In this document: positions 1-64,000 of the stretch, piece by piece
How positions within the stretch are numbered: the first letter of the stretch is position 1
Layout of the letters: every line of letters starts with the position of its first letter
Source: Acutalibacteraceae bacterium
Lineage (GTDB): Bacteria; Bacillota; Clostridia; Oscillospirales; Acutalibacteraceae
Length of the DNA stretch: 64,000 bases
Reading direction: 5' to 3'
NCBI GenBank assembly: GCA_051881295.1
Contig: JBJEPP010000106.1
Location: forward strand, 8,375 to 72,374
Notes under the pieces: generated by a model
What the model saw: only the letters and a program-made list of their open reading frames with translations
What the model was told of the DNA's origin: nothing
Databases searched by the model: none
Made by a program: the position numbers and the translations under genes

Positions 1-1
1 A

Positions 2-2203
2 ATTGATAACCCAACCTTATGGAATGACGAAACCCCGTTTGTATATACTCTTTTCTTAACTGTAGAAGATGAAATCATACCTTTTCAATTAGCATTAAGA
101 AAGGTTGAAATCAAAGACAGAATGTTTCTCATAAACAACACCCCTGCTAAGCTTAAGGGTGTTAACAGGCACGATAACAACTGCAACACAGGCTACGCTG
201 TTACCGTTGAGGATATGACTAAGGATTTACTCCTTATGAAAAGGGCTAATGTTAACACAATCCGCACCTCCCACTACCCTAACGACCCCCGTTTTTATGA
301 TTTGGCAGAGGCTTTGGGCTTTTATATTGTTGACGAAGCAGATATTGAAACTCACGGAATGGGTTGGAATACAGACCAAGACTGGGATTGGACAAGGTGG
401 TCTATGCTTTCTACCGTAGACGAATGGGAAGAAAGCTACTTAGACCGTGCAAAACTCCTTTTTGAGAGAGATAAAAACCACAAGTGCGTTATTATGTGGT
501 CTTTAGGTAACGAAAGCGGCTGCGGTAAAAACCACAGAGCTATGGGTAAGTTTATAAAATCCCGCGACAAAGACGCCATCATTCATTACGAAAACTCTCA
601 CTTGGAATTTAAAGCAGTACCCGAGGGTGAAGATTTCAGAGATATTTCCGATGTTGAAAGCAGAATGTACGCAAGCTACGGTTACATAGACAAATACTTT
701 GATAACAAAGAACACACAAAGCCGTTTTTTATGTGTGAATATGTTTGTTCTATGTCTACGGGTGATGTTCACGAATTCTGGAAGCTTGTAGACAAATACC
801 CTGAATTTTGCGGCGGTTGTATCTGGGAATTTTCTGACCACACACTGAATATTCCGGATGTAAACGGCAATCCCCGTTTTTACTACGGAGGTGATTTCGG
901 CGATTTTCCAAATGACAGGCAATGCTGTATAGACGGTCTTGTATTTTCCGACAGAAGAGAGCGTCCCGGCTACTACGATATGAAAAAGGTTTATGAGCCT
1001 TTCAGGTGTACTTTAAACGGCGGCAGAATTACCGTAAAAAGTGTTAAATACTTCAGGGCTATAGACGATTTATACATTAAATGGAATATCAGTGAAAACG
1101 GTAATACAGTTAAGTCGGGCATTATAGAAAATCTCAACATTGCTCCGCAGTGTGAAGAAACCTTTGAAATTTTTGACAGTAAAGAAATCTTTAAAGGCGA
1201 TACATTCTTAACTCTTTCATTCTGTCAAAAAGCCGACACTCCTTGGGCAGAAAAAGATTACGAGGTAGGCTTTAGTCAATTTGAGCTTAAAGCAGAAAAA
1301 CACTCACAGCCACAAGAAAAAGTTACCGTAGATTACACCGAAGATGACAGATTCGTAACCGTAATTTCAGGCAATGCTCAATACATTTTTGATAAGATGT
1401 GCGGAAGAATACATCAAATTACAGTTGACGGCAAAGAGCTTCTAAAAGAGCCTACCGTCTTTAATATGTACCATTCACCTACTTACAACTGGGGTTCATA
1501 CCATCAATGGGTAGGTTGCCATTTGCATCATTTAATGCAAAACACCCACAAAACAGCCGTCAAAAAAGAAAACAGCGATGTAGTAATTACTACAGATATT
1601 GCTTTAGGCGGTCCGTCTAACCCGCCTGTTATAAAAGCAACGGTAGACTATATTTTCACTCCGTTGGGTGAAATGCTTGTAAACTTTGTCGGTAATGTCA
1701 GAGAAAACGCGCCTGTGCTTCCTCGCCTCGGTCTTAAATTTACCATGAACGAAGAAAACGAAGATATTGTTTACTTCGGTCTCGGCGAAACAGAAAGCTA
1801 CCCTGACAGGTATCAGGCAAACCGCTTTGGCAGGTACGAAACAACCGTAACGGATAACTTTGTTCACTACGCAAAACCGCAAGAAAACTCTTCTCATTAC
1901 AAAACAAGAAGAGTGGCTGTAGGTATAAAAAACGGCATAGGCCTTGTAGCAAAATCAACCGACTTTACTAAAGATTTTTCATTTAATGCGTCTCACTACT
2001 CTGACGAGCAGTTAACAAGTACAGAGCATGATTTTGACTTAGTAAACGAGCATAAAACAATTTTCTCGGTTGACCCGAGATTTAACGCCATAAGCGAAAA
2101 TGAAGAATTCGACAATGACGAAAACAACAGACTTTTTGACGAAAAGCATGTTGAATTTAAATTAAGCTTTAAGGCTGTAGAGAATATCAGTAAAGAAATA
2201 TAA
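2..2203 (+). CDS. beta-galactosidase, glycoside hydrolase family 2 (5' end outside window)
   Basis: Frame of ORF 122..2203 stays open back to nt 2 (IDNPTLWNDETPFVYTLFL...VEIKDRMFLINNTPAKLKGVNRHD). GH2 hallmarks present: GVNRHD, IRTSHYPNDP, WSLGNESG, MCEY. Confidence 0.85.
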   Translation: MDNPTLWNDETPFVYTLFLTVEDEIIPFQLALRKVEIKDRMFLINNTPAKLKGVNRHDNNCNTGYAVTVEDMTKDLLLMKRANVNTIRTSHYPNDPRFYDLAEALGFYIVDEADIETHGMGWNTDQDWDWTRWSMLSTVDEWEESYLDRAKLLFERDKNHKCVIMWSLGNESGCGKNHRAMGKFIKSRDKDAIIHYENSHLEFKAVPEGEDFRDISDVESRMYASYGYIDKYFDNKEHTKPFFMCEYVCSMSTGDVHEFWKLVDKYPEFCGGCIWEFSDHTLNIPDVNGNPRFYYGGDFGDFPNDRQCCIDGLVFSDRRERPGYYDMKKVYEPFRCTLNGGRITVKSVKYFRAIDDLYIKWNISENGNTVKSGIIENLNIAPQCEETFEIFDSKEIFKGDTFLTLSFCQKADTPWAEKDYEVGFSQFELKAEKHSQPQEKVTVDYTEDDRFVTVISGNAQYIFDKMCGRIHQITVDGKELLKEPTVFNMYHSPTYNWGSYHQWVGCHLHHLMQNTHKTAVKKENSDVVITTDIALGGPSNPPVIKATVDYIFTPLGEMLVNFVGNVRENAPVLPRLGLKFTMNEENEDIVYFGLGETESYPDRYQANRFGRYETTVTDNFVHYAKPQENSSHYKTRRVAVGIKNGIGLVAKSTDFTKDFSFNASHYSDEQLTSTEHDFDLVNEHKTIFSVDPRFNAISENEEFDNDENNRLFDEKHVEFKLSFKAVENISKEI

Positions 2204-2224
2204 ATCAATCTGTAAAAATCTCTA

Positions 2225-2262
2225 AAAAAGGCAAGAAGCACGCGACCTCTTGCCTTTTTTTA
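2225..2262. terminator. bidirectional intrinsic terminator between convergent genes
   Basis: Stem GGCAAGA...TCTTGCC flanked by an A-run upstream and T7-8 downstream. Confidence 0.6.
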
Positions 2263-2733
2263 TTTTTTCATAACCGCAACTAACCAATAGTAAACGGGAA
2301 TTATTAAAAACAATACCCATGAGAACGACCACAAGCGAAGTGTAAAGCCGCTTATTAAGTAAACTAAAACTACTAACGGAATTACAGGCAAATTAAGTAA
2401 AAATCCTTTAAATGTTTTAGTGCCTACGGCAACCGCAAACTGATAATAAACGGGTATAAAGAAAAACATCATCCAAAGCGGGTGCCAAAGGTGCGTCAGC
2501 TTACCTAAAACAACATACAGAAACGGAACAATTAAAAACACGGGAATTTTAAGCAGAAGCTTTCTGAATGACGGGTTACAAATAGGAATTTTTACATTAC
2601 CTATACTAATGGCTGAGCCCTCATTCTTGTTATATCCTGTATTTTCATTTTTAATATTTACATCGGTTTCAACTGTAGCTTTATTTATTACATTATTTTT
2701 ATCTGCAACCTTAACTTTTATTTTTTTAGCCAT
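2260..2733 (-). CDS. hypothetical membrane protein (Lys/Asn-rich N-terminus, about 4 TM helices)
   Basis: 157-aa ORF with hydrophobic helices in the C-terminal two thirds. No family recognised. Confidence 0.5.
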   Translation of the reverse strand: MAKKIKVKVADKNNVINKATVETDVNIKNENTGYNKNEGSAISIGNVKIPICNPSFRKLLLKIPVFLIVPFLYVVLGKLTHLWHPLWMMFFFIPVYYQFAVAVGTKTFKGFLLNLPVIPLVVLVYLISGFTLRLWSFSWVLFLIIPVYYWLVAVMKK

Positions 2734-2862
2734 AATTACTCCCCTGAAAAATAATTTGTACTATTATAATAATATAAAGTGACTGCATTTAGCAACAAAT
2801 ATTTCCATAAATTATTGAAATTATTATTTGCAGTGATATAATCAAGATAAGAGGTGGTTTTT

Positions 2863-3723
2863 ATGTGGTTAGTTCTGGCTTGCCTTTCTGCAGTCTTTGC
2901 CGCTGTAACATCTATTTTAGCAAAAATCGGTATAAAAAACATACCGTCAAACCTGACAACTGCTTTAAGAACAGGCGTTGTTCTTGTATTCTCCTGGTTA
3001 ATGGTTTTAGTTACGGGTGAAATAGGCGCAGTAACAGACATAACCCCTAAAGCTCTTTTATTTTTAGCGCTTTCAGGCTTTGCAACGGGCTTTTCGTGGC
3101 TTTGCTACTTTAAGGCGCTTTCTTTAGGTGAAGTAAACAAGGTTGTGCCTATTGACAAAAGCAGTACGGTGCTTTCGATTATTTTAGCATTTATTATTTT
3201 AGGAGAAAGCGTCAGCTTGCCTAAAGGAATAGGCGCGGCTATTATATTTGCAGGCACTCTTTTAATGAGTATTACGGCAAAAAGCGAGCAAAGTAAAAGC
3301 GATAAAAAATATTTGCCTTATGCGTGCGGCTCTGCCATGTTTGCCGCCCTTACCTCAATACTTGCAAAAATCGGCATAGAAGATGTGCCTTCTAACACCG
3401 CAACCGCCGTAAGAACGATATTTGTACTTATTATGGCTTGGTTTGTAGTATTTAAGAACAAAGAGCAAAAGGGTCTTAAATCAATAGATAAAAAAAGTCT
3501 TCTGTTTATTGTTGCATCGGGAATTACTACAGGCTGTTCGTGGCTTTGCTACTACGGTGCTATTAAAATGGGTGAAGTCAGCGTAGTAGTCCCTATAGAT
3601 AAGCTGAGCATTTTATTAACCATTTTCTTCGGCAGGGTAGTATTTAAAGAACATTTAACCAAAAAATCCGCAATAGGTTTAGCACTTATAACTTTGGGTA
3701 CACTTTTAATGTTAGTTAAATAA
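2863..3723 (+). CDS. EamA/DMT-family transporter (two EamA repeats)
   Basis: Internal duplication (AVTSILAKIGIKNIPSN / ALTSILAKIGIEDVPSN; both halves end VVPIDK). ATG at 2863 follows AGAGGTGG; the GTG at 2854 lies inside the SD. Confidence 0.8.
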   Translation: MWLVLACLSAVFAAVTSILAKIGIKNIPSNLTTALRTGVVLVFSWLMVLVTGEIGAVTDITPKALLFLALSGFATGFSWLCYFKALSLGEVNKVVPIDKSSTVLSIILAFIILGESVSLPKGIGAAIIFAGTLLMSITAKSEQSKSDKKYLPYACGSAMFAALTSILAKIGIEDVPSNTATAVRTIFVLIMAWFVVFKNKEQKGLKSIDKKSLLFIVASGITTGCSWLCYYGAIKMGEVSVVVPIDKLSILLTIFFGRVVFKEHLTKKSAIGLALITLGTLLMLVK

Positions 3724-3777
3724 ATTTACATAATTTGTTAAAATTTATGTTATATAGTATAATTAGAAGGTGAGTTT

Positions 3778-4353
3778 ATGGAAAAATTAAGAAAACAAAT
3801 GCCTAAAAAGGTTATTAATATTATATTCAGCGTTGTAATAGCACTGCTCGGTGTAGTGTTGCTTATATTCCCTGACGCAACGCTCTATTCAACCTGTTAT
3901 ATAACAGGTGCGTTAACTCTTATTTGGGGTATTAAAAAGGCTGTGCAGTACATTGGAGACAGAAAATACGGAATACCCAACATTTTAGATTTAATAAGCG
4001 GAATAGCACTTATAATTATAGCGGTTACTCTTTTGGTACACCCTGCGTTTTTAGTATCCGTAATACCGTTTTTGTTGGGAATAAGCATTGTAGTTTTCGG
4101 AATATCCTCACTTCTTTCTCCATCGGGTATTCTGGGCAAAATATTAAATATATGTATTACCGTATTCGGTTTTTCCGTTATGTTTAACCCATTTAACAGT
4201 GCAGTATCACTTGCAAGAATGCTGGGCATTGCATTTTTAATATACGGCATAATAAAAGTTATTGCCGAGATAATGTACGGTGACAAGAACACATATCCTC
4301 CAAGCGATAACGGTGACGGATATACTGAAGTTGAGTTCAGAGATGTGGAATAA
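3778..4353 (+). CDS. HdeD/DUF308-like small membrane protein
   Basis: 191 aa with repeated short TM hairpins (GxxxIxxGI pattern). SD GAAGGTGA upstream. Confidence 0.5.
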   Translation: MEKLRKQMPKKVINIIFSVVIALLGVVLLIFPDATLYSTCYITGALTLIWGIKKAVQYIGDRKYGIPNILDLISGIALIIIAVTLLVHPAFLVSVIPFLLGISIVVFGISSLLSPSGILGKILNICITVFGFSVMFNPFNSAVSLARMLGIAFLIYGIIKVIAEIMYGDKNTYPPSDNGDGYTEVEFRDVE

Positions 4354-4450
4354 GCATATTAAATGAAAAATTTCGGAAAAGCACCGACACTTTGTGTGAT
4401 AATGTTCTTTTGATAATAAAAATAACTTTACTTTTCTTATAAATAAAATT

Positions 4451-4506
4451 AGAACAGACAGTAATTCGAATTTTAAATACTTGAATTTACTGTCTGTTCT
4501 TTTTTA
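4451..4506. terminator. bidirectional intrinsic terminator
   Basis: 14-bp stem AGAACAGACAGTAA...TTACTGTCTGTTCT followed by T6; A-rich on the other side. Confidence 0.7.
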
Positions 4507-4534
4507 AATTATGGCAATACCGAAATCTTTCATT

Positions 4535-5107
4535 TTATAGATTATCAAGAGTTTCTTCAAATGCAGGTAGAAATTCTTCTAAAAAAACTTTAACCTCAGG
4601 GAGTTTAAGGGCTTCGATTTTTTTACGGGTAGAGATTTCTGCCTCGTGAAATTCTCTGTTGCCCGCTTTACGCTCTTCAATACATTTTATGAGTGCGCTC
4701 AGCTTATCCGCCGCTTTTACAAGAGGTTTAAGCTCTTCATCACCTTCATATAAAAGGTCTCTGAAATCATCTCTTAAATCTTCAGGTAATTTATTTAAAA
4801 GTTTTTCGTTTGCACTATCTTCTACCGCTTTAAAAGCTGTTAAAATATCGTTATTCTGATATTTTATAGGTGTGGGCATATCGCCGGTGATTATCTCGTG
4901 GGCATCGTGATAAAGACCTAATACAGCGGCACGGTCGGCATTATAATTTTTATTAAAACGCTTATTGCCGATAATTGCAAGCGCGTGGGCTATAACAGCC
5001 ACTTCTTTAGAGTGACTGTCTAAGCTTTCGCGTTCCGTATTGCGCATTAAAGCCCATCGGTCGATGTACTTCATACGGGAAATCATAGCAAAAAAACTGT
5101 AATTCAT
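4535..5107 (-). CDS. yfbR: HD-domain 5'-deoxynucleotidase, YfbR-like
   Basis: Collinear with E. coli YfbR as I recall it: FFAMISRMKYIDRWALMRN, SHSKEVAVIAHALA, YHDAHEIITGDMPTPIKY. Confidence 0.8.
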   Translation of the reverse strand: MNYSFFAMISRMKYIDRWALMRNTERESLDSHSKEVAVIAHALAIIGNKRFNKNYNADRAAVLGLYHDAHEIITGDMPTPIKYQNNDILTAFKAVEDSANEKLLNKLPEDLRDDFRDLLYEGDEELKPLVKAADKLSALIKCIEERKAGNREFHEAEISTRKKIEALKLPEVKVFLEEFLPAFEETLDNL

Positions 5108-5116
5108 TTTTTCACC

Positions 5117-8100
5117 TTATTTAAACTTAATCTTAAATGTTTTGATTTCAAACGGTTTAAAGGTTGCAGTAATTGTATTGCCTTTAAATTCAACTGCTGT
5201 ATCCTCTTCTTCCATTAAGTTACACTCTGCGGCGGATAAAATATCTGTGTTAAATGTAAGAACGGCGTTTGTTTTGCTGTTCCAACACTCATAGCAACGA
5301 ACAATTAAATCGCCGCTATCCTCTGCAACCTTAACGGTTTCAACAATAACATTGTTTTTACTGCTTTTAACTAATGAATAGTCGCTTGGGAGTGTTCCTT
5401 TGTGGGCTTTCTCGGTTACGGCATAAAGCGGATAGTTTACATTAAACGCCTCTTCGTAAACTCTCGAATCGCTTACCCTTTTTGCGTGTGGATAAATTGA
5501 GAAAGTAAACGAGTGGAACTCATTATCCTGAACTGCACCGTGGTCAAAAGCACATCTGAAAAGTGTAGGTCTTATTCTGCCGTCTTTAATAGAACAGCCG
5601 TATTTACAGTCGTTAATAACAGAGAGTCCGAAGCCGTTATCCGATAAATCGCACCATTTGTGCATGGGTACTTCAAATTGAGCAAATTCCCATGTAGTAT
5701 TCTCGTTTGTGGAGCGCTCCAAGTTACCGAACTGAATGTCGTAGGTTGCTCTTGTAGCATTAACATCTACAGGGTAATCTGCTTTAAGAACAACTCTGTT
5801 TTCGTGCCAATCTGATTCGTGGTCAATATCAAATCTTTCTAAATCGTTATAGAAGCAATAGTATTGAGTTAAAACGGAATTTCTGAATTTTCTGTTTACT
5901 TTATAAACTGCACGAACAGGACCGACTTCAAGAAGCTCTGCACTTTCAAGAGCAAAATCCCATGATTTTTCACGGTAGTAGCTTTTAATATCCCATGCAG
6001 GGTAGCAATAAGGTCTATCCTGAAAAGCAATAATTTTACCGAGAACTTCGCCCTTTGGAGCTACCTCGCGCTGTGACTCTTTGTGATAAAGGGAGCTTAT
6101 ATTGTAATCTTCGTTAAACTCTGCTTTGTAGAACCGGGTTTCAACTGTTTTGCCGTTAGCCGCAACATTTTCTTTCGCCGTAGGTTTTGTGAGCTCAACC
6201 TTAAATGAAGAATAACCTTTCGGGCTTACATCTGCAACAAATACAATTTTGCCGTCATAAGTTTTTTGGTAAGCAACTTCATTACCGTTTTTATCAAATA
6301 ATGCAAATTCTTCTGCAACGGGAGCATCGCAAATAACCGCATCGTGACGGTTGAAGCCGGTTGTATTAAATACAACAATGCTGTCTTTTTCTAAATTTAT
6401 TTCAGAAAGTAAAGCACCCTGTGCATTGCCTGCCATTTCACAACCGTTGCTTAAAACCTCTTCGTATTGAACCTTGCTGTCTTCATAAACCTGTTTAATT
6501 GAAGAGCCGGGTAAAATATCGTGGAATTGGTTTGTCAAAATAACCTTCCAATTTTCTAAAAGTCTTTCTTTAGGGTATGTAAAGCCAACCTCTTTATCAG
6601 CGATTGCAGAAAGTGTTTCAACATCGTGATAAAGAATTTCGCTCTTACGGTTGTATTTTTTATTCCGAGCCATACTCGTAAGTGTGCCGCGGTGAAATTC
6701 AAGATAAAGCTCGCCGCTCCATTTAGGGAGCTTAGGGTCATTTTTAACTTTACTTTCCAAATCCTTAAAGAAATCAATTGAATGCGCTTGCTTTACAACA
6801 GGGCAACCGGGAATACCTTTAGCCATTCTGCGACCTTGTTCAAGCATGTGAATTGACGGTCCGCCGCCGCCGTCACCCCAGCCGTAAGAAACAAGCCATT
6901 CTTTAGACAAATCTTTTTGAGAATATCTTTTGTAGCCACCCATTATTTCACCCGGATTTAAATGGCCGTTGTAGGTAGTATCCCAAGACATATATTCATC
7001 ATATTGAACTTCTTTCGATGTTGGAAAATGTGAAAGAACTTCTGTACCGTCAATACCTTTCCACATAAAAGTATCGTAAGGGAATTTGTTAAACTCATTC
7101 CAACTTATTTTAGTGGTCATAAAGTATTCCATGCCGCTCTTTTTAATAAGCTGAGGAATAGCGGCCGAGTAACCGAAAACATCGGGAAGCCACATTATTT
7201 TATTATCTACGCCGAATTCCTGTTTAAAGAATCTTTTACCTACAAGGAATTGACGAACGAGAGCCTCGCCGCCTGCAACATTAGTATCTGCCTCTACCCA
7301 CATAGAGCCTTCAACTTCCCATTGACCGTCCTTAACCTTTTTCTTGATACCCTCGTAAACATCAGGGTAATCCTGTTTTACATAATCGTAAAGCTGAGCC
7401 TGAGATGACATAAACTTATACTCAGGGTACTCGTCCATATATTTTAATACGGTTGCAAATGAGCGACCTGCTTTATCTCTTGTTTGACGGAGTCTCCAAA
7501 GCCACGCAACATCTATATGTGTGTGACCTACGCACCAAGCAGTAGCGTCCATACCTTTGCCGTAAAGGTTTTTATCAAGATAATCCATAGCCTCTTGGGC
7601 TGTTTCGTGAAAAACTTCTCTATCGTCCGAATCAACATCTACAATATTGCAAGCAGTGTTAAGAGCTTTGATAATATCAATACGGGGAGCGTCATCTTCA
7701 CCGTAATTTGTTGCAACCTCAAGCGGAGTTGTAACATCATAGAAGAATTTAAAAGCAATATCGTCTACAGCCTCTAAAACTGCGCCCATACGCACTTCGC
7801 CGCGCCAATCGTGGTCATCGGTATAAGCGTTAATGCAGATTTCAAGCACCTCGCCGCCCTCTGCACAGTTTGAAAGCGTTACATATTGGTGATTACTGTC
7901 GCAACCCTGAGTTGTTTTGCCGTTAATGAAAACCTTAAACTGCGGGTTACTGCCTGTGCGTTCACTGTTCCAGCCGTTTTCGTAAGGAATGATTCTGTAA
8001 ATTACATGCTGACCCTTGAAGCTTTCCGGCACCCTGACAGTCTGCTTAAACCAGGCATAACATTCTCTGTATCCCCAATACTCACAGTTAGCCTTAAAGG

Positions 8101-8287
8101 GCACCCAGCTACCCTCGTCTTTTTTATCAATTGTAGACTGACCGTCTCTGAAAAGAAAATCTCCTGTGCCTACAGAGTCAATAACATAAAACTTATTTAA
8201 AACATCTTGTGCTATTGTACGAACACGGTGGTCAAGCCCGTAGCGTTCGCTGTTTTTATCGTGAAAAGGAATTCTATATTGAGCCAT
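5117..8287 (-). CDS. alpha-mannosidase, glycoside hydrolase family 38
   Basis: GH38 N-terminal catalytic motif GHTHIDVAWLW and typical length. Start moved to ATG 8287 (MAQYRIP), which is preceded by GGAAAGG; the ORF-track start at 8347 has no SD. Confidence 0.85.
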   Translation of the reverse strand: MAQYRIPFHDKNSERYGLDHRVRTIAQDVLNKFYVIDSVGTGDFLFRDGQSTIDKKDEGSWVPFKANCEYWGYRECYAWFKQTVRVPESFKGQHVIYRIIPYENGWNSERTGSNPQFKVFINGKTTQGCDSNHQYVTLSNCAEGGEVLEICINAYTDDHDWRGEVRMGAVLEAVDDIAFKFFYDVTTPLEVATNYGEDDAPRIDIIKALNTACNIVDVDSDDREVFHETAQEAMDYLDKNLYGKGMDATAWCVGHTHIDVAWLWRLRQTRDKAGRSFATVLKYMDEYPEYKFMSSQAQLYDYVKQDYPDVYEGIKKKVKDGQWEVEGSMWVEADTNVAGGEALVRQFLVGKRFFKQEFGVDNKIMWLPDVFGYSAAIPQLIKKSGMEYFMTTKISWNEFNKFPYDTFMWKGIDGTEVLSHFPTSKEVQYDEYMSWDTTYNGHLNPGEIMGGYKRYSQKDLSKEWLVSYGWGDGGGGPSIHMLEQGRRMAKGIPGCPVVKQAHSIDFFKDLESKVKNDPKLPKWSGELYLEFHRGTLTSMARNKKYNRKSEILYHDVETLSAIADKEVGFTYPKERLLENWKVILTNQFHDILPGSSIKQVYEDSKVQYEEVLSNGCEMAGNAQGALLSEINLEKDSIVVFNTTGFNRHDAVICDAPVAEEFALFDKNGNEVAYQKTYDGKIVFVADVSPKGYSSFKVELTKPTAKENVAANGKTVETRFYKAEFNEDYNISSLYHKESQREVAPKGEVLGKIIAFQDRPYCYPAWDIKSYYREKSWDFALESAELLEVGPVRAVYKVNRKFRNSVLTQYYCFYNDLERFDIDHESDWHENRVVLKADYPVDVNATRATYDIQFGNLERSTNENTTWEFAQFEVPMHKWCDLSDNGFGLSVINDCKYGCSIKDGRIRPTLFRCAFDHGAVQDNEFHSFTFSIYPHAKRVSDSRVYEEAFNVNYPLYAVTEKAHKGTLPSDYSLVKSSKNNVIVETVKVAEDSGDLIVRCYECWNSKTNAVLTFNTDILSAAECNLMEEEDTAVEFKGNTITATFKPFEIKTFKIKFK

Positions 8288-8411
8288 AATTCCATACCTT
8301 TCCGGTAATTCGTTTACCTTAAAAATAATCAAGTGTAATGATAACATAGAATATGTTGTTTTGCAATAATTTAACAGTAAAAATGTCTGTTTTTATCGTT
8401 ACTTTTTATAG

Positions 8412-8440
8412 TTGACAATAGACCCTTTAAAATGTAAAAT
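8412..8440 (+). promoter_or_regulatory. sigma-A type promoter for the IMPDH gene
   Basis: TTGACA, 17-nt spacer, TAAAAT. Confidence 0.6.
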
Positions 8441-8485
8441 AGTATACAATATAAAAGTATAACATTTTATAAGGAGCGATAAACT

Positions 8486-9994
8486 ATGGCACATTTTTGT
8501 AACGAACCGTCAAGAACATTCAGCGAATATTTACTTATACCGGGTTACACAGGTCCCGACTGTATTCCTGATAATGTAAGCCTCAAAACACCACTTTGCA
8601 AATTCAAAAAGGGTGAAGAATCACCTATTACTTTAAACATACCAATGGTATCTGCAATTATGCAGTCTGTTTCAAACGATACTCTTGCTATTGCTCTTGC
8701 AAAAGAGGGCGGTATTTCATTTATATACGGCTCACAGTCTATTGAATCCGAAGCCGCTATGGTAGCAAAGGTAAAAAGCTACAAAGCAGGTTTTGTAGTT
8801 AGCGACTCTAATCTTCGCCCTGACGCAACATTAGAAGAAGTTATCGCTCTTTATGAAAAACTCGGTCACTCAACAATGGCTGTTACAGAAGACGGTACTG
8901 CAAACGGCAAGCTTTTAGGTGTGGTTACATCAAGAGACTACAGAATCAGCAGAATGTCTATGGACGAAAAAGTAAAAAACTTTATGACTCCTTTAGAAAA
9001 ACTCGTTACCGCTCCGGAGGGCACATCTCTTAAAGATGCAAACGATATTATTTGGGAGCACAAACTCAATTCGCTCCCTATTATTGACCGTAACGGCAAG
9101 CTCCTTTATTTTGTATTCCGTAAAGACTATTCACAGCATAAAGAAAACCCGCTGGAATTACTTGACGACCAAAAGAGATATGTAGTAGGCGCAGGTATTA
9201 ACACCCGCGACTATGCAGAGCGTGTTCCCGCCCTTGTAGACGCCGGTGCAGATGTTCTTTGCATAGACTCATCTGAGGGTTATACAGAGTGGCAAAAACG
9301 CACTATTGCATTTGTTCGTGAAAAATACGGCGATACAGTAAAAGTCGGCGCAGGTAATGTAGTAGACAGAGACGGTTTTAGATTTTTGGCTGATGCAGGC
9401 GCAGATTTTATTAAAGTCGGTATCGGCGGCGGCTCAATTTGTATTACCCGTGAAACAAAAGGCATAGGCCGAGGACAGGCTACCGCTCTTATTGAAGTTG
9501 CTGCCGCAAGAGATGAATATTTTGAAGAAACAGGCGTTTATGTTCCTATTTGCTCTGACGGCGGTATTGTTCACGACTACCACATGACACTTGCTCTTGC
9601 TATGGGTGCCGATTTCTTAATGCTTGGCAGATATTTTGCAAGATTTGACGAAAGCCCGACACCGAAGCTTAACATTAACGGCACTTATGTTAAAGAATAT
9701 TGGGGCGAGGGTTCAAACAGAGCAAGAAACTGGCAAAGATACGACCTGGGCGGTCAGAGTAAGCTTTCATTTGAAGAGGGCGTTGACTCTTATGTAACTT
9801 ATGCCGGCTCTCTTCACGATAATGTTTTAAAGAGCCTTTACAAGGTAAAATCTACAATGTGCAACTGCGGTGTTGTTACAATACCTGATTTACAGAGAGA
9901 CGCAAAACTCACGGTAGTATCTTCTACAAGTATTGTTGAAGGCGGCTACCACGATGTTATGCTTAAAACATCTAACGGAAATAATATACGGTAA
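8486..9994 (+). CDS. guaB: IMP dehydrogenase (with CBS pair)
   Basis: 502 aa. Catalytic loop [12 protein letters not shown] and a CBS-type insert ([20 protein letters not shown]). SD AAGGAG. Confidence 0.75.
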
Positions 9995-10192
9995 ATCTGT
10001 CTGACAGCTAAAAGTCCACAGCGGGCTTTGCAAATATTTGGAAATGATAAGACCGATAGTAGTTCTAAAAATCAGAATTACCATCGGTCGATTTTTTTCG
10101 TTTGTTTATTCCTAAATAATAACTGCAACGCGAAGCAGTCATTACTTGCCTAAAGCGATAGCGGCTATTAGCTATTAGCTGTCGGCTGTTAT
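9995..10192. repeat. intergenic repeat element, copy A (7-nt periodic arms plus conserved central hairpin)
   Basis: Fills the whole gap between convergent guaB and sigE. GCT/AGC occurs in 7-nt register at 10164/10171/10178/10185 and at 10006/10013/10020. The hairpin and adjacent TAACTGCAACGCGAAGCA segment are homologous to copy B (40794-41138). Confidence 0.7.
10051..10098 (+). terminator. intrinsic terminator (part of repeat element A)
   Basis: GACCGATAGTAGTTCT-loop-AGAATTACCATCGGTC followed by T7. Confidence 0.7.
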
Positions 10193-10918
10193 CTAATAAC
10201 GCGTCATTTTTTCAATATCCTTCTTCAGCTTAAGTATTATCCTTTTTTCGAGCCTTGAAATGTAACTTTGAGAAATGCCTAAAATATCAGCTACTTCTTT
10301 TTGGGTATGCTCTCTTTTACCGTCCATACCGAATCGCATATTCATAATAAGCCGTTCCCTTTTTGATAAGTCATTCATACAGGTATACAGAATTCTTCTT
10401 TCATCCTCCCCCTCTATATTATCATTTATTTCAAGTCCGTCTGTGCCTAAAACATCTGATAAAAGAAGCTCGTTTCCGTCCCAGTCAACATTCAAAGGTT
10501 CATCTAATGAAATATCTGTTTTTTGTTGATTTATTTTTCTTAAATACATTAAAATTTCATTTTCTACACACCTTGAAGCATAGGTTGCAAGCTTTATATT
10601 TTTATCTGCTTTAAATGTATTTACGGCTTTTATAAGACCGATAGTGCCTATAGAAACTAAATCTTCTATATTAACTCCCGAATTTTCAAACTTTTTGGCT
10701 ATGTAAACAACGAGGCGCAAATTATGCTCTACAAGGGTATCTCTCGCCTTTTTGTCACCCTCGCCTAAAAGCTTAGTCAGTCTTTCTTCCTCTTCCTTAG
10801 AAAGGGGCGGCGGTAATGTTTGCGGGCTGTTTACATAATACAAAGGGTTTAAGGTAATTTCACCCATCAGATTTGCTTTTAAAAATTTCAACTTAATCAG
10901 TATTTTCCACATACTCAT
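10193..10918 (-). CDS. sigE: sporulation sigma factor, pro-sigma-E
   Basis: Lies immediately downstream of spoIIGA. Pro-sequence plus [43 protein letters not shown] and [18 protein letters not shown] match SigE. The alternative ATG at 10912 has better SD spacing. Confidence 0.85.
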
Positions 10919-11783
10919 TCTCTCCCATCAATAACTTATTATTTAAAAGAGCTTTATACTCACCGTTTGAAAGCTTTGTTTTTGTAACGCCGACAGCGCA
11001 AAAATCTGTTTTATATGTATTGTTTCTGTTTTTGATTTTAACCGCATCGGGCAAAAAGCAAGTTAAAAGCGAACTGCCGCCTAAACTGTTACACGGCACA
11101 AGTCTTATGCGTTTGGTTAAAGAATCCGGCACATTTTCTATATCTCCGTTATTAAAAAACAGCACCTCTTGGCGGGTGAATAACGGAGCAACGCCGCTTA
11201 GTTCGCATATAATAACAGGTCTGCCGGAAATACCGTCTGTTAAACCGTTGCCGGTATCAAACAAAGCCGGCAAAGTAACCTCTGTTCCGTTATAAAATAC
11301 AGTAAGATTACATATATTATTGCTGTTCATTTTAGAAGATAAAAGATAATTACAAATTAAGAATAACCCGTAAACACAAAGCACACTTCCCACTAAAAAC
11401 ATCATACTCATATCAAAATAAACCACACCGTTTACATATTGAATTTTTTGATGCTTAAAGGTAATCTCTATAAAATACATTACTCCGCCGAACAGAATGT
11501 TTACACCCCAGAACAGTAAAAATTCTTTCAAAAAAACTTGAATAGATTTAGGTGTAAAGCCCAAAAGCACAATAATCGCACTTGTAACGATTTTATATGC
11601 AACAGATAAAACAATCGGTATTTCATTAACAAATATTATAAGAGAACTAAGTCCGCCTAAAAATGATGCTAACGCAATAAGGTATTTATTTGTAGGTATT
11701 TTAAGAAATAACCTTACTGATACTAAAAAAATATATGTAAAACATATATTGAGTGCTACTAACACATCTGCGTAAACAGTCAC
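10893..11783 (-). CDS. spoIIGA: sigma-E processing aspartic peptidase SpoIIGA
   Basis: N-terminal TM helices plus catalytic FDTGNGLTD motif, upstream of sigE. GTG start at 11783 is preceded by GAGGGTGA ([12 protein letters not shown]...). Confidence 0.8.
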
Positions 11784-11812
11784 ATAATCACCCTCACACG
11801 CTCTGTATATCA

Positions 11813-11860
11813 ATTATAAGATTATTAAGTTAAGAGTTTTGTCGATGTGTGACAGACAAA
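11813..11860 (-). promoter_or_regulatory. spoIIG-type promoter with candidate Spo0A boxes
   Basis: On the minus strand: TATAAT (11813-11818), then a -35-like TCGACA about 21 nt upstream, overlapped by TTTGTCGA. A second inverted TTTGTC half-site is present. The long-spacer architecture resembles B. subtilis spoIIG. Confidence 0.45.
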
Positions 11861-11900
11861 AAAATAAAAACAGTTGGCTGAATTTTTGCTCAGTCAACTG
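11856..11900 (-). terminator. intrinsic terminator of the peptidoglycan hydrolase gene
   Basis: Minus strand: CAGTTGACTGA-loop-TCAGCCAACTG followed by TTTTTATTTTTTT. Confidence 0.65.
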
Positions 11901-11919
11901 TTTTGTTATTATGTATGTA

Positions 11920-14346
11920 TTATTTATATGCAGATTTTAAAGCTGCGCGAGTGCCTGAACCTACAATACCGTCTACATCTAAAGAATTATCTGCCTGAAA
12001 CTTTTTAACGGCAGCAAGTGTTGTAGGGCCGAAATCGCCGTCTATATCATTGTTTGTTAAGTAACCTAATTTGTAAAGATACCATTGCAACCACTTAACA
12101 GACTCACCGCTGCTGCCTTGACTTAAAGTAGATGTAGGCTCTGCGTAAGGGCAAGCCTCTGAAGTACCCGCCAACTTAATATAATCTTTGTGACCGTAGC
12201 CGGTATAAGAAGTTCCGTTTAATGTGAACGATACTTTGTAAAAATCACCGCTTGTTCCCAAAATTGTTACAACGGTATTTTTCGGAGCTTGTACCACTAC
12301 ATCTGCCGAGGTGCTCGCACTTTTTCTTATGTTCAGCAAATCTGCCGTAACTATACCTTTTTGAGTAGCAGTGCCTTTTGTGGTGGTGCTGACTGCACTT
12401 GAATAATCCGAATAAATGTTTTGCGAGCAACTGACATAAGCTCTGACCTTGTAGCTGTACTTTGTACCGCTGTCTACTGTTTTATCGGTATACGAATTGG
12501 CAGCAGGTGTACCGATTTTTGAATATGCACAGGTTATATTGTCATATCTGTAAATAACATATTTAGCACCGGTTACGGCATTCCAACTGAGCGATACAGA
12601 TGTTTCGGTAACTGTGCCGACTTTAAGACCTGTGGGTGCATCAGGAGCCGCCAAAAATTCATAAGCATCGTAATAAGAAGAATACACAACCGTACCGTCA
12701 GCCTTTTTGTAATATGCTCTAACTCTGTATTTATTGGCTACCGTCTGGCTGACGCTTGTATCGGTATAAGAAAGGCCTGTTGTAGTATTTACTTTCTCGT
12801 ATTTCTTATCGGTTGAGTTATATTTATACACCTGATATGCATCTGCTCCTGCAACCTCGTCCCAAGACATTGTTATAGATGAAGTTGTCGCTTTTGCGGT
12901 AACAACCGGTTTTGTTGCTTTAAATGCGTCTTCGCGGGTCAGGTCTGCATTTGGCATATTCTTAAATACAGGAATAGAAAACACTTTTTTAGTTTCTAAT
13001 ATGCCTGCCGATTTGTATGCTTTATATGATGAATAAGCCTCAGACGCGGCGGCGCGAACATTTCCCATATATTCATGGCCGTAAAGACTGGGGGACTTAG
13101 GATTTACATTGAACTTTTGCAGATAACCGGTAAATTGGTATTCCGAAAATCCGTCATAAATATACTGTGCGCCGTAATAAATTGATTTGGCAGGCGTATC
13201 CCACGGTCTGCCGTAAGAAGTATAAACAGATGTTGAACCTTTCGGCACATATCCGGTATACGATTTACTGTTAACCGTGGCTTTTACATGATAATAATCT
13301 CCGCTTGCCTTGATGTAGTAAAGCTCTGTACCGCTTGGAACAGTCACTACCTTTGTTCCTGTTGAAGACGCACTGTTAAGCATATTTACATTCTTAGAAG
13401 CTTTAAGGTAACCGTTTGCCCACTGCAAGCCGTCTTTAACGCCGGTGTATGCACCGATATTATAATAGTTATAAATACCGTTATACGGTGAATTTGTGCC
13501 GCTCGCACCGCCTGCCGTAGCACTTGAACCGCCAACCTCCTGCACTATTTTAGACGCAAGGTAATACGCACTCATACCTGTTTCTTTGGCAGTTTTAAGT
13601 ATGTATGCAGAGTATTTTACCTTTGAGCCGTTTTCTGTAAATGTTTTGCTGTTACCTAAAGCGTCCACATAAGTAATATATGAATTTGCCATCCATGTAT
13701 TTTTCAATATCGCTTCAATACCTGATTGCGTCTGAGAACTGTCGTACGCAGTACTTTCAAATTGGAATATGTATTCAGGTGTCAGAAAGTTTCTTGGATC
13801 CATATAATAGGCAACTGCTTCTTCGGAAGCGCTTACCCAGTTGCTTGCCTCCTGAATAACGCCTTTACAACTGCTGCAAGAACACATAAACGAAGCTTTA
13901 ACGCTGTTTTCAATTAACTGCTGAGAATGCGGTGTGCGTTCTTCTTTTAGCACGGTTGGCCAATTAAGGCCTGTAATAAACGGTTCAAACTCCCACTCGG
14001 GGTACTGAATATGAAGCTCTGCCAAGTACTCTGCATACGATATAGGAAAGCCTTTTTTTACAAGGCTCGTTATATAAGCGTTAATATCTACTGCATCTGT
14101 TAAAATAGCATTTACATCAGAAACAGATACTATTCCGTCTCCGTCAATATCTGCCGCGGCTTTTTGACTTGCAGTCGGTTTTGATATATTCGAAGCAAAA
14201 CGCAACGCAAGGCGTGCATCATCGGTAGTAAGCACGCCGTCACCGTTTACATCGCCGAAAATATCTTCAGCGTATACTGACGGTATTAACATAATTACAA
14301 TAAAGCATATTAAAGTTATAGAGATAAGTTTTGAAAATCTTTTCAT
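11920..14346 (-). CDS. secreted multidomain peptidoglycan hydrolase: signal peptide, dockerin, glucosaminidase-like domain, SH3, 2x FN3, SH3, PG_binding_1
   Basis: Dockerin repeats DVNGDGVLTTDDARLALR / DIDGDGIVSVSDVN. YYMDPRNFL...IFQFE glucosaminidase-type region. Two SxSWxxVxGAxxY FN3 modules. C-terminal SSGESVKWLQWYLYKLGY...DGDFGPTTLAAVKKFQ. Start set at MKRFSKLISITL (14346). Confidence 0.75.
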   Translation of the reverse strand: MKRFSKLISITLICFIVIMLIPSVYAEDIFGDVNGDGVLTTDDARLALRFASNISKPTASQKAAADIDGDGIVSVSDVNAILTDAVDINAYITSLVKKGFPISYAEYLAELHIQYPEWEFEPFITGLNWPTVLKEERTPHSQQLIENSVKASFMCSCSSCKGVIQEASNWVSASEEAVAYYMDPRNFLTPEYIFQFESTAYDSSQTQSGIEAILKNTWMANSYITYVDALGNSKTFTENGSKVKYSAYILKTAKETGMSAYYLASKIVQEVGGSSATAGGASGTNSPYNGIYNYYNIGAYTGVKDGLQWANGYLKASKNVNMLNSASSTGTKVVTVPSGTELYYIKASGDYYHVKATVNSKSYTGYVPKGSTSVYTSYGRPWDTPAKSIYYGAQYIYDGFSEYQFTGYLQKFNVNPKSPSLYGHEYMGNVRAAASEAYSSYKAYKSAGILETKKVFSIPVFKNMPNADLTREDAFKATKPVVTAKATTSSITMSWDEVAGADAYQVYKYNSTDKKYEKVNTTTGLSYTDTSVSQTVANKYRVRAYYKKADGTVVYSSYYDAYEFLAAPDAPTGLKVGTVTETSVSLSWNAVTGAKYVIYRYDNITCAYSKIGTPAANSYTDKTVDSGTKYSYKVRAYVSCSQNIYSDYSSAVSTTTKGTATQKGIVTADLLNIRKSASTSADVVVQAPKNTVVTILGTSGDFYKVSFTLNGTSYTGYGHKDYIKLAGTSEACPYAEPTSTLSQGSSGESVKWLQWYLYKLGYLTNNDIDGDFGPTTLAAVKKFQADNSLDVDGIVGSGTRAALKSAYK

Positions 14347-14509
14347 ATATGTACCTTTAAATTTTAAATATATATCCATTTTATCATATAATAAACATCG
14401 CTTTTTTCTTTTATAGAATTAAATCTTAAGATTTCGTTAAAACAGCCTAAGATACAGACGGGGTTGTAAAGAACAAAACAGCCCTTACAACCCCTCTTTT
14501 AACCGTTTA

Positions 14510-15289
14510 TTAAATTGTTAAGTAATCGTCTTGGAATGTATCTATTCCATAACCTTTTTCATTATAAACCGAGCGTGCGTTTTCCAATTGATTTGCTATA
14601 ATCCTTGTTTTTTCATATTCTTCACTTGACTTTTTGTTATAATATACAGATACGCTCACAAACATAATAAACAGGAACAGATAGCTCAGAACACTCAGGG
14701 CATGCAATATTTGACCGTCAGAAAAGAACTCGGTTATTGCACTTGTGCCGCCCCCCGAATATTTACACAGAAAATAATTAAAGAACTTAAATATATTGTA
14801 AATCGCCCCTGTTGCAACCGCACTAAGCGTAAACGGTAAAAGTGAATAAGTCTTTTTATCTCTTATTATATACCACACGCTTACTGTGAAAAATACAAAT
14901 CCGTAAGATAAAACCGTACCGAGCAAGCTCAAAATTATTCTGTTAACACTTCCTGAGAATGTGCCGGCAGGAACTTTTAACATCTGATTTTGTAAAACAG
15001 GCTTCAGAAAGTTGTAAATGAAAGTTAAAACCAAAAGCAATTTAAATTTACCCGTAACGCTTTTAGCTTTTCTGTTTCTCTCTCTTTTATAGCCTAAGCC
15101 CTCACCGTTAAAAGCTACATAGGCAAAGAACAATACTATATACAGTAAAAAATTTGAAAGGCTGTTACCGAAGCTTTCAACGCTTTTTATTCCAAAGTCA
15201 CCTAACAAAATAAGAAAATTTGATATAAGAAGAAGCACAGACATTACTGCTAATATTTTAGCAGAATTAGAAAAGTATGTTTTTTTCAC
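14510..15289 (-). CDS. hypothetical polytopic membrane protein
   Basis: 259-aa ORF with about 6 hydrophobic helices. No family recognised. Confidence 0.5.
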   Translation of the reverse strand: MKKTYFSNSAKILAVMSVLLLISNFLILLGDFGIKSVESFGNSLSNFLLYIVLFFAYVAFNGEGLGYKRERNRKAKSVTGKFKLLLVLTFIYNFLKPVLQNQMLKVPAGTFSGSVNRIILSLLGTVLSYGFVFFTVSVWYIIRDKKTYSLLPFTLSAVATGAIYNIFKFFNYFLCKYSGGGTSAITEFFSDGQILHALSVLSYLFLFIMFVSVSVYYNKKSSEEYEKTRIIANQLENARSVYNEKGYGIDTFQDDYLTI

Positions 15290-15310
15290 TTTGCAGCCTC
15301 CTTTATCTAT

Positions 15311-15346
15311 ATAAAATTCGGTGGTACATTAACAAGTACCACCGAA
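15311..15346 (-). terminator. intrinsic terminator of the symporter gene
   Basis: Minus strand: TTCGGTGGTAC-loop-GTACCACCGAA followed by TTTTAT. Confidence 0.65.
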
Positions 15347-15352
15347 AAATGC

Positions 15353-16924
15353 TTATTTTTTATCGCCGACTGAAAGTTGCTGTTTAGCAAGCTTTTCCAT
15401 TGCTTCTTTATCGCCTGACATAGCAAGCTTAGATGCTTCTTTACGGCGGGCAAGAAGCTCTGCATACATTTTTTCTCTCTTTTCACCTGTAAGGTCATAG
15501 AAAAGAATAGGAATAATACCGAGAAGACCTGTTGCAGAAGAAATAACAGTTGCCATTGCAAAAAGGCCGTGTTTAGTTTCATCAGTCTGAGCAGTACCGC
15601 GAGTGTAAGAAGTAATATCGTAACCGATAAGCCTCTTAACCTGGAGTGATAATGTAGAACTGATAACTCTTGCAAGTTTAGATGCAAGACCTTTAGCAAC
15701 AGAAGTCATAGCCTCTGTACGGTAGCCGTTCTTCCATTCGCAATAGTCCATAGATTCATTGTACATTTCACTTGGAATAACTCTGCGAACACCGTAGAAT
15801 ATCATAAAGATTACTTCTTTAAGTGCAAGAATAACAAACATCGGACCAACCTTTTTATAAATACCGTTATGTTTACCGCCAATCATACCGATAAAGTAAA
15901 CAGCAATATCTAAGAAGCAACCGATATATTTACCCATGATGTAGAGGAATCTTGTAGAGAAGTGTCTTCTGAACCACGGAACAAAGTAGAACGCAAACGG
16001 ATTAACAATAGCGCCCGGAATACCTGCAACAAGAGTCATAGAAGCAAAGTTAAGAACATCAATGTAGTAGTCGTTCATACTGCCGCCTAAACTGAAGCTG
16101 CTGAGAGTTTCAGAAAGCGTAAGCAAGAGAATAGGTTTATTGTTAACGATTGATTTAATACCCTGTAATACACTTGGTGTTTCAACAGACTGCATAACTC
16201 TTTCACGGGTCATTACACAGAAAATGAGCGCAGCCACACCTGAAACTATAGTACAGAAGTTACCCATAAACATAAATACGGATTTGTAAGATAGGTTAAT
16301 AACCTTATTACCGATAAGGTCAAGAATAACCGTAGTTATCTGCTGAGGGAGTTTTTCACCAAGGAAGCCTGAGAAGAATTCCGCTGTTGTAATAAGCCTT
16401 GTACGGTCAACAGGGTGAGGCGTAATAGTCGCCAGCATACCCGTTTTGGCAACGGCTCTGAAGGTTTCGGCGCCTTCGCTGACAAGCTGGAGTATTAAAT
16501 ATGTAATAAATTTACCCGTATCCCTCGAGCCTTTTCCTTTAAAGAATACCGGCATTAACCAATATCCGCAGGTAATCATGGTACAGGGAATACCGAGAGC
16601 AACAAGGTACGGTTTAAACTTACCCCAACGGGTGCGGGTTTTTTCAACAATAGCAGCAGTAAAAACGTCGTTAACAACGTCCCATATACCGTTGATAAAG
16701 TTAACAATGGTTTGATAGTTTAAGTCAACCTGAAGAATAGTTGTAATAAAACGGGACTGAAATGTGTTGATATTGAAGCTTTGGCACATATCGTAAATAA
16801 CATACCAAACTGTTTCTTTCATACCGACATACCGTCTGTTTTCATAGACATACTCACGGGAAGCGGCGTCTATTTCCGTCTCGTTTACAATATCTTCATT
16901 GACTACTGGTGTATTGTCTGCCAA
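15353..16924 (-). CDS. glycoside-pentoside-hexuronide (GPH)/MFS family cation symporter
   Basis: 12-TM profile and a GPH-type loop (EKTRTRWGKFKPYLV). Start placed at TTG 16924, 6 nt after GGAGGTG. The ORF-track N-terminal 45 aa run into the promoter region. Confidence 0.7.
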   Translation of the reverse strand: MADNTPVVNEDIVNETEIDAASREYVYENRRYVGMKETVWYVIYDMCQSFNINTFQSRFITTILQVDLNYQTIVNFINGIWDVVNDVFTAAIVEKTRTRWGKFKPYLVALGIPCTMITCGYWLMPVFFKGKGSRDTGKFITYLILQLVSEGAETFRAVAKTGMLATITPHPVDRTRLITTAEFFSGFLGEKLPQQITTVILDLIGNKVINLSYKSVFMFMGNFCTIVSGVAALIFCVMTRERVMQSVETPSVLQGIKSIVNNKPILLLTLSETLSSFSLGGSMNDYYIDVLNFASMTLVAGIPGAIVNPFAFYFVPWFRRHFSTRFLYIMGKYIGCFLDIAVYFIGMIGGKHNGIYKKVGPMFVILALKEVIFMIFYGVRRVIPSEMYNESMDYCEWKNGYRTEAMTSVAKGLASKLARVISSTLSLQVKRLIGYDITSYTRGTAQTDETKHGLFAMATVISSATGLLGIIPILFYDLTGEKREKMYAELLARRKEASKLAMSGDKEAMEKLAKQQLSVGDKK

Positions 16925-16996
16925 AAAAGACACCTCCACGATGTGTAATAGTACAAAGTGCAAAAAAACACAGTGCACTACAATAGTGATAGAGGA

Positions 16997-17025
16997 ATTA
17001 TAGCACAAAAGAAAGACCTTTGCAA
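16997..17025 (-). promoter_or_regulatory. sigma-A type promoter of the symporter gene
   Basis: Minus strand: TTGCAA, 17-nt spacer, (TGc)TATAAT. Confidence 0.6.
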
Positions 17026-17254
17026 CAACAAAAAACAGAAAAAAGCCGCTATTTTTCAAGCTTGTATACTGTTACAATTATATCCCTTTAAGTTTGGTTA
17101 TTTTTACTAATTTAAAATTATTTTCCATTTTTTGAGGTAGGGTGATACTGTTTAAAACTTCATATAAATTCCTTACAATAAAACGCCCTGCCTACTCTAT
17201 TTTAGGAGCAGACAGAGCCTTTTTACCGGTATTCTGTTTTGACGGACAATTCAA

Positions 17255-17998
17255 TTATAATATCTTACCCAGAAATGATTTAAGGCGTTCGCTTTTCGGA
17301 TTGCCGAATACTTCCTCAGGAGTGCCGTCTTCGTCAATTTTACCGCTGTCAATGAAAATAACACGGGAAGCAACCTCTTTGGCAAAGCCCATTTCGTGAG
17401 TAACAACAACCATTGTCATACCATAGGCGGCTAATTCTTTCATAACATCGAGAACCTCGCCAACCATTTCGGGGTCCAAAGCCGATGTAGGCTCATCAAA
17501 AAGCATAACATCCGGATTCATCGCCAACGCCCTGACAATAGCAATTCTTTGTTTTTGACCGCCTGAAAGCTGTTGCGGATAAACATAAGCCTTATCCTGA
17601 AGACCTACACGCTCTAAAAGAGACATTGCTTTTTGCTCTGCCTCCGCTTTTGAAAGCTTTAAAAGATTTTTAGGAGCAAGAGTAATATTATCTATAATGT
17701 TAAGATTATTAAATAAATTAAACTGTTGAAAAACCATTCCCATTTTTTGTCTGTGAGCGTCAAGGTCTATTTTTTTATCGGTAATTTTGTCGCCCTCAAA
17801 ATAAATATCGCCTGATGTAGGTATTTCCAAAAGATTTAAAGAACGGAGAAATGTAGATTTACCGCAGCCCGAAGGGCCGATAACAACTACAACTTCGCCT
17901 TTTTTGATTTCACAGTTAATCCCGTCCAAGGCCTTAACCGTGCCTTTGTTGTAATGCTTTTTCAGGTTATCAACTTTGATAATAACATTATCGTTCAT
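17255..17998 (-). CDS. polar amino-acid ABC transporter, ATP-binding protein
   Basis: Walker [10 protein letters not shown], signature LSGGQKQR, Walker [12 protein letters not shown]. GlnQ-like. Confidence 0.9.
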
Positions 17999-18719
17999 TC
18001 TGACGAAGCCTCCTTTCTAATATGCCTACACCCCGTGTGAGCACCATAACAAGTACAAGGTAAATAAGAGCAACTGCTATGAGAGGCATAAATGCAGAGA
18101 AGGTTCTGCCTCTGATGAGGTCGCCTGCTTTTGTTAAATCCATAATACCCACATAACCTGCAATAGAAGTCTCTTTAATAAGAACAATAAATTCGTTGCA
18201 TAGCGTAGGTAAAACTATTTTAAAAGCCTGCGGAATTACAATATGTCGCATGGTTTGAAGATAGTTAAAGCCAAGGCTTCTGCCCGCTTCAAACTGACCC
18301 TCATCAACCGACATAATACCGCTTCTGAAGATTTCTGCAACATACGCGCCGGAGTTGATACCAAAACATGCAATGGCAACCATAACACCGTTTGTAGCGC
18401 TTGCAAAAAAAATAAAGTAAAAAATAAGAAGCTGAACAACTGTAGGTGTGCCGCGAATTACTGTAAGGTAAACTTTACAAATACCGTTTAATACAGAAAG
18501 AACTATGTAACCAAAACCGCCGCGCACTTTCATAGATTCTTTGTTTTTGTCGTAAGTAGAGCGAATTGCCGCAATCACAATACCGATTACAACACCGATA
18601 AGAAGTGCTCCTGCCGTTATTTTAAGCGTATTAAAAAGACCTTCAACAAGCCATTTCCAACGGTCGCCTTCAACAAAGACAAATTTCAATTTGTCAATAA
18701 ACTCTGTAAAAAAATTCAT
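17988..18719 (-). CDS. polar amino-acid ABC transporter permease
   Basis: HisM/GlnP-type permease with an EAA-like loop ([15 protein letters not shown]). ATG at 18719 follows GAAAGGG. Confidence 0.85.
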
Positions 18720-18744
18720 TCTAAACCCTTTCACTTAAAACATA

Positions 18745-18770
18745 AAAGCAGGGCAGATACACTCTGCCCC
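18745..18770 (-). promoter_or_regulatory. intra-operon stem-loop between the binding-protein and permease genes
   Basis: GGGGCAGAG-loop-ATCTGCCC followed by a T-rich tract. Position is typical of a partial terminator or stabiliser after an SBP gene. Confidence 0.45.
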
Positions 18771-18791
18771 ACCAATATTTATAATTTGAAC

Positions 18792-19625
18792 TTATTCAGC
18801 AGGGATGTATTTAGCAATAATATCACCGATAGTGCCGTCTTCTGTAAGTTCTTTGAGAGCATTGTTGATTTTGTCAAGAAGCTCTGTGTTTTCTTTAGCT
18901 ATAGCAATAGCGTAGTCTTCTTCAACATAAGCACCCTCAAGAATTTTAAGACCTTCGTTTGACGCTACGAAAGATTTTGCCGGCTCGTTATCTATAATAA
19001 CTGCTGTAACTTTACCTGTTGAAAGAGCCTGAACAGCGTCTGCACCTGTTTTATAACGGATAACATTTTCTTCGCCGAAGCCCCATTTTTTGGGTAAAGA
19101 CGATGAGTAAATATCACCGGTTGTATCCTGCTGAACGCCGATTGTGATACCTTCTACAACGCCTGTGGGGTTGCCTTTATCATCAAAGCCTGTGTAGAAA
19201 TCTTCAAATGAAGTATATTTTGAATCCTCAGGAACGATAACAGACTGAACACCGTGAGCGTATGTGCTTGAGAAATTAACACTTTTGAGTCTGTCTTCGG
19301 TAATAGTCATACCTGCCATACCCATATCGTATTTGCCGGACTGAACACCGCCGATAATTGAGCCGAACTCTGTATCAATAATTTCAAGCTCCATATCAAG
19401 TTTTTTTGCAATAGCTTCTGCTATTTCAACATCAATACCTGCAAAAGCTTCGCCCTCTTTGTATTCATAAGGAGGGAATGCAGCGTTTGTAGCCATTACG
19501 AGTTTTGTTTTTGTGACTGCGTTTGTATCTGTATTATCCTCTGTTTTTGTTTCGCCGCATGCTGCAAATGAGAAGAGCATTGCAATTACTAATAATACAG
19601 AAGCAATTTTCATAAATTTTTTCAT
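18792..19625 (-). CDS. amino-acid ABC transporter substrate-binding lipoprotein
   Basis: Lipobox LFSFAAC after MKKFMKIASVLLVIAM. Family-3 SBP body. ATG at 19625 follows GAGG. Confidence 0.85.
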   Translation of the reverse strand: MKKFMKIASVLLVIAMLFSFAACGETKTEDNTDTNAVTKTKLVMATNAAFPPYEYKEGEAFAGIDVEIAEAIAKKLDMELEIIDTEFGSIIGGVQSGKYDMGMAGMTITEDRLKSVNFSSTYAHGVQSVIVPEDSKYTSFEDFYTGFDDKGNPTGVVEGITIGVQQDTTGDIYSSSLPKKWGFGEENVIRYKTGADAVQALSTGKVTAVIIDNEPAKSFVASNEGLKILEGAYVEEDYAIAIAKENTELLDKINNALKELTEDGTIGDIIAKYIPAE

Positions 19626-19855
19626 ATTGACAACCTCACTAAAATTATTTTTTCGGTTTAACCGAGAGTAATTATACAACGAAAAATAAGAAAATGCAAC
19701 TTATTTTATGTAAAAATATTCACAAATATACAGTAATTATTGCATAATTTTTCATTATTATAACAAATATGTTCGGTTTTTGTTAATTTTTAATATATAC
19801 AAACGCAATATTTTTTTGTATAATGAGTTTAACAAACAAACTTTTGGGAGGATAT

Positions 19856-20956
19856 ATGAAAAAAGCTTTATCTGTTGCGTTGGCAATTCTGCTCATAATT
19901 TCAGGTGCAACACAAGTATTCGCCGCAACTCTTGACAGTGCCTCTGCCCTTATGTATGAAGATAACGGGGACGGAACATGTACCGTAACAAGCTACCGAG
20001 ATTTTAAAAACGATTATGTTGTTATTCCGTCCACATTAGGCGGTCTTACGGTTACTAAAATCGGGGATAAGGCATTCCAGCAAAAAACCGCCTTGGAAAT
20101 CGTAAAAATCCCTGATACCGTCACAGAAATCGGCAATTACGCTTTTTACGGCTGCACAAAATTAAATTCGGTTGGCTTCGGCGCCGATTCGGCAATTAAA
20201 ACCATTGGCGACTATGCTTTTAACGGGTGTAAAAACTTAACGGATATAAATATAAGGAATGCAGAGTCAGTCGGAAAGCTGTGTTTTTACAACTGTGTAA
20301 ATCTTAACACTGTTACAAACTATAGTCTGAAAACCGTTGGTGAAAGAGCATTTTGGAAATGTGAACAACTTAACTTTTTCAGATTTAAAGAAACTTTAGA
20401 GGTAATTGAGGATTACGCGTTTTCGTACTGTATCGCACTTACAGAGCTTGTATTCCCCGACAGCTTACGAAAAATCGGCAACAGTGCATTTTCAAACTGC
20501 ACGGCTGTTACCTCTGTCACATTCGGCGAGGGTGAATTGGAAATAGGCAATTACGCTTTTGAAAACTGCACCTCGCTTACCGAGGTTACTATACCTAAAG
20601 GCGTAACGGCAATAGGCACACACGCATTTTCTTACAGAGAGCCGGACAGCACAGAATTTGTTCCGGGAATAAAAATAAACTGCTACCTGGAATCTGTGGG
20701 TGTTACTTACGCTATAAAGACAGGCGCTCCTGTTTATATTATTGATTTGGACAAAACAGTAGAAAACTTTGGTGATTTTGACGGCAACGGCAAGGTTGAT
20801 ACCCTTGACGCACGCAAAGCCTTAAAGCATGCCTCTGCAACAGAGATTTACGAAATAACCGATGAAACGCTCTTGCTTTGCGATTTTGACAGAGACGGCA
20901 CTATCAGCGTTTATGATGTAAACCTCATATTGCAAAAAGTCTCGGGCATTAAGTAG
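19856..20956 (+). CDS. leucine-rich-repeat (BspA-type) surface protein with C-terminal dockerin
   Basis: Signal peptide MKKALSVALAILLIISG. Repeated IGxxAFxxCxxLxxV units. C-terminal DFDGNGKVDTLDARKAL / DFDRDGTISVYDVNLIL. ATG at 19856 follows GGGAGG. Confidence 0.8.
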   Translation: MKKALSVALAILLIISGATQVFAATLDSASALMYEDNGDGTCTVTSYRDFKNDYVVIPSTLGGLTVTKIGDKAFQQKTALEIVKIPDTVTEIGNYAFYGCTKLNSVGFGADSAIKTIGDYAFNGCKNLTDINIRNAESVGKLCFYNCVNLNTVTNYSLKTVGERAFWKCEQLNFFRFKETLEVIEDYAFSYCIALTELVFPDSLRKIGNSAFSNCTAVTSVTFGEGELEIGNYAFENCTSLTEVTIPKGVTAIGTHAFSYREPDSTEFVPGIKINCYLESVGVTYAIKTGAPVYIIDLDKTVENFGDFDGNGKVDTLDARKALKHASATEIYEITDETLLLCDFDRDGTISVYDVNLILQKVSGIK

Positions 20957-21629
20957 TTTTAACGGTAATAAAGCCTTCAAAACCAGCCTTTTTCAATTTT
21001 TTCAAATGGCTTTCGGCGTTTTCTTTTTTAGAAAAAGCCCCTACCTGCACCGTGTACAACACTTCGCTTTCTTGTGAAGTGTTGTTTTTATTTTCTGCCG
21101 GAACTTTCACTCCGTAATAATCGCAAACGCCTTTTGCAATAGCTTCACCTATAGCAGTTGTGTTTTTGATTATAAAATTACTGCCCTCTTTTGTATCGTG
21201 AAACTCACATTCACAATAAACGGTTATACCTTTAGCGGAATTTATTTCGTAAAAAGACGGTTTGGCATAGACACTTTCGGCACTTTTACCCGGAGTTATG
21301 GGAGAAAGCCTGTTAAATACAGCGTCTCCTACTTTCTTTCGCTCTCCCTTTAAATCGTAAAGAAGAATTTGCGTGCCGCCTGTTATATTGTGTTTTGCCG
21401 TTGCGTTAGTGTGAATTGCTATGTGTAAATCTGCGCCGAATGCATTACTTTCTTTAACGCGTTCATACATATCGTCATTGTATGTGCATTTTACCGAAAA
21501 GCCTGCTTTTTTAAGAAAATTTACACAAGCCTTTGCAATTTTATGACATTGCTCTTTTTCGTTTGTATTACCTGTGGCGTAAGTATTTGCACTTTGGTTA
21601 CTCGGTGAAACATAAATTTTTTCAGTCAT
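20949..21629 (-). CDS. endolysin: N-acetylmuramoyl-L-alanine amidase with C-terminal SPOR domain
   Basis: Amidase_3-like IYVSPSNQ...ADLHIAIHTNA. C-terminal YTVQVGAFSKKENAESHLKKLKKAGFEGFI (SPOR). The ATG at 21629 overlaps the holin stop (ATGACTGA). Confidence 0.85.
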   Translation of the reverse strand: MTEKIYVSPSNQSANTYATGNTNEKEQCHKIAKACVNFLKKAGFSVKCTYNDDMYERVKESNAFGADLHIAIHTNATAKHNITGGTQILLYDLKGERKKVGDAVFNRLSPITPGKSAESVYAKPSFYEINSAKGITVYCECEFHDTKEGSNFIIKNTTAIGEAIAKGVCDYYGVKVPAENKNNTSQESEVLYTVQVGAFSKKENAESHLKKLKKAGFEGFITVKTT

Positions 21630-21909
21630 TACTCTCAACCTTTTTTTCTTTTTCTCTGACATCGCAATCCGTACAGTAGGTCATAGCTCTGGCACTGTCG
21701 CTTATACCCTCTGTTGTAGGGTCAACAAGCACACCTAAAACCGCAAGCATATTTACTACAAGAGATAATAACTCTATGACGAAATCCTCGCTTACTTTAG
21801 GCACTATTTCCGCAAGAGCAAAAATCTGATAAATAAATGTTACTAAAAGCGTTGCTGTTGTAATGACAAAAGTCTTATTTTGAAGTCTTGCTTTAAGATT
21901 GATTTTCAT
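21622..21909 (-). CDS. holin (phiLC3-like family)
   Basis: 95 aa. N-terminal KINLKARLQNKTF, two TM helices and VDPTTEGISDS are typical of this holin family. Sits directly upstream of the endolysin. Confidence 0.8.
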   Translation of the reverse strand: MKINLKARLQNKTFVITTATLLVTFIYQIFALAEIVPKVSEDFVIELLSLVVNMLAVLGVLVDPTTEGISDSARAMTYCTDCDVREKEKKVESND

Positions 21910-21940
21910 TGAATTTCCCCTTTCAAAATGTATTTATACA

Positions 21941-22216
21941 CTACATTGTATTCAAATGATTTGGATTGTGAACACTTTGTTCTATTGTATTCAAACGGTT
22001 ACTCAGACTATGTACCTGTTCGCCCAAAACCAAAACGCTGCTTTCCGCTTTATACATTCGCTCAATCAACGAATTGTGTTTATCCTGTTTTTTCTCTAAT
22101 TGGTCTATTCTGTAAAGAGTTTTACTTTGGGACTTTTTATTACCGTAAATATAGCCTATAAGTGAAAAAACTCCTGAAATTAAAGCCACGATTATAGTTG
22201 TAACATTTTCGTTCAT
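21941..22216 (-). CDS. small N-terminally membrane-anchored coiled-coil protein (lysis-cassette associated, function unknown)
   Basis: One TM helix (TTIIVALISGVFSLIGYIYG) followed by a heptad-rich tail. ATG at 22216 preferred over the TTG at 22231. Confidence 0.5.
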   Translation of the reverse strand: MNENVTTIIVALISGVFSLIGYIYGNKKSQSKTLYRIDQLEKKQDKHNSLIERMYKAESSVLVLGEQVHSLSNRLNTIEQSVHNPNHLNTM

Positions 22217-22223
22217 AAGATAC

Positions 22224-22949
22224 CTATCCAACCATAAAATACTTATTCAGAATTTGTGTTCCGACTTCTGCTATTCCGAAATAACTGTCTGTACTGCCTA
22301 TATATTTTATATGTAATTCGGAGTTAATGTCATTACTTGTAGACACATTAAAGTATTTACCGTAATAGGTTTTTTCATTATAAGTAAAAGTCCCTCCCAC
22401 AGTAGTGGCTCCGTCTACATTAACAGCATTCGGTTTATCTGAAATTAAATGTATAAACGGATTACCGTATCTGTTATCTACATAACCGATAACTGCTGTT
22501 TCATCATTGTTTTTTGTAACGGCAGTACCATCGCTTAAATAACCTAAAACAGTGCCTGCTTCTTTAACCTCCATTGTAATATCAACTTCTGAAAAAACTG
22601 CGTTCAGGTCTGTTACACCTTGCCCTATGGCATACGGAAATGAAACTTTAGCTCCGTTTTCATCATACCAACTGAAAAATGCCGTACCGCTTTCACTTGT
22701 TGGCGATATTGTCGGTATAGTTATCTCCTGACCGACTGCACCCGTCACTAAATGAAATACCTCGCCTTCGCTCATAAAACGAACTGTGCCGTCTAACAAC
22801 GGTTCGATATTGGTAATACTGTTCATTGCTTCAACAATTTTTCTTGTAGACGAGTCTGCCGGAATATCAACACCCAGCTTGTGTAAACCCTTGATTCCGA
22901 TTTTGTTAATATCGGTAACTTCTTCAACTAATTCTGTTACAGTAGCCAT
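22224..22949 (-). CDS. phage structural/tail-associated protein, unknown function
   Basis: 241-aa ORF, start/stop-coupled within the late operon. Confidence 0.55.
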   Translation of the reverse strand: MATVTELVEEVTDINKIGIKGLHKLGVDIPADSSTRKIVEAMNSITNIEPLLDGTVRFMSEGEVFHLVTGAVGQEITIPTISPTSESGTAFFSWYDENGAKVSFPYAIGQGVTDLNAVFSEVDITMEVKEAGTVLGYLSDGTAVTKNNDETAVIGYVDNRYGNPFIHLISDKPNAVNVDGATTVGGTFTYNEKTYYGKYFNVSTSNDINSELHIKYIGSTDSYFGIAEVGTQILNKYFMVG

Positions 22950-23509
22950 TAACCTGCCTCCCTCAAAAGTTCCATTACCCTATCCATATCGCCGATAATA
23001 GTGCCTAAAAGTTTTTGAGTATAATCGTAAACCGCTTTTGTGCTTACACAGTTATCGCTTTCGTCCTTATGCTCTTCTACATTATCCATTTTTTTAAATA
23101 CCGCGCTGTAATCCTTCAGCTGCCCTTCGCAATAATTTTTAAGCATAATACAATATTCTTCATACTCGGAAAGCTCAGGCACGCCGCTGTCATTTACATT
23201 ACCTGAGAAAGAGCCTGCACCCACACTGAACATTGTAGGCGCGGGAGAATACATAAGCTCTAATATTCCGTTGTTTTCTTTATAAGCATACACACCTAAA
23301 CTAAATGTTCCCTTAGTAAGCGAAGGCACATAACACATATTGTTCATCAGCGGAACGGGAATGTTGTTAAAAGCTGCAGTAACCGTTAAATTTTCAAAGC
23401 TTTCGGGCAAGTCAAACTCACATTTTGTAACGCCGTATTCTCCGGCATTGATTTTAGCGCTTTCGGTTATTCGTACCTGTTCTTCTGTAACTTCTACTCT
23501 CAAAATCAA
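22949..23509 (-). CDS. phage protein, unknown function
   Basis: 186-aa ORF; its ATG overlaps the upstream stop. Confidence 0.55.
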   Translation of the reverse strand: MILRVEVTEEQVRITESAKINAGEYGVTKCEFDLPESFENLTVTAAFNNIPVPLMNNMCYVPSLTKGTFSLGVYAYKENNGILELMYSPAPTMFSVGAGSFSGNVNDSGVPELSEYEEYCIMLKNYCEGQLKDYSAVFKKMDNVEEHKDESDNCVSTKAVYDYTQKLLGTIIGDMDRVMELLREAG

Positions 23510-24696
23510 CTATCCTTTCCGTATTTTTTATACATTGCATATAAATATTCTTTATATGTTCCGTACTTTGTTCTGACGCTTTGATGGGATTCAAATTCTT
23601 CTTTAGTAAAGATACCGCTGTAGCCCGTTCTTGAAACAAACTCCTTGTATGATACCGGGTATCTGATAACCTCCGAATTGTTTTTTGAACTACTCTTACT
23701 GCTGCTTTTACTTCCGCTTGAGCTTGCTTTGCTTAAAGATAAATAATAGTTTCTGTCGGCATTTGCCTGATCACGCTTGGCCTCTGCCTCTTTAAACGCC
23801 ATTTCCTTTTCAAATTCTTCTCTGTCTTTGGCATCCTGATATTCTTTAAATGCATAATCACGGTCGCTTTCCCAGGCGTCTACTTCAGCTAAAAATCGGT
23901 CAAACTCACGGTCGCTCATAGATGTTAGTTTATCTAAAAGGTATTCTCCGTCTTTATAATACCTTTCAAGTGTATCTAAATATTTATCGTAATCGTCACC
24001 GTCTAATGAACGGAGCAACTGAACATCACTGACCATTTTTTCCGTTTCATCATTATACTGATTATATGCTCTGTCTCTTAGGTCAAGCGCCACATCGTTC
24101 AAGCCGCTTAAATATTCATCGTACGCCTGAAGACCTGCAGTAGCCGCATAAGAACTGCCGTAGCCCCCGGTTAAAGCCGACACCTTACCCACAGTATCTG
24201 CCATAGCTTTTTTACCGTTTTGAGAATACAACTCACGGTATTGCTCATACAACGGATCGGCATTAAGATTGTATTTAAAATCTTCTCTGTTTAAAATGCT
24301 GTTTAGTATACTGTCGATTTCATCTGCATATTTACTGCTGTAATCACCTACGGGATTTTTCTCCCAAGCGGCAAGCGCCTTTTCAGCATTCAGAACCTCA
24401 TTACTTTTTTTATATGTAGGTCTTTTAGATACAGTCGTTTTCGCTGAGGTATATGTTTTCGTTGATGCGGTTTTGGTTGAAGAAGAGCCGGAGCCGTTAA
24501 TTTTATTCCAAGTATTAACACCGACAATACCGTCAACCGCAAGACCGTTTTTCTTTTGGTAATCTTTAACGGCGGCTTGAGTTTTGCTGCCAAACTGTCC
24601 GTCTACAACTAAGTTATAGCCGTTATCGTTTAATTTCTGTTGAAGTTTTTTTACTTCGCTGCCCGAAGAGCCGTATTGTAAAGTTGAATTTGCTAT
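23506..24696 (-). CDS. phage protein with N-terminal PG_binding_1 domain; apparent non-canonical AUA start
   Basis: The frame of ORF 23506..24252 is open up to 24696. It encodes (I)ANSTLQYGSSGSEVKKLQQKLNDNGYNLVVDGQFGSKTQAAVKDYQKKNGLAVDGIVGVNTWNKI, a textbook peptidoglycan-binding repeat. No ATG/GTG/TTG lies in frame upstream of 24252. ATA at 24696 sits 5 nt after AAGGGTGA. Confidence 0.7.
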   Translation of the reverse strand: MANSTLQYGSSGSEVKKLQQKLNDNGYNLVVDGQFGSKTQAAVKDYQKKNGLAVDGIVGVNTWNKINGSGSSSTKTASTKTYTSAKTTVSKRPTYKKSNEVLNAEKALAAWEKNPVGDYSSKYADEIDSILNSILNREDFKYNLNADPLYEQYRELYSQNGKKAMADTVGKVSALTGGYGSSYAATAGLQAYDEYLSGLNDVALDLRDRAYNQYNDETEKMVSDVQLLRSLDGDDYDKYLDTLERYYKDGEYLLDKLTSMSDREFDRFLAEVDAWESDRDYAFKEYQDAKDREEFEKEMAFKEAEAKRDQANADRNYYLSLSKASSSGSKSSSKSSSKNNSEVIRYPVSYKEFVSRTGYSGIFTKEEFESHQSVRTKYGTYKEYLYAMYKKYGKDS

Positions 24697-24709
24697 TTAT
24701 ATCACCCTT

Positions 24710-26476
24710 TCATATATTTGACTGTTGGGTACCGTCTGCTATATAAAAACCGCTTACAAATATTCTTGTGCCTGCGGACATAGCCTGTGCGCATCTTATA
24801 AAAACATCACCCGTTTCATATTGTATACATGCGCCGAAAATACCGCCGCTGCTGATAGTTGCCAAAGGCGTTTGGAATACCGGATTTTTTCCTGCGTGCA
24901 GAACATAGTAGTTTTTATTTGCCTCTACATCCTGAGAGAGCTCCATACGGGCTCTTATATAACACATATTAAGACACGGTATATATGTTACAGATGAAGC
25001 CCAATGCAGATTTTCTGCACTCTCCAATAAAGTGAGTTCAACATCCTCCGTAACCATTTTACCTTTTAACCTTAAATCCCACGCAACTGCTAATTCGTTT
25101 TCATTTTCGGCAAAGCAGCCGAAAGACGCACCGTTTCCACCTTTTCTTATATTAAACGGAATATTCGCACTTGGTATATCATAACTGACGGTCATTGAAT
25201 TTTCGGTAATATCATCGCTTACAGTTAAATTCAAAACATAAGAATTTGACGGTGATAAGCTGCCGCCGATAACGGCAGGTGAGCTTAAAACCTCTTGTTC
25301 ACCGAATATGCTTTCGGAATTACTCCTCCTGAAGCTGCCTACTAATTCAGGAGTATTGCTGCCGTTAATTGAACTGTAGCCTAAAGTGTAATCGAGCAAC
25401 AAGTATGTGCCGTCATTCAGAAGATTACCTTCTTCATCACACCGTTTTGCACTTATCATTTTTACAGACGGCGGTGAATAAGGTTCTACATAAATATCAG
25501 CAGTTTTAGTAGCAGTTAGACCTCTGCTGTCTTTTAGAGTAACTTTAACGGTTATACTGCCTGATGAAGTTAATGTGAATGTAGCAGGTACTTTGCTGCT
25601 GCTTAAATCACCCAAAGCAACCGAGTAGCTCAATGCTTTTGCTCCGTACATCAATGTAACATCGCTTACGCTGACCTTTAACTTGCTTTTACCTTGCACG
25701 AGGGACTCTATATGTTCGGGCACAGCGGTACCTACCTTTTCATATACCAATTTAAAATCAGGACTGAATGTGGAATTGTTTGGAATTTTAACTTTTACAT
25801 TGTACGATTTTGAGCCGATTTTTTTACTGCCGTTGTAGGTGTTAACAGTAACCGACATATTACCCACAGCAGAGGCGGTAACTTCGCTTGCCCAAGAAAC
25901 AGGTACCGTAAATTTTGCGGAGTTTTCGCCGGCAGACAAGGTCTGTTTCGAACTTTTACTGCCGAGAACCCAAGTAATACTGTGGCTGAATCCTGACGAA
26001 GCACTGTTTACAGTCGCTGTAATTTCAGTATTGATATTTACACTTGTTGACGAAAAACTCAAAGAAGACGCTCTGGGAATATCGGTACACTTAAACGAGC
26101 CGCTGACAGTACCTCCGGAGAGACCCGTACCGCTCATAGAGAAAGAGCCGCCTACGGCTACGGTTAATGTGCCATCAGAATTGTGGGAAACATTACCCGT
26201 CCACGAAGCTAAAAGAACAGAAGCACTGTTTCTTGTATCAATTTTCAGATTTTGCGAAACCTTTACAGTCCCTCCGACAGTTATCTTGGCGCTGTTTGCA
26301 CTTTCGTTTAAGTTATATGCGGAATCGCTGTAACCGTCATTTCGCTTAACATAAAGCTTTACCGTTATGTTACTTGTGTTGTTTGCTACACTTTGTGAAT
26401 TTTGAGTTACATTGAGCCAAATATCGTATTTGCCTGATGATGAACCCGTTGTGTTACCGTAAATATTAACTGCCAT
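24710..26476 (-). CDS. phage structural protein, DUF859-like N-terminus (candidate receptor-binding/tail fibre protein)
   Basis: 588 aa, Ser/Thr/Asn-rich and beta-rich. N-terminal YDIWLNVTQNSQSVANNTSNITVKLYV...NVSHNSDGTLTV...CTDIPR resembles the siphovirus DUF859 family as I recall it. Confidence 0.55.
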   Translation of the reverse strand: MAVNIYGNTTGSSSGKYDIWLNVTQNSQSVANNTSNITVKLYVKRNDGYSDSAYNLNESANSAKITVGGTVKVSQNLKIDTRNSASVLLASWTGNVSHNSDGTLTVAVGGSFSMSGTGLSGGTVSGSFKCTDIPRASSLSFSSTSVNINTEITATVNSASSGFSHSITWVLGSKSSKQTLSAGENSAKFTVPVSWASEVTASAVGNMSVTVNTYNGSKKIGSKSYNVKVKIPNNSTFSPDFKLVYEKVGTAVPEHIESLVQGKSKLKVSVSDVTLMYGAKALSYSVALGDLSSSKVPATFTLTSSGSITVKVTLKDSRGLTATKTADIYVEPYSPPSVKMISAKRCDEEGNLLNDGTYLLLDYTLGYSSINGSNTPELVGSFRRSNSESIFGEQEVLSSPAVIGGSLSPSNSYVLNLTVSDDITENSMTVSYDIPSANIPFNIRKGGNGASFGCFAENENELAVAWDLRLKGKMVTEDVELTLLESAENLHWASSVTYIPCLNMCYIRARMELSQDVEANKNYYVLHAGKNPVFQTPLATISSGGIFGACIQYETGDVFIRCAQAMSAGTRIFVSGFYIADGTQQSNI

Positions 26477-27428
26477 CTGACCACCTCACTTCTAAGCCGT
26501 TGCTTGTAATATCAAATGTAAAAAAACCGTCAGCTGTATTACCGATTTTTAAAAAATCAAGTATTTCGGCACGGGTAATGTACAAATTATTTCCCGAAAT
26601 ATAAGCCACTTCGGTAATACCTTGGTAAAAAGAAAGTCTGTCGTTTGTAAAACGGGCTTTAATGTTACTGTCGCTTCTTCCGATTTCAATGCCGTAAATA
26701 CCGTCTTCCAATTCGCCGCGGCGAATATACACATTAAGGTCCGACACTAACTCAGTTACCTTGCCGCCTAATGTAGATAAATCTTCATTCAGAGTTTCTA
26801 AGGAATTATAAAAATTTTCCGTAATATTTTCGGTAGTTTGCGTAACTGCAGAGCCTATGCGTTCTTCTAATTCTTCAACATCTGTTTTAACGGCATAAAT
26901 GTTTTCGACCTGCGACATTATATCCTCTGCCTGAACAGTAAGCTGTGAATTGGAGGTCTTTTTAAAATTCTCTAAATCGGATTTTATTTCTTCGTTTGTC
27001 TGTGCATTGACCGTTACTCTGTCTGCCGTTTCTGAAATGGCTGTTTCTACATCATTTTTATACTCCCCAAACTCTGTCTGCGATAAAAATTCACCTCGGG
27101 CGCTTTGAATTATCTCTGTTTTTGACTGTTCTATGGCTGTTTCATAATTCATTTCGATTTCGCCGCTTACACGCAAAATCTCGTTTTTTAAATCCTGAAA
27201 CTTTTTCAGGCTGTCGCTTTTTAGCTGAATAATCTGAGCTTTACTTTCGTCTGTTGCATCATTTGTTTTTCTATTGACTAATTGAGTAATGCTTTCTTCC
27301 TTTTCCGAAAGAGCCATTGACAAAACATCATTCAGTTCATACAGATAGTTTTTCAAAAGCAGAAACTTGTTTTCGTTGGAGTATTTTTGAGAAGTAAGGT
27401 TCGGTACGGTTAAATTAAAATCATACAT
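26466..27428 (-). CDS. phage structural protein with long coiled coil
   Basis: 320 aa with extended heptad-rich E/K/Q region and a beta-rich C-terminus. The ATG overlaps the upstream stop (ATGTATGA). Confidence 0.5.
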   Translation of the reverse strand: MYDFNLTVPNLTSQKYSNENKFLLLKNYLYELNDVLSMALSEKEESITQLVNRKTNDATDESKAQIIQLKSDSLKKFQDLKNEILRVSGEIEMNYETAIEQSKTEIIQSARGEFLSQTEFGEYKNDVETAISETADRVTVNAQTNEEIKSDLENFKKTSNSQLTVQAEDIMSQVENIYAVKTDVEELEERIGSAVTQTTENITENFYNSLETLNEDLSTLGGKVTELVSDLNVYIRRGELEDGIYGIEIGRSDSNIKARFTNDRLSFYQGITEVAYISGNNLYITRAEILDFLKIGNTADGFFTFDITSNGLEVRWSDGS

Positions 27429-29184
27429 TCAGTTCACTTCCCGTTTCGGTTTTTCTTGATATGCTGAGAATACGGCATTTGCCTCTACCTTTTAGTTTGA
27501 TTTTTAAATGGTCGCAGCGGGGTGTTGTAAAAGGCAATGTGTAACTGCCGGTTTTATCAGCATTTACGGTTATCTGTTTGTGCCACTCATCTTCTGAATT
27601 AAACTGAAAATAAACGCTGAGTGACGCCTCCTTTTCCATTGCAAGACGAATATTCACAGCCGAATAATACTTGTTTTCGGGAAGTCCCAATCCCCAAATG
27701 CCGCTTACCGCCTCCCAAGAAACATCATCTTCAAGAAAATAGCCTGAAAGCTCACCTGAAAAATTGCCTAAAGTGTTTTCACCGTCTATTAAGCCTAATC
27801 TTTTAACTCCGTTAATGTTGGCAATAAAATACAAATTGCTGTTGTGATTAGCGAATGAACAAACATCTAAAGAATCCTCACGGCACCACAAAGCCTTATT
27901 TTCATCAAAAGAAAACAGGTGTCGATTGCCCTTTTTATCACTCATACAAATATAGTATTTATCGCCTGAAACGCCTGCAACTGCATCAGAATAATACTCT
28001 GAACCGAAGTTTTCCGAAACAGATACCGGTACGCCTCCCTCATAAGCGCAAATACAATTCGGAGATTTGTAGTAAAGGGTTTCGTTAAGGCAAACCAAAG
28101 ATTCACTGCTGCCCTTTTGAACCCCTCGAAGATATGAGGTATTTACGGTATAGGGCGGGTAACTGCCGTATACCTTGTGTACGCAGTTTTCTTTAAAGAA
28201 CATTATGTATCCCCGAAAAGTTGTAACACCCGTAAACTCACCGTCACTGCCTACCGTTACGGCATAACTGTCTGTAGAAACACCTTGAAACACATTAAAG
28301 TTAGTAGGGTCGCCCAATTTTGACGCATATATTTCATTCATATTTTTATTGCAACCCCAAAGTCTGTTTCCGCTTTCGCAAACGAAATCCATATCCGGTA
28401 TTTTTCGAGAAATTTTAACAGGTGAATTCTGAGTAACCGTGTTTGAAATAAGACCTGTAATTGTTATGTAATCGTCACCTTTATCTGTAATAATATGAGT
28501 GCCGTTTAAGTCTTCTTCAAGGAGTCCCTCTATTTCTACACCGTCTTCTAATTCAAAATTCTTGCCTATTCCGGCACTTGAAATTCTCACATAAGTAGCC
28601 GCAAACTCCACCCACATTCCCAAAGACCCGGAATATTGCTTTAATACATTGGGGGTTACGCTCGTATCAAGCCACAAATCGCCGTTAACGGAATTTGAAG
28701 GCTCTGTTGAGCTAACAATGTAGTTTTCATAAAGCTCACTGCTTGATTTGCAAAGCGAAACGGTAGTTTCTACGCCTTCGTCTGTTGTGAACTCGGCTTC
28801 TAACGAACCGAAATCTTTTAAATCGGCTGTGTTTATATAAACCTTATCGGGAAATATAAGCAGCTTTGCACCCATAGAAACAAATTTTCTTTTTTCCGGT
28901 ATTTCAGGGAAGAAAACGCCCGCTACGGCTTCACCGCCGTAGTATAAAAGTCCGTTGTTTATGTAACAGATTTTACTTTTTGAAAATACACCCTCTAAAG
29001 TATCGCCGCACACATTAAAAAAAGCTCTTTTGTTTCGCGGTGTAAGTAAAGGATACATATTACTGCTTATATTTTCCTGAAACGAAAACTCATTTTCACG
29101 AATAACCGCATTATTGTTGTAACCCGAAAATGTGTTTATCAGTTCGCTTATTCGCGGCAGCTCATAAAGTCTTGGCTCATACAT
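27421..29184 (-). CDS. large phage tail-associated protein, unknown function
   Basis: About 587 aa, beta-rich. ATG at 29184 overlaps the upstream stop (ATGTATGA). Confidence 0.5.
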   Translation of the reverse strand: MYEPRLYELPRISELINTFSGYNNNAVIRENEFSFQENISSNMYPLLTPRNKRAFFNVCGDTLEGVFSKSKICYINNGLLYYGGEAVAGVFFPEIPEKRKFVSMGAKLLIFPDKVYINTADLKDFGSLEAEFTTDEGVETTVSLCKSSSELYENYIVSSTEPSNSVNGDLWLDTSVTPNVLKQYSGSLGMWVEFAATYVRISSAGIGKNFELEDGVEIEGLLEEDLNGTHIITDKGDDYITITGLISNTVTQNSPVKISRKIPDMDFVCESGNRLWGCNKNMNEIYASKLGDPTNFNVFQGVSTDSYAVTVGSDGEFTGVTTFRGYIMFFKENCVHKVYGSYPPYTVNTSYLRGVQKGSSESLVCLNETLYYKSPNCICAYEGGVPVSVSENFGSEYYSDAVAGVSGDKYYICMSDKKGNRHLFSFDENKALWCREDSLDVCSFANHNSNLYFIANINGVKRLGLIDGENTLGNFSGELSGYFLEDDVSWEAVSGIWGLGLPENKYYSAVNIRLAMEKEASLSVYFQFNSEDEWHKQITVNADKTGSYTLPFTTPRCDHLKIKLKGRGKCRILSISRKTETGSELNV

Positions 29185-29554
29185 AATAATCACTCGCCTT
29201 TATAGTATTGGAATAACTCACCGCTTCTTCTCTGTTAATAAAGTCGAACATATCTTTATACATCCTGTTAAAAAGCATGGCGGAGTTATTGTACCTTGCA
29301 ATTTCACCGTTTTGTAAATCAAGCCTCATATTAAGGTAAAGAGTGTAAATTTCGCTGTATTCTTCGGGCGCTTTCAACTCTGTATCGCCTAATGTTAATA
29401 CTGTGTAATCCGGCGTATCAAGATAGCCCCGAGGATATAAAATCTCGCTGAATATTTTCATATCCAAAGAGTTTATCCACCTGATTTTTGTTTCAAGAGA
29501 AACCGAATTGACCCTTTCGCTGTCAAAATTTTCTATTGCTTTATTAAGAGTCAT
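29177..29554 (-). CDS. phage head-tail joining region protein (unknown)
   Basis: 125-aa ORF positioned between the capsid and tail genes. Confidence 0.45.
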   Translation of the reverse strand: MTLNKAIENFDSERVNSVSLETKIRWINSLDMKIFSEILYPRGYLDTPDYTVLTLGDTELKAPEEYSEIYTLYLNMRLDLQNGEIARYNNSAMLFNRMYKDMFDFINREEAVSYSNTIKASDYYV

Positions 29555-29565
29555 AAGCCCTCCTT

Positions 29566-29772
29566 TTAGATAGAGATGTTATCGTCAATATACTTTGCCG
29601 ACACCTGTGCCATTTTTTCGCTGTTTTTTATTACCTCTGCAAACTTTTCGGGCACTTCTACGGTTTTACCCGTTTGCACAAGAATCCTTTCACCGTTTAC
29701 AGCTACAAAACGCTCTGTGTCATTTCTTGACTGTTTCGGAATAAATACCGATACTGTTTTTCCTTTTGCCAT
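29566..29772 (-). CDS. small phage protein (unknown)
   Basis: 68-aa ORF with SD AAAGGAG, first gene after the post-capsid gap. Confidence 0.5.
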   Translation of the reverse strand: MAKGKTVSVFIPKQSRNDTERFVAVNGERILVQTGKTVEVPEKFAEVIKNSEKMAQVSAKYIDDNISI

Positions 29773-29858
29773 TGTAAATCTCCTTTGAATGTTTGATTAT
29801 TTTATTTATTCAATAACTTTTATTAAGTGCTGTAATACAACCTTGCTGTTTGCCGTTC

Positions 29859-29887
29859 CGGCACCGTTTTTATTTTTCCCGGTGCCG
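29859..29887 (-). other. stem-loop in the 215-nt non-coding gap downstream of the capsid gene
   Basis: CGGCACCG-13 nt-CGGTGCCG perfect 8-bp stem with no U-tract. Possible processing or stability element, or a weak terminator. Confidence 0.35.
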
Positions 29888-29987
29888 AAATGACAAAAAA
29901 GTTTATATTGTTACAAGGCTGTAACACAAACTAAATAATCAGCGGTTTTATGTATTACGGCAGTCGCTGTACTTTACCTGCAGTCTT

Positions 29988-30998
29988 TTAGTTTTCTTTA
30001 GCTGTTCCGCTGAATGTTGAACCGCTTTCTATTCTTAAAAGATACTCTTCAACAAGTCGTTTAGCGGTTTTAAGACCTTTCCAGCCTACTGACGAGCGCT
30101 GATTAAGCGGGTCGTTGCCATAGCCTTTCTGTTTTACGATATGCTCAACGCCGCCGCCCTGAACACTTGTTACGCCGAATGCGTCTGCACCCATGATGAG
30201 TGTGGCGAATACTGCACAGCCGCTTGCACCCTCGTTCCAGATTTTTGCCTCGGTACTCTCAACAAAACGAACACCGCCGAGACAACCTATTTCGCCGTTA
30301 AGCATATTTTCAGGAGTTGTGTATTTTTGAACCTCCATCCACTGATTGCCTGCTTCCTGCATAAGGTCATAAGCAACATAAGGGTGAATAATGCCTACAT
30401 AGTAGCCGTCAATTTTAGGTGCGTTCATAGCTTTAAGCTCTGCCGCCGCTTTGAAAACATCTTTTACTCTGAGAAGAGAGGTATTATCAATTTCGCTTCT
30501 TGAAGTTACCTCAGTTTCTACACCGTCTGAAACCTTTGGACAATAAAGCACATTCGTACCGCCTACGATTTCGTTACGGACAATAGTATCCATTGTAAGA
30601 CCGGCTTGTGAAGCCAACTGTTTTGTAGCTTCAACAATAGTATTGTCAATAGCGGTAAGCTCTAAAAGGTCGCTTTGTTCAATGTAATCGCCGTACTGCT
30701 CAACAGTTGCCGAAACAGTTGATACATTAAGCTTGTTACCGGTAGGAGTTACACCCTCTGTAAGCGGTGTAAGAGCCTTGGGAAGAGATGAAAACTTACG
30801 GAATTCTATAATCTTACCGCCGTTCTTCGGAATATCCCGTTTTTGACCGAATTGGTCGTGAACAAGATACGGAGAAGCAAGGGTAATAAGAGTTTTATCG
30901 TAAAAGGTTTTCATTTCTGCAGAAAGCTCTGCAGTAGATGTAGTCTGTATATTTTCGCCTGCCGCGAAAAGTTGAATGTTCATAAAATTTTCTGTCAT
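29988..30998 (-). CDS. major capsid protein, N4-gp56 family (HK97 fold)
   Basis: EMKTFYDKTLITLASPYLVHDQFGQKRDIPKNGGKIIEFRKF...LTEGVTPTG...VEQYGDY matches the N4-gp56-type MCP pattern. N-terminus MTENFMNIQLFAAG carries an L27-like Prp site. Confidence 0.8.
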   Translation of the reverse strand: MTENFMNIQLFAAGENIQTTSTAELSAEMKTFYDKTLITLASPYLVHDQFGQKRDIPKNGGKIIEFRKFSSLPKALTPLTEGVTPTGNKLNVSTVSATVEQYGDYIEQSDLLELTAIDNTIVEATKQLASQAGLTMDTIVRNEIVGGTNVLYCPKVSDGVETEVTSRSEIDNTSLLRVKDVFKAAAELKAMNAPKIDGYYVGIIHPYVAYDLMQEAGNQWMEVQKYTTPENMLNGEIGCLGGVRFVESTEAKIWNEGASGCAVFATLIMGADAFGVTSVQGGGVEHIVKQKGYGNDPLNQRSSVGWKGLKTAKRLVEEYLLRIESGSTFSGTAKEN

Positions 30999-31021
30999 AA
31001 AAAATCCTTTCTTGGTGCTTA

Positions 31022-31786
31022 TTAAAATTTGATGTTTGCACCGTTTTCTACTTGTTTTAATATTTTTAAAATATCTTTTGAGGACAAGGAATTAACATCG
31101 ACAGAGGTTACAACGGCACTTTCGGAGGATACGCCGTTTTCTAAAGGTCTGCGGCCTTTTGTTTCAATATTTTTAACCACCTGCTCACGGGCCTTAGTTG
31201 CCGCATATTTCATAGCGCCGCCTAAGATTTCGTCTTTATGAGAGGTCTCAAAAGACGCTCTCAAAGGCGCTCCTGCCAAAAGAAGCTGAGCAAAGAGTTC
31301 GTTGTTTTTAAGCTCGTTTCTTAAATCAAATTCAGGGTAAAGCTCTTTTAAACTTTTACTTTCTTCTACCCAAAGCTTAGCCTTGTTGCCTAAGCGAATT
31401 CTTCGCGCCTCAGCTTCATTCTTTTCATTTTCATCGGATGGGCTTTCAAAGTCTGACTCTTTCACCCCGTTTTCGGAATTTATAAGAGTATCAAAAAGTT
31501 TTTCCTCATCGCCTGCTTCTAAGCCGTATTTTTCAAGCAATTTGTTAACATTTTCAGAAACGCTGTTTTTATAATCTTCTAAAAGCTTTGTTTCTTTAAA
31601 CCGTTTGTCAATTATCTCTTGAGTCCTCTTGTGGAACTGCTCTTTAAATTTGCCGCTTATAAGCTGTTCAAATTCTTCGTCAGCTCCGTTTGTTTGCTCG
31701 GCGTCAGCAACAGTATCGCCCGTATTTTCAGCGGCCGCAGAGCCGTCTGAAAAAAGCTGTAAATTGAAAAATTTTTTTAAATTCAT
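31022..31786 (-). CDS. scaffolding protein
   Basis: 254 aa, acidic and helical, located between protease and capsid. N-terminus MNLKKFFNLQLFSDG. Confidence 0.7.
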   Translation of the reverse strand: MNLKKFFNLQLFSDGSAAAENTGDTVADAEQTNGADEEFEQLISGKFKEQFHKRTQEIIDKRFKETKLLEDYKNSVSENVNKLLEKYGLEAGDEEKLFDTLINSENGVKESDFESPSDENEKNEAEARRIRLGNKAKLWVEESKSLKELYPEFDLRNELKNNELFAQLLLAGAPLRASFETSHKDEILGGAMKYAATKAREQVVKNIETKGRRPLENGVSSESAVVTSVDVNSLSSKDILKILKQVENGANIKF

Positions 31787-31862
31787 TTTTCATCCTTTCT
31801 CATCGTCTTTCCGAAGTGTCATATATAAATCTGCAGAATTTATAACCGTATAAAAAATCATT

Positions 31863-32183
31863 TTATTCCCATTTAATGTAGTCGGGATATGTTTGATACA
31901 TTATGTAAAGTCCTGTCAGAATGCAATCTAAAATACCTTTAACACGCTCTTTTGAGAAATCAAAAAACTCTATTTCAAAGCAAATATAACCGTCTCTTAC
32001 AATGTCACGCTTTAAATGAAGCCTGTCGGCACTTTCTTCATCTTTCAAAACATTTATAAGGGTACATACGAGAGCAGATATACCTGCACATACAATGTCT
32101 TTACCGGGAGCGTCAAAACCTGTGTGACCGTCTATTATGATCAGCACACGGTCATAGTATTCTCTATGAAAGACCTTTGTCAC
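31863..32183 (-). CDS. Prp-family cysteine protease (ribosomal-processing protease homologue), likely prohead maturation protease
   Basis: 106 aa. The DGHTGF...GKDIVCAGISAL His/Cys dyad context and the length match Prp (DUF464). Confidence 0.8.
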   Translation of the reverse strand: MTKVFHREYYDRVLIIIDGHTGFDAPGKDIVCAGISALVCTLINVLKDEESADRLHLKRDIVRDGYICFEIEFFDFSKERVKGILDCILTGLYIMYQTYPDYIKWE

Positions 32184-33859
32184 ATCACATCAGCTCCCTC
32201 ATAGGCGCCGCTTGATATTCTTGAAATTACCGCACTTTTGCCCTCAAATTCCATCATACTGATTGCGGCAAGAGCCTGTACCTTATTCTCAGGATTAAAC
32301 ATACCTGCACTGTAAAGCTGGAGCGCCAATTCATTTTGGCTGATTTTAGAAAACGGACTGCCTGTTTCTGCGCCGACTTTAATATCAAAAATAGGCTTTC
32401 TTTCTCCTAACTCAACACCGAAAGCAACACCCTGACTTCTGCTTTTTATACCGTTGTTATCGTAAGAAATATACTCTTCTTCACCGTTCGCTCCGATTAT
32501 TCTGAAAAATCTCGGCTCATCATAAAACTGCCTTATCAGTTCTATTACAAGGCGGTTAAGCTCAGAAAATGCTCTGTAGCCTCCTTTTACCATATCCCTT
32601 GTAAGCTTACTGCCTGCCTCTTGAAGCGCCGCAATGGCAGACGCCGCCGTAACACCGCTTGAAACACCGCCCTGAGAGAAATCACGGTTACCGCTTGTTT
32701 CTTTAAGCTCATCTATTTTTGAGTTTAAAATATCCATATAAATACCCGATATACCGGACATTTTGATTTCTCTGATGCTGTCTTCACCCAAATTACTGCC
32801 CGAAACATGAACAAAACTATTAGTCCAGTCTGCAAACTCTTCTTCATTAACAGCACCGCAAGCGTTTATAAAATACCTCGGTGTTGTTGCCATGGTTGCA
32901 TTTTTAACAAGGGCGTTTGAGAGAATGTCTATCTGCTTTTGAGTATTTTTCATAATATCTACATAACCGAATCCGCAAGGCGAACCCTCTTCTACAAACA
33001 GCGAATCAAAAACAAACGGATACATTCCGTGATTGTAAAAGCCCGATTCACTGTATTCGCTGTCGTTTTCAGAAGCATACAAAAGTGTTTCGTTGCAAAA
33101 TTTCATATAATGCAAAACCTCTGTACCGTTAACATATTGCTTGTAATAACGGTCTATAACAGCACTTTTGTTAGTAGTGTCAACGGTATCGTCATAAACA
33201 TATTTAGCTATTTCAACACTTGAATTACCTAATTTCCCCTTTAATTCAGGGTATAGAGAAACAAGCGTATCATTATCCGTAAGCTCAATATGAAAAATAT
33301 TTTTACTTTTTTGAATATCTTTAACACCGGGCTCCCAAAAAAGATTAAGCAAATCAATTTGTTTAATTTCCACATCGCCTAAGCCGTTGCTTTTTCTGGG
33401 ATTCCAAAAAGCACCGTATACTCCTGTGCCGTTTTTCAGTTTATACCACCAGGTATCGCTGTAGACCTTTTCAAAATTGTTTCTTTCAAAAATAACGGGA
33501 AGAATTTGCGAGAGTACCTCGGCGGCTTTTCTGTCGCTTTCTTCTCTGGGCAAGCAGTTAACACTTGGGAAGTTATCCATAGCGTCAGCGTGTTTATTTG
33601 CAATGGAATTAAAAAGCCATGCACTGCCGCTTTCGGTTCCGTTGCTTCCGTTAATAACATCAAACTGACGAAGCCTGAACCATTGCTCATTTTCTATAAT
33701 TCTGTTTTCTAAAGATGTTTTACCCTCTTTATACTTTTTCAGAATTTCCAAAGCATTTGAAACTTCTTCTTCGCCTACAATACCGCTTTTGCCTACGCCA
33801 TCTGACGGCATTTCTTTTTTTATACCTTTTTGGGGTTCTTTCTTTTTGTTTTCCATCAA
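32180..33859 (-). CDS. portal protein
   Basis: 559 aa, immediately downstream of TerL with an overlapping start. Confidence 0.75.
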   Translation of the reverse strand: MMENKKKEPQKGIKKEMPSDGVGKSGIVGEEEVSNALEILKKYKEGKTSLENRIIENEQWFRLRQFDVINGSNGTESGSAWLFNSIANKHADAMDNFPSVNCLPREESDRKAAEVLSQILPVIFERNNFEKVYSDTWWYKLKNGTGVYGAFWNPRKSNGLGDVEIKQIDLLNLFWEPGVKDIQKSKNIFHIELTDNDTLVSLYPELKGKLGNSSVEIAKYVYDDTVDTTNKSAVIDRYYKQYVNGTEVLHYMKFCNETLLYASENDSEYSESGFYNHGMYPFVFDSLFVEEGSPCGFGYVDIMKNTQKQIDILSNALVKNATMATTPRYFINACGAVNEEEFADWTNSFVHVSGSNLGEDSIREIKMSGISGIYMDILNSKIDELKETSGNRDFSQGGVSSGVTAASAIAALQEAGSKLTRDMVKGGYRAFSELNRLVIELIRQFYDEPRFFRIIGANGEEEYISYDNNGIKSRSQGVAFGVELGERKPIFDIKVGAETGSPFSKISQNELALQLYSAGMFNPENKVQALAAISMMEFEGKSAVISRISSGAYEGADVM

Positions 33860-35220
33860 TTTCTCCTTTTATATAAATCTAACGGGTCATCGCCTATGGG
33901 AATATTTTGTTTTTTGTATGTTGGCGGTATAGGTCTTGCCATACACATATAACGGACCTCGTCTGCAATGTGGTCTTCGCCGCATGTATCTAAATCCTCG
34001 GGGCTGTTTGCACTAAAGGTTTGCTCGGGAATCGTTCTTATAAACCCCTTGCAGTTTTTAAAAACATACATCATAGGTATACCCTCGTCATCAAAGCACA
34101 GTCTGTAATGGACCTGCATCCAGCCGGGTATTCTTTTATTGTCTCCGCGGTTAAAGAAAATGCCGTTTCTGTTTGCGGATTCAATTATGGCTTCACCCCT
34201 TGAAGCGTCCCATATAGACGGGTCTGCAACTCCTATAATATGTTTATTCTTTAACCAACGGTGTTCTCTTTCTATTCGTGCTATTTCTGAAAAAATCTTT
34301 TCGGGGGGCCATTTAACTCCCTCATTAGGCGTTTTTGTGCAACCGTATAACTCCAGTATTCTGTAAAGCCTGCCGTCATAATCCACAGCCCACCAGGCGC
34401 ACGAAAAAGGCTTAGCGTAGCCAAAGTCGAAAGACCTGTATACAGTCCAATCATGAGGTATTTCAAAAGGCTCTATTACATGGGTAAACTTACCGTCTTC
34501 GTAATGCTCTTTAACATCTCTGAATTCTTCAAAAAACTGACCGTCAAAAATATCCCAATTACCGAAGCGGTGAGCCTGACGAAGCTTCTCCGGCAGAGCG
34601 TCAAGAACTTTTACATATTCGGGATTTGTTTTCATTAAAACCGAATTATCGTCTATAGTCGCAGGAATAAATATGTAATCGTCCGGATCTTCACCCGCTT
34701 CGTACCTGCCCTTAACGAAAAGCCTTTTGAACCAATTATGTCCTACACCGCCGGGGTTTCCCGTAAAGTACATTCGAGGTTTGAAATCTTCACGGGTAGT
34801 ACGGTTACATGTCATTAAAAACTGAACCTGAGCGTATGTAAAATGAGTACACTCTTCAACGCCGATTACATCATATTCCTGACCCTGATACTGATAAATA
34901 TCATTTTCACTGTCGCAATAACCCAGCCTTATGCGTGAGCCGTTAGGGAATATAAAGGCTCTTTCATCCCGCTTATAACGGGCAATTCCGTTTAATTGCT
35001 GCAACATAGGCAAAAGGTGGTTTTCCCGAAGCTCAGGCAAGGTTTTTCTTAAAAGCAACAGCTTTAACCCGTCATATTGTAAAGCCAATAATATAAACTT
35101 TGTTCTCAGCGCCCATGATTTTCCCCCGCCTCTTGCACCGCCGTAGCCTATAAACCTGTTATTGCATTTAAAGAAAAGCTTTTGTTTTTCATTCGGTTCC
35201 GATATTACTAATTTTTTCAT
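33856..35220 (-). CDS. terminase large subunit
   Basis: Walker A GYGGARGGGKSW, Walker B/coupling YDVIGVEECTH, C-terminal nuclease-type acidic motifs. Confidence 0.85.
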   Translation of the reverse strand: MKKLVISEPNEKQKLFFKCNNRFIGYGGARGGGKSWALRTKFILLALQYDGLKLLLLRKTLPELRENHLLPMLQQLNGIARYKRDERAFIFPNGSRIRLGYCDSENDIYQYQGQEYDVIGVEECTHFTYAQVQFLMTCNRTTREDFKPRMYFTGNPGGVGHNWFKRLFVKGRYEAGEDPDDYIFIPATIDDNSVLMKTNPEYVKVLDALPEKLRQAHRFGNWDIFDGQFFEEFRDVKEHYEDGKFTHVIEPFEIPHDWTVYRSFDFGYAKPFSCAWWAVDYDGRLYRILELYGCTKTPNEGVKWPPEKIFSEIARIEREHRWLKNKHIIGVADPSIWDASRGEAIIESANRNGIFFNRGDNKRIPGWMQVHYRLCFDDEGIPMMYVFKNCKGFIRTIPEQTFSANSPEDLDTCGEDHIADEVRYMCMARPIPPTYKKQNIPIGDDPLDLYKRRN

Positions 35221-35229
35221 TTGTTCCTT

Positions 35230-35508
35230 TCATTTTGAATATTCCGATATTTCTTCTTGAAATGTTATCAGTATACTGTCGTCTGCTGCCGTTTCCTCTT
35301 CGTCCCCTAAAAGGGCGCAAAGCTCTTTTAATGCGCTGACGCTGTCTTTTAAAAGTTTAATATCTAATTCTTTACTGCCGTTTTCTTTAAAACCTTTTCT
35401 GGCGGCCTTTACCATATCGTCAATCAACGCGCTAAGATTTAGCGAGGCTGACGAAATGCGTTTTTTTCTTAATAATTCCTGTTTTTCATAAACCTTTTCT
35501 TCTGCCAA
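35230..35508 (-). CDS. small helical protein directly upstream of TerL (possible small terminase subunit)
   Basis: 92 aa. The assignment rests on position only; no motif recognised. Confidence 0.35.
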   Translation of the reverse strand: MAEEKVYEKQELLRKKRISSASLNLSALIDDMVKAARKGFKENGSKELDIKLLKDSVSALKELCALLGDEEETAADDSILITFQEEISEYSK

Positions 35509-35512
35509 CTAA

Positions 35513-35740
35513 TCACTCCGTACCGCATAGCTCATACATCAAAGAAACACTGCGATAATGACTGCACTTTTTACCGCAATTCACGCTGCAAACACATTTT
35601 TCATGATTTAATTTTTTTACATTGTCAAGAAAACTGTGAATACAAACAGTGCCTTTTACATTACCTTCACATTTTATAAAACTATCGCCCTCCTCAAGAT
35701 AAAACGGACATTGAATATCTGCTTCAATATTTTTTGACAT
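35513..35740 (-). CDS. cysteine-rich small protein (9 Cys; possible zinc-binding regulator), first gene of the late operon
   Basis: MSKNIEADIQCPFY...CEGN...C...CVCSVNCGKKCSHY. ATG at 35740 lies 7 nt after AGGAGGG. Confidence 0.5.
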   Translation of the reverse strand: MSKNIEADIQCPFYLEEGDSFIKCEGNVKGTVCIHSFLDNVKKLNHEKCVCSVNCGKKCSHYRSVSLMYELCGTE

Positions 35741-35760
35741 ACACAAACCCTCCTGAAAAT

Positions 35761-35930
35761 TTTACAAAGTGTCATTTATGGTATTGACATATCTTGTAAA
35801 ATGTTTTATATTGTTATTGTAAGTTGTACAGATTTCCGAACTGCAACACCATTATAGTACAGTGTTCTGTACTTTTCAACCCAAATAAGAACATTTGTTC
35901 ACTTTTTGTGAAATTTGTACAATTACAAGG
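35761..35930. promoter_or_regulatory. divergent switch region with promoter and TTGTA(C/A)A-type operator repeats
   Basis: Plus strand: TTGACA (35784-89), 17-nt spacer, TATATT. Repeats: TTTACAA/TTGTAAA flanking the -35, TTGTACA (35824-30), perfect palindrome AGTACAG-TGTT-CTGTACT (35856-73) and TTGTAcaatTACAA (35915-28). Confidence 0.55.
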
Positions 35931-35950
35931 TGTTTTAGGAGTGGGTATTA

Positions 35951-36286
35951 GTGAATATGTATGATAAAATCGACTTTTTATGTGAAGAAAAAGGCATAAA
36001 ACCGGCCACATTATGCAAAGAATGCGGAATAAACAAAAGCACATTATCTGAATTAAAGCACGGCAGAACAAAATCACTTTCTGCACAAACGCTAAGTAAA
36101 ATCAGCCAATATTTTGGCGTCAGCTTAGACTTTTTTAATGAAGATGATTTTACTGAAACACAAAAAGACGAATTATTTGAAAAAAGAAAACTGTTATTTG
36201 ATATGTCTAAAAGAGCCACAGCAGAGCAGCTTGACTCGTTTATAAATATGATAAAAACAATAATTCCCAATGATGATGCAGAATAA
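35951..36286 (+). CDS. XRE-family HTH repressor (cI/ImmR-like)
   Basis: KPATLCKECGINKSTLSELKHGRTKSLSAQTLSKISQYFGVSLDFF. GTG start 5 nt after GGAGTGGG. Confidence 0.85.
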   Translation: MNMYDKIDFLCEEKGIKPATLCKECGINKSTLSELKHGRTKSLSAQTLSKISQYFGVSLDFFNEDDFTETQKDELFEKRKLLFDMSKRATAEQLDSFINMIKTIIPNDDAE

Positions 36287-36297
36287 CGGAGGCTAAA

Positions 36298-36522
36298 GTG
36301 AACACAATTCTGATAAGACAAATAAAAATGCCTATTACAATCAGGGCATTTACCGTTCCCGATTCAAACGGCGACTTTAATATTTACATAAATGAAGATT
36401 TATCCCCTGAACAAAAACAGCAGTCGTTAGAGCATGAAAAGCTCCATATAAAATACGGACATTTTTCTGCTTCTAAACCCGTATTCTTAATGGAAGCAGA
36501 AGCAAATCCAAATATTTTTTAA
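36298..36522 (+). CDS. minimal ImmA/IrrE-like zinc metallopeptidase (74 aa)
   Basis: HExxH motif (LEHEKLHIKYGH) preceded by FNIYINEDLSPEQ, as in DUF955 proteins. Located directly downstream of the XRE gene. GTG follows GGAGG. Confidence 0.6.
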   Translation: MNTILIRQIKMPITIRAFTVPDSNGDFNIYINEDLSPEQKQQSLEHEKLHIKYGHFSASKPVFLMEAEANPNIF

Positions 36523-36703
36523 AAAAATTATTTGTTAACAAATTGTTCATATTTTTGTGACAGACATGCAACATTGAAATGGTATATAATAAGCATAGAC
36601 AATTTAATTGCTAACTCTCTTAGTAATTCATTTCATTTTCTCTTCCCAAAACAGTTCCCGTTCTCTCCCGGGGGCTGTTTTACTTTTGTGAAAAAGTGCA
36701 GAA

Positions 36704-36759
36704 CGCATAAAAGGGGCTGTAAAAAAGCGTAGACCGCATAAAACAGGGCTGTAAAAAGC
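36704..36759 (+). repeat. tandem 25-nt direct repeats CGCATAAAA(G/C)(G/A)GGGCTGTAAAAA(A)GC
   Basis: Copies at 36704-36728 and 36735-36759. A third partial GGGGCTGTTTTAC lies at 36671-83. The second copy forms the 5' arm of the terminator. Confidence 0.6.
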
Positions 36760-36791
36760 TAAAAGTTTTTACAGCCCTGTTTATTGTTTTT
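36741..36791 (+). terminator. strong intrinsic terminator at the right end of the element
   Basis: AAACAGGGCTGTAAAAA-loop-TTTTTACAGCCCTGTTT followed by a T-rich tract. Confidence 0.8.
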
Positions 36792-36812
36792 AATCTGCTT
36801 TTATGATATAAT
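36784..36812 (+). promoter_or_regulatory. tex promoter
   Basis: TTGTTT, 17-nt spacer, TGaTATAAT (extended -10). Confidence 0.55.
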
Positions 36813-36840
36813 TGTATCATTATTTTTAAAGGAAGATTAT

Positions 36841-38991
36841 ATGGATATTTTAAGTATTTTGCAAAATGAATTTGAGGTTTCCCCGCTTCACATCAAAAAC
36901 ATAGTCGAACTCATAGACGAGGGTAATACTATACCCTTTATCGCCCGTTACAGAAAAGAAATGACAGGCTCTTGTGACGACCAGAAGTTAAGAGAAATTA
37001 ACGACAGACTTAACTACCTGAGAAATTTAGAAAAAAGAAAAGAAGAGGTTTTATCTTCTATTGAAGAACAAGGCAAGTTAACCGAAGAAATAACCGAAGC
37101 CATATCAAAGGCTACAACACTTGCTGAGGTTGAGGATATTTACAGACCCTTTAAGCAAAAGAAAAAAACAAGGGCTTCCGTGGCAAAAGAAAAAGGCTTA
37201 GAGCCTCTTGCCGACTTACTTTTTTCATACACTCTTAAAGGTGTTAATTTAGAAGACGCCGCAAAGGATTATATAAATCCGGAAAAAGGCGTTGAAACAA
37301 CAGAAGACGCACTTAAAGGGGCGTCTGACATTATTGCGGAAAAAGTTTCTGACTCACCTGAGGGCAGAAAGGTTTTAAAAGAGCTTATTGAGAATTACGG
37401 TGTAATCGAATCAACTGCAAAAACAGAAGAAGACAGCGTTTATGCTATGTATTACAATTATAAAGAGCCTGTTAAAAGAATTCCGTCACACAGAATTCTT
37501 GCCGTTAACCGCGGTGAAAAAGAGAATATCTTAAAAGTTTCTGTGGGCATAGAGGAAGAAACAGCGCTTTCACTCCTTTTTAAACTATTTGTGAAAGACG
37601 GCAGTTCGTCTACCGATTTTTGCAAAGAAGCTATAAAAGACAGTTATTCACGACTTATATTCCCGTCTCTCGAAAGAGAAATCAGAAACAATTTAACCGA
37701 TAAGGCTAACGAGCAAGCAATAAAAATGTTCGGCTCTAACCTAAAGCCGCTTTTAATGCAGCCGCCCATTAAGGATAAAGTCGTTTTAGCCGTTGACCCT
37801 GCTTACAGAACAGGCTGTAAGCTTGCGGTAGTAGACGGCAACAGCAAGGTTTTATTCACCGGTGTTATTTACCCAACCCCTCCTCAAAACAAAATTGAAG
37901 AAAGCGAAAAAACGGTTTTGAGTCTTATTGAAAAATTCAAAATTGACTGCATCTCTATAGGCAACGGCACAGCAAGTAAAGAAAGTGAGATTTTTGTAGC
38001 TGAAACTATAAAAAAATCCCCTCGCCCCGTAACATATATGGTGGTAAACGAGGCAGGCGCGTCTGTTTACTCGGCTTCTAAATTAGGCGCAGAAGAATTC
38101 CCTGATTTTGATGTTTCTGTTCGCTCGGCGGTATCTATTGCAAGAAGACTTCAGGACCCGCTTTCGGAGCTTGTTAAAATCGACCCTAAAAGCATTGGTG
38201 TAGGTCAGTATCAACACGATGTTCCCCCTGCACGGCTTGAAGAATCTTTAAACGGCGTTGTTGAAGATTGTGTAAACGCTGTAGGTGTAGACCTTAACAC
38301 CGCGTCTGTATCGCTATTAAAATATATTGCAGGTATTACAAATGCCACGGCTAAAAATATAGTAGCTTTTCGTGAAGAAAACGGCGGTTTTAAATCGAGA
38401 TCGGAACTCAAGAAAGTTAAAGGCTTAGGCCCTAAGGCTTATGAGCAATGCGCAGGCTTTCTCAGAATACCAAACGGCAAAACAGCACTCGACAACACAG
38501 GTGTTCACCCTGAAAGCTACAATGCGGCAAAAAGGGTTTTAGAAGCTTTCGGCTACACCTCAAAAGACATAAACTCTACAGGTGCTGTAGGTCTTGGCGA
38601 TAAGGTTAAAGAATACGGCATACAAAAGCTGGCCGAAGAATGTGAAATCGGCATTCCGACACTTACAGATATTATAGGCGAGCTTGAAAAGCCCGGCAGA
38701 GATATCCGTGACGAATTACCGAAGCCCATGCTTCGTTCCGATATTATGAGTATGGAGGATTTAACACCGGGTATGGAGCTTACCGGTACTGTGAGAAATG
38801 TTATAGACTTCGGTGTGTTTGTAGATATAGGAGTACATCAAGACGGACTCGTTCACATCTCTCAAATATGCGACCGTTACATTAAACACCCAAGCGAAGT
38901 TCTTAAAGTAGGTGAAATCGTAAAGGTTAAGGTTTTAGAAATTGATGTTAAAAAGAAAAGAATTTCACTTACAATGAAAGGTGTAGGGTAA
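36841..38991 (+). CDS. tex: Tex-like transcription accessory protein (S1 RNA-binding domain)
   Basis: N-terminal IPFIARYRKE, YqgF/RuvC-like and HhH regions, C-terminal S1 domain (GTVRNVIDFGVFVDIG...GLVHISQ). ATG at 36841 follows AAAGGAAG. Confidence 0.9.
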   Translation: MDILSILQNEFEVSPLHIKNIVELIDEGNTIPFIARYRKEMTGSCDDQKLREINDRLNYLRNLEKRKEEVLSSIEEQGKLTEEITEAISKATTLAEVEDIYRPFKQKKKTRASVAKEKGLEPLADLLFSYTLKGVNLEDAAKDYINPEKGVETTEDALKGASDIIAEKVSDSPEGRKVLKELIENYGVIESTAKTEEDSVYAMYYNYKEPVKRIPSHRILAVNRGEKENILKVSVGIEEETALSLLFKLFVKDGSSSTDFCKEAIKDSYSRLIFPSLEREIRNNLTDKANEQAIKMFGSNLKPLLMQPPIKDKVVLAVDPAYRTGCKLAVVDGNSKVLFTGVIYPTPPQNKIEESEKTVLSLIEKFKIDCISIGNGTASKESEIFVAETIKKSPRPVTYMVVNEAGASVYSASKLGAEEFPDFDVSVRSAVSIARRLQDPLSELVKIDPKSIGVGQYQHDVPPARLEESLNGVVEDCVNAVGVDLNTASVSLLKYIAGITNATAKNIVAFREENGGFKSRSELKKVKGLGPKAYEQCAGFLRIPNGKTALDNTGVHPESYNAAKRVLEAFGYTSKDINSTGAVGLGDKVKEYGIQKLAEECEIGIPTLTDIIGELEKPGRDIRDELPKPMLRSDIMSMEDLTPGMELTGTVRNVIDFGVFVDIGVHQDGLVHISQICDRYIKHPSEVLKVGEIVKVKVLEIDVKKKRISLTMKGVG

Positions 38992-39030
38992 ACAGCCGAC
39001 AGCTGATAGCGGTGAACGGTGAACAAGCTT
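38992..39030 (+). repeat. 7-nt periodic array, solo arm (copy C of the intergenic repeat family)
   Basis: Starts 1 nt after the tex stop: ACAGCCG ACAGCTG ATAGCGG TGAACGG TGAACAA GCTT. AGC/AAC in 7-nt register at 38994, 39001, 39008, 39015, 39022. Shares CAGCCGACAGCT with copies A and B. Confidence 0.65.
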
Positions 39031-39095
39031 CGTACAAGGTCAGAAACGACTGTTATGCGGCAAGTTTTACAACGAAGTATTATTACGGAGTTATT

Positions 39096-40793
39096 ATGAA
39101 TGTTGTTATTTGCAGTATAAATTCTAAATATATACACTCTTCTCTTGCGCCGTGGTGTCTTTACGCAGGAGTGGGTGAGTATTGCAAAAAATCAATAAAT
39201 GTTACCGTAATAGAGGGTACTATTAACGAAGATATTAGGTTTGTTGCAAAAAGAATTACAAAGCTTTCACCTGATGCTATAGGCTTCTGCTGTTATATTT
39301 GGAATATAAATTTTGTATACAGCTTAATAAATTCGGTAAAAAAAGAACTCCCCAACTGTAAAATCATTTTGGGCGGTCCTGAGGTCAGTTATAACTGCGA
39401 AAGCATTTTAACAGAGCGAAAATATATTGATTATATTGTATCGGGCGAGGGCGAAAAATCCTTTCCGCAGCTTTTAAATTGCATTGAAAACGGCATAGAA
39501 CCTGAGAACATTGACGGTGTAAACTATAAATGCAAAAACGGTTTGCACCTTACTCCCCCTGCTATTTTAAAGGATGACCCTATATCACCTTATACAGAGG
39601 AATATTTTAACAACCTGAACGGCAGAATTACCTACATTGAAACAAGCAGAGGTTGTCCGTATTCTTGCGCCTTTTGCCTTTCGGGCAGGTGCGGCAAGGT
39701 TAGATTTTTTGATACTGAAAGAGCTAAGAAAGACATTATCACTCTTGCAAATTCAGGAACTAAAACCGTAAAATTTGTAGACAGGACCTTTAACTCCGAT
39801 AAAGCTCGTGCAAAAGAGCTTTACAGATTTATTATAGATAATTACAACAACGGAAATATCCCGCGGAATGTGTGTTTTCATTTTGAAATCGCAGGCGATA
39901 TTTTAGACCGGGAAACAATACAAATACTCACAACCGCACCAAAAGGCTTATTTCAGCTTGAAATCGGTATGCAAAGCTTTAACGAGAAAACCCTGAGCTG
40001 TATAAACAGAAAAACCGACACCGAAAAACTCAGAGAAAATATTTTAAAGCTTACCGAAAACCATAATATGCACATACATATTGACCTTATTGCCGGTTTG
40101 CCTTTTGAAGACTTTGAAAGCTTCAAAGAGAGCTTTAATATTGGTTTTTCGTTAAATTCAAATATGCTGCAGTTAGGTTTTTTAAAGCTTTTGCACGGCG
40201 CAGATATGCGTGAAAATCAAGAAAAATATGTATGTAAATTCAACAAAGAGCCTCCATACGAAGTTATTTCCACACCGTATTTGAGTGAACAGGAATTAAA
40301 AATTTTGCACGGCGTTGAAGACGCGGTTGACAGAATTTATAACAGCGGAAGATTTAAAAGGACTGTGGATTATGCTGTAAAAACAAGCGGTGTTTCTCCT
40401 TTTGACTTTTTCTTAGGTTTTTCAAAATTCATAGAGAGAGTAAGCACTGAAAAGATTACATTAGATAAATATACGGAGCTTTTATTTAACTATGTTAAGA
40501 CATTAAAAAACATTAAAGCAGACGAACTTCGCGATATTATGGTATGCGACAGGCTCTCTACTAACGCATCGGGCAAAATACCCGAAATTTTAAAGGTTTA
40601 TGATAAAAGGCTGAAAAAATACAAAGCATTTCTGAACAACAGTGAAGAATATAAGCAAAATCAAAAATCAGTCAGGGGTGTTGCTATACTCTATTCACAA
40701 AACAAGCTGGTTTATGTTGATTACTTTAATGATCACGGCGTTGACGGAGAGTACGAGTTGAAGTTTGTAGATATAAATTTGCTTTGCGAATAG
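39096..40793 (+). CDS. B12-binding-domain radical SAM protein (DUF4080-type C-terminus)
   Basis: N-terminal B12-like domain, CPYSCAFC radical SAM cluster motif, long C-terminal extension. ATG at 39096 (MNVVICSINSKYIH) follows ACGGAG. Confidence 0.75.
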   Translation: MNVVICSINSKYIHSSLAPWCLYAGVGEYCKKSINVTVIEGTINEDIRFVAKRITKLSPDAIGFCCYIWNINFVYSLINSVKKELPNCKIILGGPEVSYNCESILTERKYIDYIVSGEGEKSFPQLLNCIENGIEPENIDGVNYKCKNGLHLTPPAILKDDPISPYTEEYFNNLNGRITYIETSRGCPYSCAFCLSGRCGKVRFFDTERAKKDIITLANSGTKTVKFVDRTFNSDKARAKELYRFIIDNYNNGNIPRNVCFHFEIAGDILDRETIQILTTAPKGLFQLEIGMQSFNEKTLSCINRKTDTEKLRENILKLTENHNMHIHIDLIAGLPFEDFESFKESFNIGFSLNSNMLQLGFLKLLHGADMRENQEKYVCKFNKEPPYEVISTPYLSEQELKILHGVEDAVDRIYNSGRFKRTVDYAVKTSGVSPFDFFLGFSKFIERVSTEKITLDKYTELLFNYVKTLKNIKADELRDIMVCDRLSTNASGKIPEILKVYDKRLKKYKAFLNNSEEYKQNQKSVRGVAILYSQNKLVYVDYFNDHGVDGEYELKFVDINLLCE

Positions 40794-41138
40794 TAGCCTT
40801 TGCGAGCCGACAGCATATTCAGCTAACAGCCGACAGCTAACAGCTAATAGCTAATAGCTTGCTGTCGCGTGAGGGTAGATATAAATGCTACGCGTTACAG
40901 TTAATGGCTTGTACTTAAACTTCTTTTCACTAAAATATTAAAGATAAAAATTCAACCGATAGTAACTCTTTTTAGAATTACTATCGGTCTTATCTTTTCT
41001 ACATACTTGAAAAGCCAATCATTTTTTATAATTTTCGATTTTCATACTGCGAAGCATACACATTTTATTTTACGCGAAGCCGCTGTTAGCTGTCGGCTGT
41101 TAGCTGAACACGCTGTGGGCTGTATTTTAATAAAAATA
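40794..41138. repeat. intergenic repeat element, copy B: 39-bp inverted repeats (36/39) flanking a conserved hairpin
   Basis: Left arm 40806-40844 is GCCGACAGCATATTCAGCTAACAGCCGACAGCTAACAGC. The reverse complement of 41082-41120 is GCCCACAGCGTGTTCAGCTAACAGCCGACAGCTAACAGC. The arms are 237 nt apart. AGC is in exact 7-nt register at 40821/28/35/42/49/56. Confidence 0.8.
40954..40995. terminator. bidirectional terminator hairpin (centre of repeat copy B)
   Basis: AACCGATAGTAACTCT-loop-AGAATTACTATCGGT with T-rich flanks on both strands. Roughly 85% identical by eye to the hairpin at 10046-10090, in opposite orientation. Confidence 0.6.
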
Positions 41139-44100
41139 TTATTTAAAATACTTAACCGCATTTCTGAACATACCAATATCGTAATTGCCTTCAACATTTT
41201 TGTAAAGGCCTTCACCGATACGCTCGCTGTGACCCATTTTACCGAATACTCTGCCGTCAGGCGAAGTAATACCCTCTATAGCGTAAGCGGAATCGTTAGG
41301 ATTAAAATGAATATCGCTTGTAGCGTTGCCGTTTAAGTCAACATACTGTGTAGCAATTTGTCCGTTCTCGGCAAGCTTCATAATAAGCTCTTCGCTTGCT
41401 AAAAATCTGCCCTCGCCGTGCGAAATAGGCACATTGTAAACATCGCCTACATTTGTTTCTGCAAGCCACGGAGATTTGTTGGAAGCAATACGGGTTCTTA
41501 CAATTCTTGACTGATGGCGTGCGATAGTGTTGTAAGTAAGTGTCGGGCAAGAATCATCGGTATCTATAATTTTACCGTAAGGCACTAAACCGAGTTTAAT
41601 AAGAGCCTGGAAGCCGTTACAAATACCGCACATTAAGCCGTCTCTGTTATCTAAAAGGTCTGTAACACCCTCTTTAACTGCACTGTTCCTGAAGAACGCG
41701 GTAATGAATTTACCTGAGCCGTCAGGCTCGTCACCTCCGCTGAAGCCGCCCGGAATGAATACCATTTGAGCGTCTTTCAACTGTTTTGCGAAGTATTCAA
41801 CGCTTTCTGTAATTGCAGAAGATGTAAGGTTTTTAACCACTATAATTTCAGGCTCTGCACCTGCGTCACGCATAGCTTTAGCACTGTCAAATTCGCAGTT
41901 TGTACCCGGGAATGCAGGAATAAGCACTTTAGGCTTTGCAACCTTAATCGCAGGGGCTTTACGCTCTGTTGCATTGAATTCAAAGTTTTTAACAGGTGAG
42001 TTGCTGTCTTTAATATTGCAACTGTAAACACTTTCTAACTTATCCTCATAAATACCGAGAATTTCTTTAGCGGAAACGCTTTCACCGTTAAATACAAACT
42101 CTTCTTTAGCAGTTACTGTACCAACGAATGTTGCACCCTCAATTTCTTCACTACATTCAAGCAGGAATGAAGCGTAGTTGTATTTGAAAATATCTTCTAC
42201 AGTAAGTTTACCGTTAAATTCAAAGCCGAAGCCGTTACCGAAAGCCATTTTCATAACTGCTTCGCCGATACCGCCAAGACCCAAAGTGTAAGCGGATACA
42301 GCTTTTTTGCTTCTTAAAAGATTGCAAACAGTATGAAATAATTTAATAAGGCTTTCTGTTTCAGGTAAATTATTCTCATCAAATTTCGGTGAAAGCATAT
42401 AAACCTTGTTCCCTGCATTTTTAAATTCAGGTGAAACAATATTTTCAACCTTATCGGTTGTAACCGCAAACGAAACGAGTGTAGGCGGAACATCTAAATC
42501 CTCAAAAGTACCGCTCATGGAGTCTTTACCGCCGATTGAGCCTATACCTAATTCTTTTTGAGCCTCGAAAGCGCCGAGAAGAGCCGCAAGAGGTTTACCC
42601 CAACGCTTGCCGTCTTTACCGGGCGACTCAAAATACTCTTGGAATGTTAAGTAAACATCTTTAAATTCGGCACCTGATGCAATAAGCTTTGAAACAGATT
42701 CAACAACCGCTAAATATGCGCCGTGATACTGGCTTTTTTCCATAATAAACGGATTATAGCCCCAAGCCATAAGAGAGCAATCGTTAGTATGCTTCTTTTC
42801 AACAGAAATTTTCTGTACCATAGCCTGTATAGGCGTCAACTGATTTTTACCGCCAAAGGGCATAAGAACAGTGCCCGCACCGATAGTTGAGTCAAAACGC
42901 TCCGAAAGTCCGCGCTTTGAGCAAATGTTAAGGTCGTCTGCTGTGGCTTTAAGATTTTCCGTAAATGTACCTGAAATCTCTTTTTCATAAGATTCAGGAG
43001 CTTCGGGAGTAATTGTAATATGTTTATCTGCGCCGTTTGAGTTAAGAAAATCACGGCTGATATCAACAATTTTCTTGCCGTTCCAATTCATTACAAGCCG
43101 CGGACTTTCCGTAACAACCGCAACAGGAACTGCATTTAAGTTTTCACTGCCTGCAAGCTTTAAGAATTTATCTACATCCTCTTTTTCTACAACAACTGCC
43201 ATTCTCTCTTGTGACTCTGAAATAGCAAGCTCTGTACCGTCAAGACCCTCATACTTTTTAGGAACTGCGTTAAGGTCAATTTCAAGACCGTCTGCCAATT
43301 CGCCTATTGCAACAGAAACACCGCCTGCGCCAAAGTCGTTACAGCGTTTAATCATTCTTGTTGCTTCTTTGTTTCTGAACAATCTTTGAAGCTTTCTTTC
43401 TTCGGGAGCGTTACCCTTTTGTACCTCGGCACCGCATGTTTCAAGAGATTCTGCAGTGTGCTTTTTAGATGAGCCTGTAGCACCGCCGCAACCGTCACGG
43501 CCGGTAGAACCGCCCAAAAGAATAACTATATCCCCCGGATCGGGACATTCTCTGCGAACATTCTCCTGCGGAGCGGCGGCAACAACAGCGCCTATCTCCA
43601 TACGCTTTGCGGCATAGCCGGGATGGTAAATTTCGTCAACAATACCTGTTGCAAGACCGATTTGGTTGCCGTAAGAAGAATAGCCTGCAGCGGCGGTTGT
43701 AACAATTTTGCGCTGCGGCAGCTTGCCTTTTATAGTTTCACTGACAGGCTTTAACGGGTCTGCCGCACCTGTAACACGCATAGCGCCGTAAACATAAGCT
43801 CTGCCTGAAAGAGGGTCGCGAATAGCACCGCCGATGCAAGTTGCGGCACCGCCGAACGGCTCGATTTCTGTCGGATGATTGTGTGTTTCGTTTTTGAAAA
43901 GAAGAAGCCAATCTTCTTTTTCACCGTCCACCTCAATTTGCATTTTAACAGTACATGCATTGATTTCTTCGGACTCATCGAGTTTTGGAAGCTTGCCGTT
44001 TACTTTTAAATATTTAACGGCAACGGTAGCCAAATCCATAAGGCAAATCGGCTTTGTTCTGTTTAATTCTTTTCTTACTGAAATATAGTCGTTATACGCT

Positions 44101-44828
44101 TTTTGTAAAAGCTCGTCCTCAAATTTAACATCGTCTATAACAGTTAAGAATGTTGTGTGACGGCAATGGTCAGACCAGTATGTATCTATCATTCTGATTT
44201 CTGTAATAGTTGGGTCGCGGTGCTCGCCTTTAAAATAATCCTGACAAAAAGCAATGTCATCCGCATCCATAGCAAGGCTGTATTCCTTAACGAAGTTTTC
44301 AAGACCCTCTCTGTCCAGGTCGATAAATCCGTTTAAAGTTTTTACCTCGGTAGGAATATCGTATTTCATAGCAAGTGTTTCGGGTTTTTCTAAAACAGCC
44401 TCACGAGCCTCTACAGGGTTGATTACATATTTTTTAATTTCTGCAATATCGTCACTTGTTAAATTGCCGTAAAGGGCATAAACCTTTGCAGATTTAACTG
44501 TAGGGCGGTCCCCTTGTGATATAATTTGAATACACTGCGCCGCAGAATCTGCACGCTGATCAAACTGACCAGGTAAATATTCTACAGCAAATACCGTTGC
44601 ACCGCTAAGCTCTACGCTGTCGCTTGCAATATCGAGCTGTGGCTCCGAGAATACGGTTTTTACGGCATAGTCGAAAAGCTCTTTTGTAATATTTTCTGCA
44701 TCGTATCTGTTTATAACTCGAACATCTGTAAGATTTTTAATGCCTAAAAGATTTCTTGCATCGCTTAAAAGAGACTTAGCTTCATTTGCAAGCTCTTTCT
44801 TTTTTTCAACAAAAATTCTGTATACCAT
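41139..44828 (-). CDS. purL: phosphoribosylformylglycinamidine synthase, single-chain (PurL with fused glutaminase)
   Basis: 1229 aa with FGAM synthase domains. C-terminal type-1 glutaminase retains its Cys (LMCGICNGFQAL). Confidence 0.9.
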   Translation of the reverse strand: MVYRIFVEKKKELANEAKSLLSDARNLLGIKNLTDVRVINRYDAENITKELFDYAVKTVFSEPQLDIASDSVELSGATVFAVEYLPGQFDQRADSAAQCIQIISQGDRPTVKSAKVYALYGNLTSDDIAEIKKYVINPVEAREAVLEKPETLAMKYDIPTEVKTLNGFIDLDREGLENFVKEYSLAMDADDIAFCQDYFKGEHRDPTITEIRMIDTYWSDHCRHTTFLTVIDDVKFEDELLQKAYNDYISVRKELNRTKPICLMDLATVAVKYLKVNGKLPKLDESEEINACTVKMQIEVDGEKEDWLLLFKNETHNHPTEIEPFGGAATCIGGAIRDPLSGRAYVYGAMRVTGAADPLKPVSETIKGKLPQRKIVTTAAAGYSSYGNQIGLATGIVDEIYHPGYAAKRMEIGAVVAAAPQENVRRECPDPGDIVILLGGSTGRDGCGGATGSSKKHTAESLETCGAEVQKGNAPEERKLQRLFRNKEATRMIKRCNDFGAGGVSVAIGELADGLEIDLNAVPKKYEGLDGTELAISESQERMAVVVEKEDVDKFLKLAGSENLNAVPVAVVTESPRLVMNWNGKKIVDISRDFLNSNGADKHITITPEAPESYEKEISGTFTENLKATADDLNICSKRGLSERFDSTIGAGTVLMPFGGKNQLTPIQAMVQKISVEKKHTNDCSLMAWGYNPFIMEKSQYHGAYLAVVESVSKLIASGAEFKDVYLTFQEYFESPGKDGKRWGKPLAALLGAFEAQKELGIGSIGGKDSMSGTFEDLDVPPTLVSFAVTTDKVENIVSPEFKNAGNKVYMLSPKFDENNLPETESLIKLFHTVCNLLRSKKAVSAYTLGLGGIGEAVMKMAFGNGFGFEFNGKLTVEDIFKYNYASFLLECSEEIEGATFVGTVTAKEEFVFNGESVSAKEILGIYEDKLESVYSCNIKDSNSPVKNFEFNATERKAPAIKVAKPKVLIPAFPGTNCEFDSAKAMRDAGAEPEIIVVKNLTSSAITESVEYFAKQLKDAQMVFIPGGFSGGDEPDGSGKFITAFFRNSAVKEGVTDLLDNRDGLMCGICNGFQALIKLGLVPYGKIIDTDDSCPTLTYNTIARHQSRIVRTRIASNKSPWLAETNVGDVYNVPISHGEGRFLASEELIMKLAENGQIATQYVDLNGNATSDIHFNPNDSAYAIEGITSPDGRVFGKMGHSERIGEGLYKNVEGNYDIGMFRNAVKYFK

Positions 44829-46100
44829 TTACTTTACCTCCAATGCTTTAAGAGCTCTTGCGCCTATATCCTTGCGGTAAAACGCATTGTCGAATTTAAC
44901 TTTTTCAACTTTATCATAAGCAGCTGCAACTGCTTCTTTTAAACCGTCACTAACAGCAGTAACGCCTAAGACTCTGCCGCCGTTATTTAAAAGCTTGCCG
45001 TCTTTAAGCTCTGCTCCCGCAATATAAACGCTGTCTGCAACATCATCGGGAATTGTTATTTCGTAACCTTTTTCGTATTTTACAGGATAGCCCTGTGATG
45101 CCATTATAACGCAACAAGCGCTTTTATTTTTGAACTTAACATTTGTTTCACTTAATGTTCCGTTTGTTGTAGCTTTCATAACAGTTAACAGGTCACTTTC
45201 TAAAAGAGGTAAAACAACCTGTGTTTCAGGGTCACCGAAACGGCAGTTATATTCGATTACCTTGGGTCCGTCAGGAGTAATCATTAAGCCGAAATACAAA
45301 CAGCCTTTAAAAGTTCTGCCCTCGCTGTTCATAGCGTTTATCGTAGGAATAAAAATTTTTTCCATACATTCTTTTGCTACTGCTTCGGTATAATACGGAT
45401 TTGGAGCAACAGTGCCCATACCGCCGGTATTAAGTCCTGTATCGTTATCCCCTGCGCGCTTATGATCCATTGAAGAAATCATAGGCACAACCGTTTTGCC
45501 GTCTGTAAATGACAAAACCGATACCTCAGGTCCTGTTAAAAATTCTTCAATAACAATATTATCACCGCTTGAGCCGAAGGCTTTATCCTGCATCATAGAA
45601 ACAACGGCATTCTTTGCTTCTTCGCGAGTATTTGCAATAATAACACCTTTACCGAGAGCCAAGCCGTCCGCTTTAATAACAGTAGGAACAGGTGCTGTGT
45701 CCAAATACTCTAAAGCCTTTTCCATATCGCTGAAAACTTCGTATTGAGCAGTAGGAATATTATATTTTTTCATAAGATTTTTAGAAAAGACCTTGCTGCC
45801 CTCAATAATTGCCGCATCGGCTTTAGGTCCGAAGCAGGGTATACCCTTTTCCTCTAAAGCGTCCACACAGCCCAAAACAAGCGGGTCATCGGGTGCAACT
45901 ACTGCGTAATCGATATTATTTTCTACAGCAAATTCGACTATTTTCTCAATATCCTTTGCGCCGATATTTACACAAGTTGCGTCTTTACTTATACCGCCGT
46001 TACCGGGCAAAGCAAAAATCTCTTCTACTTCTTTGTTTTCTTTAAGTTTTTTTATAATGGCGTGTTCTCTGCCACCGCCACCTACAACCATTATTTTCAT
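44829..46100 (-). CDS. purD: phosphoribosylamine-glycine ligase
   Basis: MKIMVVGGGGREHAI and an ATP-grasp body. Confidence 0.9.
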   Translation of the reverse strand: MKIMVVGGGGREHAIIKKLKENKEVEEIFALPGNGGISKDATCVNIGAKDIEKIVEFAVENNIDYAVVAPDDPLVLGCVDALEEKGIPCFGPKADAAIIEGSKVFSKNLMKKYNIPTAQYEVFSDMEKALEYLDTAPVPTVIKADGLALGKGVIIANTREEAKNAVVSMMQDKAFGSSGDNIVIEEFLTGPEVSVLSFTDGKTVVPMISSMDHKRAGDNDTGLNTGGMGTVAPNPYYTEAVAKECMEKIFIPTINAMNSEGRTFKGCLYFGLMITPDGPKVIEYNCRFGDPETQVVLPLLESDLLTVMKATTNGTLSETNVKFKNKSACCVIMASQGYPVKYEKGYEITIPDDVADSVYIAGAELKDGKLLNNGGRVLGVTAVSDGLKEAVAAAYDKVEKVKFDNAFYRKDIGARALKALEVK

Positions 46101-46109
46101 AATTACCTC

Positions 46110-47354
46110 TTAATAAATAGGGAATTGCTTACAAAGCGATGATACTTCTTCGGAGATTTTATCTTTGCTGTTCTCAAAATCAGAGGCAACAAGATATATC
46201 CACTCTGCTATTTTCAACATTTCGTCTTCTTTAAAGCCGCGGCTTGTAACTGCCGGTGTACCGATTCTTATACCGCTTGTAACAAACGGACTTTCGGTTT
46301 CGTTAGGAATTGTATTTTTATTTGCAGTAATATGAACTTCATCTAAACGAGACTGCATTTCTTTACCGGTTACGCCGAACTTTCTTAAATCTAACAGCAT
46401 TAAGTGCGTATCCGTTCCGCCTGAAACAATTCTGAAGCCTTTTTCTTGCAAAGCCTTTGCCAGAACATCGGCATTTTTTACAACCTGCTTTTGATATTCT
46501 TTAAAATCTTCTGTTAACGCCTCGCCTAAAGCCACGGCTTTAGCGGCAATAATATGCATTAAAGGTCCGCCCTGAATACCGGGGAATATTGCTTTATCTA
46601 TTGCTTTGGCGTATTGCTCTTTGCACAAAATCATACCGCCGCGAGGACCGCGCAGGGTTTTGTGGGTAGTAGTTGTAACAACATCTGCAAAAGGCACCGG
46701 GCTTGGGTGAAGCCCTGCGGCTATAAGTCCTGCAATATGAGCCATATCTACCATTAAATAAGCGCCGACCTTGTCGCATATTTCACGGCAACGCTTGTAG
46801 TCGATAATTCTTGAATATGCGCTTGCGCCCACTACAATAAGCTTCGGTTTACATTCTAACGCAATTTTCTCCATATTATCGTAGTCTATAACCTCTGTAA
46901 CAGGGTCAACACCGTAAGGAACAACATTAAAATAGTTGCCTGAAATATTGGCAGGTGAGCCGTGAGATAAATGACCGCCCTCTGCTAAATTCATACCCAT
47001 TACCGTATCGCCCGGTTGAAGCAAGGCGTAAAACACCGCTAAGTTTGCGTTAGCACCGCTGTGAGGCTGAACATTTGCATGATCTGCACCGAAGAGCTTT
47101 TTAGCGCGCTCACGGGCAATTTCTTCAACCTTATCTACCTCCTCGCAACCGCCGTAATAGCGTTTGCCGGGGTACCCTTCGGCATATTTGTTTGTAAGCA
47201 CGCCGCCTGCCGCCAATAAAACTGCTTTTGAAACAATGTTTTCGGAGGCAATAAGCTCTATATTATGCCTTTGGCGCTCTAATTCTAATTCACATGCAGA
47301 GCCAACCTCTTTGTCATATTTAGAAAGTTCAAGAAAAAAGTTCATTTTATTCAC
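46110..47354 (-). CDS. glyA: serine hydroxymethyltransferase
   Basis: [41 protein letters not shown] (PLP lysine). Confidence 0.92.
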
Positions 47355-47366
47355 CTTTTTTATTTA

Positions 47367-48551
47367 TTAGTGGTGGAAAAGTCTCATTCCCGTAAAGGAC
47401 ATTGCAATACCGTATTTATTGCATGCTTCAATAACAAGGTCATCTCTGATTGAGCCGCCGGGCTGAGCAATATATTTTACACCGCTCTTTTTAGCACGCT
47501 CAATATTATCGCTGAACGGGAAGAATGCGTCAGAGCCGAGAGCAACACCGTCAATTGTTGCAAAATATTCTTTAACATCTTGCTCTGTAAGAGGCTCAGG
47601 CTGTTCGGTAAAGTATTTTTGCCAAATGCCGTCTGCACAAACATCTTCTTCGTTTTTGTTTATGTAACCGTCAATAACATTATCTCTGTCGGGTCTGCCT
47701 AAAGTATCTTTAAACGGAAGATTTAAAACCTTATCGTGCTGGCGTAAAAACCAAGTATCTGCTTTAGTGCCTGCAAGTCTTGTGCAATGAATTCTGCTTT
47801 GCTGACCTGCACCCACACCTATTGCCTGACCGTCTACTGCGTAGCAAACCGAGTTTGACTGAGTATACTTGAGAGTGATAAGCGCTACTATTAAATCGCG
47901 CTTTGCACTTTCGGGAATATCTTTATTATCTGTAACAACATTTTGGAGTAACGCGTTGTTGATTTCGAAATTGTTTCTGCCCTGTTCAAAAGTGATACCG
48001 AAAACCTGTTTATGTTCGATAGGAGCAGGAACATAGTCGGGGTCAATTTTTACAATATTATAATTGCCTTTTCTTTTTGATTTTAAAATTTCTAAGGCTT
48101 CATCTGTATAGCCCGGAGCAATAATACCGTCTGAAACCTCTCTTTTAATAAGGTTTGCCGTTGTAACATCGCAAACATCCGAAAGAGCTACCCAGTCACC
48201 GAAAGAACACATTCTGTCGGTACCGCGGGCTCTGGCATAAGCGCAAGCCAAAGGGGAGCTGTCTAAATCGGCAACATCGTCTACAAAGCAAGCCTTTTTG
48301 AGTTTATCCGAAAGAGGTAAACCCACAGCCGCAGATGTTGGGCTGACATGCTTGAAAGATGTAACAGCAGGAAGTCCTGTTGCTTCTTTTAATTCTTTTA
48401 CAAGCTGCCAGCTGTTAAATGCGTCTAAAAAGTTTATGTAACCCGGTCTGCCGCAAAGAATTTCTATTGGAAGCTCGCTGCCGTCCTCCATAAAGATTTT
48501 AGACGGTTTCTGATTTGGGTTACAGCCGTATTTTAATTCAAATTCTTTCAT
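47367..48551 (-). CDS. purH: AICAR formyltransferase (PurH transformylase domain only)
   Basis: 394 aa matching the C-terminal AICARFT half of bifunctional PurH. The MGS-like cyclohydrolase half is absent. Confidence 0.8.
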   Translation of the reverse strand: MKEFELKYGCNPNQKPSKIFMEDGSELPIEILCGRPGYINFLDAFNSWQLVKELKEATGLPAVTSFKHVSPTSAAVGLPLSDKLKKACFVDDVADLDSSPLACAYARARGTDRMCSFGDWVALSDVCDVTTANLIKREVSDGIIAPGYTDEALEILKSKRKGNYNIVKIDPDYVPAPIEHKQVFGITFEQGRNNFEINNALLQNVVTDNKDIPESAKRDLIVALITLKYTQSNSVCYAVDGQAIGVGAGQQSRIHCTRLAGTKADTWFLRQHDKVLNLPFKDTLGRPDRDNVIDGYINKNEEDVCADGIWQKYFTEQPEPLTEQDVKEYFATIDGVALGSDAFFPFSDNIERAKKSGVKYIAQPGGSIRDDLVIEACNKYGIAMSFTGMRLFHH

Positions 48552-48562
48552 TTTGACTCTCC

Positions 48563-49282
48563 TTACCTGTTTTTGTTAATAAGTCTGTTATCTTCTTTAC
48601 CTGTTTCTAAATCGGTGTAACGAACATAAAGAGAAATTTTGTTATCGCTGTCAAGAGCATTCCAAAGTCTGTTTGTAAACTCGTCAATATCGTCTGTCAT
48701 AGCCATTCTTTCAGGCTCACCTTGGAATGTTGGGATTGGGTTGCCGTCACAAACATAAGTGTGAATAAAGTGACCTAAGCCGTTAACAGCAGGGTAAGAG
48801 AATGTGTATCTGTTGCAAGCGGTGCCCTCGCTGTCTGCACTTTTTAAAATGCTCATTTCATAGGAAATATCGCCCTCGTCAAATGTAACAACGCCGCTTA
48901 TTCTGGGGGTTAAGTTAGGAGCGTCAGGCTCAAATTCACGGGAGGTAAGTGCTTCGCTCATTGAAAGCCCGTTTTTAAGACCCTCGTAAATAGTATCTGT
49001 TTGGTCGCCGTTAGTAACTATAAGTTTATTTTCATATTCTCTTACGGCGGCATAGATAATAAGTGACGGGTCCTCTACCTTTGACGCGTCAAAAGGTTCT
49101 GTAAAAACAGCGCCGTCACGCTCTGTGAATACTCTGTTTCTGCTGTTGGCACTTCTGCCCATAATGAAATATGCCGAAACTGCGTTTTTGCCGTTTGGAG
49201 TTTTGCCTAAAACAATACCTCTGCCAACATAAGAGTTACCTTGGATTAAACTTTCCAATTCATTAACTGCGTAAATATTCAT
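48563..49282 (-). CDS. IMP cyclohydrolase, archaeal PurO-like
   Basis: 239 aa. YVGRGIVLGK, FIMGRSANSRNR, VTNGDQTDTI and EPDAPNLTPRI parallel PurO motifs. Confidence 0.7.
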   Translation of the reverse strand: MNIYAVNELESLIQGNSYVGRGIVLGKTPNGKNAVSAYFIMGRSANSRNRVFTERDGAVFTEPFDASKVEDPSLIIYAAVREYENKLIVTNGDQTDTIYEGLKNGLSMSEALTSREFEPDAPNLTPRISGVVTFDEGDISYEMSILKSADSEGTACNRYTFSYPAVNGLGHFIHTYVCDGNPIPTFQGEPERMAMTDDIDEFTNRLWNALDSDNKISLYVRYTDLETGKEDNRLINKNR

Positions 49283-49285
49283 AAA

Positions 49286-49897
49286 TTACTCCCCCTCTAA
49301 TAAATCTTTTGATACTTTTTGTACAGATAAAGGAAGAATTTTCCATTCTGCTTCTTCCATAACCCGTTTTTGTAAAATTTCAGGTGTATCGCCATCTTTT
49401 ACTTCAACAGCCTTTTGCATAATGATTTTACCGCCGTCCGGTATTTCATTAACAAAATGAACAGTTGCGCCCGTAACCCTTACACCGTATCTTAATGCCG
49501 CTTCGTGAACTTTAAGTCCGTAAAAGCCCGCACCGCAAAATGACGGTATAAGTGAAGGATGGACATTTAAAATGCGATTTTCGTATTTTTTTGTAAAGCT
49601 CTTGCTTAATATAGTCATAAATCCTGCAAGGACTATAACCTCAATATCGTTTTCTTCGAGAGTTGCTGTGAGTTTTTCTTCAAAGCTCTCTTGTGAGCCA
49701 CACTCTTTTTTAGTAAAAGATACCGCTTTAATTCCTGCATTTTTCGCGCGCTCTAAAGCGTAGGCGCCGTGGTTATTGGAAACAACAAGAGTTATTTCCC
49801 CATCTTTAATAATGCCGGATTTCTCAGCGTCTATAAGAGCCTGCAGATTAGTTCCGCCGCCCGAAACCAATACCGCGATTTTTACTTTACGACCCAT
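49286..49897 (-). CDS. purN: phosphoribosylglycinamide formyltransferase
   Basis: KIAVLVSGGGTNLQALID, NVHPSLIP. ATG at 49897 follows GGAGTG. Confidence 0.9.
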   Translation of the reverse strand: MGRKVKIAVLVSGGGTNLQALIDAEKSGIIKDGEITLVVSNNHGAYALERAKNAGIKAVSFTKKECGSQESFEEKLTATLEENDIEVIVLAGFMTILSKSFTKKYENRILNVHPSLIPSFCGAGFYGLKVHEAALRYGVRVTGATVHFVNEIPDGGKIIMQKAVEVKDGDTPEILQKRVMEEAEWKILPLSVQKVSKDLLEGE

Positions 49898-49912
49898 AAA
49901 AATCACTCCGAA

Positions 49913-50950
49913 TTATTCTAAAATAATTTTTTCGTCTGCGTTAACAATCTCACCTATTACATAAGCGTCTTCGCCGTTTGCTTTGAGAATTTGTAAAGCG
50001 TCATCAACTTGGTTTGCAGGAACAACTACGCTCATACCTACACCCATATTGAATGTGTTAAACATATCTCTTTCAGGAATGTTGCCTACCTCTGCAATAA
50101 GCTCGAATATCGGAAGAATTTTAACTGAGTCCTTTTTAATTTTTGCGCAGAAGCCGTCAGGAATACTTCTCGGAATATTCTCATAGAAGCCGCCGCCCGT
50201 AATATGAGAAATTGCTCTGACATTTACTTTTTCTAAAAGAGCAAGAATCGATTTAACATATATTTTAGTAGGTGTTAAAAGTGTTTCACCGATTGATTTA
50301 CCGCCTAATTTTTCACAAGGTGATTTAATATCGGCATTTTCAACATCAAAAACCTTTCTCACAAGAGAAAAACCGTTTGAGTGAACACCGCTTGAAGCAA
50401 GAGCAATAACAACATCCCCTGCCTGCATAGTTTTGTTATCAAGGATTTTGTCTTTATCTACAACACCTACAGAGAAGCCTGCAAGGTCGTATTCATCAAC
50501 AGGGTAAAAACCCGGCATTTCTGCGGTTTCTCCGCCGATAAGAGCAGAGCCGGACTGAACACAGCCATCGCTGACGCCTTTTACAATATTTGCGATTTTT
50601 TCGGGAACATTTTTACCGCAGGCTATATAATCGAGGAAGAAAAGGGGTTTTGCACCGCAACAAATAACATCGTTTACACACATTGCAACACAGTCAATTC
50701 CTACCGTGTCGTGCTTATCCATAATAAAAGCAAGCTTAAGCTTTGTGCCTACACCGTCCGTGCCGCTTACAAGCACAGGTTTAGCGTAACCCTCAGGAAG
50801 CTCAAAAAGACCGCCGAAGCCGCCCACATCGGAGCAAACGCCCTCTGTAATAGTTTTAGCAACATATTGCTTCATAAGTTCAACTGATTTGTAACCCGCA
50901 GTAATATCAACACCTGCTGCTGCGTAGCTGTCTGATTTTGAGTTGTTCAT
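49913..50950 (-). CDS. purM: phosphoribosylformylglycinamidine cyclo-ligase (AIR synthetase)
   Basis: [22 protein letters not shown]; AIRS N- and C-terminal domains. Confidence 0.92.
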
Positions 50951-50997
50951 AATAATTTCTCCTACATAATATTTTAAAGGTTTGTTTTGTCTGTTAC

Positions 50998-52425
50998 TTA
51001 ATCTTCGTTACCGTTCCAACAATATGTACAAAGCTCTTCACGGGGCAAGCCGATAGCTTTTACCACACCGTCTAATGTTTGGAACTCTAATGACGCAAAA
51101 TTCAACTTTTGACAAATTGCTTTTCTTAAAGCCTTGCCGCGCTCGGTAGAACCGTCCGCATATTCTTCCAAGTATTTTAAACCGTCTTCGCCCTCAAGCT
51201 CTGCAATAGTCTGCCTTGAAATAAGCTCCATTTCAGAGGTGGCTCTTGAGAAGTTAAGAAATTTACAGCCGTACATAATCGGAGGACAGGCAGAGCGCAT
51301 GTGAACTTCTTTTGCACCGTTTTCATAAAGAAACTCAACTGTTTCCCGAAGCTGAGTACCGCGAACGATACTGTCGTCAACAAAAAGAAGCTTTTTGTTT
51401 GCTATAAGCTCGTGAACGGGAATTTGCTTCATTTTAGCAACCCTGTTTCGTTCTTTTTGATTTGTCGGCATAAAGCTCCTCGGCCAGGTGGGAGTGTATT
51501 TTATAAACGGTCTTGCAAACTGAATTCCGCTTTGGTTCGAGTAGCCTATTGCGTGAGGTGTGCCTGAATCGGGAACACCGCTTACAAAGTCAATGTCCTG
51601 AGCGAGTCCTGCTTCTTTATCCGCCCGGGCTAAAATCTTGCCGTTTTCGTAACGCATACATTCAACATTTACGCCCTCGTAGCAAGATGTGGGATAGCCG
51701 TAATAAGTCCAAAGAAAAGCGCATATTTTTTTCTTTTTGCCCGGTTCTTTAAGAACTTTTACTTCATCGGCAGAAATCTCAACAATTTCGCCCGGACCTA
51801 ACTCCTTGTAATCCTCGTAGCCTAACTTTTTATAAGCAAAATCTTCAAAGGATACGCAGTAGCCGTCACTGTCTTTACCGATAAGCACAGGAAGTCTGCC
51901 GACTTTATCTCTTGCGGCTATCAGCTTACCCTCGTTAGTCAGAATGAGTATTGAAGCCGTGCCTTTGATTTTATCCTGAGCATATTTAATACCGCTTGCG
52001 AAAGTATCTTTTTGGTCAATTAAAGCAGAAACAAGCTCGGTTGAGTTAATACCCGTGCTTGTCATTGCGCCGAAATGAAAGCCGCTGTTTTCTACAAGCG
52101 TATCAACGAGTTCCTCTTTATTATTTATAATACCGATAGTACAAATGGCATAAGCGCCGTGATTTGAAAACATCAGTAACGGCTGAGCGTCCGAGTCGCT
52201 GATACAGCCTATTGCGCTGTTACCGCTCATTTGGTCTAAAATATTCTCAAACTTCGTTCTGAACGGTGAATTCTCGATTTTGTGAATTTTTCGCTGCAAA
52301 CCCTTCTCACTGTTCCACGCCGCCATACCTGCTCTGCGTGTACCTAAATGAGAGTGATAGTCTACACCGAAGAATGTGTCCAGCACCGCATCTCTTTTTG
52401 ATGCAATCCCAAAAAAGCCACCCAT
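50998..52425 (-). CDS. purF: amidophosphoribosyltransferase homologue with degenerate Ntn-glutaminase domain (Gly in place of Cys1)
   Basis: PRTase half is intact ([18 protein letters not shown]). The N-terminus [10 protein letters not shown] aligns with canonical MCG(I/V)xGI, but the nucleophile Cys is Gly. Confidence 0.75.
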
Positions 52426-52436
52426 AAAATTACCTC

Positions 52437-52931
52437 TTAATTGTTATATTTATCTTCAACTGCTTTGTTTTTCTCCAACACTTTTTCAGTATCTGCCCTG
52501 CGTTTAAGCGAAAGCTTTTCAGAGAGTGACTCCTCACTCAAAGAAAGAATTTCTATTGCTAAAAGAGCCGCATTTACTGCACCGTCTATAGCTACTGTTG
52601 CAACAGGAATACCGCTTGGCATTTGAACTGTTGAGAGGAGCGCTTCCATTCCGCCTAAATTCTGAGATTTGATAGGTATACCGATTACGGGGAGTGTTGT
52701 ATTAGCCGCAACAGCCCCTGCAAGGTGAGCCGCCATACCTGCCGCCGCAATAATAACACCAAAGCCGTTAGCTCTTGCATTTTCCGAAAATTCTTTAGCC
52801 TGAACGGGAGTTCTGTGGGCAGAGAATATATGCACTTCATACGGCACATCAAACTCTTTTAAAGTGTTTATTGATTTTTCAACTGTAGGTAAATCGCTAT
52901 CGCTGCCCATAATAATTGCAACTTTTTTCAT
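52437..52931 (-). CDS. purE: 5-(carboxyamino)imidazole ribonucleotide mutase / AIR carboxylase
   Basis: VAIIMGSDSDLP, SAHRTP, AAGMAAHLAG. Confidence 0.9.
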   Translation of the reverse strand: MKKVAIIMGSDSDLPTVEKSINTLKEFDVPYEVHIFSAHRTPVQAKEFSENARANGFGVIIAAAGMAAHLAGAVAANTTLPVIGIPIKSQNLGGMEALLSTVQMPSGIPVATVAIDGAVNAALLAIEILSLSEESLSEKLSLKRRADTEKVLEKNKAVEDKYNN

Positions 52932-52952
52932 TTTATCAACCCTTTCTAAAAA

Positions 52953-53095
52953 TTAAAAAGGCACACTCGTTCCCGTGAACAAGTGCGCCCAGACGGTCGG
53001 CTGAAATGGTCTGACCATTTGATTTGACATTGTGGTATTACCCACTATTTCTGCTCCTTTGTGGTGCTCCACTGAAAATTCCGTCAGTCACAGAA
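52953..53095 (-). promoter_or_regulatory. ZTP riboswitch (pfl motif) with expression-platform terminator, leader of the pur operon
   Basis: Minus strand: cuGUGACUGACGGaauuuucaGUGGagcaCCACaaaGGAG...(linker hairpin AUGGUcagACCAU)...GCCGACCGUCUGGGCG. The 3' CCGUC can pair with 5' GACGG (pseudoknot). GGCGCACUUGUUC-acgg-GAACGAGUGUGCC plus U5 forms the terminator (52955-52989) and overlaps the aptamer 3' end. Confidence 0.7.
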
Positions 53096-53151
53096 AAGCC
53101 ATTATATTAACATATACAGAGAAAAAGAAATCAAACTCTTTTTACACCGTA

Positions 53152-53181
53152 ATTTTACCATATCCGACAATTAACTGTCAA
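53152..53181 (-). promoter_or_regulatory. pur operon promoter
   Basis: Minus strand: TTGACA, 18-nt spacer, TAAAAT, about 55 nt upstream of the riboswitch. Confidence 0.55.
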
Positions 53182-53246
53182 GGCACGAATGCTCTAAGAA
53201 ATAGTTATTTTATCAAAGGTATTTGGTTATTTTCACAACAAATTAT

Positions 53247-53663
53247 TCAGTTATATTTTGTTTCGCAATACATACAACGGTAAATGCGTTTTTCCTTATC
53301 GGTTAATTTAAAGATATGCGGTAATTCCTGCTCGGAGGAGGTTATGCACCTTGGGTTCTTGCATTTTATTACATCTGTTAATTTTTCAGGCAAATCAATG
53401 GTAAGCTTTTCTAAAAGTTTACTGTCTTTAATAACATTAACGGTTACTCCGGGGTCAATAAAACCTATTATTTCCAAATCAAGTTCTATATCGGAGTCAA
53501 TTTTTATAATGTCTTTTTTACCCATTTTTTTACTGTTAACATTTTTTATAATAGCAACCGAGCATTCTAACTCGTCTAATCCCAAAAGATTATATAAAAC
53601 CATACCGTTGCCTGCTGTAATATGGTCTATAACAAAGCCGTTGCTTATGGAATCTATGTTCAT
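53247..53663 (-). CDS. pyrI: aspartate carbamoyltransferase regulatory subunit
   Basis: 138 aa with C-terminal Zn motif CKNPRC...CMYC. Overlaps the pyrB stop. Confidence 0.88.
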
Positions 53664-54580
53664 TTTTCTGCCTCCTCTAAAAGCTTCAAAATCAGAGCCA
53701 TTCTGATATATTTACCGTTAAGCACCTGTTTCCAATAACAAGCACGCGGGTCATCATCTACTGCAACGCTGATTTCGTTAACACGGGGAAGCGGATGCAT
53801 AATGCACAAATCCTTTTTAGCGTTTACCAACTTTTTAGGGGTGAGAATGTAGCTGTCTTTAAGTCGAAGATAATCTTCTTCGTTAAAGAAGCGTTCTCTT
53901 TGAACTCTTGTCATATAAAGTATGTCAAGGTCGCCCATAACACTTTCCAGATCGGTTGTTTGAGTGTATGGAATACCGTTTTTTTCTAAAACATCTTTTT
54001 TTACATAGCTTGGCAGTTTAAGTTCTTCGGGAGATATTAAAACAACTTTAATACCGCTGTATCTTGAAAGAGCGCTGATAAGGGAATGAACTGTTCTGCC
54101 GAACTTTAAGTCACCGCAAAAACCGATGGTAAAATCACCTAACCTGCCTTTTTCTCTTTTAATGGTAAGCAAATCCGCAAGAGTTTGGGTCGGGTGGTTA
54201 TGACCGCCGTCACCTGCATTTATAACAGGGATTGAAGCATTCATAGACGCTACAAGAGGCGCGCCCTCTTTAGGGTGACGCATTGCGATAATATCTGCAT
54301 AACAGCTTATGGTTTTTGCAGTGTCGGCAACGCTTTCACCTTTTGCGGACGATGAGCTGTTTGCTTCTGAAAAGCCTATTACGGAACCTCCCAATTCAAG
54401 CATTGCCGCCTCAAAACTGAGACGGGTTCTTGTAGACGGTTCAAAGAAAAGTGTAGCCAGTTTTTTTCGTTTGCACTTTTCTGCGTAGTCATCGGGATGT
54501 TCTATTATATCATTTGCAACATCTATAAGCTCATCAATTTCTTTAGTTGATAAATCAAAAATATCAATAAGACTTCTCAT
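53660..54580 (-). CDS. pyrB: aspartate carbamoyltransferase catalytic subunit
   Basis: [27 protein letters not shown]. Confidence 0.92.
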
Positions 54581-55213
54581 TTAAGCACCTATCCAACTTT
54601 CATCTGAAGGATTGTTTCTGAATTTAATAAGTTTAGCAATATCCCCTTCTTTGATGTAGCCTTCTTCTGCGGCAACCTCTGCAATAACATCAAAGTTTGT
54701 AAGCGAGATATTTTTAACATTTGCTTCCTTTAATCTGTCTATACCCTTTTGCATACCGTAGGTAAATATGCTGACAATGCCTAAAACATCTGCGCCTGCT
54801 TCTCTTAAAACATTAACAACTTCAATAACACTGCCGCCTGTTGAAATAAGGTCTTCTACAACTACAACCTTTTGACCTTTTTCGAGTTTGCCCTCGATTT
54901 GATTTTGTCTGCCGTGGTCTTTTGCGCCTGAGCGAACATAACCCATAGGCATACCTAAAATATGGCCAGTAATAGCCGCATGAGCGATACCTGCAGTTGA
55001 AGTACCCATTAAGACCTCTGCTTCGGGAAAGTTTGTTTTAACAAGCTCTGCTAAGCCGTTTTCAACATCTGTACGAACCTTCGGAGCAGTTAAGGTTAAT
55101 CTGTTATCGCAATAAACAGGGCTCTTAATACCGCTTGCCCATGTAAAAGGCTCTTCGGGTCTGAAGAATACGGCTTTAATTGAAAGTAAATCTTTAGCAA
55201 TAAGTTTTTCCAT
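54581..55213 (-). CDS. pyrE: orotate phosphoribosyltransferase
   Basis: PRPP motif [16 protein letters not shown] at 55213 ([10 protein letters not shown]) follows GAGG. Confidence 0.9.
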
Positions 55214-55285
55214 TTTATATACCTCGCAAAACAATATATTTTCTGACAAAAGCCGACAGAACCGCAGTTCAGTCAGCCTTTTAAT

Positions 55286-55984
55286 TTACCCCACAAATTC
55301 TTTAACACAACGCTCATAAGCCGCAACAGGGTCAGCCGCAGCTGTAATAGGTCTGCCTACTACTATGTAATCAGACCCGATTTTTTTAGCCTCTGCAGGA
55401 GTCATAACACGCTTTTGGTCGCCTATATCACCGTCTGCAAAGCGAACACCCGGAGTAACGGTTAAGAAATCGTTACCGCAAACCTCGTGAACCTTACCTG
55501 CCTCAAGCGGAGAACATACTACGCCGTCAAGTCCCGCAAGCTTTGCATTGTGAGCATAATGCATAACAACCTTATCTATCGGCTCTTTAATGAGTAAATC
55601 ATTTTCCATGCTTTCTTGGTCGGTTGAAGTTAACTGTGTAACTGCAATTAAAAGAGGTCTTGTGCCGTCAGGACGGGTTAAGCCCTCTAAGGCGGCTTCC
55701 ATCATACGAATTGTACCGCCTGCGTGTAAATTGCAAATATCAACATCAAGATTAGACAGCACAGCCATAGATTTTTTAACAGTATTAGGAATATCGTGTA
55801 ACTTAAGGTCTAAAAAGATTTTGTGACCTCTTTTTTTAATCTCTTTAACAATGCTCGGTCCTTCGGCATAGAAAAGCTCCATACCGATTTTAACAAAAGG
55901 CTTTTTGCCCGTAAATTTATCTAAAAACGCAAAGGTTTTTTCTGCACTTTCAAAGTCACAGGCAATAATTACATCTTTACCCAT
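55286..55984 (-). CDS. pyrF: orotidine 5'-phosphate decarboxylase
   Basis: [25 protein letters not shown]. Confidence 0.9.
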
Positions 55985-56895
55985 TATTTCGCAACTCCTA
56001 TTATATCTTTAATATTTTTAACACCGTATTTATCTAAAACTCTCGGCAAATCCTCAATAATCTCTTTGCAGGCATAGGGATTAACAAGATTCATTGCGCC
56101 GACTTCTACTGCTGTGGCACCTGCCATCATAATCTCCGCCACATCTTCGGCACTGCTGACACCGCCCATACCTACAACGGGAATGTTAACGGCATTTGCT
56201 ACCTGATAAACCATTCTGACTGCTACGGGGAATATGGCACTGCCTGAAAAGCCGCCCATTTTATTTGCGATAACCGGCTTTTTGGTTTTTAAATCTATAC
56301 GCATACCCAAAAGAGTATTTATAAGGCTTATACCGTCTGCACCGTTTTCTTCACAGCATTTTGCAATAGATACAATATCTGTAACATTCGGTGAAAGCTT
56401 TATGATGACAGGTTTTTTTGTTACTGCTTTTACGGCTTTTGTAACTTCGCCTGCCGCCTCGGGAGAAGTACCGAAGCTCATACCTCCGCCGTGAACATTA
56501 GGGCAGCTTACATTAACCTCAAGCCAGCCTACCTGTTCTTCTTTATCGAGTTTTTCGCAAGTATAAGCATAATCTTCAACAGAAAAGCCGCTTACATTTG
56601 CCATAACTTTTTTATTAAAGCATTTTGAAAGTTTAGGTAATTCTTCACCTATAACTTTTTCTACACCCGGATTTTGAAGACCTACGGCATTTATCATACC
56701 CGCTGTGCATTCTGCTATACGAGGTGTAGGATTACCGAAACGAGGGTCTTTTGTGGTGCCTTTAAACGAGAATGTACCAAGGCAATTTATATCGTAAAGC
56801 TCTGCAAATTCATAGCCGTAGCCGAATGTACCGCTTGCGGGAATTACAGGATTTTCTAACTCTATACCGCAAAGGTCAACACTTAATCTTCCCAA
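55984..56895 (-). CDS. pyrD: dihydroorotate dehydrogenase 1B, catalytic subunit
   Basis: Class 1B DHOD pattern ([27 protein letters not shown]), preceded by pyrK. Confidence 0.9.
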
Positions 56896-57620
56896 AGTAT
56901 TTCCTCCTTTTTAAGCACAGGGCCGTCTTTACAAATCCGTTTGTAGCCTGTAACGGTTTTACAGGAGCAGCCCATACAAGCGCCGAAGCCGCAGCCCATT
57001 CTTTCTTCAAAACTGAACTGACCCGATGTATGGGTCGATTTATAAACGGCTTTAAGCATCGGCTCGGGACCGCATGTGTAAAAATATGTATAATCCATAT
57101 CTTTTACAGCGTCCGTAACAAAGCCTTTAATACCGTAAGAGCCGTCTGCCGTTGCAACCTTTACAGTTGCGCCCAAAGACTTGAACTCGTCTTCATAAAA
57201 AACCTCGTTCTTAGTATTAAAGCCCAAAATAACAGTAACCTCTTTACCCTCTTTCAAAAGATTTTTTGCTAATTTGTAAAGAGGAGGAACACCTACGCCG
57301 CCGCCTAAAAGAAGAACCTTTTCGCCCGAAAGCGATGTATCGTAACCGTTGCCCAGACCAGTGAGAACATCTAACTCTTCGCCCTCTGCCATATAAGACA
57401 TCTGCTCGGTGCCTTTACCCACTACTTTATAAACTATGGTTAGCACGCCGTTTTCACAGTCGCAAACAGAAATGGGCCGCCTTAAATATAAGCCGTCAAG
57501 CTGAATATTTACAAACTGACCTGAAGCTGTTATTTCACTCACATCTCCCGAAAGCTCCATTTTATAAACTGTTTCGGTTAAGGGTTTGTTTGATTTAACA
57601 GTAAAAATACTTTGTTTCAT
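56883..57620 (-). CDS. pyrK: dihydroorotate dehydrogenase electron-transfer subunit
   Basis: FNR-like fold with C-terminal 2Fe-2S cysteines (CGFGACMGCSC). Confidence 0.88.
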   Translation of the reverse strand: MKQSIFTVKSNKPLTETVYKMELSGDVSEITASGQFVNIQLDGLYLRRPISVCDCENGVLTIVYKVVGKGTEQMSYMAEGEELDVLTGLGNGYDTSLSGEKVLLLGGGVGVPPLYKLAKNLLKEGKEVTVILGFNTKNEVFYEDEFKSLGATVKVATADGSYGIKGFVTDAVKDMDYTYFYTCGPEPMLKAVYKSTHTSGQFSFEERMGCGFGACMGCSCKTVTGYKRICKDGPVLKKEEILWED

Positions 57621-57632
57621 AATAATCCTAAC

Positions 57633-60600
57633 TTATGCGTCAATAGTTGAAATTGTAATAGTTGTTTCTTCTAAAACATCAAGAAGAACATTAACTGTAT
57701 CAAGTGCCGTAAATATTGTTACATTGTTTTCGGTAGCACAGCGGCGAATAAGCTGACCGTCACTGTTTTCATCTGCATCGTTTATGTCTTTTGTGTTAAT
57801 AACATAAGCGATATGACCTTTACGGATTGCATTCGGTATTTCTTCGCTTTCGCTGATTTTTTTAAGAATATGAGTGCGAATACCGTTTTGTTTAAGGAAT
57901 TTAGCAGTACCCTCTGTTGCCTCAATATTAAAACCTAATTTGTAAAAACGGCGAATAAGAGGGAGTGCTTCTTCTTTATCCTTATCGGCAATAGTAGCAA
58001 AAACGGTACCGTAATTCTGAAGATGCATACCCGATGCCTGGAGCGCTTTGTAAAGCGCGCGGTTAAGCTTATCGTCATAACCGATAGCCTCGCCTGTTGA
58101 CTTCATTTCAGGTGAAAGGTATGCGTCAAGACCCCTTAACTTATTAAATGAGAATACGGGAACTTTTACATACCATCTCTTTTTCTCTTCGGGGTAAATG
58201 TCAAATATACCCTGCTCTTTAAGACTCTTGCCCATAATAACCTCGGTCGCAATATCGGCAAGGGAGTAGCCTGTTGCTTTTGAAAGAAACGGCACTGTTC
58301 TTGAAGAACGGGGGTTTACCTCGATAATGTAAACATCGTCATTATCGTCAACAATAAACTGAATATTATAAAGACCTACAATGCCAATGCCGAGACCTAA
58401 CTTTTTAGCATATTGAAGAATTGTGCCTTTAACTTTATTTGAAATGCTGAATGTAGGGTAAACGCTTATTGAGTCGCCTGAATGAATACCCGTTCTTTCA
58501 ACAAGCTCCATAATACCCGGCACGAAAACATCTCTGCCATCGCAAATAGCGTCAATTTCAACCTCTTTGCCCTGAATGTATTTATCAACAAGAACAGGCT
58601 TATCAACATCTACCTCAACGGCTGTTTTAAGGTAGTGACGGAGCTGATTTTCGTTTGCAACTATCTGCATTGCCCTGCCGCCTAAAACGAAGCTCGGTCT
58701 TACAAGAACAGGGTAACCGATTTCTTCAGCCGCTTTAACACCGTCTTCAATATTTGTAACTGCTTTACCTTTTGGCTGAGGAATATTAAGTTCTTTTAAG
58801 ATTTTTTCAAAGCTGTCCCTGTTTTCTGCTCTTTCAATAGCTTCGCAGTCTGTACCAATAAGCTTCACTCCTCTTTTCATAAGCGGCTCTGCAAGGTTAA
58901 TGGCAGTTTGACCGCCTAGAGAAGAAATAACGCCGTAAGGTTTTTCAAATTCGATAATATTCATAACATCTTCAGGAGTAAGAGGTTCAAAGTAGAGCTT
59001 GTCTGCCGTTGTGTAGTCGGTAGAAACTGTTTCGGGGTTATTGTTAATAATAATAGCCTCGTAGCCTGATTTTTTAATTGTTGTAACTGCGTGAACCGTT
59101 GAATAGTCAAATTCCACACCCTGACCTATACGAATAGGGCCTGCGCCTAAAACAACGATTTTTTCTTTATCGGTAATAACTGACTGGTTTTCGCCTGTGT
59201 ATGATGAGTAGAAATACGGAATATATGCGTTTGTATGGCAAGTGTCTACCATTCTGTAAACAGGGAACATATTATTCTCTTTACGGATATTGTAAACATC
59301 AAGCTCATCAACACCCCAAAGGTGCGCTACAAATTCGTCACAGAAGCCCATTTTTTTAGCTTCTGAAAGAACCTCAACATTTCCTTTATTTTCTTTAAGC
59401 TTATTCTCCATATCAATAATTCTCTTGAATGCTTCAAGGAAGTACGGAGTAATCATTGTGATTTCGTAAAGTTTTTCAACGGTAACGCCGCGAGCGATAG
59501 CCTCTGCTATTGCAAAAAGTCCGTCTGCTCTGAACTCTGTTATATAATCTACAAGCTCATCCACAGTCATATCGTTAAACTTGGTTGCATAGAAGTGGCA
59601 AGCGCCGACCTCTAATGAACGAACGGATTTCAAAAGGCTTTCTTCAAGATTTGAGCCGATACCCATTACTTCGCCTGTTGCTTTCATTTGAGTACCTAAA
59701 ATGTTTACGGCGCTTGTGAATTTATCAAACGGGAAGCGCGGAAGCTTTGCAATAACATAATCAAGCTGCGGCTCGAATGCTGCCGTTGTGTTTGCAACGG
59801 CAATATCTTCAAGAGCCATACCCAACGCAATTTTTGCGGTAACTCGTGCTATAGGGTATCCGCTCGCCTTTGACGCAAGCGCAGATGAACGGGAGACGCG
59901 AGGGTTAACCTCTATAAGAAAATACTCGCTTGAATTCGGATTTAATGCAAACTGAACATTACAGCCGCCCTCAATTTTAAGCTCTTTAATAAGCTTTATA
60001 GCACTGTCGTTGAGCATTTTCAGGTCATGGTCGTTTAATGTCATAATAGGAGCAACAACAATAGAGTCGCCGGTGTGAACGCCCACCGGATCGATATTTT
60101 CCATACCGCAGATTGTGATTGCGTGGTCGTTGCTGTCACGCATTACTTCAAATTCGATTTCTTTATAACCTTTAACGCTCTTTTCAATAAGTGCCTGAGA
60201 TACAGGAGAAAGTTTAAATGCATTACTGCCGATTTCAATAAGTTCTTCGTCGTTATTGGCGAAACCGCCGCCTGTACCGCCTAATGTAAATGCAGGGCGA
60301 ACAACTACAGGGTAGCCGATTCTGTTAGCCGCCGCAATAGCTTCTTCTAAGTTGTATGTAATCTCAGACGGAATTATCGGTTCACCGATGCTTTCGCAAA
60401 GTTCTTTGAAAAGCTCGCGGTCTTCTGCACGGCGAATACTTTCACTGCTTGTACCTAAAAGTTCAACACCGCACTCTTCAAGAACACCTTTTTCTTCAAG
60501 AGCCATAGCAAGATTAAGCCCTGTTTGACCGCCGATACCCGGAACAATAGCATCGGGACGCTCATATCTTAAAATTTTTGCCACATACTCAAGTGTAAGC

Positions 60601-60803
60601 GGCTCCATATAAACCTTATCTGCAATAGTAGTATCTGTCATAATAGTTGCAGGGTTAGAGTTTACAAGAACTACCTCGTAGCCCTCTTCTTTAAGAGCTA
60701 AACAAGCCTGTGTGCCTGCATAGTCAAACTCTGCCGCCTGACCTATGACAATAGGACCGGAGCCTATAATCAATACTTTTTTAATATCTGTTCTTTTTGC
60801 CAT
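57633..60803 (-). CDS. carB: carbamoyl-phosphate synthase large subunit
   Basis: 1056 aa, duplicated ATP-grasp halves. N-terminus KKVLIIGSGPIVIGQAAEFDYAGTQA. Confidence 0.93.
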   Translation of the reverse strand: MAKRTDIKKVLIIGSGPIVIGQAAEFDYAGTQACLALKEEGYEVVLVNSNPATIMTDTTIADKVYMEPLTLEYVAKILRYERPDAIVPGIGGQTGLNLAMALEEKGVLEECGVELLGTSSESIRRAEDRELFKELCESIGEPIIPSEITYNLEEAIAAANRIGYPVVVRPAFTLGGTGGGFANNDEELIEIGSNAFKLSPVSQALIEKSVKGYKEIEFEVMRDSNDHAITICGMENIDPVGVHTGDSIVVAPIMTLNDHDLKMLNDSAIKLIKELKIEGGCNVQFALNPNSSEYFLIEVNPRVSRSSALASKASGYPIARVTAKIALGMALEDIAVANTTAAFEPQLDYVIAKLPRFPFDKFTSAVNILGTQMKATGEVMGIGSNLEESLLKSVRSLEVGACHFYATKFNDMTVDELVDYITEFRADGLFAIAEAIARGVTVEKLYEITMITPYFLEAFKRIIDMENKLKENKGNVEVLSEAKKMGFCDEFVAHLWGVDELDVYNIRKENNMFPVYRMVDTCHTNAYIPYFYSSYTGENQSVITDKEKIVVLGAGPIRIGQGVEFDYSTVHAVTTIKKSGYEAIIINNNPETVSTDYTTADKLYFEPLTPEDVMNIIEFEKPYGVISSLGGQTAINLAEPLMKRGVKLIGTDCEAIERAENRDSFEKILKELNIPQPKGKAVTNIEDGVKAAEEIGYPVLVRPSFVLGGRAMQIVANENQLRHYLKTAVEVDVDKPVLVDKYIQGKEVEIDAICDGRDVFVPGIMELVERTGIHSGDSISVYPTFSISNKVKGTILQYAKKLGLGIGIVGLYNIQFIVDDNDDVYIIEVNPRSSRTVPFLSKATGYSLADIATEVIMGKSLKEQGIFDIYPEEKKRWYVKVPVFSFNKLRGLDAYLSPEMKSTGEAIGYDDKLNRALYKALQASGMHLQNYGTVFATIADKDKEEALPLIRRFYKLGFNIEATEGTAKFLKQNGIRTHILKKISESEEIPNAIRKGHIAYVINTKDINDADENSDGQLIRRCATENNVTIFTALDTVNVLLDVLEETTITISTIDA

Positions 60804-60830
60804 TTATAAATTCCTCCGAATAATAATTAC

Positions 60831-62057
60831 TTAATAAACCTTTTTGCCGTTACAAACAGTTATTTGGCACTCGCCTGATAACTTTTCGCTTAAAAACGGT
60901 GTTGCTTTGCCTTGTGATATTAAAAAATCCTCGGTTACTGCAATTTCTTTTTCCAAATCCCATATTGAATAATCAATATTGAGAGGTATTGAAAATCTTT
61001 TTCGCGGTGATAAAACCATAAGCTCTATCAGTCTTTCAAAATCTATTATACCCTTTTTCACAAGTTTTGTATACATAATTTGAAAAGAAGTTTCAATTCC
61101 TACAATACCGAATGCGCTTTTTTCCAGACCTTTGCTTTTTTCTTCTTTAGAATGGGGAGCATGGTCGGTAGCTATCATATCTATAGTGCCGTCTTTTATT
61201 CCCTCTATAAGAGCTTCTCTGTCTTCTTTGCTTCTTAGCGGCGGATTCATTTTAAATCTGCCGTCTTCCAGTAAATCGCTGTCGTCAAGGACTAAATAAT
61301 GAGGCGCTGTTTCGCAGGTAACATCTACACCCTCATCTTTAGCCTTGCGAATAAGACTGACGCTTTCTTTTGTTGAAATGTGGCAAACATGATATTTACA
61401 GCCTGTTTCTTTTGCTAATTTTAAATCACGCTCAATGGGCTTCCATTCGCTCTCACTGCATATACCCTTGTGGGAATGACTTTCCGCATAAGAGCCTTTA
61501 TGAATGTAACCGCCGAAAAGAAGCGAACTATCTTCACAGTGAGCAACTATTATTTTGCCTAAGGCTTTTGCTTTGAGCATAGCTTCACGCATAAGCTCCT
61601 CTGTTTGCACGCCTTTGCCGTCATCCGAAAAAGCAACTGCTATATCACGCATTTCTTCCATATCCGAAAGTTTCTCGCCTTGCTGACCTACCGTAATTGA
61701 GCCGTAAGGGTAAACATTTATAACAGCGTCTTTATCTATAATATCTTTTTGAACTTTTATATTTTCATAACTGTCAGGTACAGGGTTTAAATTAGGCATG
61801 GTCAAAACGCTTGTAAAACCGCCGTGAGCCGCCGCCCTTGAGCCTGACAAAACAGTCTCTTTATATGAAAAACCGGGCTCGCGAAAATGCACATGCACAT
61901 CGCAAAACCCAGGTAAAACAGTATATTTATCATTATTAAATTCAGAAAGAAAAACACTGTTTTTAAAATGCTCTAAAATCAAATTATATTGGGCGATGAA
62001 CTCGTCATTCCCAAACTTTTCAGCATTTATTGTTTTCGCCTTAATTTGCTGTAACAT
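60831..62057 (-). CDS. pyrC: dihydroorotase
   Basis: DVHVHFREPG metal-binding motif; amidohydrolase fold. ATG at 62057 (MLQQIK) follows AAAGGGA. The ORF-track N-terminal 20 aa overlap a leader terminator. Confidence 0.85.
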   Translation of the reverse strand: MLQQIKAKTINAEKFGNDEFIAQYNLILEHFKNSVFLSEFNNDKYTVLPGFCDVHVHFREPGFSYKETVLSGSRAAAHGGFTSVLTMPNLNPVPDSYENIKVQKDIIDKDAVINVYPYGSITVGQQGEKLSDMEEMRDIAVAFSDDGKGVQTEELMREAMLKAKALGKIIVAHCEDSSLLFGGYIHKGSYAESHSHKGICSESEWKPIERDLKLAKETGCKYHVCHISTKESVSLIRKAKDEGVDVTCETAPHYLVLDDSDLLEDGRFKMNPPLRSKEDREALIEGIKDGTIDMIATDHAPHSKEEKSKGLEKSAFGIVGIETSFQIMYTKLVKKGIIDFERLIELMVLSPRKRFSIPLNIDYSIWDLEKEIAVTEDFLISQGKATPFLSEKLSGECQITVCNGKKVY

Positions 62058-62081
62058 AACCGAATCCCTTTCTGTTTTGCT

Positions 62082-62114
62082 AAAATAAAAGCCTTGCACA
62101 AAGGCAAGGCTGAA
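62082..62114 (-). terminator. leader terminator/attenuator upstream of pyrC
   Basis: Minus strand: AGCCTTGC-ctttgt-GCAAGGCT followed by TTTTATTTT, about 25 nt before the pyrC start codon and downstream of the promoter. Confidence 0.6.
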
Positions 62115-62202
62115 CACACAAACATACAGATACAGCTAAACTGTACCTTATAAATTTTATTCAATCTTGCCGACATCCCGTGCCGATTTAAAGACCGTAA
62201 TT

Positions 62203-62231
62203 ATATTACCACGAGAGTATGTTTTTGTCAA
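62203..62231 (-). promoter_or_regulatory. pyr operon promoter
   Basis: Minus strand: TTGACA, 17-nt spacer, TAATAT. Confidence 0.6.
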
Positions 62232-62345
62232 TAGAAACCCCGATTATTTAGTAGATAAAAATACCATATAAATAATAAGCTTTTTTGTTGCATTTTACAC
62301 AATAAAACACTCAATTTTTTTACCTGAGAAAAATATAAAACTCTA

Positions 62346-62374
62346 TTGAATTTGCCGGTAAAATGGTATAGAAT
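62346..62374 (+). promoter_or_regulatory. promoter of the glycyl-radical enzyme operon
   Basis: TTGAAT, 17-nt spacer, TAGAAT. This places the ORF-track ATG at 62381 at about the transcription start. Confidence 0.5.
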
Positions 62375-62422
62375 GGCGTTATGTATTTATATTACATTAT
62401 ATTGCGATACGGCGGTGACAAT

Positions 62423-63166
62423 TTGAGCAAAGATATTTACATATTTCAAAAGGGCTTTAACTTTTCGCAGGACGGTCCCGGCAACAGGCTTGTTTACCAC
62501 CTTAGCGGATGTAACCTTTACTGTCCGTGGTGTTCTAACCCAGAGGGGCTCAGAATTACGGAAAGTGCCGTTAAGCTTACCGTAGACGACATTGTTAAAG
62601 AGGCCGTTTCTTGCAAAATGATGTTTATAGACGGCGGAGGCGTCACCTTAACAGGCGGTGAAGTTACCTGCCAAAAAGAAAGCGTATGTGAGCTTTTATT
62701 AAAACTTAAAGAGCAAAGCATACACACCTGTATTGAAACAAACTGCAGTATAAAAAACTGCGAAGAAATATTTGCTGCCGTAGATTATATGATAGCCGAT
62801 TTTAAAACACCTGATAAAGACTGTTTTAAAACCGTAACAGGCGGAGACCTTTCTGCAGTAAAAGAAAATCTGCTTTACAGAGTTAAAACAGGTAAACCGC
62901 TTTTAATAAGAATTCCTCTCATTAAATTTTTTAATGCAGGCAAAGAAAACGCCGAAAGATTTGCAGAATTTTTCTTAAAATTAAAAGAAAAAAGTCAAAA
63001 CTATAACCTGTATTTTGAGATATTGACCTATCACGAATTCGGTAAAGAAAAATATGAAAAGTTAGGTAAAACCTACAGCGTTACAAACGGTTTTGTAACC
63101 GATGAAGATGTCAGAATTCTTCTTGCCGAACTTAAAAGAAATAACTTAAATGTAATTAACACCTGA
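62423..63166 (+). CDS. glycyl-radical enzyme activating protein (radical SAM)
   Basis: DGPGNRLVYHLSGCNLYCPWCSNPE cluster motif. TTG at 62423 lies 4 nt after GGCGGTGA and gives a typical activase N-terminus. The alternative start is the ATG at 62381. Confidence 0.75.
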   Translation: MSKDIYIFQKGFNFSQDGPGNRLVYHLSGCNLYCPWCSNPEGLRITESAVKLTVDDIVKEAVSCKMMFIDGGGVTLTGGEVTCQKESVCELLLKLKEQSIHTCIETNCSIKNCEEIFAAVDYMIADFKTPDKDCFKTVTGGDLSAVKENLLYRVKTGKPLLIRIPLIKFFNAGKENAERFAEFFLKLKEKSQNYNLYFEILTYHEFGKEKYEKLGKTYSVTNGFVTDEDVRILLAELKRNNLNVINT

Positions 63167-63176
63167 GGTGACTGAT

Positions 63177-64000
63177 ATGTATAAATTTAACCCTACTGAA
63201 ACAACCGAAATGGCGAAGCTTCTTTTTAAAGAGGAGCGTGCCATAAACCACCTTGAAGGTTGGTTTTTAATGAAAGAAAAAGAGCAGGAAGCGCACGAAC
63301 AATTCAAAGATTTACCGACCATGAACCGTGCTGCCGAAAAATTCAGAGCTGCTGTTAAAGAGCTTCCGCTGTCTATAAGCGATAACGCTGTTTTTGCAGG
63401 AACTCAAAGAGACGCCTTTGCAAGAAGCTACGCTCTTATTAACCCAAGCTTCAGAGTAGAAACCTTTGAGGGTTATTGCGACCCCACGGCAGTTTTTAAC
63501 GATATTGACCCTACACCGGAGTTCACAAAAGAGCGTATTGAAAAACTCCGTTCACTTGATGCCGAAACCGATTATGTAAAAGAACTTACAAAGGTCTACG
63601 CAGGCTGTGAAAAGTTAACGGGCGAAGTAGCATTTTTCATTGAGCAGGTTACGGGGCACCTTATTCCCGATATGCGTTACGCATTAAAATACGGTGTAAA
63701 CAAAATGATTGCCGACATTGAAGAAAAACAAAAAACTTGCAACAGTGAGCAATACGAGAATTACGAGGCTATGAAAATCGCTCTTGACTGCGTAAAAATA
63801 TTAGCTTCTCGCTACAAAGCCATTGCAGAAGAAAAACTGATTTCTGCAAAAGGTGAACGCAAAGCACAGTTGGAGCTTATGGTTGCAACTCTTTCTAAAG
63901 TACCTGAAAAAGGCTCTGAAACACTTTACGAAGCTCTCCAAAGCTTTATGCTTTTATGGCAAACAATGTGCTTAGAGCAAGCGCCGAACCCGTTTGCATT
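63177..64000 (+). CDS. glycyl-radical enzyme, PFL2/glycerol dehydratase-like family (3' end outside window)
   Basis: Open frame from ATG 63177 (SD GAGGTGA) to the window end, not in the ORF track because no stop is reached. Translation reads MYKFNPTETTEMAKLL...VTGHLIPDMRYALKYGVNKMIADIEE...LQSFMLLWQTMCLEQAPNPFA. The N-terminal architecture is typical of PFL2-type GREs and the gene follows an activase. Confidence 0.7.
   Translation, partial: MYKFNPTETTEMAKLLFKEERAINHLEGWFLMKEKEQEAHEQFKDLPTMNRAAEKFRAAVKELPLSISDNAVFAGTQRDAFARSYALINPSFRVETFEGYCDPTAVFNDIDPTPEFTKERIEKLRSLDAETDYVKELTKVYAGCEKLTGEVAFFIEQVTGHLIPDMRYALKYGVNKMIADIEEKQKTCNSEQYENYEAMKIALDCVKILASRYKAIAEEKLISAKGERKAQLELMVATLSKVPEKGSETLYEALQSFMLLWQTMCLEQAPNPFA

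Follow-up and report, generated by a model that had tools for sequence, protein, structure and literature searches.

Gene content and organization of the locus

The element occupies positions 20949-36522 (15.6 kb; ORF map and profile scans) of the window, by which we mean the whole 64-kb stretch of DNA that was analysed. It comprises 19 head, short-tail and lysis genes in one orientation, all on the minus strand, and a divergent plus-strand pair beside this structural operon, encoding an XRE-family protein and a mini-HExxH protein; neighbouring genes often overlap, by 1-17 nt. The minus-strand set from endolysin to Cys-rich protein listed in the original prediction was reproduced, and all element ORFs are open, as it had claimed. 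Profile searches gave no match to integrase, excisionase, replication or tape-measure families in any element ORF or in the other scanned ORFs of the window (outside the element, the longer ones), and the annotated flanks likewise lack an integrase. A tRNA search found none, and flanking direct repeats (att) did not rise above chance, so that the absences first noted by eye agree with the profile and repeat searches. Both flanks are ordinary host genes, again as predicted: an LRR_5+dockerin gene and an ABC amino-acid transporter on the endolysin side, and Tex, a radical SAM gene and purine genes on the XRE side.

Head and packaging genes

The following genes, given from the start of the operon onwards, are compared where possible with FpGTA, a podovirus-like GTA of Faecalibacterium prausnitzii (Borodovich et al., Nat Commun 2026, PMC12946183; preprint 10.1101/2024.11.15.623857).

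35513..35740, minus: Cys-rich protein, ~75 aa (77 aa in the ORF map), first operon gene
35230..35508, minus: 92-aa all-helical protein in the TerS position, positional counterpart of FpGTA TerS
33856..35220, minus: large terminase TerL (Terminase_3/Terminase_6N)
32180..33859, minus: portal protein, P22/SU10 type (Pfam P22_portal 6e-26; phrog_156 2.7e-77)
31863..32183, minus: Prp-type cysteine protease (Pfam Peptidase_Prp 1.1e-14; NCBIfam Prp models)
31022..31786, minus: scaffold-like protein (phrog_13908 1.9e-45)
29988..30998, minus: major capsid protein (MCP), N4-gp56 family (TIGR04387 271 bits; phrog_1357 1.8e-85)
29566..29772, minus: 68-aa small protein adjoining the MCP (phrog_15239)

The Cys-rich protein (AF2 pLDDT 74.5) probably binds zinc, because C12, C25, C52, C60 and H62 are invariant in 54 sequences; PDB fold and sequence searches gave no match, and the gene was found neither in the FpGTA locus nor in the full phages described below. 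The 92-aa protein had been called a putative TerS, a designation that stands for its position, which matches that of the FpGTA counterpart, but not for family membership, as Pfam, PHROG and NCBIfam profiles returned no TerS match. Its AF2 model has four helices at low confidence, and alignment with a Faecalibacterium 94-aa protein reached only E=0.058 (hhalign), so the link is positional only. The FpGTA 'TerS' itself lacks a DNA-binding domain (PMC12946183). The Prp protease carries the GH...DIVCAG catalytic dyad, and Prp cleavage-type motifs occur at the N-termini of the MCP (NIQLF↓A; motif in 76/82 MCPs) and the scaffold-like protein (NLQLF↓S; 52/63 orthologues). The 68-aa protein has a median identity of 83% over 80 loci.

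Tail and lysis genes

29177..29554, minus: 125-aa conserved virion-module protein (phrog_12105 1e-23)
27421..29193, minus: 590-aa tail nozzle homologue (phrog_511 1e-60)
26466..27428, minus: 320-aa coiled-coil fibre-like tail protein (weak phrog_1885/588 minor tail/fibre matches)
24710..26476, minus: 588-aa tail protein (Pfam DUF859 1.7e-34; phrog_372 tail protein 2e-73)
23506..24696, minus: ~396-aa virion protein, continuous open frame with PG_binding_1 N-terminus (4.9e-21)
22949..23509, minus: 186-aa protein whose homologues in relatives are larger tail proteins (similarity to their N-terminal part)
22224..22949, minus: 241-aa fast-evolving protein of the distal tail module, candidate receptor-binding protein
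21941..22231, minus: 96-aa membrane/coiled-coil protein beside the lysis genes (phrog_3999/1863, function unknown)
21622..21909, minus: holin (Pfam Phage_holin_1 2.3e-18; phrog_297)
20949..21662, minus: endolysin, N-acetylmuramoyl-L-alanine amidase with SPOR domain (Pfam Amidase_3 1.8e-15, SPOR 4e-7; phrog_435)

About nine of the element's ORFs are of unknown or tail type, including the DUF859 protein and the nozzle homologue. The latter aligns with the Faecalibacterium protein at the position of RCH50846 (30% identity, 627 aligned positions, E 3e-69), which was assigned as tail nozzle by the FpGTA authors (PMC12946183). The 125-aa protein, found in 73 loci, is a possible head-tail adaptor, and the fibre-like protein is kept in 60 loci.

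What had been read as a 248-aa ORF is really the ~396-aa open frame at 23506-24696. This frame is without a canonical start codon both here and in the sister species (L083; ~86% DNA identity), its orthologues are 381-416 aa long, and the 146 codons that precede the first canonical start show a dN/dS of 0.083 against the sister. The C-terminal part is Q/A/E-rich. The protein is 31% identical to a Faecalibacterium 421-aa protein and is the homologue of FpGTA RCH50844, annotated 'TolA', an abundant protein with 914 spectra in particles (PMC12946183). A 67-aa ORF at 24390-24593 lies within this gene and was rejected as spurious.

The distal module is variable: the 241-aa protein, without a family match in profile scans, is 54% identical to that of the sister species, compared with 85-90% for its neighbours, and most other loci carry different genes at its position. 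The 186-aa protein has homologues in 46 loci (tblastn/blastp), where the relatives' tail proteins have a median length of 530 aa; one of them (L001, 694 aa) carries SGNH/GDSL-hydrolase domains (Lipase_GDSL). FpGTA operon II encodes an SGNH/GDSL 'RBP anchor' (PMC12946183), which is likely the role of the 186-aa protein as well. The endolysin, the final gene of the operon, is 61-78% identical across 47 loci and its 3' end shares 8 nt with the convergent host LRR-dockerin gene.

Switch region

35784..35900: regulatory region with predicted promoters and operators, conserved in 46 loci
TTGAAA 35879 .. TATAAT 35851, minus: predicted promoter P_struct
TTGACA 35784 .. TATATT 35812, plus: predicted promoter P_xre
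35857-35872: palindrome GTACAGAACACTGTAC, within the P_struct spacer
35826-35841: second site, related to the palindrome
35889-35900: predicted LexA (Cheo)-type box GAACAAATGTTC
35951..36286, plus: XRE-family repressor, divergent from the structural operon (HTH_26 8.6e-12, HTH_3; phrog_8/4/3)
36298..36522, plus: 74-aa HExxH mini-metallopeptidase (weak Peptidase_M78 match, E=0.003)
36741..36782, plus: strong terminator hairpin (17-bp stem, then T run) closing the xre-HExxH unit, just before tex

P_struct and P_xre scored highest of all promoter matches in the 16 kb scanned, and GAACN4GTTC sites occur only three times in 64 kb. Over the 46 loci the promoter was retained in 38, the palindrome in 28-43 and the LexA core in 32. 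The XRE gene is kept beside the element in 45 loci. The HExxH gene accompanies XRE in 43 loci; its product has invariant H46, E47 and H50 and weakly resembles the minimal metallopeptidase MJ1213. A metallopeptidase-type gene beside XRE was correctly recognized at the outset; the protein then named ImmA is a 74-aa mini-metallopeptidase with the weak Peptidase_M78 match, and we consider it a candidate ImmA/IrrE-like anti-repressor.

Distribution and chromosomal site

The same minimal architecture was found in ~60 species-level genomes (60/80 loci). In 45 species-representative genomes it runs from XRE/HExxH to endolysin (type A; XRE-to-TerL gap 673-794 bp, total length 13.8-16.5 kb), and in 15 it is without the XRE pair (type B), with 1-3 LexA boxes in 15/15 of these loci. 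The element is thus present in dozens of gut Acutalibacteraceae species, usually between the same host genes: in 29 loci the endolysin is followed by LRR-dockerin, and in ~31 the HExxH gene is preceded by 2-oxoacid_dh/PG_binding/YdjC. The XRE-side flank varies among lineages (YdjC, TrkA/TrkH-like, Tex or ribosomal operons). Comparison of the tex-proximal locus, as had been suggested, showed that the sister species carries the element at this very locus beside Tex, with DNA identities of 85.5% for the element and 85.5-88% for the flanks, and revealed conserved flanks in other species.

Selection and co-divergence

Every gene of the element is under purifying selection. Relative to the sister species dN/dS was 0.012-0.12 for all genes except that of the 241-aa protein (0.27), and gene medians in 24 further pairs were 0.02-0.18, with synonymous divergence of ~0.5-2. 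TerL and MCP were the most constrained (0.012 and 0.016 against the sister, respectively), TerL foremost with a median of 0.021 in further pairs; the 68-aa and 96-aa proteins showed values of 0.025 and 0.055. Ratios well below 1 at a conserved site, which the original prediction took as a sign of domestication, were therefore observed (0.012-0.27), and the frameshifts or relaxed selection that it took as a sign of the opposite were not, the frames being open and dN/dS low. Across 30 species, distances of the host-flank gene YdjC correlated with those of TerL, MCP and portal (Spearman 0.73-0.84; Mantel r=0.85, p<=0.0005, for element versus YdjC divergence), a relationship measured on genes adjoining the element and compatible also with transfer of the whole region.

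Relationship to full phages

Uncultured Oscillospirales podophages (L002, L052, L053, L068) and the cultured Bacillus phage Page/Pony and Paenibacillus phage API480 share the structural module of the element, comprising TerL, P22-type portal, scaffold, N4-gp56 MCP, nozzle and DUF859 tail protein; Prp is common to the element and its closest podophage relatives only. MCP identity is 72-88% to the uncultured phages and 36% to Page and API480. The phages carry a REP_ORF2-G2P Rep gene, early genes, proteins of >1100 aa (up to 2852 aa) and a Terminase_2 TerS at the position of the 92-aa gene, which, like the Cys-rich gene, they lack. These replication-bearing relatives are not the same element in intact form, as might have been expected of a truncated copy: they sit at other loci, their portals branch apart from those of the element (divergence of at least 40%, versus at most 32% within the element), and a co-resident full-phage relative was found in only three carrier genomes (for example, L003 with L053 and L077 with L057). 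Because the MCP is 86-88% identical to that of full-size relatives, the element's capsid may be no smaller than the 15.6-kb locus, and the element would then not be too large to package itself.

Homology to FpGTA

FpGTA particles and their proteome are documented, with 40-nm capsids holding 8.4-8.9 kb of random host DNA (PMC12946183). Both are podovirus-derived, both lack replication and integration genes, and both are near-ubiquitous in their host clade. The element shares with FpGTA operon I the order TerS-position helical protein, TerL, portal, Prp, scaffold and N4-gp56-family MCP, followed by two small proteins, nozzle and 'TolA'-like virion protein, and the distal modules have in common fibres, an SGNH/GDSL 'RBP anchor' (in the element's relatives), holin and endolysin. 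Identities to the Faecalibacterium FpGTA-type locus, whose MCP equals the Faecalibacterium MULTISPECIES MCP, were 57.5% for MCP, 50% for portal, 40% for TerL, 30% for nozzle and 31% for 'TolA'. The two differ in host family (Acutalibacteraceae versus Ruminococcaceae), in layout (one contiguous 15.6-kb locus versus operons I and II, ~125 kb apart), in Prp and scaffold (separate genes here, fused in the Faecalibacterium locus), in the extra Cys-rich first gene and in the XRE/HExxH pair and LexA boxes, FpGTA regulation not having been described. Given this homologous gene order, the kind of element is already described, and the present one is a new, unsplit member in another family; the statement that no short-tailed, Prp-processed version was described in Clostridia is out of date (PMC12946183). 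Since the full phages (MCP 72-88%) are closer to the element than FpGTA is, the two may have been domesticated separately.

Interpretation and alternative explanations

Taken together, we favour, at a probability of roughly two in three, a domesticated, chromosomally fixed, podovirus-derived particle-and-lysis viriform that is GTA-like and homologous to FpGTA, and that dozens of gut Acutalibacteraceae species have inherited at a shared chromosomal site. The GTA/PBSX-like domestication proposed at first is supported by the conserved site, the low dN/dS and the profile absences; gene transfer itself is a function that we infer.

In most cells the 19-gene operon would be kept off jointly by the XRE repressor, bound to the GTAC-palindromes that lie within the structural promoter and immediately behind it, and by LexA, which probably occupies the neighbouring SOS box. 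A subpopulation would escape this repression when DNA damage, or some other signal, acts through RecA/LexA and the HExxH protease. Procapsids would then assemble from portal, scaffold and N4-gp56-type capsid protein, Prp would cut the leaders from both the capsid and the scaffold protein at NxQLF↓A/S, and TerL with the 92-aa partner, replacing a canonical DNA-binding TerS, would carry out headful packaging. Since the element can neither leave the chromosome nor replicate, host DNA would be the sole substrate. The heads would then receive the nozzle, the fibres and the variable receptor-binding module, and holin and amidase would lyse the cell, releasing particles with host DNA.

A less probable alternative is a PBSX-like domesticated particle, filled with DNA but not serving its delivery to recipients, with possible roles in competitor killing, SOS-triggered altruistic lysis, release of DNA or biofilm, or interference with related phages. 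PBSX of Bacillus subtilis is chromosomally fixed, Xre-controlled and SOS-inducible, and its host-DNA-filled particles (uniform 13.4-kb host reads) are released by lysis. The element resembles PBSX/skin-type prophages in its fixation, Xre-type control, SOS link and lysis genes, and the repressor, SOS and lysis logic is the same; PBSX, however, is myovirus-like, with contractile tail, tape measure and ~28 kb, whereas the element is short-tailed with Prp, and their head genes show no homology beyond fold level. The fast distal tail gene (dN/dS 0.27) suits any adsorption-dependent role, active related phages reside in some carrier genomes (L003 with L053, L077 with L057), and the FpGTA authors left this option open for FpGTA (PMC12946183). 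Against it, the nozzle homologue is retained, and TerL and portal are among the most constrained genes, which argues that DNA packaging itself is under selection. Computation does not tell killing from transfer.

It is improbable that the locus is a mobile 15-kb temperate mini-phage or satellite entering the same site repeatedly by means of a host recombinase or helper phage. Full phages with TerL and MCP 80-88% identical do exist, some in the same genome, the XRE-side flank varies, and element fragments are listed as viral in IMG/VR. On the other side, neither att repeats nor integrase were found in the window and annotated flanks, no contig of 15-16 kb that is circular or has terminal redundancy turned up in IMG/VR, another protein stands in for the canonical TerS, full-phage relatives share so few carrier genomes, element and flanks have diverged equally between the two sister species, and element divergence follows that of YdjC over 30 species. 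cf-PICI and other satellites are likewise small (10-15 kb) and encode a repressor as well as a capsid, portal and terminase of their own. Phage satellites keep integrase, replication module and att sites and are not known to carry tail and lysis genes; the element is their opposite on each count.

A decaying prophage remnant with both ends deleted, the null hypothesis at the outset, might be suggested by the start-less structural gene and a distal tail module unlike most relatives', but is very improbable and for practical purposes refuted by the conserved architecture (~60 species would need to have acquired the same 'deletions' repeatedly or kept them), by co-divergence, by open ORFs with dN/dS 0.01-0.18 over the synonymous divergence given above, by constraint on the start-less segment itself and by regulatory DNA conserved in 46 loci.

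The domesticated, GTA-like reading also has a parallel in RcGTA-type (alphaproteobacterial type I) GTAs, likewise viriforms (Kogay et al. 2022, PMC9662315). Both combine a ~15 kb head-tail-lysis set free of replication and integration genes with vertical inheritance under purifying selection and host-level regulation, and the RcGTA TerS, without sequence specificity, is a further likeness. RcGTA nevertheless differs: its tail is siphovirus-like, its head genes are of HK97 type and come with a dedicated protease, its loci are dispersed over the genome, and its host belongs to another phylum. The two are of independent origin.

Gene content of the element

The element is a particle-and-lysis gene block at window 20949-36522. 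Between 20949 and 35746 every real gene lies on the minus strand, tightly packed and with overlaps of 1-17 nt at many junctions; a 67-aa ORF in an apparent gap was discarded as spurious. Genes were assigned by Pfam, PHROG and NCBIfam profile scans, which covered every ORF of the element and, in the remainder of the 64-kb window, the larger ORFs; the arrangement is as follows.

Genes of the element in operon order, followed by the divergent pair
Minus strand, first in the operon: Cys-rich protein of ~75 aa
Minus strand, second in the operon, before TerL: 92-aa helical protein
Minus strand, after the 92-aa protein: TerL (profile scan)
Minus strand, after TerL: portal of P22/SU10 type (profile scan)
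Minus strand, after the portal: Prp cysteine protease (profile scan)
Minus strand, after Prp: scaffold-like protein (profile scan)
Minus strand, between the N4-gp56 capsid protein (MCP) and the 590-aa protein: two small conserved proteins
Minus strand, after the two small proteins: 590-aa protein, nozzle homologue (phrog_511)
Minus strand, after the 590-aa protein: coiled-coil fibre-like protein
Minus strand, after the fibre-like protein: DUF859 tail protein (profile scan)
Minus strand, after the DUF859 protein: PG_binding_1-containing virion protein (profile scan)
Minus strand, after the PG_binding_1 gene: two proteins without assignment, then a small membrane/coiled-coil protein
Minus strand, next to last: Phage_holin_1 holin (profile scan)
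Minus strand, last: Amidase_3+SPOR endolysin (profile scan)
Plus strand, divergent from the operon: XRE repressor and 74-aa HExxH protein, with a strong terminator behind the pair, ahead of tex

The scans returned no integrase, excisionase, replication, recombination or tape-measure family in any element ORF or other scanned window ORF; no tRNA was found at the locus, an Rfam scan of the locus gave zero RNA families, and the search for flanking att repeats gave short chance matches only and no credible repeat. The scanned genes around the element were ordinary metabolic, transport and sporulation genes. GTAs and viriforms are characterized by phage-like structural and lysis genes in a cellular genome, with none for their own replication, excision or integration (PMC9662315), and this is the content that the profile scans, with no tRNA or att repeat, revealed here. 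The original prediction of structural and lysis genes between host flanks, lacking integrase and replication functions, was thus borne out by the profile scans and the tRNA and repeat searches, and some of its individual assignments were revised. The ORF reported as 248 aa forms the 3′ portion of a longer open frame (~396 codons, 23506-24696) whose N-terminal PG_binding_1 is intact, and no TerS signature was found in the profile scans for the ORF put forward as TerS. The proposed ImmA is a mini-metallopeptidase of 74 aa that matches M78 only weakly; its profile gave marginal PDB matches only, to the minimal metallopeptidase MJ1213.

The element showed no DNA similarity to any of 50,697 phage records, and the search for circular or complete 15-16 kb versions in IMG/VR returned fragments or provirus-trimmed pieces only. 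Elsewhere in the window than the element, a spoIIGA - sigE-like sporulation pair lies at 10193-11813 (minus strand), ~9 kb away from it, and the 41-62 kb stretch is taken up by large operons for purine and pyrimidine biosynthesis, consistent with ordinary host context in the chromosome of spore-forming Clostridia.

Relatives of the element in other genomes

Close homologues of the capsid protein number in the thousands, many of them on 50-340 kb contigs of MAGs assigned to Acutalibacteraceae, Oscillospiraceae and Clostridia. When each species was represented by a single genome, a relative was present in 164 genomes; 80 loci were retrieved and all window proteins were mapped on them. The exact window architecture, from the HExxH/XRE pair through the endolysin, recurred in 45 loci (type A), with an XRE-to-TerL distance of 673-794 bp and a total length of 13.8-16.5 kb. 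A further 15 loci and three truncated ones (type B, among them L016, L018, L027, L028, L030, L032, L034, L039, L041, L047, L066, L067, L069 and L077) contain the operon, including the Cys-rich and 92-aa genes, without the XRE/HExxH pair and without the Prp gene, and all their intergenic spacers are larger by 100-350 bp and AT-rich. Seven loci (L002, L052, L053, L057, L068, L070 and L072) are full podophages encoding a rolling-circle-type Rep (REP_ORF2-G2P), a canonical Terminase_2 TerS, Tad8/DUF3850 early genes, and giant proteins (1149 to 2852 aa, PBECR3), and have no Cys-rich gene; the remaining 12 loci were too fragmentary for classification. A phage and a domesticated element occur together in three MAGs (JAZQLZ01, JAZNGU01 and JAZNYZ01). 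By portal and nozzle the elements group apart from the phages, type A portals diverging from one another by no more than 32% and from every phage portal by 40% or more; the MCP is extremely conserved everywhere, element and phage MCPs being 86-88% identical while their portals differ by more than 40%. The ~60 carrier species come mostly from ruminant and other animal guts.

Chromosomal position, descent and selection

Downstream of the endolysin, a convergent LRR_5+dockerin gene is found in 29 loci, as in the window, and beyond it lies the same ABC substrate-binding gene wherever the sequence reaches further. The window copy, of BspA type (19823-20956, plus strand), overlaps the endolysin stop by 8 nt. 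On the other side, ahead of the HExxH gene, 2-oxoacid_dh, PG_binding_1 and YdjC genes are common to ~31 type A loci, their place being taken by Trk-like genes in four loci and by tex in the window lineage; three type B loci inspected for this flank (L016, L028 and L030) have a ribosomal-protein/nusG or rpoA operon there, and in type B the LRR-dockerin gene again stands behind the endolysin wherever the sequence extends that far. This gene adjoins the endolysin even where the other flank varies (YdjC, Trk, Tex, ribosomal operons) and evolves fast (39-58% identity); it may be cargo travelling with the element or be functionally linked to it, for example as a surface receptor. An empty-site search in metagenome contigs with the ABC substrate-binding protein gave 49-78% matches without LRR or element neighbours, of unclear orthology.

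The closest relative, a sister-species locus (L083; MCP 98% identical), has the identical rSAM-tex-HExxH-XRE-element-LRR arrangement, and it matches the window at 85.5% DNA identity across the element and 85.5-88% across the host genes beside it; the locus was therefore inherited by the two species from a common ancestor. In a comparison of 30 type A species, the distances of YdjC, which reach 35%, tracked those of TerL, MCP and portal (Spearman 0.73-0.84), near the value obtained for a second host gene (0.88), and the Mantel correlation between element and YdjC was r=0.85 (P≤0.0005), the host genes compared being ones linked to the element.

Every element gene is under purifying selection. 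Against L083, dN/dS ranged from 0.012 for TerL, the most constrained gene, to 0.12, with a 241-aa tail protein as the sole exception (0.27), and the medians over 24 nearest-neighbour pairs were 0.02-0.18 for element genes and 0.03-0.05 for host flanks. Vertical transmission in a cellular genome, conservation across a host clade and purifying selection are further marks of GTAs and viriforms (PMC9662315); the element combines ~60 species and common flanks with dN/dS of 0.01-0.18 and the Mantel r=0.85 for linked host genes only. Same-site conservation in relatives and dN/dS well below 1, which the original prediction had named as signs of domestication, were both found by the locus comparison and the dN/dS estimates, and what it had named as counting against domestication, such as close relatives with integrase and att sites beside a truncated copy here, or frameshifted or relaxed ORFs, did not emerge from the locus comparison and selection tests. 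Taken together, the comparative evidence of architecture, site, selection and co-divergence supports the interpretation as a domesticated GTA/PBSX-like element with a putative transfer function.

Predicted regulation

The two best sigma-70-like promoters of the 16 kb point towards each other within the 204 bp between XRE and the operon, an intergenic region that is strongly conserved in 46 loci. The palindrome GTACAGAACACTGTAC fills the -35/-10 spacer of the structural promoter and a related site lies just downstream, both being likely XRE operators as predicted sites. A Firmicute LexA (Cheo)-type box, GAACAAATGTTC (consensus CGAACAAATGTTCG/T), is located at window 35889-35900, 9 nt upstream of the -35, and LexA-type boxes (GAAC-N4-GTTC) stand beside the structural promoter in 32 of 46 type A loci. 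Furthermore, all 15 of the XRE-less type B loci have one to three LexA-type boxes upstream of the operon, often ~66 nt apart and, for example in L016, L018, L030 and L039, at most 500 nt upstream of the Cys-rich gene, which argues for control by the host SOS regulator. These predicted sites point to direct SOS control of the element by the host, and the XRE/HExxH pair would be an extra layer in type A, on top of the SOS regulator. ICEBs1 has an ImmR/ImmA pair, which this layer would resemble. Induction of GTAs and viriforms takes place in a subpopulation under cellular regulators (PMC9662315).

Relation to the gene transfer agent of Faecalibacterium

A short-tailed, Prp-containing GTA in Clostridia, which the original prediction did not recognise as a described system, is already known as FpGTA, the podovirus-like gene transfer agent of Faecalibacterium prausnitzii (Borodovich et al., Nat Commun 2026, PMC12946183; preprint November 2024). 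Its operon I (10.5 kb) encodes a TerS-like protein that lacks a DNA-binding domain, together with TerL, portal, Prp, N4-gp56 MCP, nozzle and a ‘TolA’-annotated protein, and operon II (5.5 kb, ~125 kb away) encodes fibres, an RBP, an SGNH/GDSL ‘RBP anchor’, holin and endolysin; the proteins of both operons dominate the proteome of the particles, tail-less-looking 40-nm (T=3) capsids with a cargo of random host DNA of 8.4-8.9 kb (PMC12946183). FpGTA gene clusters were not reported outside Faecalibacterium; Gemmiger, Onthomonas, CAG-115 and R. callidus likewise showed GTA-like packaging, with no locus identified in them, and the supplements contain no GTA event for Acutalibacteraceae (PMC12946183).

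By tblastn, the window proteins match a Faecalibacterium-type locus (L088) in the same order at 30-57% identity (MCP 57.5%, portal 50%, TerL 40%, ‘TolA’-like 31%, nozzle 30% and scaffold 30%), and the window element is therefore an FpGTA homologue in a different family. The L088 MCP is identical to the Faecalibacterium MULTISPECIES MCP, the L088 gene order agrees with the accession order of the FpGTA particle proteins, and the FpGTA-like core of TerL, portal, Prp, scaffold, N4-gp56 MCP, nozzle and ‘TolA’-like protein occurs in the element in conserved order. L088 (MT836159.1), L089 (MT835662.1) and other MT83xxxx records are GenBank ‘UNVERIFIED: Bacteriophage sp.’ contigs from human faecal samples; L088 has a GC content of 62%, and its Prp and scaffold form one fused protein that contains an MDLQLF|ADGG site internally. 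These contigs appear to be Faecalibacterium FpGTA operon I loci, and therefore bacterial GTA loci filed as phage genomes.

FpGTA is divided into two separate operons (head/nozzle and fibres/lysis), whereas the window and all type A and B loci have a single contiguous operon, a difference of architecture and not of gene content. Compared with the FpGTA-type locus, Prp and scaffold are separate genes in the element, which also has an additional Cys-rich first gene and an attached regulatory module. On this comparison the element is a putative additional locus of the FpGTA kind, in another host family and with an unsplit, more complete architecture. The Rep-encoding phages are closer to the element than FpGTA is, and related podophages are therefore as likely to have been domesticated separately as in one ancient event. 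The locus shows homologous domesticated podoviral elements to be fixed in a second Oscillospirales family, the Acutalibacteraceae, in an unsplit form with the repressor/anti-repressor pair, promoters, operators and LexA boxes (predicted sites) still joined to the structural operon. The locus offers a search model for similar loci in other Clostridia, a plausible intermediate stage in the evolution of the split FpGTA from a temperate podophage, and a testable hypothesis of SOS induction for this class of elements; if its particles move host DNA, they would make up a major, overlooked path by which genes flow through rumen and hindgut communities.

Probable head maturation, packaging and release

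The MCP leader MTENFMNIQLF|AAGEN and the scaffold leader MNLKKFFNLQLF|SDGS are L27-like, and an L27-like leader is cleaved by Prp in Staphylococcus phage 80alpha. Most MCPs (76 of 82) and scaffolds (52 of 63) carry the motif, as do the Faecalibacterium proteins, and Prp would cleave both leaders in the element. Type B lost its own Prp and kept the motif, so a host Prp could serve. With neither excision nor replication, the chromosome would be the only packaging substrate; a 92-aa helical protein stands in place of the canonical TerS of the phage relatives, and the holin and amidase would lyse the cell and release the particles. We infer the induction logic, leader processing, DNA content and delivery from these genes.

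Particles of GTAs and viriforms hold at best part of the encoding locus and essentially random host DNA (PMC9662315). Hints as to such a cargo point opposite ways here, the replacement of TerS on one side and the phage-like MCP (86-88%) on the other; the latter identity is to phages of much larger genome, and the capsids may therefore have room for more than the locus. Instead of starting randomly, packaging may begin in situ, in a manner like lateral transduction. An elaboration that we consider rather unlikely is that the element is a domesticated lateral transducer, in which SOS-induced headful packaging would begin in situ at a site inside the fixed locus and proceed one way along the neighbouring chromosome, loading headful after headful into full-size capsids, the capsid size being proposed because the phages with 86-88% identical MCPs have sequenced loci of >20 kb. 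The conserved neighbouring region, including the always-adjacent gene for the LRR-dockerin surface protein, would then be transferred far more often than the rest of the genome.

Other classes of element

A prophage remnant trimmed at both ends was the null hypothesis for the domesticated element. The lone start-codon anomaly lies in the 396-aa PG_binding_1 virion gene, which has no canonical start codon for ~146 codons in the window genome or in L083: the ancestral GTG start is followed by TAA at codon 3 (GTG ATA TAA ATA GCA; window 24694-24705, minus strand), and L083 has a 1-nt indel at the matching spot (16290-16305). These first 146 codons are still under purifying selection (dN/dS 0.083), which points to a non-canonical (ATA?) start codon or to translation re-initiating behind a mini-ORF of two codons. 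With ORFs intact across loci, dN/dS far below 1 and boundaries identical in 45 species, a decaying remnant was rejected.

PBSX-type defective prophages have a contractile-tail (myovirus) structural module with a tape measure. The element is like PBSX in regulatory logic only, and its P22-type portal and nozzle homologue, with no sheath, tube or tape-measure match in the Pfam and PHROG scans of its ORFs, led to rejection of this class. PICI and cf-PICI satellites carry an integrase, a replication module and att sites and have no tail or lysis genes; in the element int, rep and att are absent and nozzle, fibre, holin and endolysin are present, and a phage satellite was likewise rejected. A tailocin is contradicted by heads, portal and TerL being under the strongest constraint, and an assembly chimera by the same junctions in many independent assemblies, on contigs of up to 340 kb.

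Individual genes

The Cys-rich first gene had no Pfam, PHROG, NCBIfam or PDB sequence match, and its AF2 model (pLDDT 74.5) no Foldseek PDB match with E<1; one homologue was found by single-sequence search and 63 by profile search, all unnamed, and C, C, C, C and H residues are invariant. The 92-aa protein is equal in position to the 94-aa TerS-position protein of Faecalibacterium (hhalign E=0.058), with no structural match; it is all-helical in a single-sequence AF2 model of low confidence, and its profile search against PDB gave nothing meaningful.

The 241-aa distal tail protein (22224-22949, minus strand) is 54% identical between the sister species, compared with 82-98% for the other element proteins, and most other loci have different, larger genes in its position, such as one for a 694-aa GDSL-lipase protein in locus L001; it is a putative swapped, fast-evolving host-recognition module. 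Some related loci (L075, L081, L082, L097 and L099; proteins P0111-P0119) have MCP genes that are ~75-90 codons longer (411 aa). Their extra sequence is inserted after ~residue 250, the remainder of the capsid protein being 85-88% identical, and may form an insertion or decoration domain.

Follow-up and report, generated by a model that had tools for sequence, protein, structure and literature searches.

The spacer between a radical SAM gene and purL in a gut Acutalibacteraceae genome as a probable gene-less copy of a genome-wide modular palindromic repeat family

Introduction

What occupies the 345 nt between the convergent radical SAM and purL genes of an Acutalibacteraceae bacterium, and how did it come to lie there? 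The spacer is part of a 64,000-nt stretch of DNA (the window), for which an original prediction had described inverted arrays of 7-nt-periodic AGC triplets around a hairpin, and had suggested either a MITE-like non-autonomous element or a 3′-UTR module read by an oligomeric nucleic-acid-binding protein. Here we describe the anatomy of the spacer, the family of sequences to which it belongs, the placement of that family relative to genes, its putative terminator and its relationship to cassettes carrying a PF05635 gene.

Anatomy of the spacer

The spacer separates a B12-binding radical SAM/DUF4080 ORF on the plus strand (39096–40793, Pfam PF02310, PF04055 and PF13311, stop codon TAG at 40791–40793), relatives of which begin to align at residue ~29 of the longer ORF, from the purL ORF on the minus strand (41139–44828, FGAM synthase of 1229 aa, Pfam GATase_5, AIRS_C and FGAR-AT_linker, stop codon TAA at 41139–41141). 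As originally predicted, it is a symmetric cassette, with inverted arms of 39–40 nt around a central hairpin. The inverted repeat at 40805–40844 and 41082–41121 is 40 nt long and 93% complementary, its arms are 237 nt apart, and the 39-mers within them differ at three positions (one G/C and two A/G). No ORF was found in the 237-nt interior.

From the outside in, the left arm starts with an outer unit and linker (40805–40820, plus strand, AGCCGACAGC ATATTC, family consensus ACAGC-RTRTTC), part of the 40-nt inverted repeat and of a type that also precedes many arrays genome-wide. It is followed by the left A-type heptamer array (40821–40858, plus strand), sense to the radical SAM gene, in which AGC recurs in the exact 7-nt register that had been noted (AGCTAAC AGCCGAC AGCTAAC AGCTAAT AGCTAAT AGC); runs of this kind number zero in shuffles of the window and zero in the shuffled genome. 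Within the window, this left array is the only one that closes all reading frames with stop codons. Both arms continue inward into a further module of ~35 nt that had gone unrecognised. On the left this is the B module, a GC-clamped connector (40859–40894, plus strand, TTGCTGTCGC-N18-GCTACGCG) with ~20 copies, and it is followed by module C, an A-rich approach to the hairpin (40895–40953, plus strand), which is homologous in ~20 copies and is the least conserved part of the spacer (identity 0.59–0.78). The central hairpin, H1 (40954–40989, AACCGATAGTAACTCT-TTTT-AGAATTACTATCGGTC), has a 16-bp stem, an A-rich 5′ flank and a T-rich 3′ flank (40990–41001). Beyond it lie the right spacer module (41002–41048), common to ~5–6 copies including those on contigs C17 and C61 described below, and the right B′ module (41049–41081, minus strand, reverse complement GGCTTCGCG-N17-GCTTCGC), which shares its frame with the left B module and the arms of PF05635 cassettes, and whose connector GCGAAGCC has a conservation of 0.95 across copies. 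The right A-type array (41082–41105, minus strand, reverse complement AGCTAAC AGCCGAC AGCTAAC AGC) is sense to purL, and the cassette closes with the right linker and outer unit (41106–41121, minus strand, reverse complement AGCCCACAGC GTGTTC). The hairpin is ~95 nt from the left array and ~92 nt from the right.

The entire spacer is predicted to fold as a single long hairpin (−125.7 kcal/mol, versus −71.7 ± 4.5 in shuffles, z = −12), with the arrays and B modules paired so that the long inverted arms form the stem. No known RNA family was found for the spacer, the one hit being a sub-threshold chance match to RsaJ (15 bits, where the cut-off is 100).

A genome-wide family of shared modules

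The genome surveyed is a 1.87-Mb metagenome-assembled genome (MAG) of a gut bacterium (38% GC, ~91% complete). It contains 84 arrays of AGCNNAY units across ~50 contigs, whereas the original prediction had placed the motif in three spacers; the shuffled genome contains none. The arrays are strongly enriched between genes (81 of 84 lie outside ORF calls). TRF run at a low threshold returned 460 period-7 arrays, with two unit families dominating. The size range is narrow, with four AGC triplets in 23 arrays, five in 33 and six in three. Copies of the heptamer unit agree in AGC and the position-6 A, and vary at positions 4, 5 and 7. The three-unit word AGCTAAC-AGCCGAC-AGCTAAY occurs 31 times.

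The arrays are one component of a larger mosaic. The non-array modules of the spacer (B, C, hairpin and right spacer, ~250 nt) are homologous at ~20 loci, and near-full-length copies of the spacer are found in different gene contexts on C61 (80% identity over 330 nt) and C17 (86% over 279 nt, with the left array truncated). Approximately 155 of the 863 intergenic regions are built from family modules (each with 40 nt or more of sequence that is repeated at least five times), giving a family total of ~30 kb, or ~12% of intergenic DNA. Copies are 75–98% identical to one another, a range that suggests spread over a long period. The modules are combinatorially shuffled and nested, rather than having moved as one unit, and conservation is higher in the arrays and connectors than in the adjoining spacers. 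Many contigs terminate in family repeats; the family thus breaks the assembly, which matters for the annotation and binning of gut Acutalibacteraceae. The window holds three further members: a solo A-type array with GTGAAC-type units, 2 nt past the tex stop codon and without partner arm or hairpin (38994–39030, plus strand); an H1 hairpin (10052–10088) with an A-type array (10164–10187) 5 nt past the stop codon of a minus-strand sigma-factor gene (10052–10187 in all, minus strand); and a hairpin of the H2 subfamily, AACAGACAGTAATTC...GAATTTACTGTCTGTT (4454–4497, C106:12828–12871).

Could replication slippage have generated such arrays where they stand, with the similarity between loci due to mutational preference and gene conversion, and no moving element? 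Among the long simple-sequence repeats of bacteria, units of seven nucleotides are the most frequent, and polymerase slippage has been proposed to generate them, according to the account of Mrazek (2007) given in PMC4679880. An orthologous array in two congeners does vary as slippage would have it, measuring 123 versus 84 nt, with units that differ in number and type and 63% identity within the array versus 89–94% in the flanks, and no target-site duplications (TSDs) were found that would signal insertion (see below). However, slippage cannot be the source of the non-repetitive modules that are homologous at ~20 loci, nor of the near-full-length 330-nt cassette at C61 and C17. The joining of arrays to such modules points to duplicative spread, and not to slippage alone. 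The arrays are also short and tightly sized, and the same three-unit word recurs both throughout this genome and in 54 unrelated contigs. Slippage in place is therefore a rather improbable account of the family.

Placement relative to stop codons

The arrays follow a positional rule. Within 35 nt of a stop codon, 43 arrays are in sense orientation and none is antisense; 24 of these 43 lie within 5 nt, and antisense arrays come no closer than 68 nt. Eleven arrays overlap the stop codon, and several ORFs terminate within an array (e.g. ...ANS*). The spacer conforms to the rule, the left arm starting 11 nt past the radical SAM TAG and the right arm ending 17 nt before the purL stop codon, so the expectation of a sense array just past each stop held good, and extends to the genome. 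In co-directional contexts, the far arm is antisense and upstream of the following gene. The genes that flank arrays are housekeeping genes that are neither related to one another nor linked by a common theme. A role as an all-frame stop insulator is ruled out, as the three sense frames are closed in only nine of the 84 arrays and all six frames in six.

The uniform orientation near stop codons speaks for the second of the explanations originally offered, in which the arrays are functional 3′-UTR RNA (or ssDNA) sites, where an oligomeric protein contacts one AGC/NAG triplet per subunit at 7-nt spacing and, for the upstream gene, regulates termination, the stability of the mRNA or the end of translation, making the family a regulon and not selfish DNA. 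Such sites would also fit the narrow size range, which slippage alone would make broader, the conservation of AGC and the position-6 A beside variable positions 4, 5 and 7, the greater conservation of arrays and connectors than of adjacent spacers, and the persistence of the units, against composition, at both 38% and 60–75% GC. Oligomeric relatives exist for the PF05635 protein discussed below, with five chains per crystal entry (2gsc and 2rld) and a pentameric, RNA-binding barrel in Avd. Several observations argue otherwise. The antisense far arm before the next gene fits a symmetric DNA element and not a 3′-UTR signal, the flanking genes share no theme, units turn over quickly between sister species, and close homologues of the four-helix-bundle protein stand beside unrelated units. 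HutP, which had been named as an analogous reader, is absent, with no match to PF09021 in this ~91% complete genome and a positive Bacillus subtilis control. We consider the 3′-UTR explanation unlikely.

The central hairpin

The hairpin was originally predicted to be a repeated sequence and a bidirectional terminator. The first part is borne out by 72 copies of the H1/H2 type in the genome, which form two subfamilies and have A-rich and T-rich flanks. Compensatory changes across the copies affect 9 of the 16 stem pairs, providing the covariation that had been proposed as a check on the stem, and stem identity is 0.94–0.97, versus 0.59–0.78 for spacers. The second part is consistent with the sequence: of the 16 pairs five are G-C, the plus-strand tail is CTTATCTTTTCT, and a consensus scan classes the hairpin as terminator-like on the minus strand. 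It combines the stable stem-loop and T-run of an intrinsic terminator with the preceding A-run of a bidirectional one. Transcription of both the radical SAM gene and purL most likely stops at a signal that the element provides. If the arrays are transcribed, as this arrangement suggests, the two transcripts would each cross a sense array and end at the common central hairpin. The family as a whole would represent roughly 70 putative terminator hairpins for this genome.

Occurrence in other genomes

The exact 24-mer arm word AGCTAACAGCCGACAGCTAAYAGC is found on 54 metagenome contigs of 40–75% GC, mostly in hairpin pairs after stop codons, so that AGCTAAC-AGCCGAC-AGCTAAY is common to a 38%-GC gut Firmicute and to soil bacteria of 60–75% GC. 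Related arrays are present in congeners and in unrelated phyla, and the motif is accordingly neither limited to a few spacers nor lacking in related genomes, which together would have refuted the original prediction. The search of 60 other genera of the family yielded essentially no A-type arrays (one match), so that the array expansion is specific to this lineage.

At the radical SAM locus itself, the congeners are 39–42% identical over the C-terminal portion of the protein and too distant for comparison with an empty site. An exact-protein look-up returned no same-species counterpart of the locus, and the C-terminus of the radical SAM protein had no match in a degenerate scan of the metagenome contigs.

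Relationship to PF05635 cassettes

The genome encodes three proteins of PF05635, a family that goes by the name “23S rRNA intervening-sequence protein” and to which Avd is related. Avd resembles S23 proteins and forms a pentameric barrel that binds RNA, and the PF05635 relatives in entries 2gsc and 2rld were found to have the five chains mentioned above. Two of the three genes are enclosed by arms of the families seen in the spacer. In the gene-bearing relative at C65:25576–26613, the PF05635 ORF (C65:25684–26091) lies in the loop between A-type arms, and the spacer arms (array plus GCTTCGC-N17-GCTTCGC module) match these in unit set and outer motif. When the B modules of the window are aligned with the inner module of the PF05635 cassette arms, 30–32 of 46 positions match (z about 5–6). 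Between such arms, no gene other than that of this four-helix-bundle protein was found, and no transposase. This provides a concrete candidate for a partner protein of the arrays.

The association is recurrent, though not universal. In four of four cross-phylum homologues of the A-armed PF05635 protein, the gene is enclosed by heptamer arrays in inverted orientation, with a stop codon as the starting point of the arrays. At 28 PF05635 loci in other genera of the family, the period-7 arrays found are without exception within ~180 nt of the PF05635 gene, and heptamer arms are detectable at only ~7–11 of the 28. An HMM search placed a PF05635 gene on only one of the 54 metagenome contigs that bear the arm word, and the closest to its product in a set of 27 is the A-armed protein (75.5 bits, versus 49.7 for the next). 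Close homologues of the A-armed protein (47–54% identity) carry unrelated unit sequences, which rules out a simple protein-to-unit specificity.

A bolder proposal is that heptamer-array hairpins and the PF05635 gene make up one widespread, undescribed class of element, in which a pentameric protein would read four to five units, one per subunit, and mobilise, protect or process its own cassette and the gene-less copies. We consider this improbable on present evidence, and mention it for what it would explain: 7-nt repeats of about four units past stop codons across phyla, one arm word in a gut Firmicute of 38% GC and in soil bacteria of 60–75% GC, and a role for the very common genes annotated as “four helix bundle protein”.

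Origin and mode of spread

With terminal inverted repeats, a length of ~330 nt, many copies and no coding capacity, the spacer resembles a classical MITE or REP-type element, which would be mobilised in trans by a DDE or RAYT/IS200-like Y1 transposase whose gene lies at another place in the genome or on an unassembled mobile element. At ~91% completeness, and with many contigs ending in repeats, the assembly may lack a partner element that exists. Yet no TSDs were found at 16 inverted pairs (15 gene-less and one enclosing a PF05635 gene), although the fuzzy element ends leave room for very short ones, and the lack of TSDs makes a cut-and-paste DDE transposase unlikely. Nor does the genome have a Y1/RAYT gene: PF01797 has no match in the ~91% complete assembly, with controls matched in six genomes. 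Retro-mobility through a resident reverse transcriptase, and a role of the PF05635 genes as the Avd of a DGR, were rejected as the assembly has no PF00078 gene.

The modules are shuffled and nested instead of being transposed whole, the gene between the arms is not a transposase gene, and the arms are not matched pairs. In gene-less copies, similarity of the left arm to the right arm of its own element does not differ from similarity to the right arms of other elements (permutation p = 0.22), so that neither recent palindromic insertion nor selection for arm pairing is evident; arm–arm co-evolution within the element was rejected on the same result, matched arms being seen only in the gene-bearing cassette. 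Mobilisation as a classical MITE or REP-type element is very unlikely. Of the “MITE-like” description, what survives is a dispersed modular inverted-repeat family, and this was the nearer of the two explanations originally offered; TSDs, a partner transposase and the random position and orientation of a plain MITE do not belong to it.

The reading that we prefer, with a probability of roughly 60%, is that the spacer is a full-length gene-less copy of a genome-wide modular palindromic repeat family, related to the PF05635 cassette and sharing a putative terminator. The family element would run from inverted arrays of 3–5 AGCNNAY heptamers, through a GC-clamped connector (..TCGC-N17/18-GCTWCGC), to a 15–16-bp hairpin with A-rich and T-rich flanks. 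As its arms are of the same kind as those of the PF05635 cassette, the spacer copy may stand to that cassette roughly as a MITE does to its parent element. Containing no ORF, it is at most a gene-less derivative, and the direction of derivation, from gene-bearing cassette to gene-less copy, is the one that we infer. The family appears to have been copied to DNA directly past stop codons at ~155 sites, presumably by recombination or template switching at arrays and connectors, or by an unknown cassette-specific mechanism. We know of no recombinase or transposase activity for PF05635 proteins.

Comparison with known systems

In our reading, the spacer is a gene-less member of a known, unexplained class of post-stop heptamer repeats (Xanthomonas/Nostoc, and the STRR of heterocystous cyanobacteria). 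Repeats of this class were reported in 1990 (STRR), 2007 and 2015, to our knowledge with no accepted origin or function. The arrays have all four properties by which bacterial heptamer repeats (LSSR, STRR or Rehm-type) are recognised, copy-number variation being judged at the congener array and not at the spacer. Like the GGGAATC repeats of Xanthomonas and the GGGGAYT repeats of Nostoc (Rehm et al. 2015, PMC4692102), they consist of tandem 7-nt units at many intergenic loci, with about four units preferred and no association with insertion sequences. Unlike those G-rich units, the units here are not G-rich, and a G-quadruplex explanation of the four-unit preference therefore cannot apply. We found no description in the literature of heptamer repeats in Acutalibacteraceae, a gut Firmicute host.

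The TAACTGA intergenic direct repeats of marine Beggiatoaceae, Cyanobacteria and Bacteroidetes (MacGregor 2015, PMC4679880) are likewise a heptamer family that is abundant in some genomes and absent in close relatives, with 2–6 units per set and a patchy cross-phylum range that suggests horizontal spread by a mechanism that is not evident. They lie mainly just upstream of start codons and are direct (with one inverted case), whereas the arrays here are post-stop and usually form an arm of an inverted pair.

[quoted passage not shown] 2016, PMC4990558). Judged from sequence, both are selfish-looking inserts with inverted repeats that form a long stem, and the C65 relative has its PF05635 ORF in the loop; the spacer differs in having no ORF, in lying between protein genes and not in an rRNA helix, and in its heptamer-array arms. 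The family also resembles enterobacterial BIME/REP elements, and Correia and ERIC sequences, as mosaics of short modules in 3′ flanks, with hairpins able to terminate or stabilise transcripts and hundreds of copies; unlike BIME/REP, it has no RAYT in the genome, no TA or other duplication, and arms of tandem heptamers in place of a single palindromic unit. MITEs share its terminal inverted repeats and many short non-coding copies, but TSDs and a transposase-bearing autonomous relative were not found. As in the binding of the ring proteins HutP to hut mRNA and TRAP to the trp leader, a triplet (NAG/AGC) and a 4-nt spacer recur 3–5 times, the arrays having CAG/UAG every 7 nt; unlike those sites, which belong to a terminator-competing 5′ leader, the arrays lie 3′ of the stop codons of dozens of unrelated genes. 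What sets the family apart from Rehm-type, STRR and Mrazek repeats is that its arrays are embedded in a larger mosaic with conserved modules and a common hairpin. In our reading, the heptamer class is here elaborated into a mosaic with a putative shared bidirectional terminator.

Structure of the spacer

The symmetric, heptamer-armed spacer between the radical SAM gene and purL (40794-41138) is real. Its 40-nt inverted repeat (40805-40844 against 41082-41121, 93% complementary) has arms 237 nt apart, and the 39-mer arms of the original prediction differ at exactly three positions, as it stated. AGC recurs in exact 7-nt register at 40821-40858 (AGCTAAC AGCCGAC AGCTAAC AGCTAAT AGCTAAT AGC), as had been claimed, and runs of five AGC-type 7-nt units do not occur in shuffles of the window. 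The left arm begins 11 nt past the TAG of the B12-binding radical SAM/DUF4080 gene and the right arm ends 17 nt short of the purL stop. The whole 345-nt spacer is predicted to fold into one long hairpin (-125.7 kcal/mol versus -71.7 +/- 4.5 for shuffled sequence, z = -12), in which the arrays pair first, next a second module and last the central hairpin.

A genome-wide repeat family

The window's genome is a 1.87-Mb MAG of 38% GC in 111 contigs, identified by its sequence relatives as that of a gut Acutalibacteraceae/Oscillospirales bacterium. Far from being confined to three spacers, the motif forms 84 arrays of at least two units across this genome, 59 of them with at least three units plus AGC, while the shuffled genome contains zero such arrays. 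The units are AGCTAAC (69 copies), AGCTAAT (58), AGCCGAC (41) and AGCCCAC (9), and array size varies within a narrow range, with four (n=23), five (n=33) or six (n=3) AGC triplets. The same spacers also house two further array families, AATGAAA (period 7) and GTGAACAA/GTGAACGA (period 8). In approximately 155 of 863 intergenic regions, 40 nt or more is sequence with five or more occurrences; this amounts to ~30 kb or some 12% of the intergenic DNA, and many contig ends fall within it.

Sixteen pairs of plus- and minus-strand arrays were found, of which 15 are gene-less, with mutually homologous interiors of 150-480 nt, and one surrounds a PF05635 gene (interior ~970 nt). Near-full-length copies of the spacer architecture are present at C61:2657-2993 (80% over 330 nt) and, with a truncated left array, at C17:7515-7796 (86% over 279 nt); at both sites the neighbouring genes are co-directional, not convergent. 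Identity among family copies ranges from 75 to 98%. Outside the window, C88:17026-19303 is a 2.2-kb region without any ORF of at least 90 aa, carrying two tandem ~420-nt AATGAAA-armed elements. With ~95% identity to copies elsewhere in the assembly, on other contigs, these look younger than any other family members.

Target-site duplications, to be expected of a plain MITE, were not found at any of the 16 inverted pairs, and neither a Y1/RAYT transposase nor a reverse transcriptase is present in the assembly (~91% complete). As for the proposed analogy with HutP, the 7-nt register holds, but the same assembly encodes no HutP protein. No Rfam family is matched by the spacer.

Anatomy of the elements

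Printing every array in register allowed a grammar of the elements to be read. From the stop codon inwards, an outer unit with its RTRTTC linker may come first; the A-array (tandem AGCNNAY heptamers) and a connector (GGCTTCGC or TTGCTGTCGC) follow. Next is one of three modules, either the GC-clamped B module (..TCGC-N17/18-GCTWCGC) or an array of GTGAAC or AATGAAA type, and finally the central hairpin, beyond which the preceding modules follow in mirror image.

The central hairpin, correctly described earlier as itself repeated, has 72 copies in the genome, in the subfamilies ACCGATAGTAAC...GTTACTATCGGT and AACAGATAGTAAATTCAAA...TTTGAATTACTATCTGTT, nearly all flanked by A-rich sequence on the 5' side and T-rich sequence on the 3' side. 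Covariation also holds in an alignment of 34 copies, where pairing is kept through compensatory, two-sided changes at 9 of 16 stem pairs. Over ~20 copies aligned to the spacer, identity is 0.94-0.97 in the stem, 0.82-0.95 in arrays and connectors, and only 0.59-0.78 in the spacer modules. A consensus scan calls a terminator at the hairpin on the minus strand, and the tail on the plus strand is CTTATCTTTTCT; we infer a putative bidirectional intrinsic terminator.

Left arms of gene-less elements resemble their own right arms no better than those of other elements (permutation p = 0.22), and the spacer's left arm has a better partner in another element (score 38 versus 31 for its own right arm). 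The 36/39 match between the spacer's arms is thus that of two near-consensus arms and not of a co-evolving pair. Elsewhere in the genome, at C12:3090-3575, a GTGAAC-type array seemingly harbours an A-armed element, the modules reading G> [A> M> hairpin <M <A] G>, so that one array family may be a landing site for another. Elhai and co-workers reportedly described, in 2008, small dispersed repeats inside cyanobacterial heptamer arrays.

Position relative to genes

Orientation and position relative to genes are not random. Among the ORF calls of this analysis, 43 sense arrays lie within 35 nt downstream of a stop (24 within 5 nt), and no antisense array is nearer a stop than 68 nt. In eleven cases array and stop codon overlap, and some ORFs terminate within the array (...ANS*, ...ANSIFS*). 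Three unrelated ORFs (C72:7088-8062, C3:5428-5901 and C109:4066-4815) have such ends encoded by the array itself (GCTAACAGCTAA), so that their native C-terminus and stop codon have been extended or replaced by the repeat. Between co-directional genes the far arm is antisense, 50-230 nt upstream of the next start, which argues for a symmetric DNA unit anchored at the gene 3' end and not a strand-specific signal. A general role as an "all-frame stop" was rejected, since the three sense frames are all closed by just 9 of the 84 arrays.

Relationship to PF05635 cassettes

A search for genes between distant arm pairs identified C65:25684-26091, a 135-aa ORF with the PF05635 domain ("23S rRNA intervening-sequence protein", 122.8 bits; the bAvd match is weak), enclosed by inverted arms of A-type arrays and B-like modules. 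In no other pair is each arm the best match of its partner. The spacer's B modules align with those of the cassette arms, the left one at 30-32 of 46 positions and the right one at 25 of 42 (z = 5-6 against shuffles), with the common frame GCT(G)TCGC-N17-TGCTWCGC.

The genome has three PF05635 genes, associated with A-type arms, AATGAAA-type arms and a contig end, respectively. The second (C65 14750-15064, in the region 14150-15600, outside the window) has tandemly duplicated AATGAAA-array arms, every copy of which carries a GGCTCGAC...GTCGAGCC hairpin; two copies stand to the left of the gene and two, inverted, to its right. From these tandem copies, arms seem able to duplicate as units. The third (C68:8700-9330, also outside the window) lies just downstream of a tRNA gene. 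Successive units of the form "ATGAAATA + short GC hairpin" stand before it as another kind of repeat arm; the contig stops before its right flank.

The A-armed protein has its closest homologues in other phyla (Muribaculaceae 54%, Eremiobacteraceae 47%, Terriglobales 47%). All four homologues examined lie within inverted heptamer arrays starting at the upstream gene's stop codon, with differing units: ACGTAAA; CGTGGTG with GAGTNCC; CGGCTTC; and AGCCAAG/AGCTAAC. Among 28 PF05635 loci from other genera of Acutalibacteraceae, seven have clear inverted heptamer arms and ~4 partial ones, and all period-7 arrays detected in these 92 kb are at most ~180 nt from the PF05635 gene. Our literature search found no paper tying "four helix bundle protein" to heptamer repeats.

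In the window, a solo array of A-type plus GTGAAC-type units comes after the tex stop (38994-39030). Directly past the tex stop of a related metagenome contig (L195:1055-1200, Tex 68% identical) is a complete PF05635 cassette whose arms are of the CGTGGTG/GAGTNCC kind; as other genes lie downstream there, the two need not be the same site.

Taxonomic distribution

The 24 congeners are distant (radical SAM C-terminus 39-42% identical), and only a few carry A-type arrays. Other heptamer arrays follow their stop codons, for example AGCAGAT, AGCAAAT, CTAACAC, AATGCAA and GTGGCAA. One array orthologous in two congeners (123 versus 84 nt) differs in its units between flanks that are 89-94% identical, indicating fast turnover at a fixed position. 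In one congener, an 11-unit array upstream of a tyrosyl-tRNA synthetase gene (G021:C45:37500-37650; units AGTGCAA AACGCAA AGCGCAA AGCGCAA AGCTAAC AGCTAAT AGCTGAC AGCTGAC AGCTGAT) has one unit sequence shading into another. Essentially no A-type arrays were found in 60 other genera of Acutalibacteraceae.

Exact matches to the word AGCTAACAGCCGACAGCTAAYAGC are present in 54 metagenome contigs with a GC content of 40-75%, mostly as inverted pairs a few nt past a stop codon; the chance expectation is well under one match, as a rough estimate assuming ~10^12 searchable positions. One of these contigs (L155) has a PF05635 gene directly inside the arm, and its upstream ORF ends ...DS* within the first AGCTAA unit. 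Among 27 comparison proteins, the L155 protein is closest to the A-armed protein (75.5 versus 49.7 bits).

Comparison with known systems

On the best reading, the spacer belongs to the heptamer-repeat class as a member that lacks a gene but carries a terminator, and is related to PF05635 cassette arms; its lineage-specific expansion and mosaic elaboration are previously undescribed. Xanthomonas and Nostoc heptamers sit on the coding strand 0-50 bp past the stop, overlap stop codons, favour four units and lack insertion-sequence association (Rehm et al. 2015, PMC4692102). The arrays here match this position rule and four-unit preference; however, the G-quadruplex formation to which those authors ascribe the latter cannot fit AGCTAAC-type units. 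The patchy cross-phylum distribution resembles that of TAACTGA repeats in Beggiatoaceae, Cyanobacteria and Bacteroidetes (MacGregor 2015, PMC4679880), and 23S rRNA intervening sequences likewise have a PF05635 ORF enclosed by a stem (PMC4990558). The PDB entries of the PF05635 relatives 2gsc (Xanthomonas campestris) and 2rld contain five chains each, and Avd is described as a pentameric, positively charged, RNA-binding barrel like S23 proteins (10.1101/2023.10.23.563531). A hypothetical pentamer reading the array would be compatible with the data.
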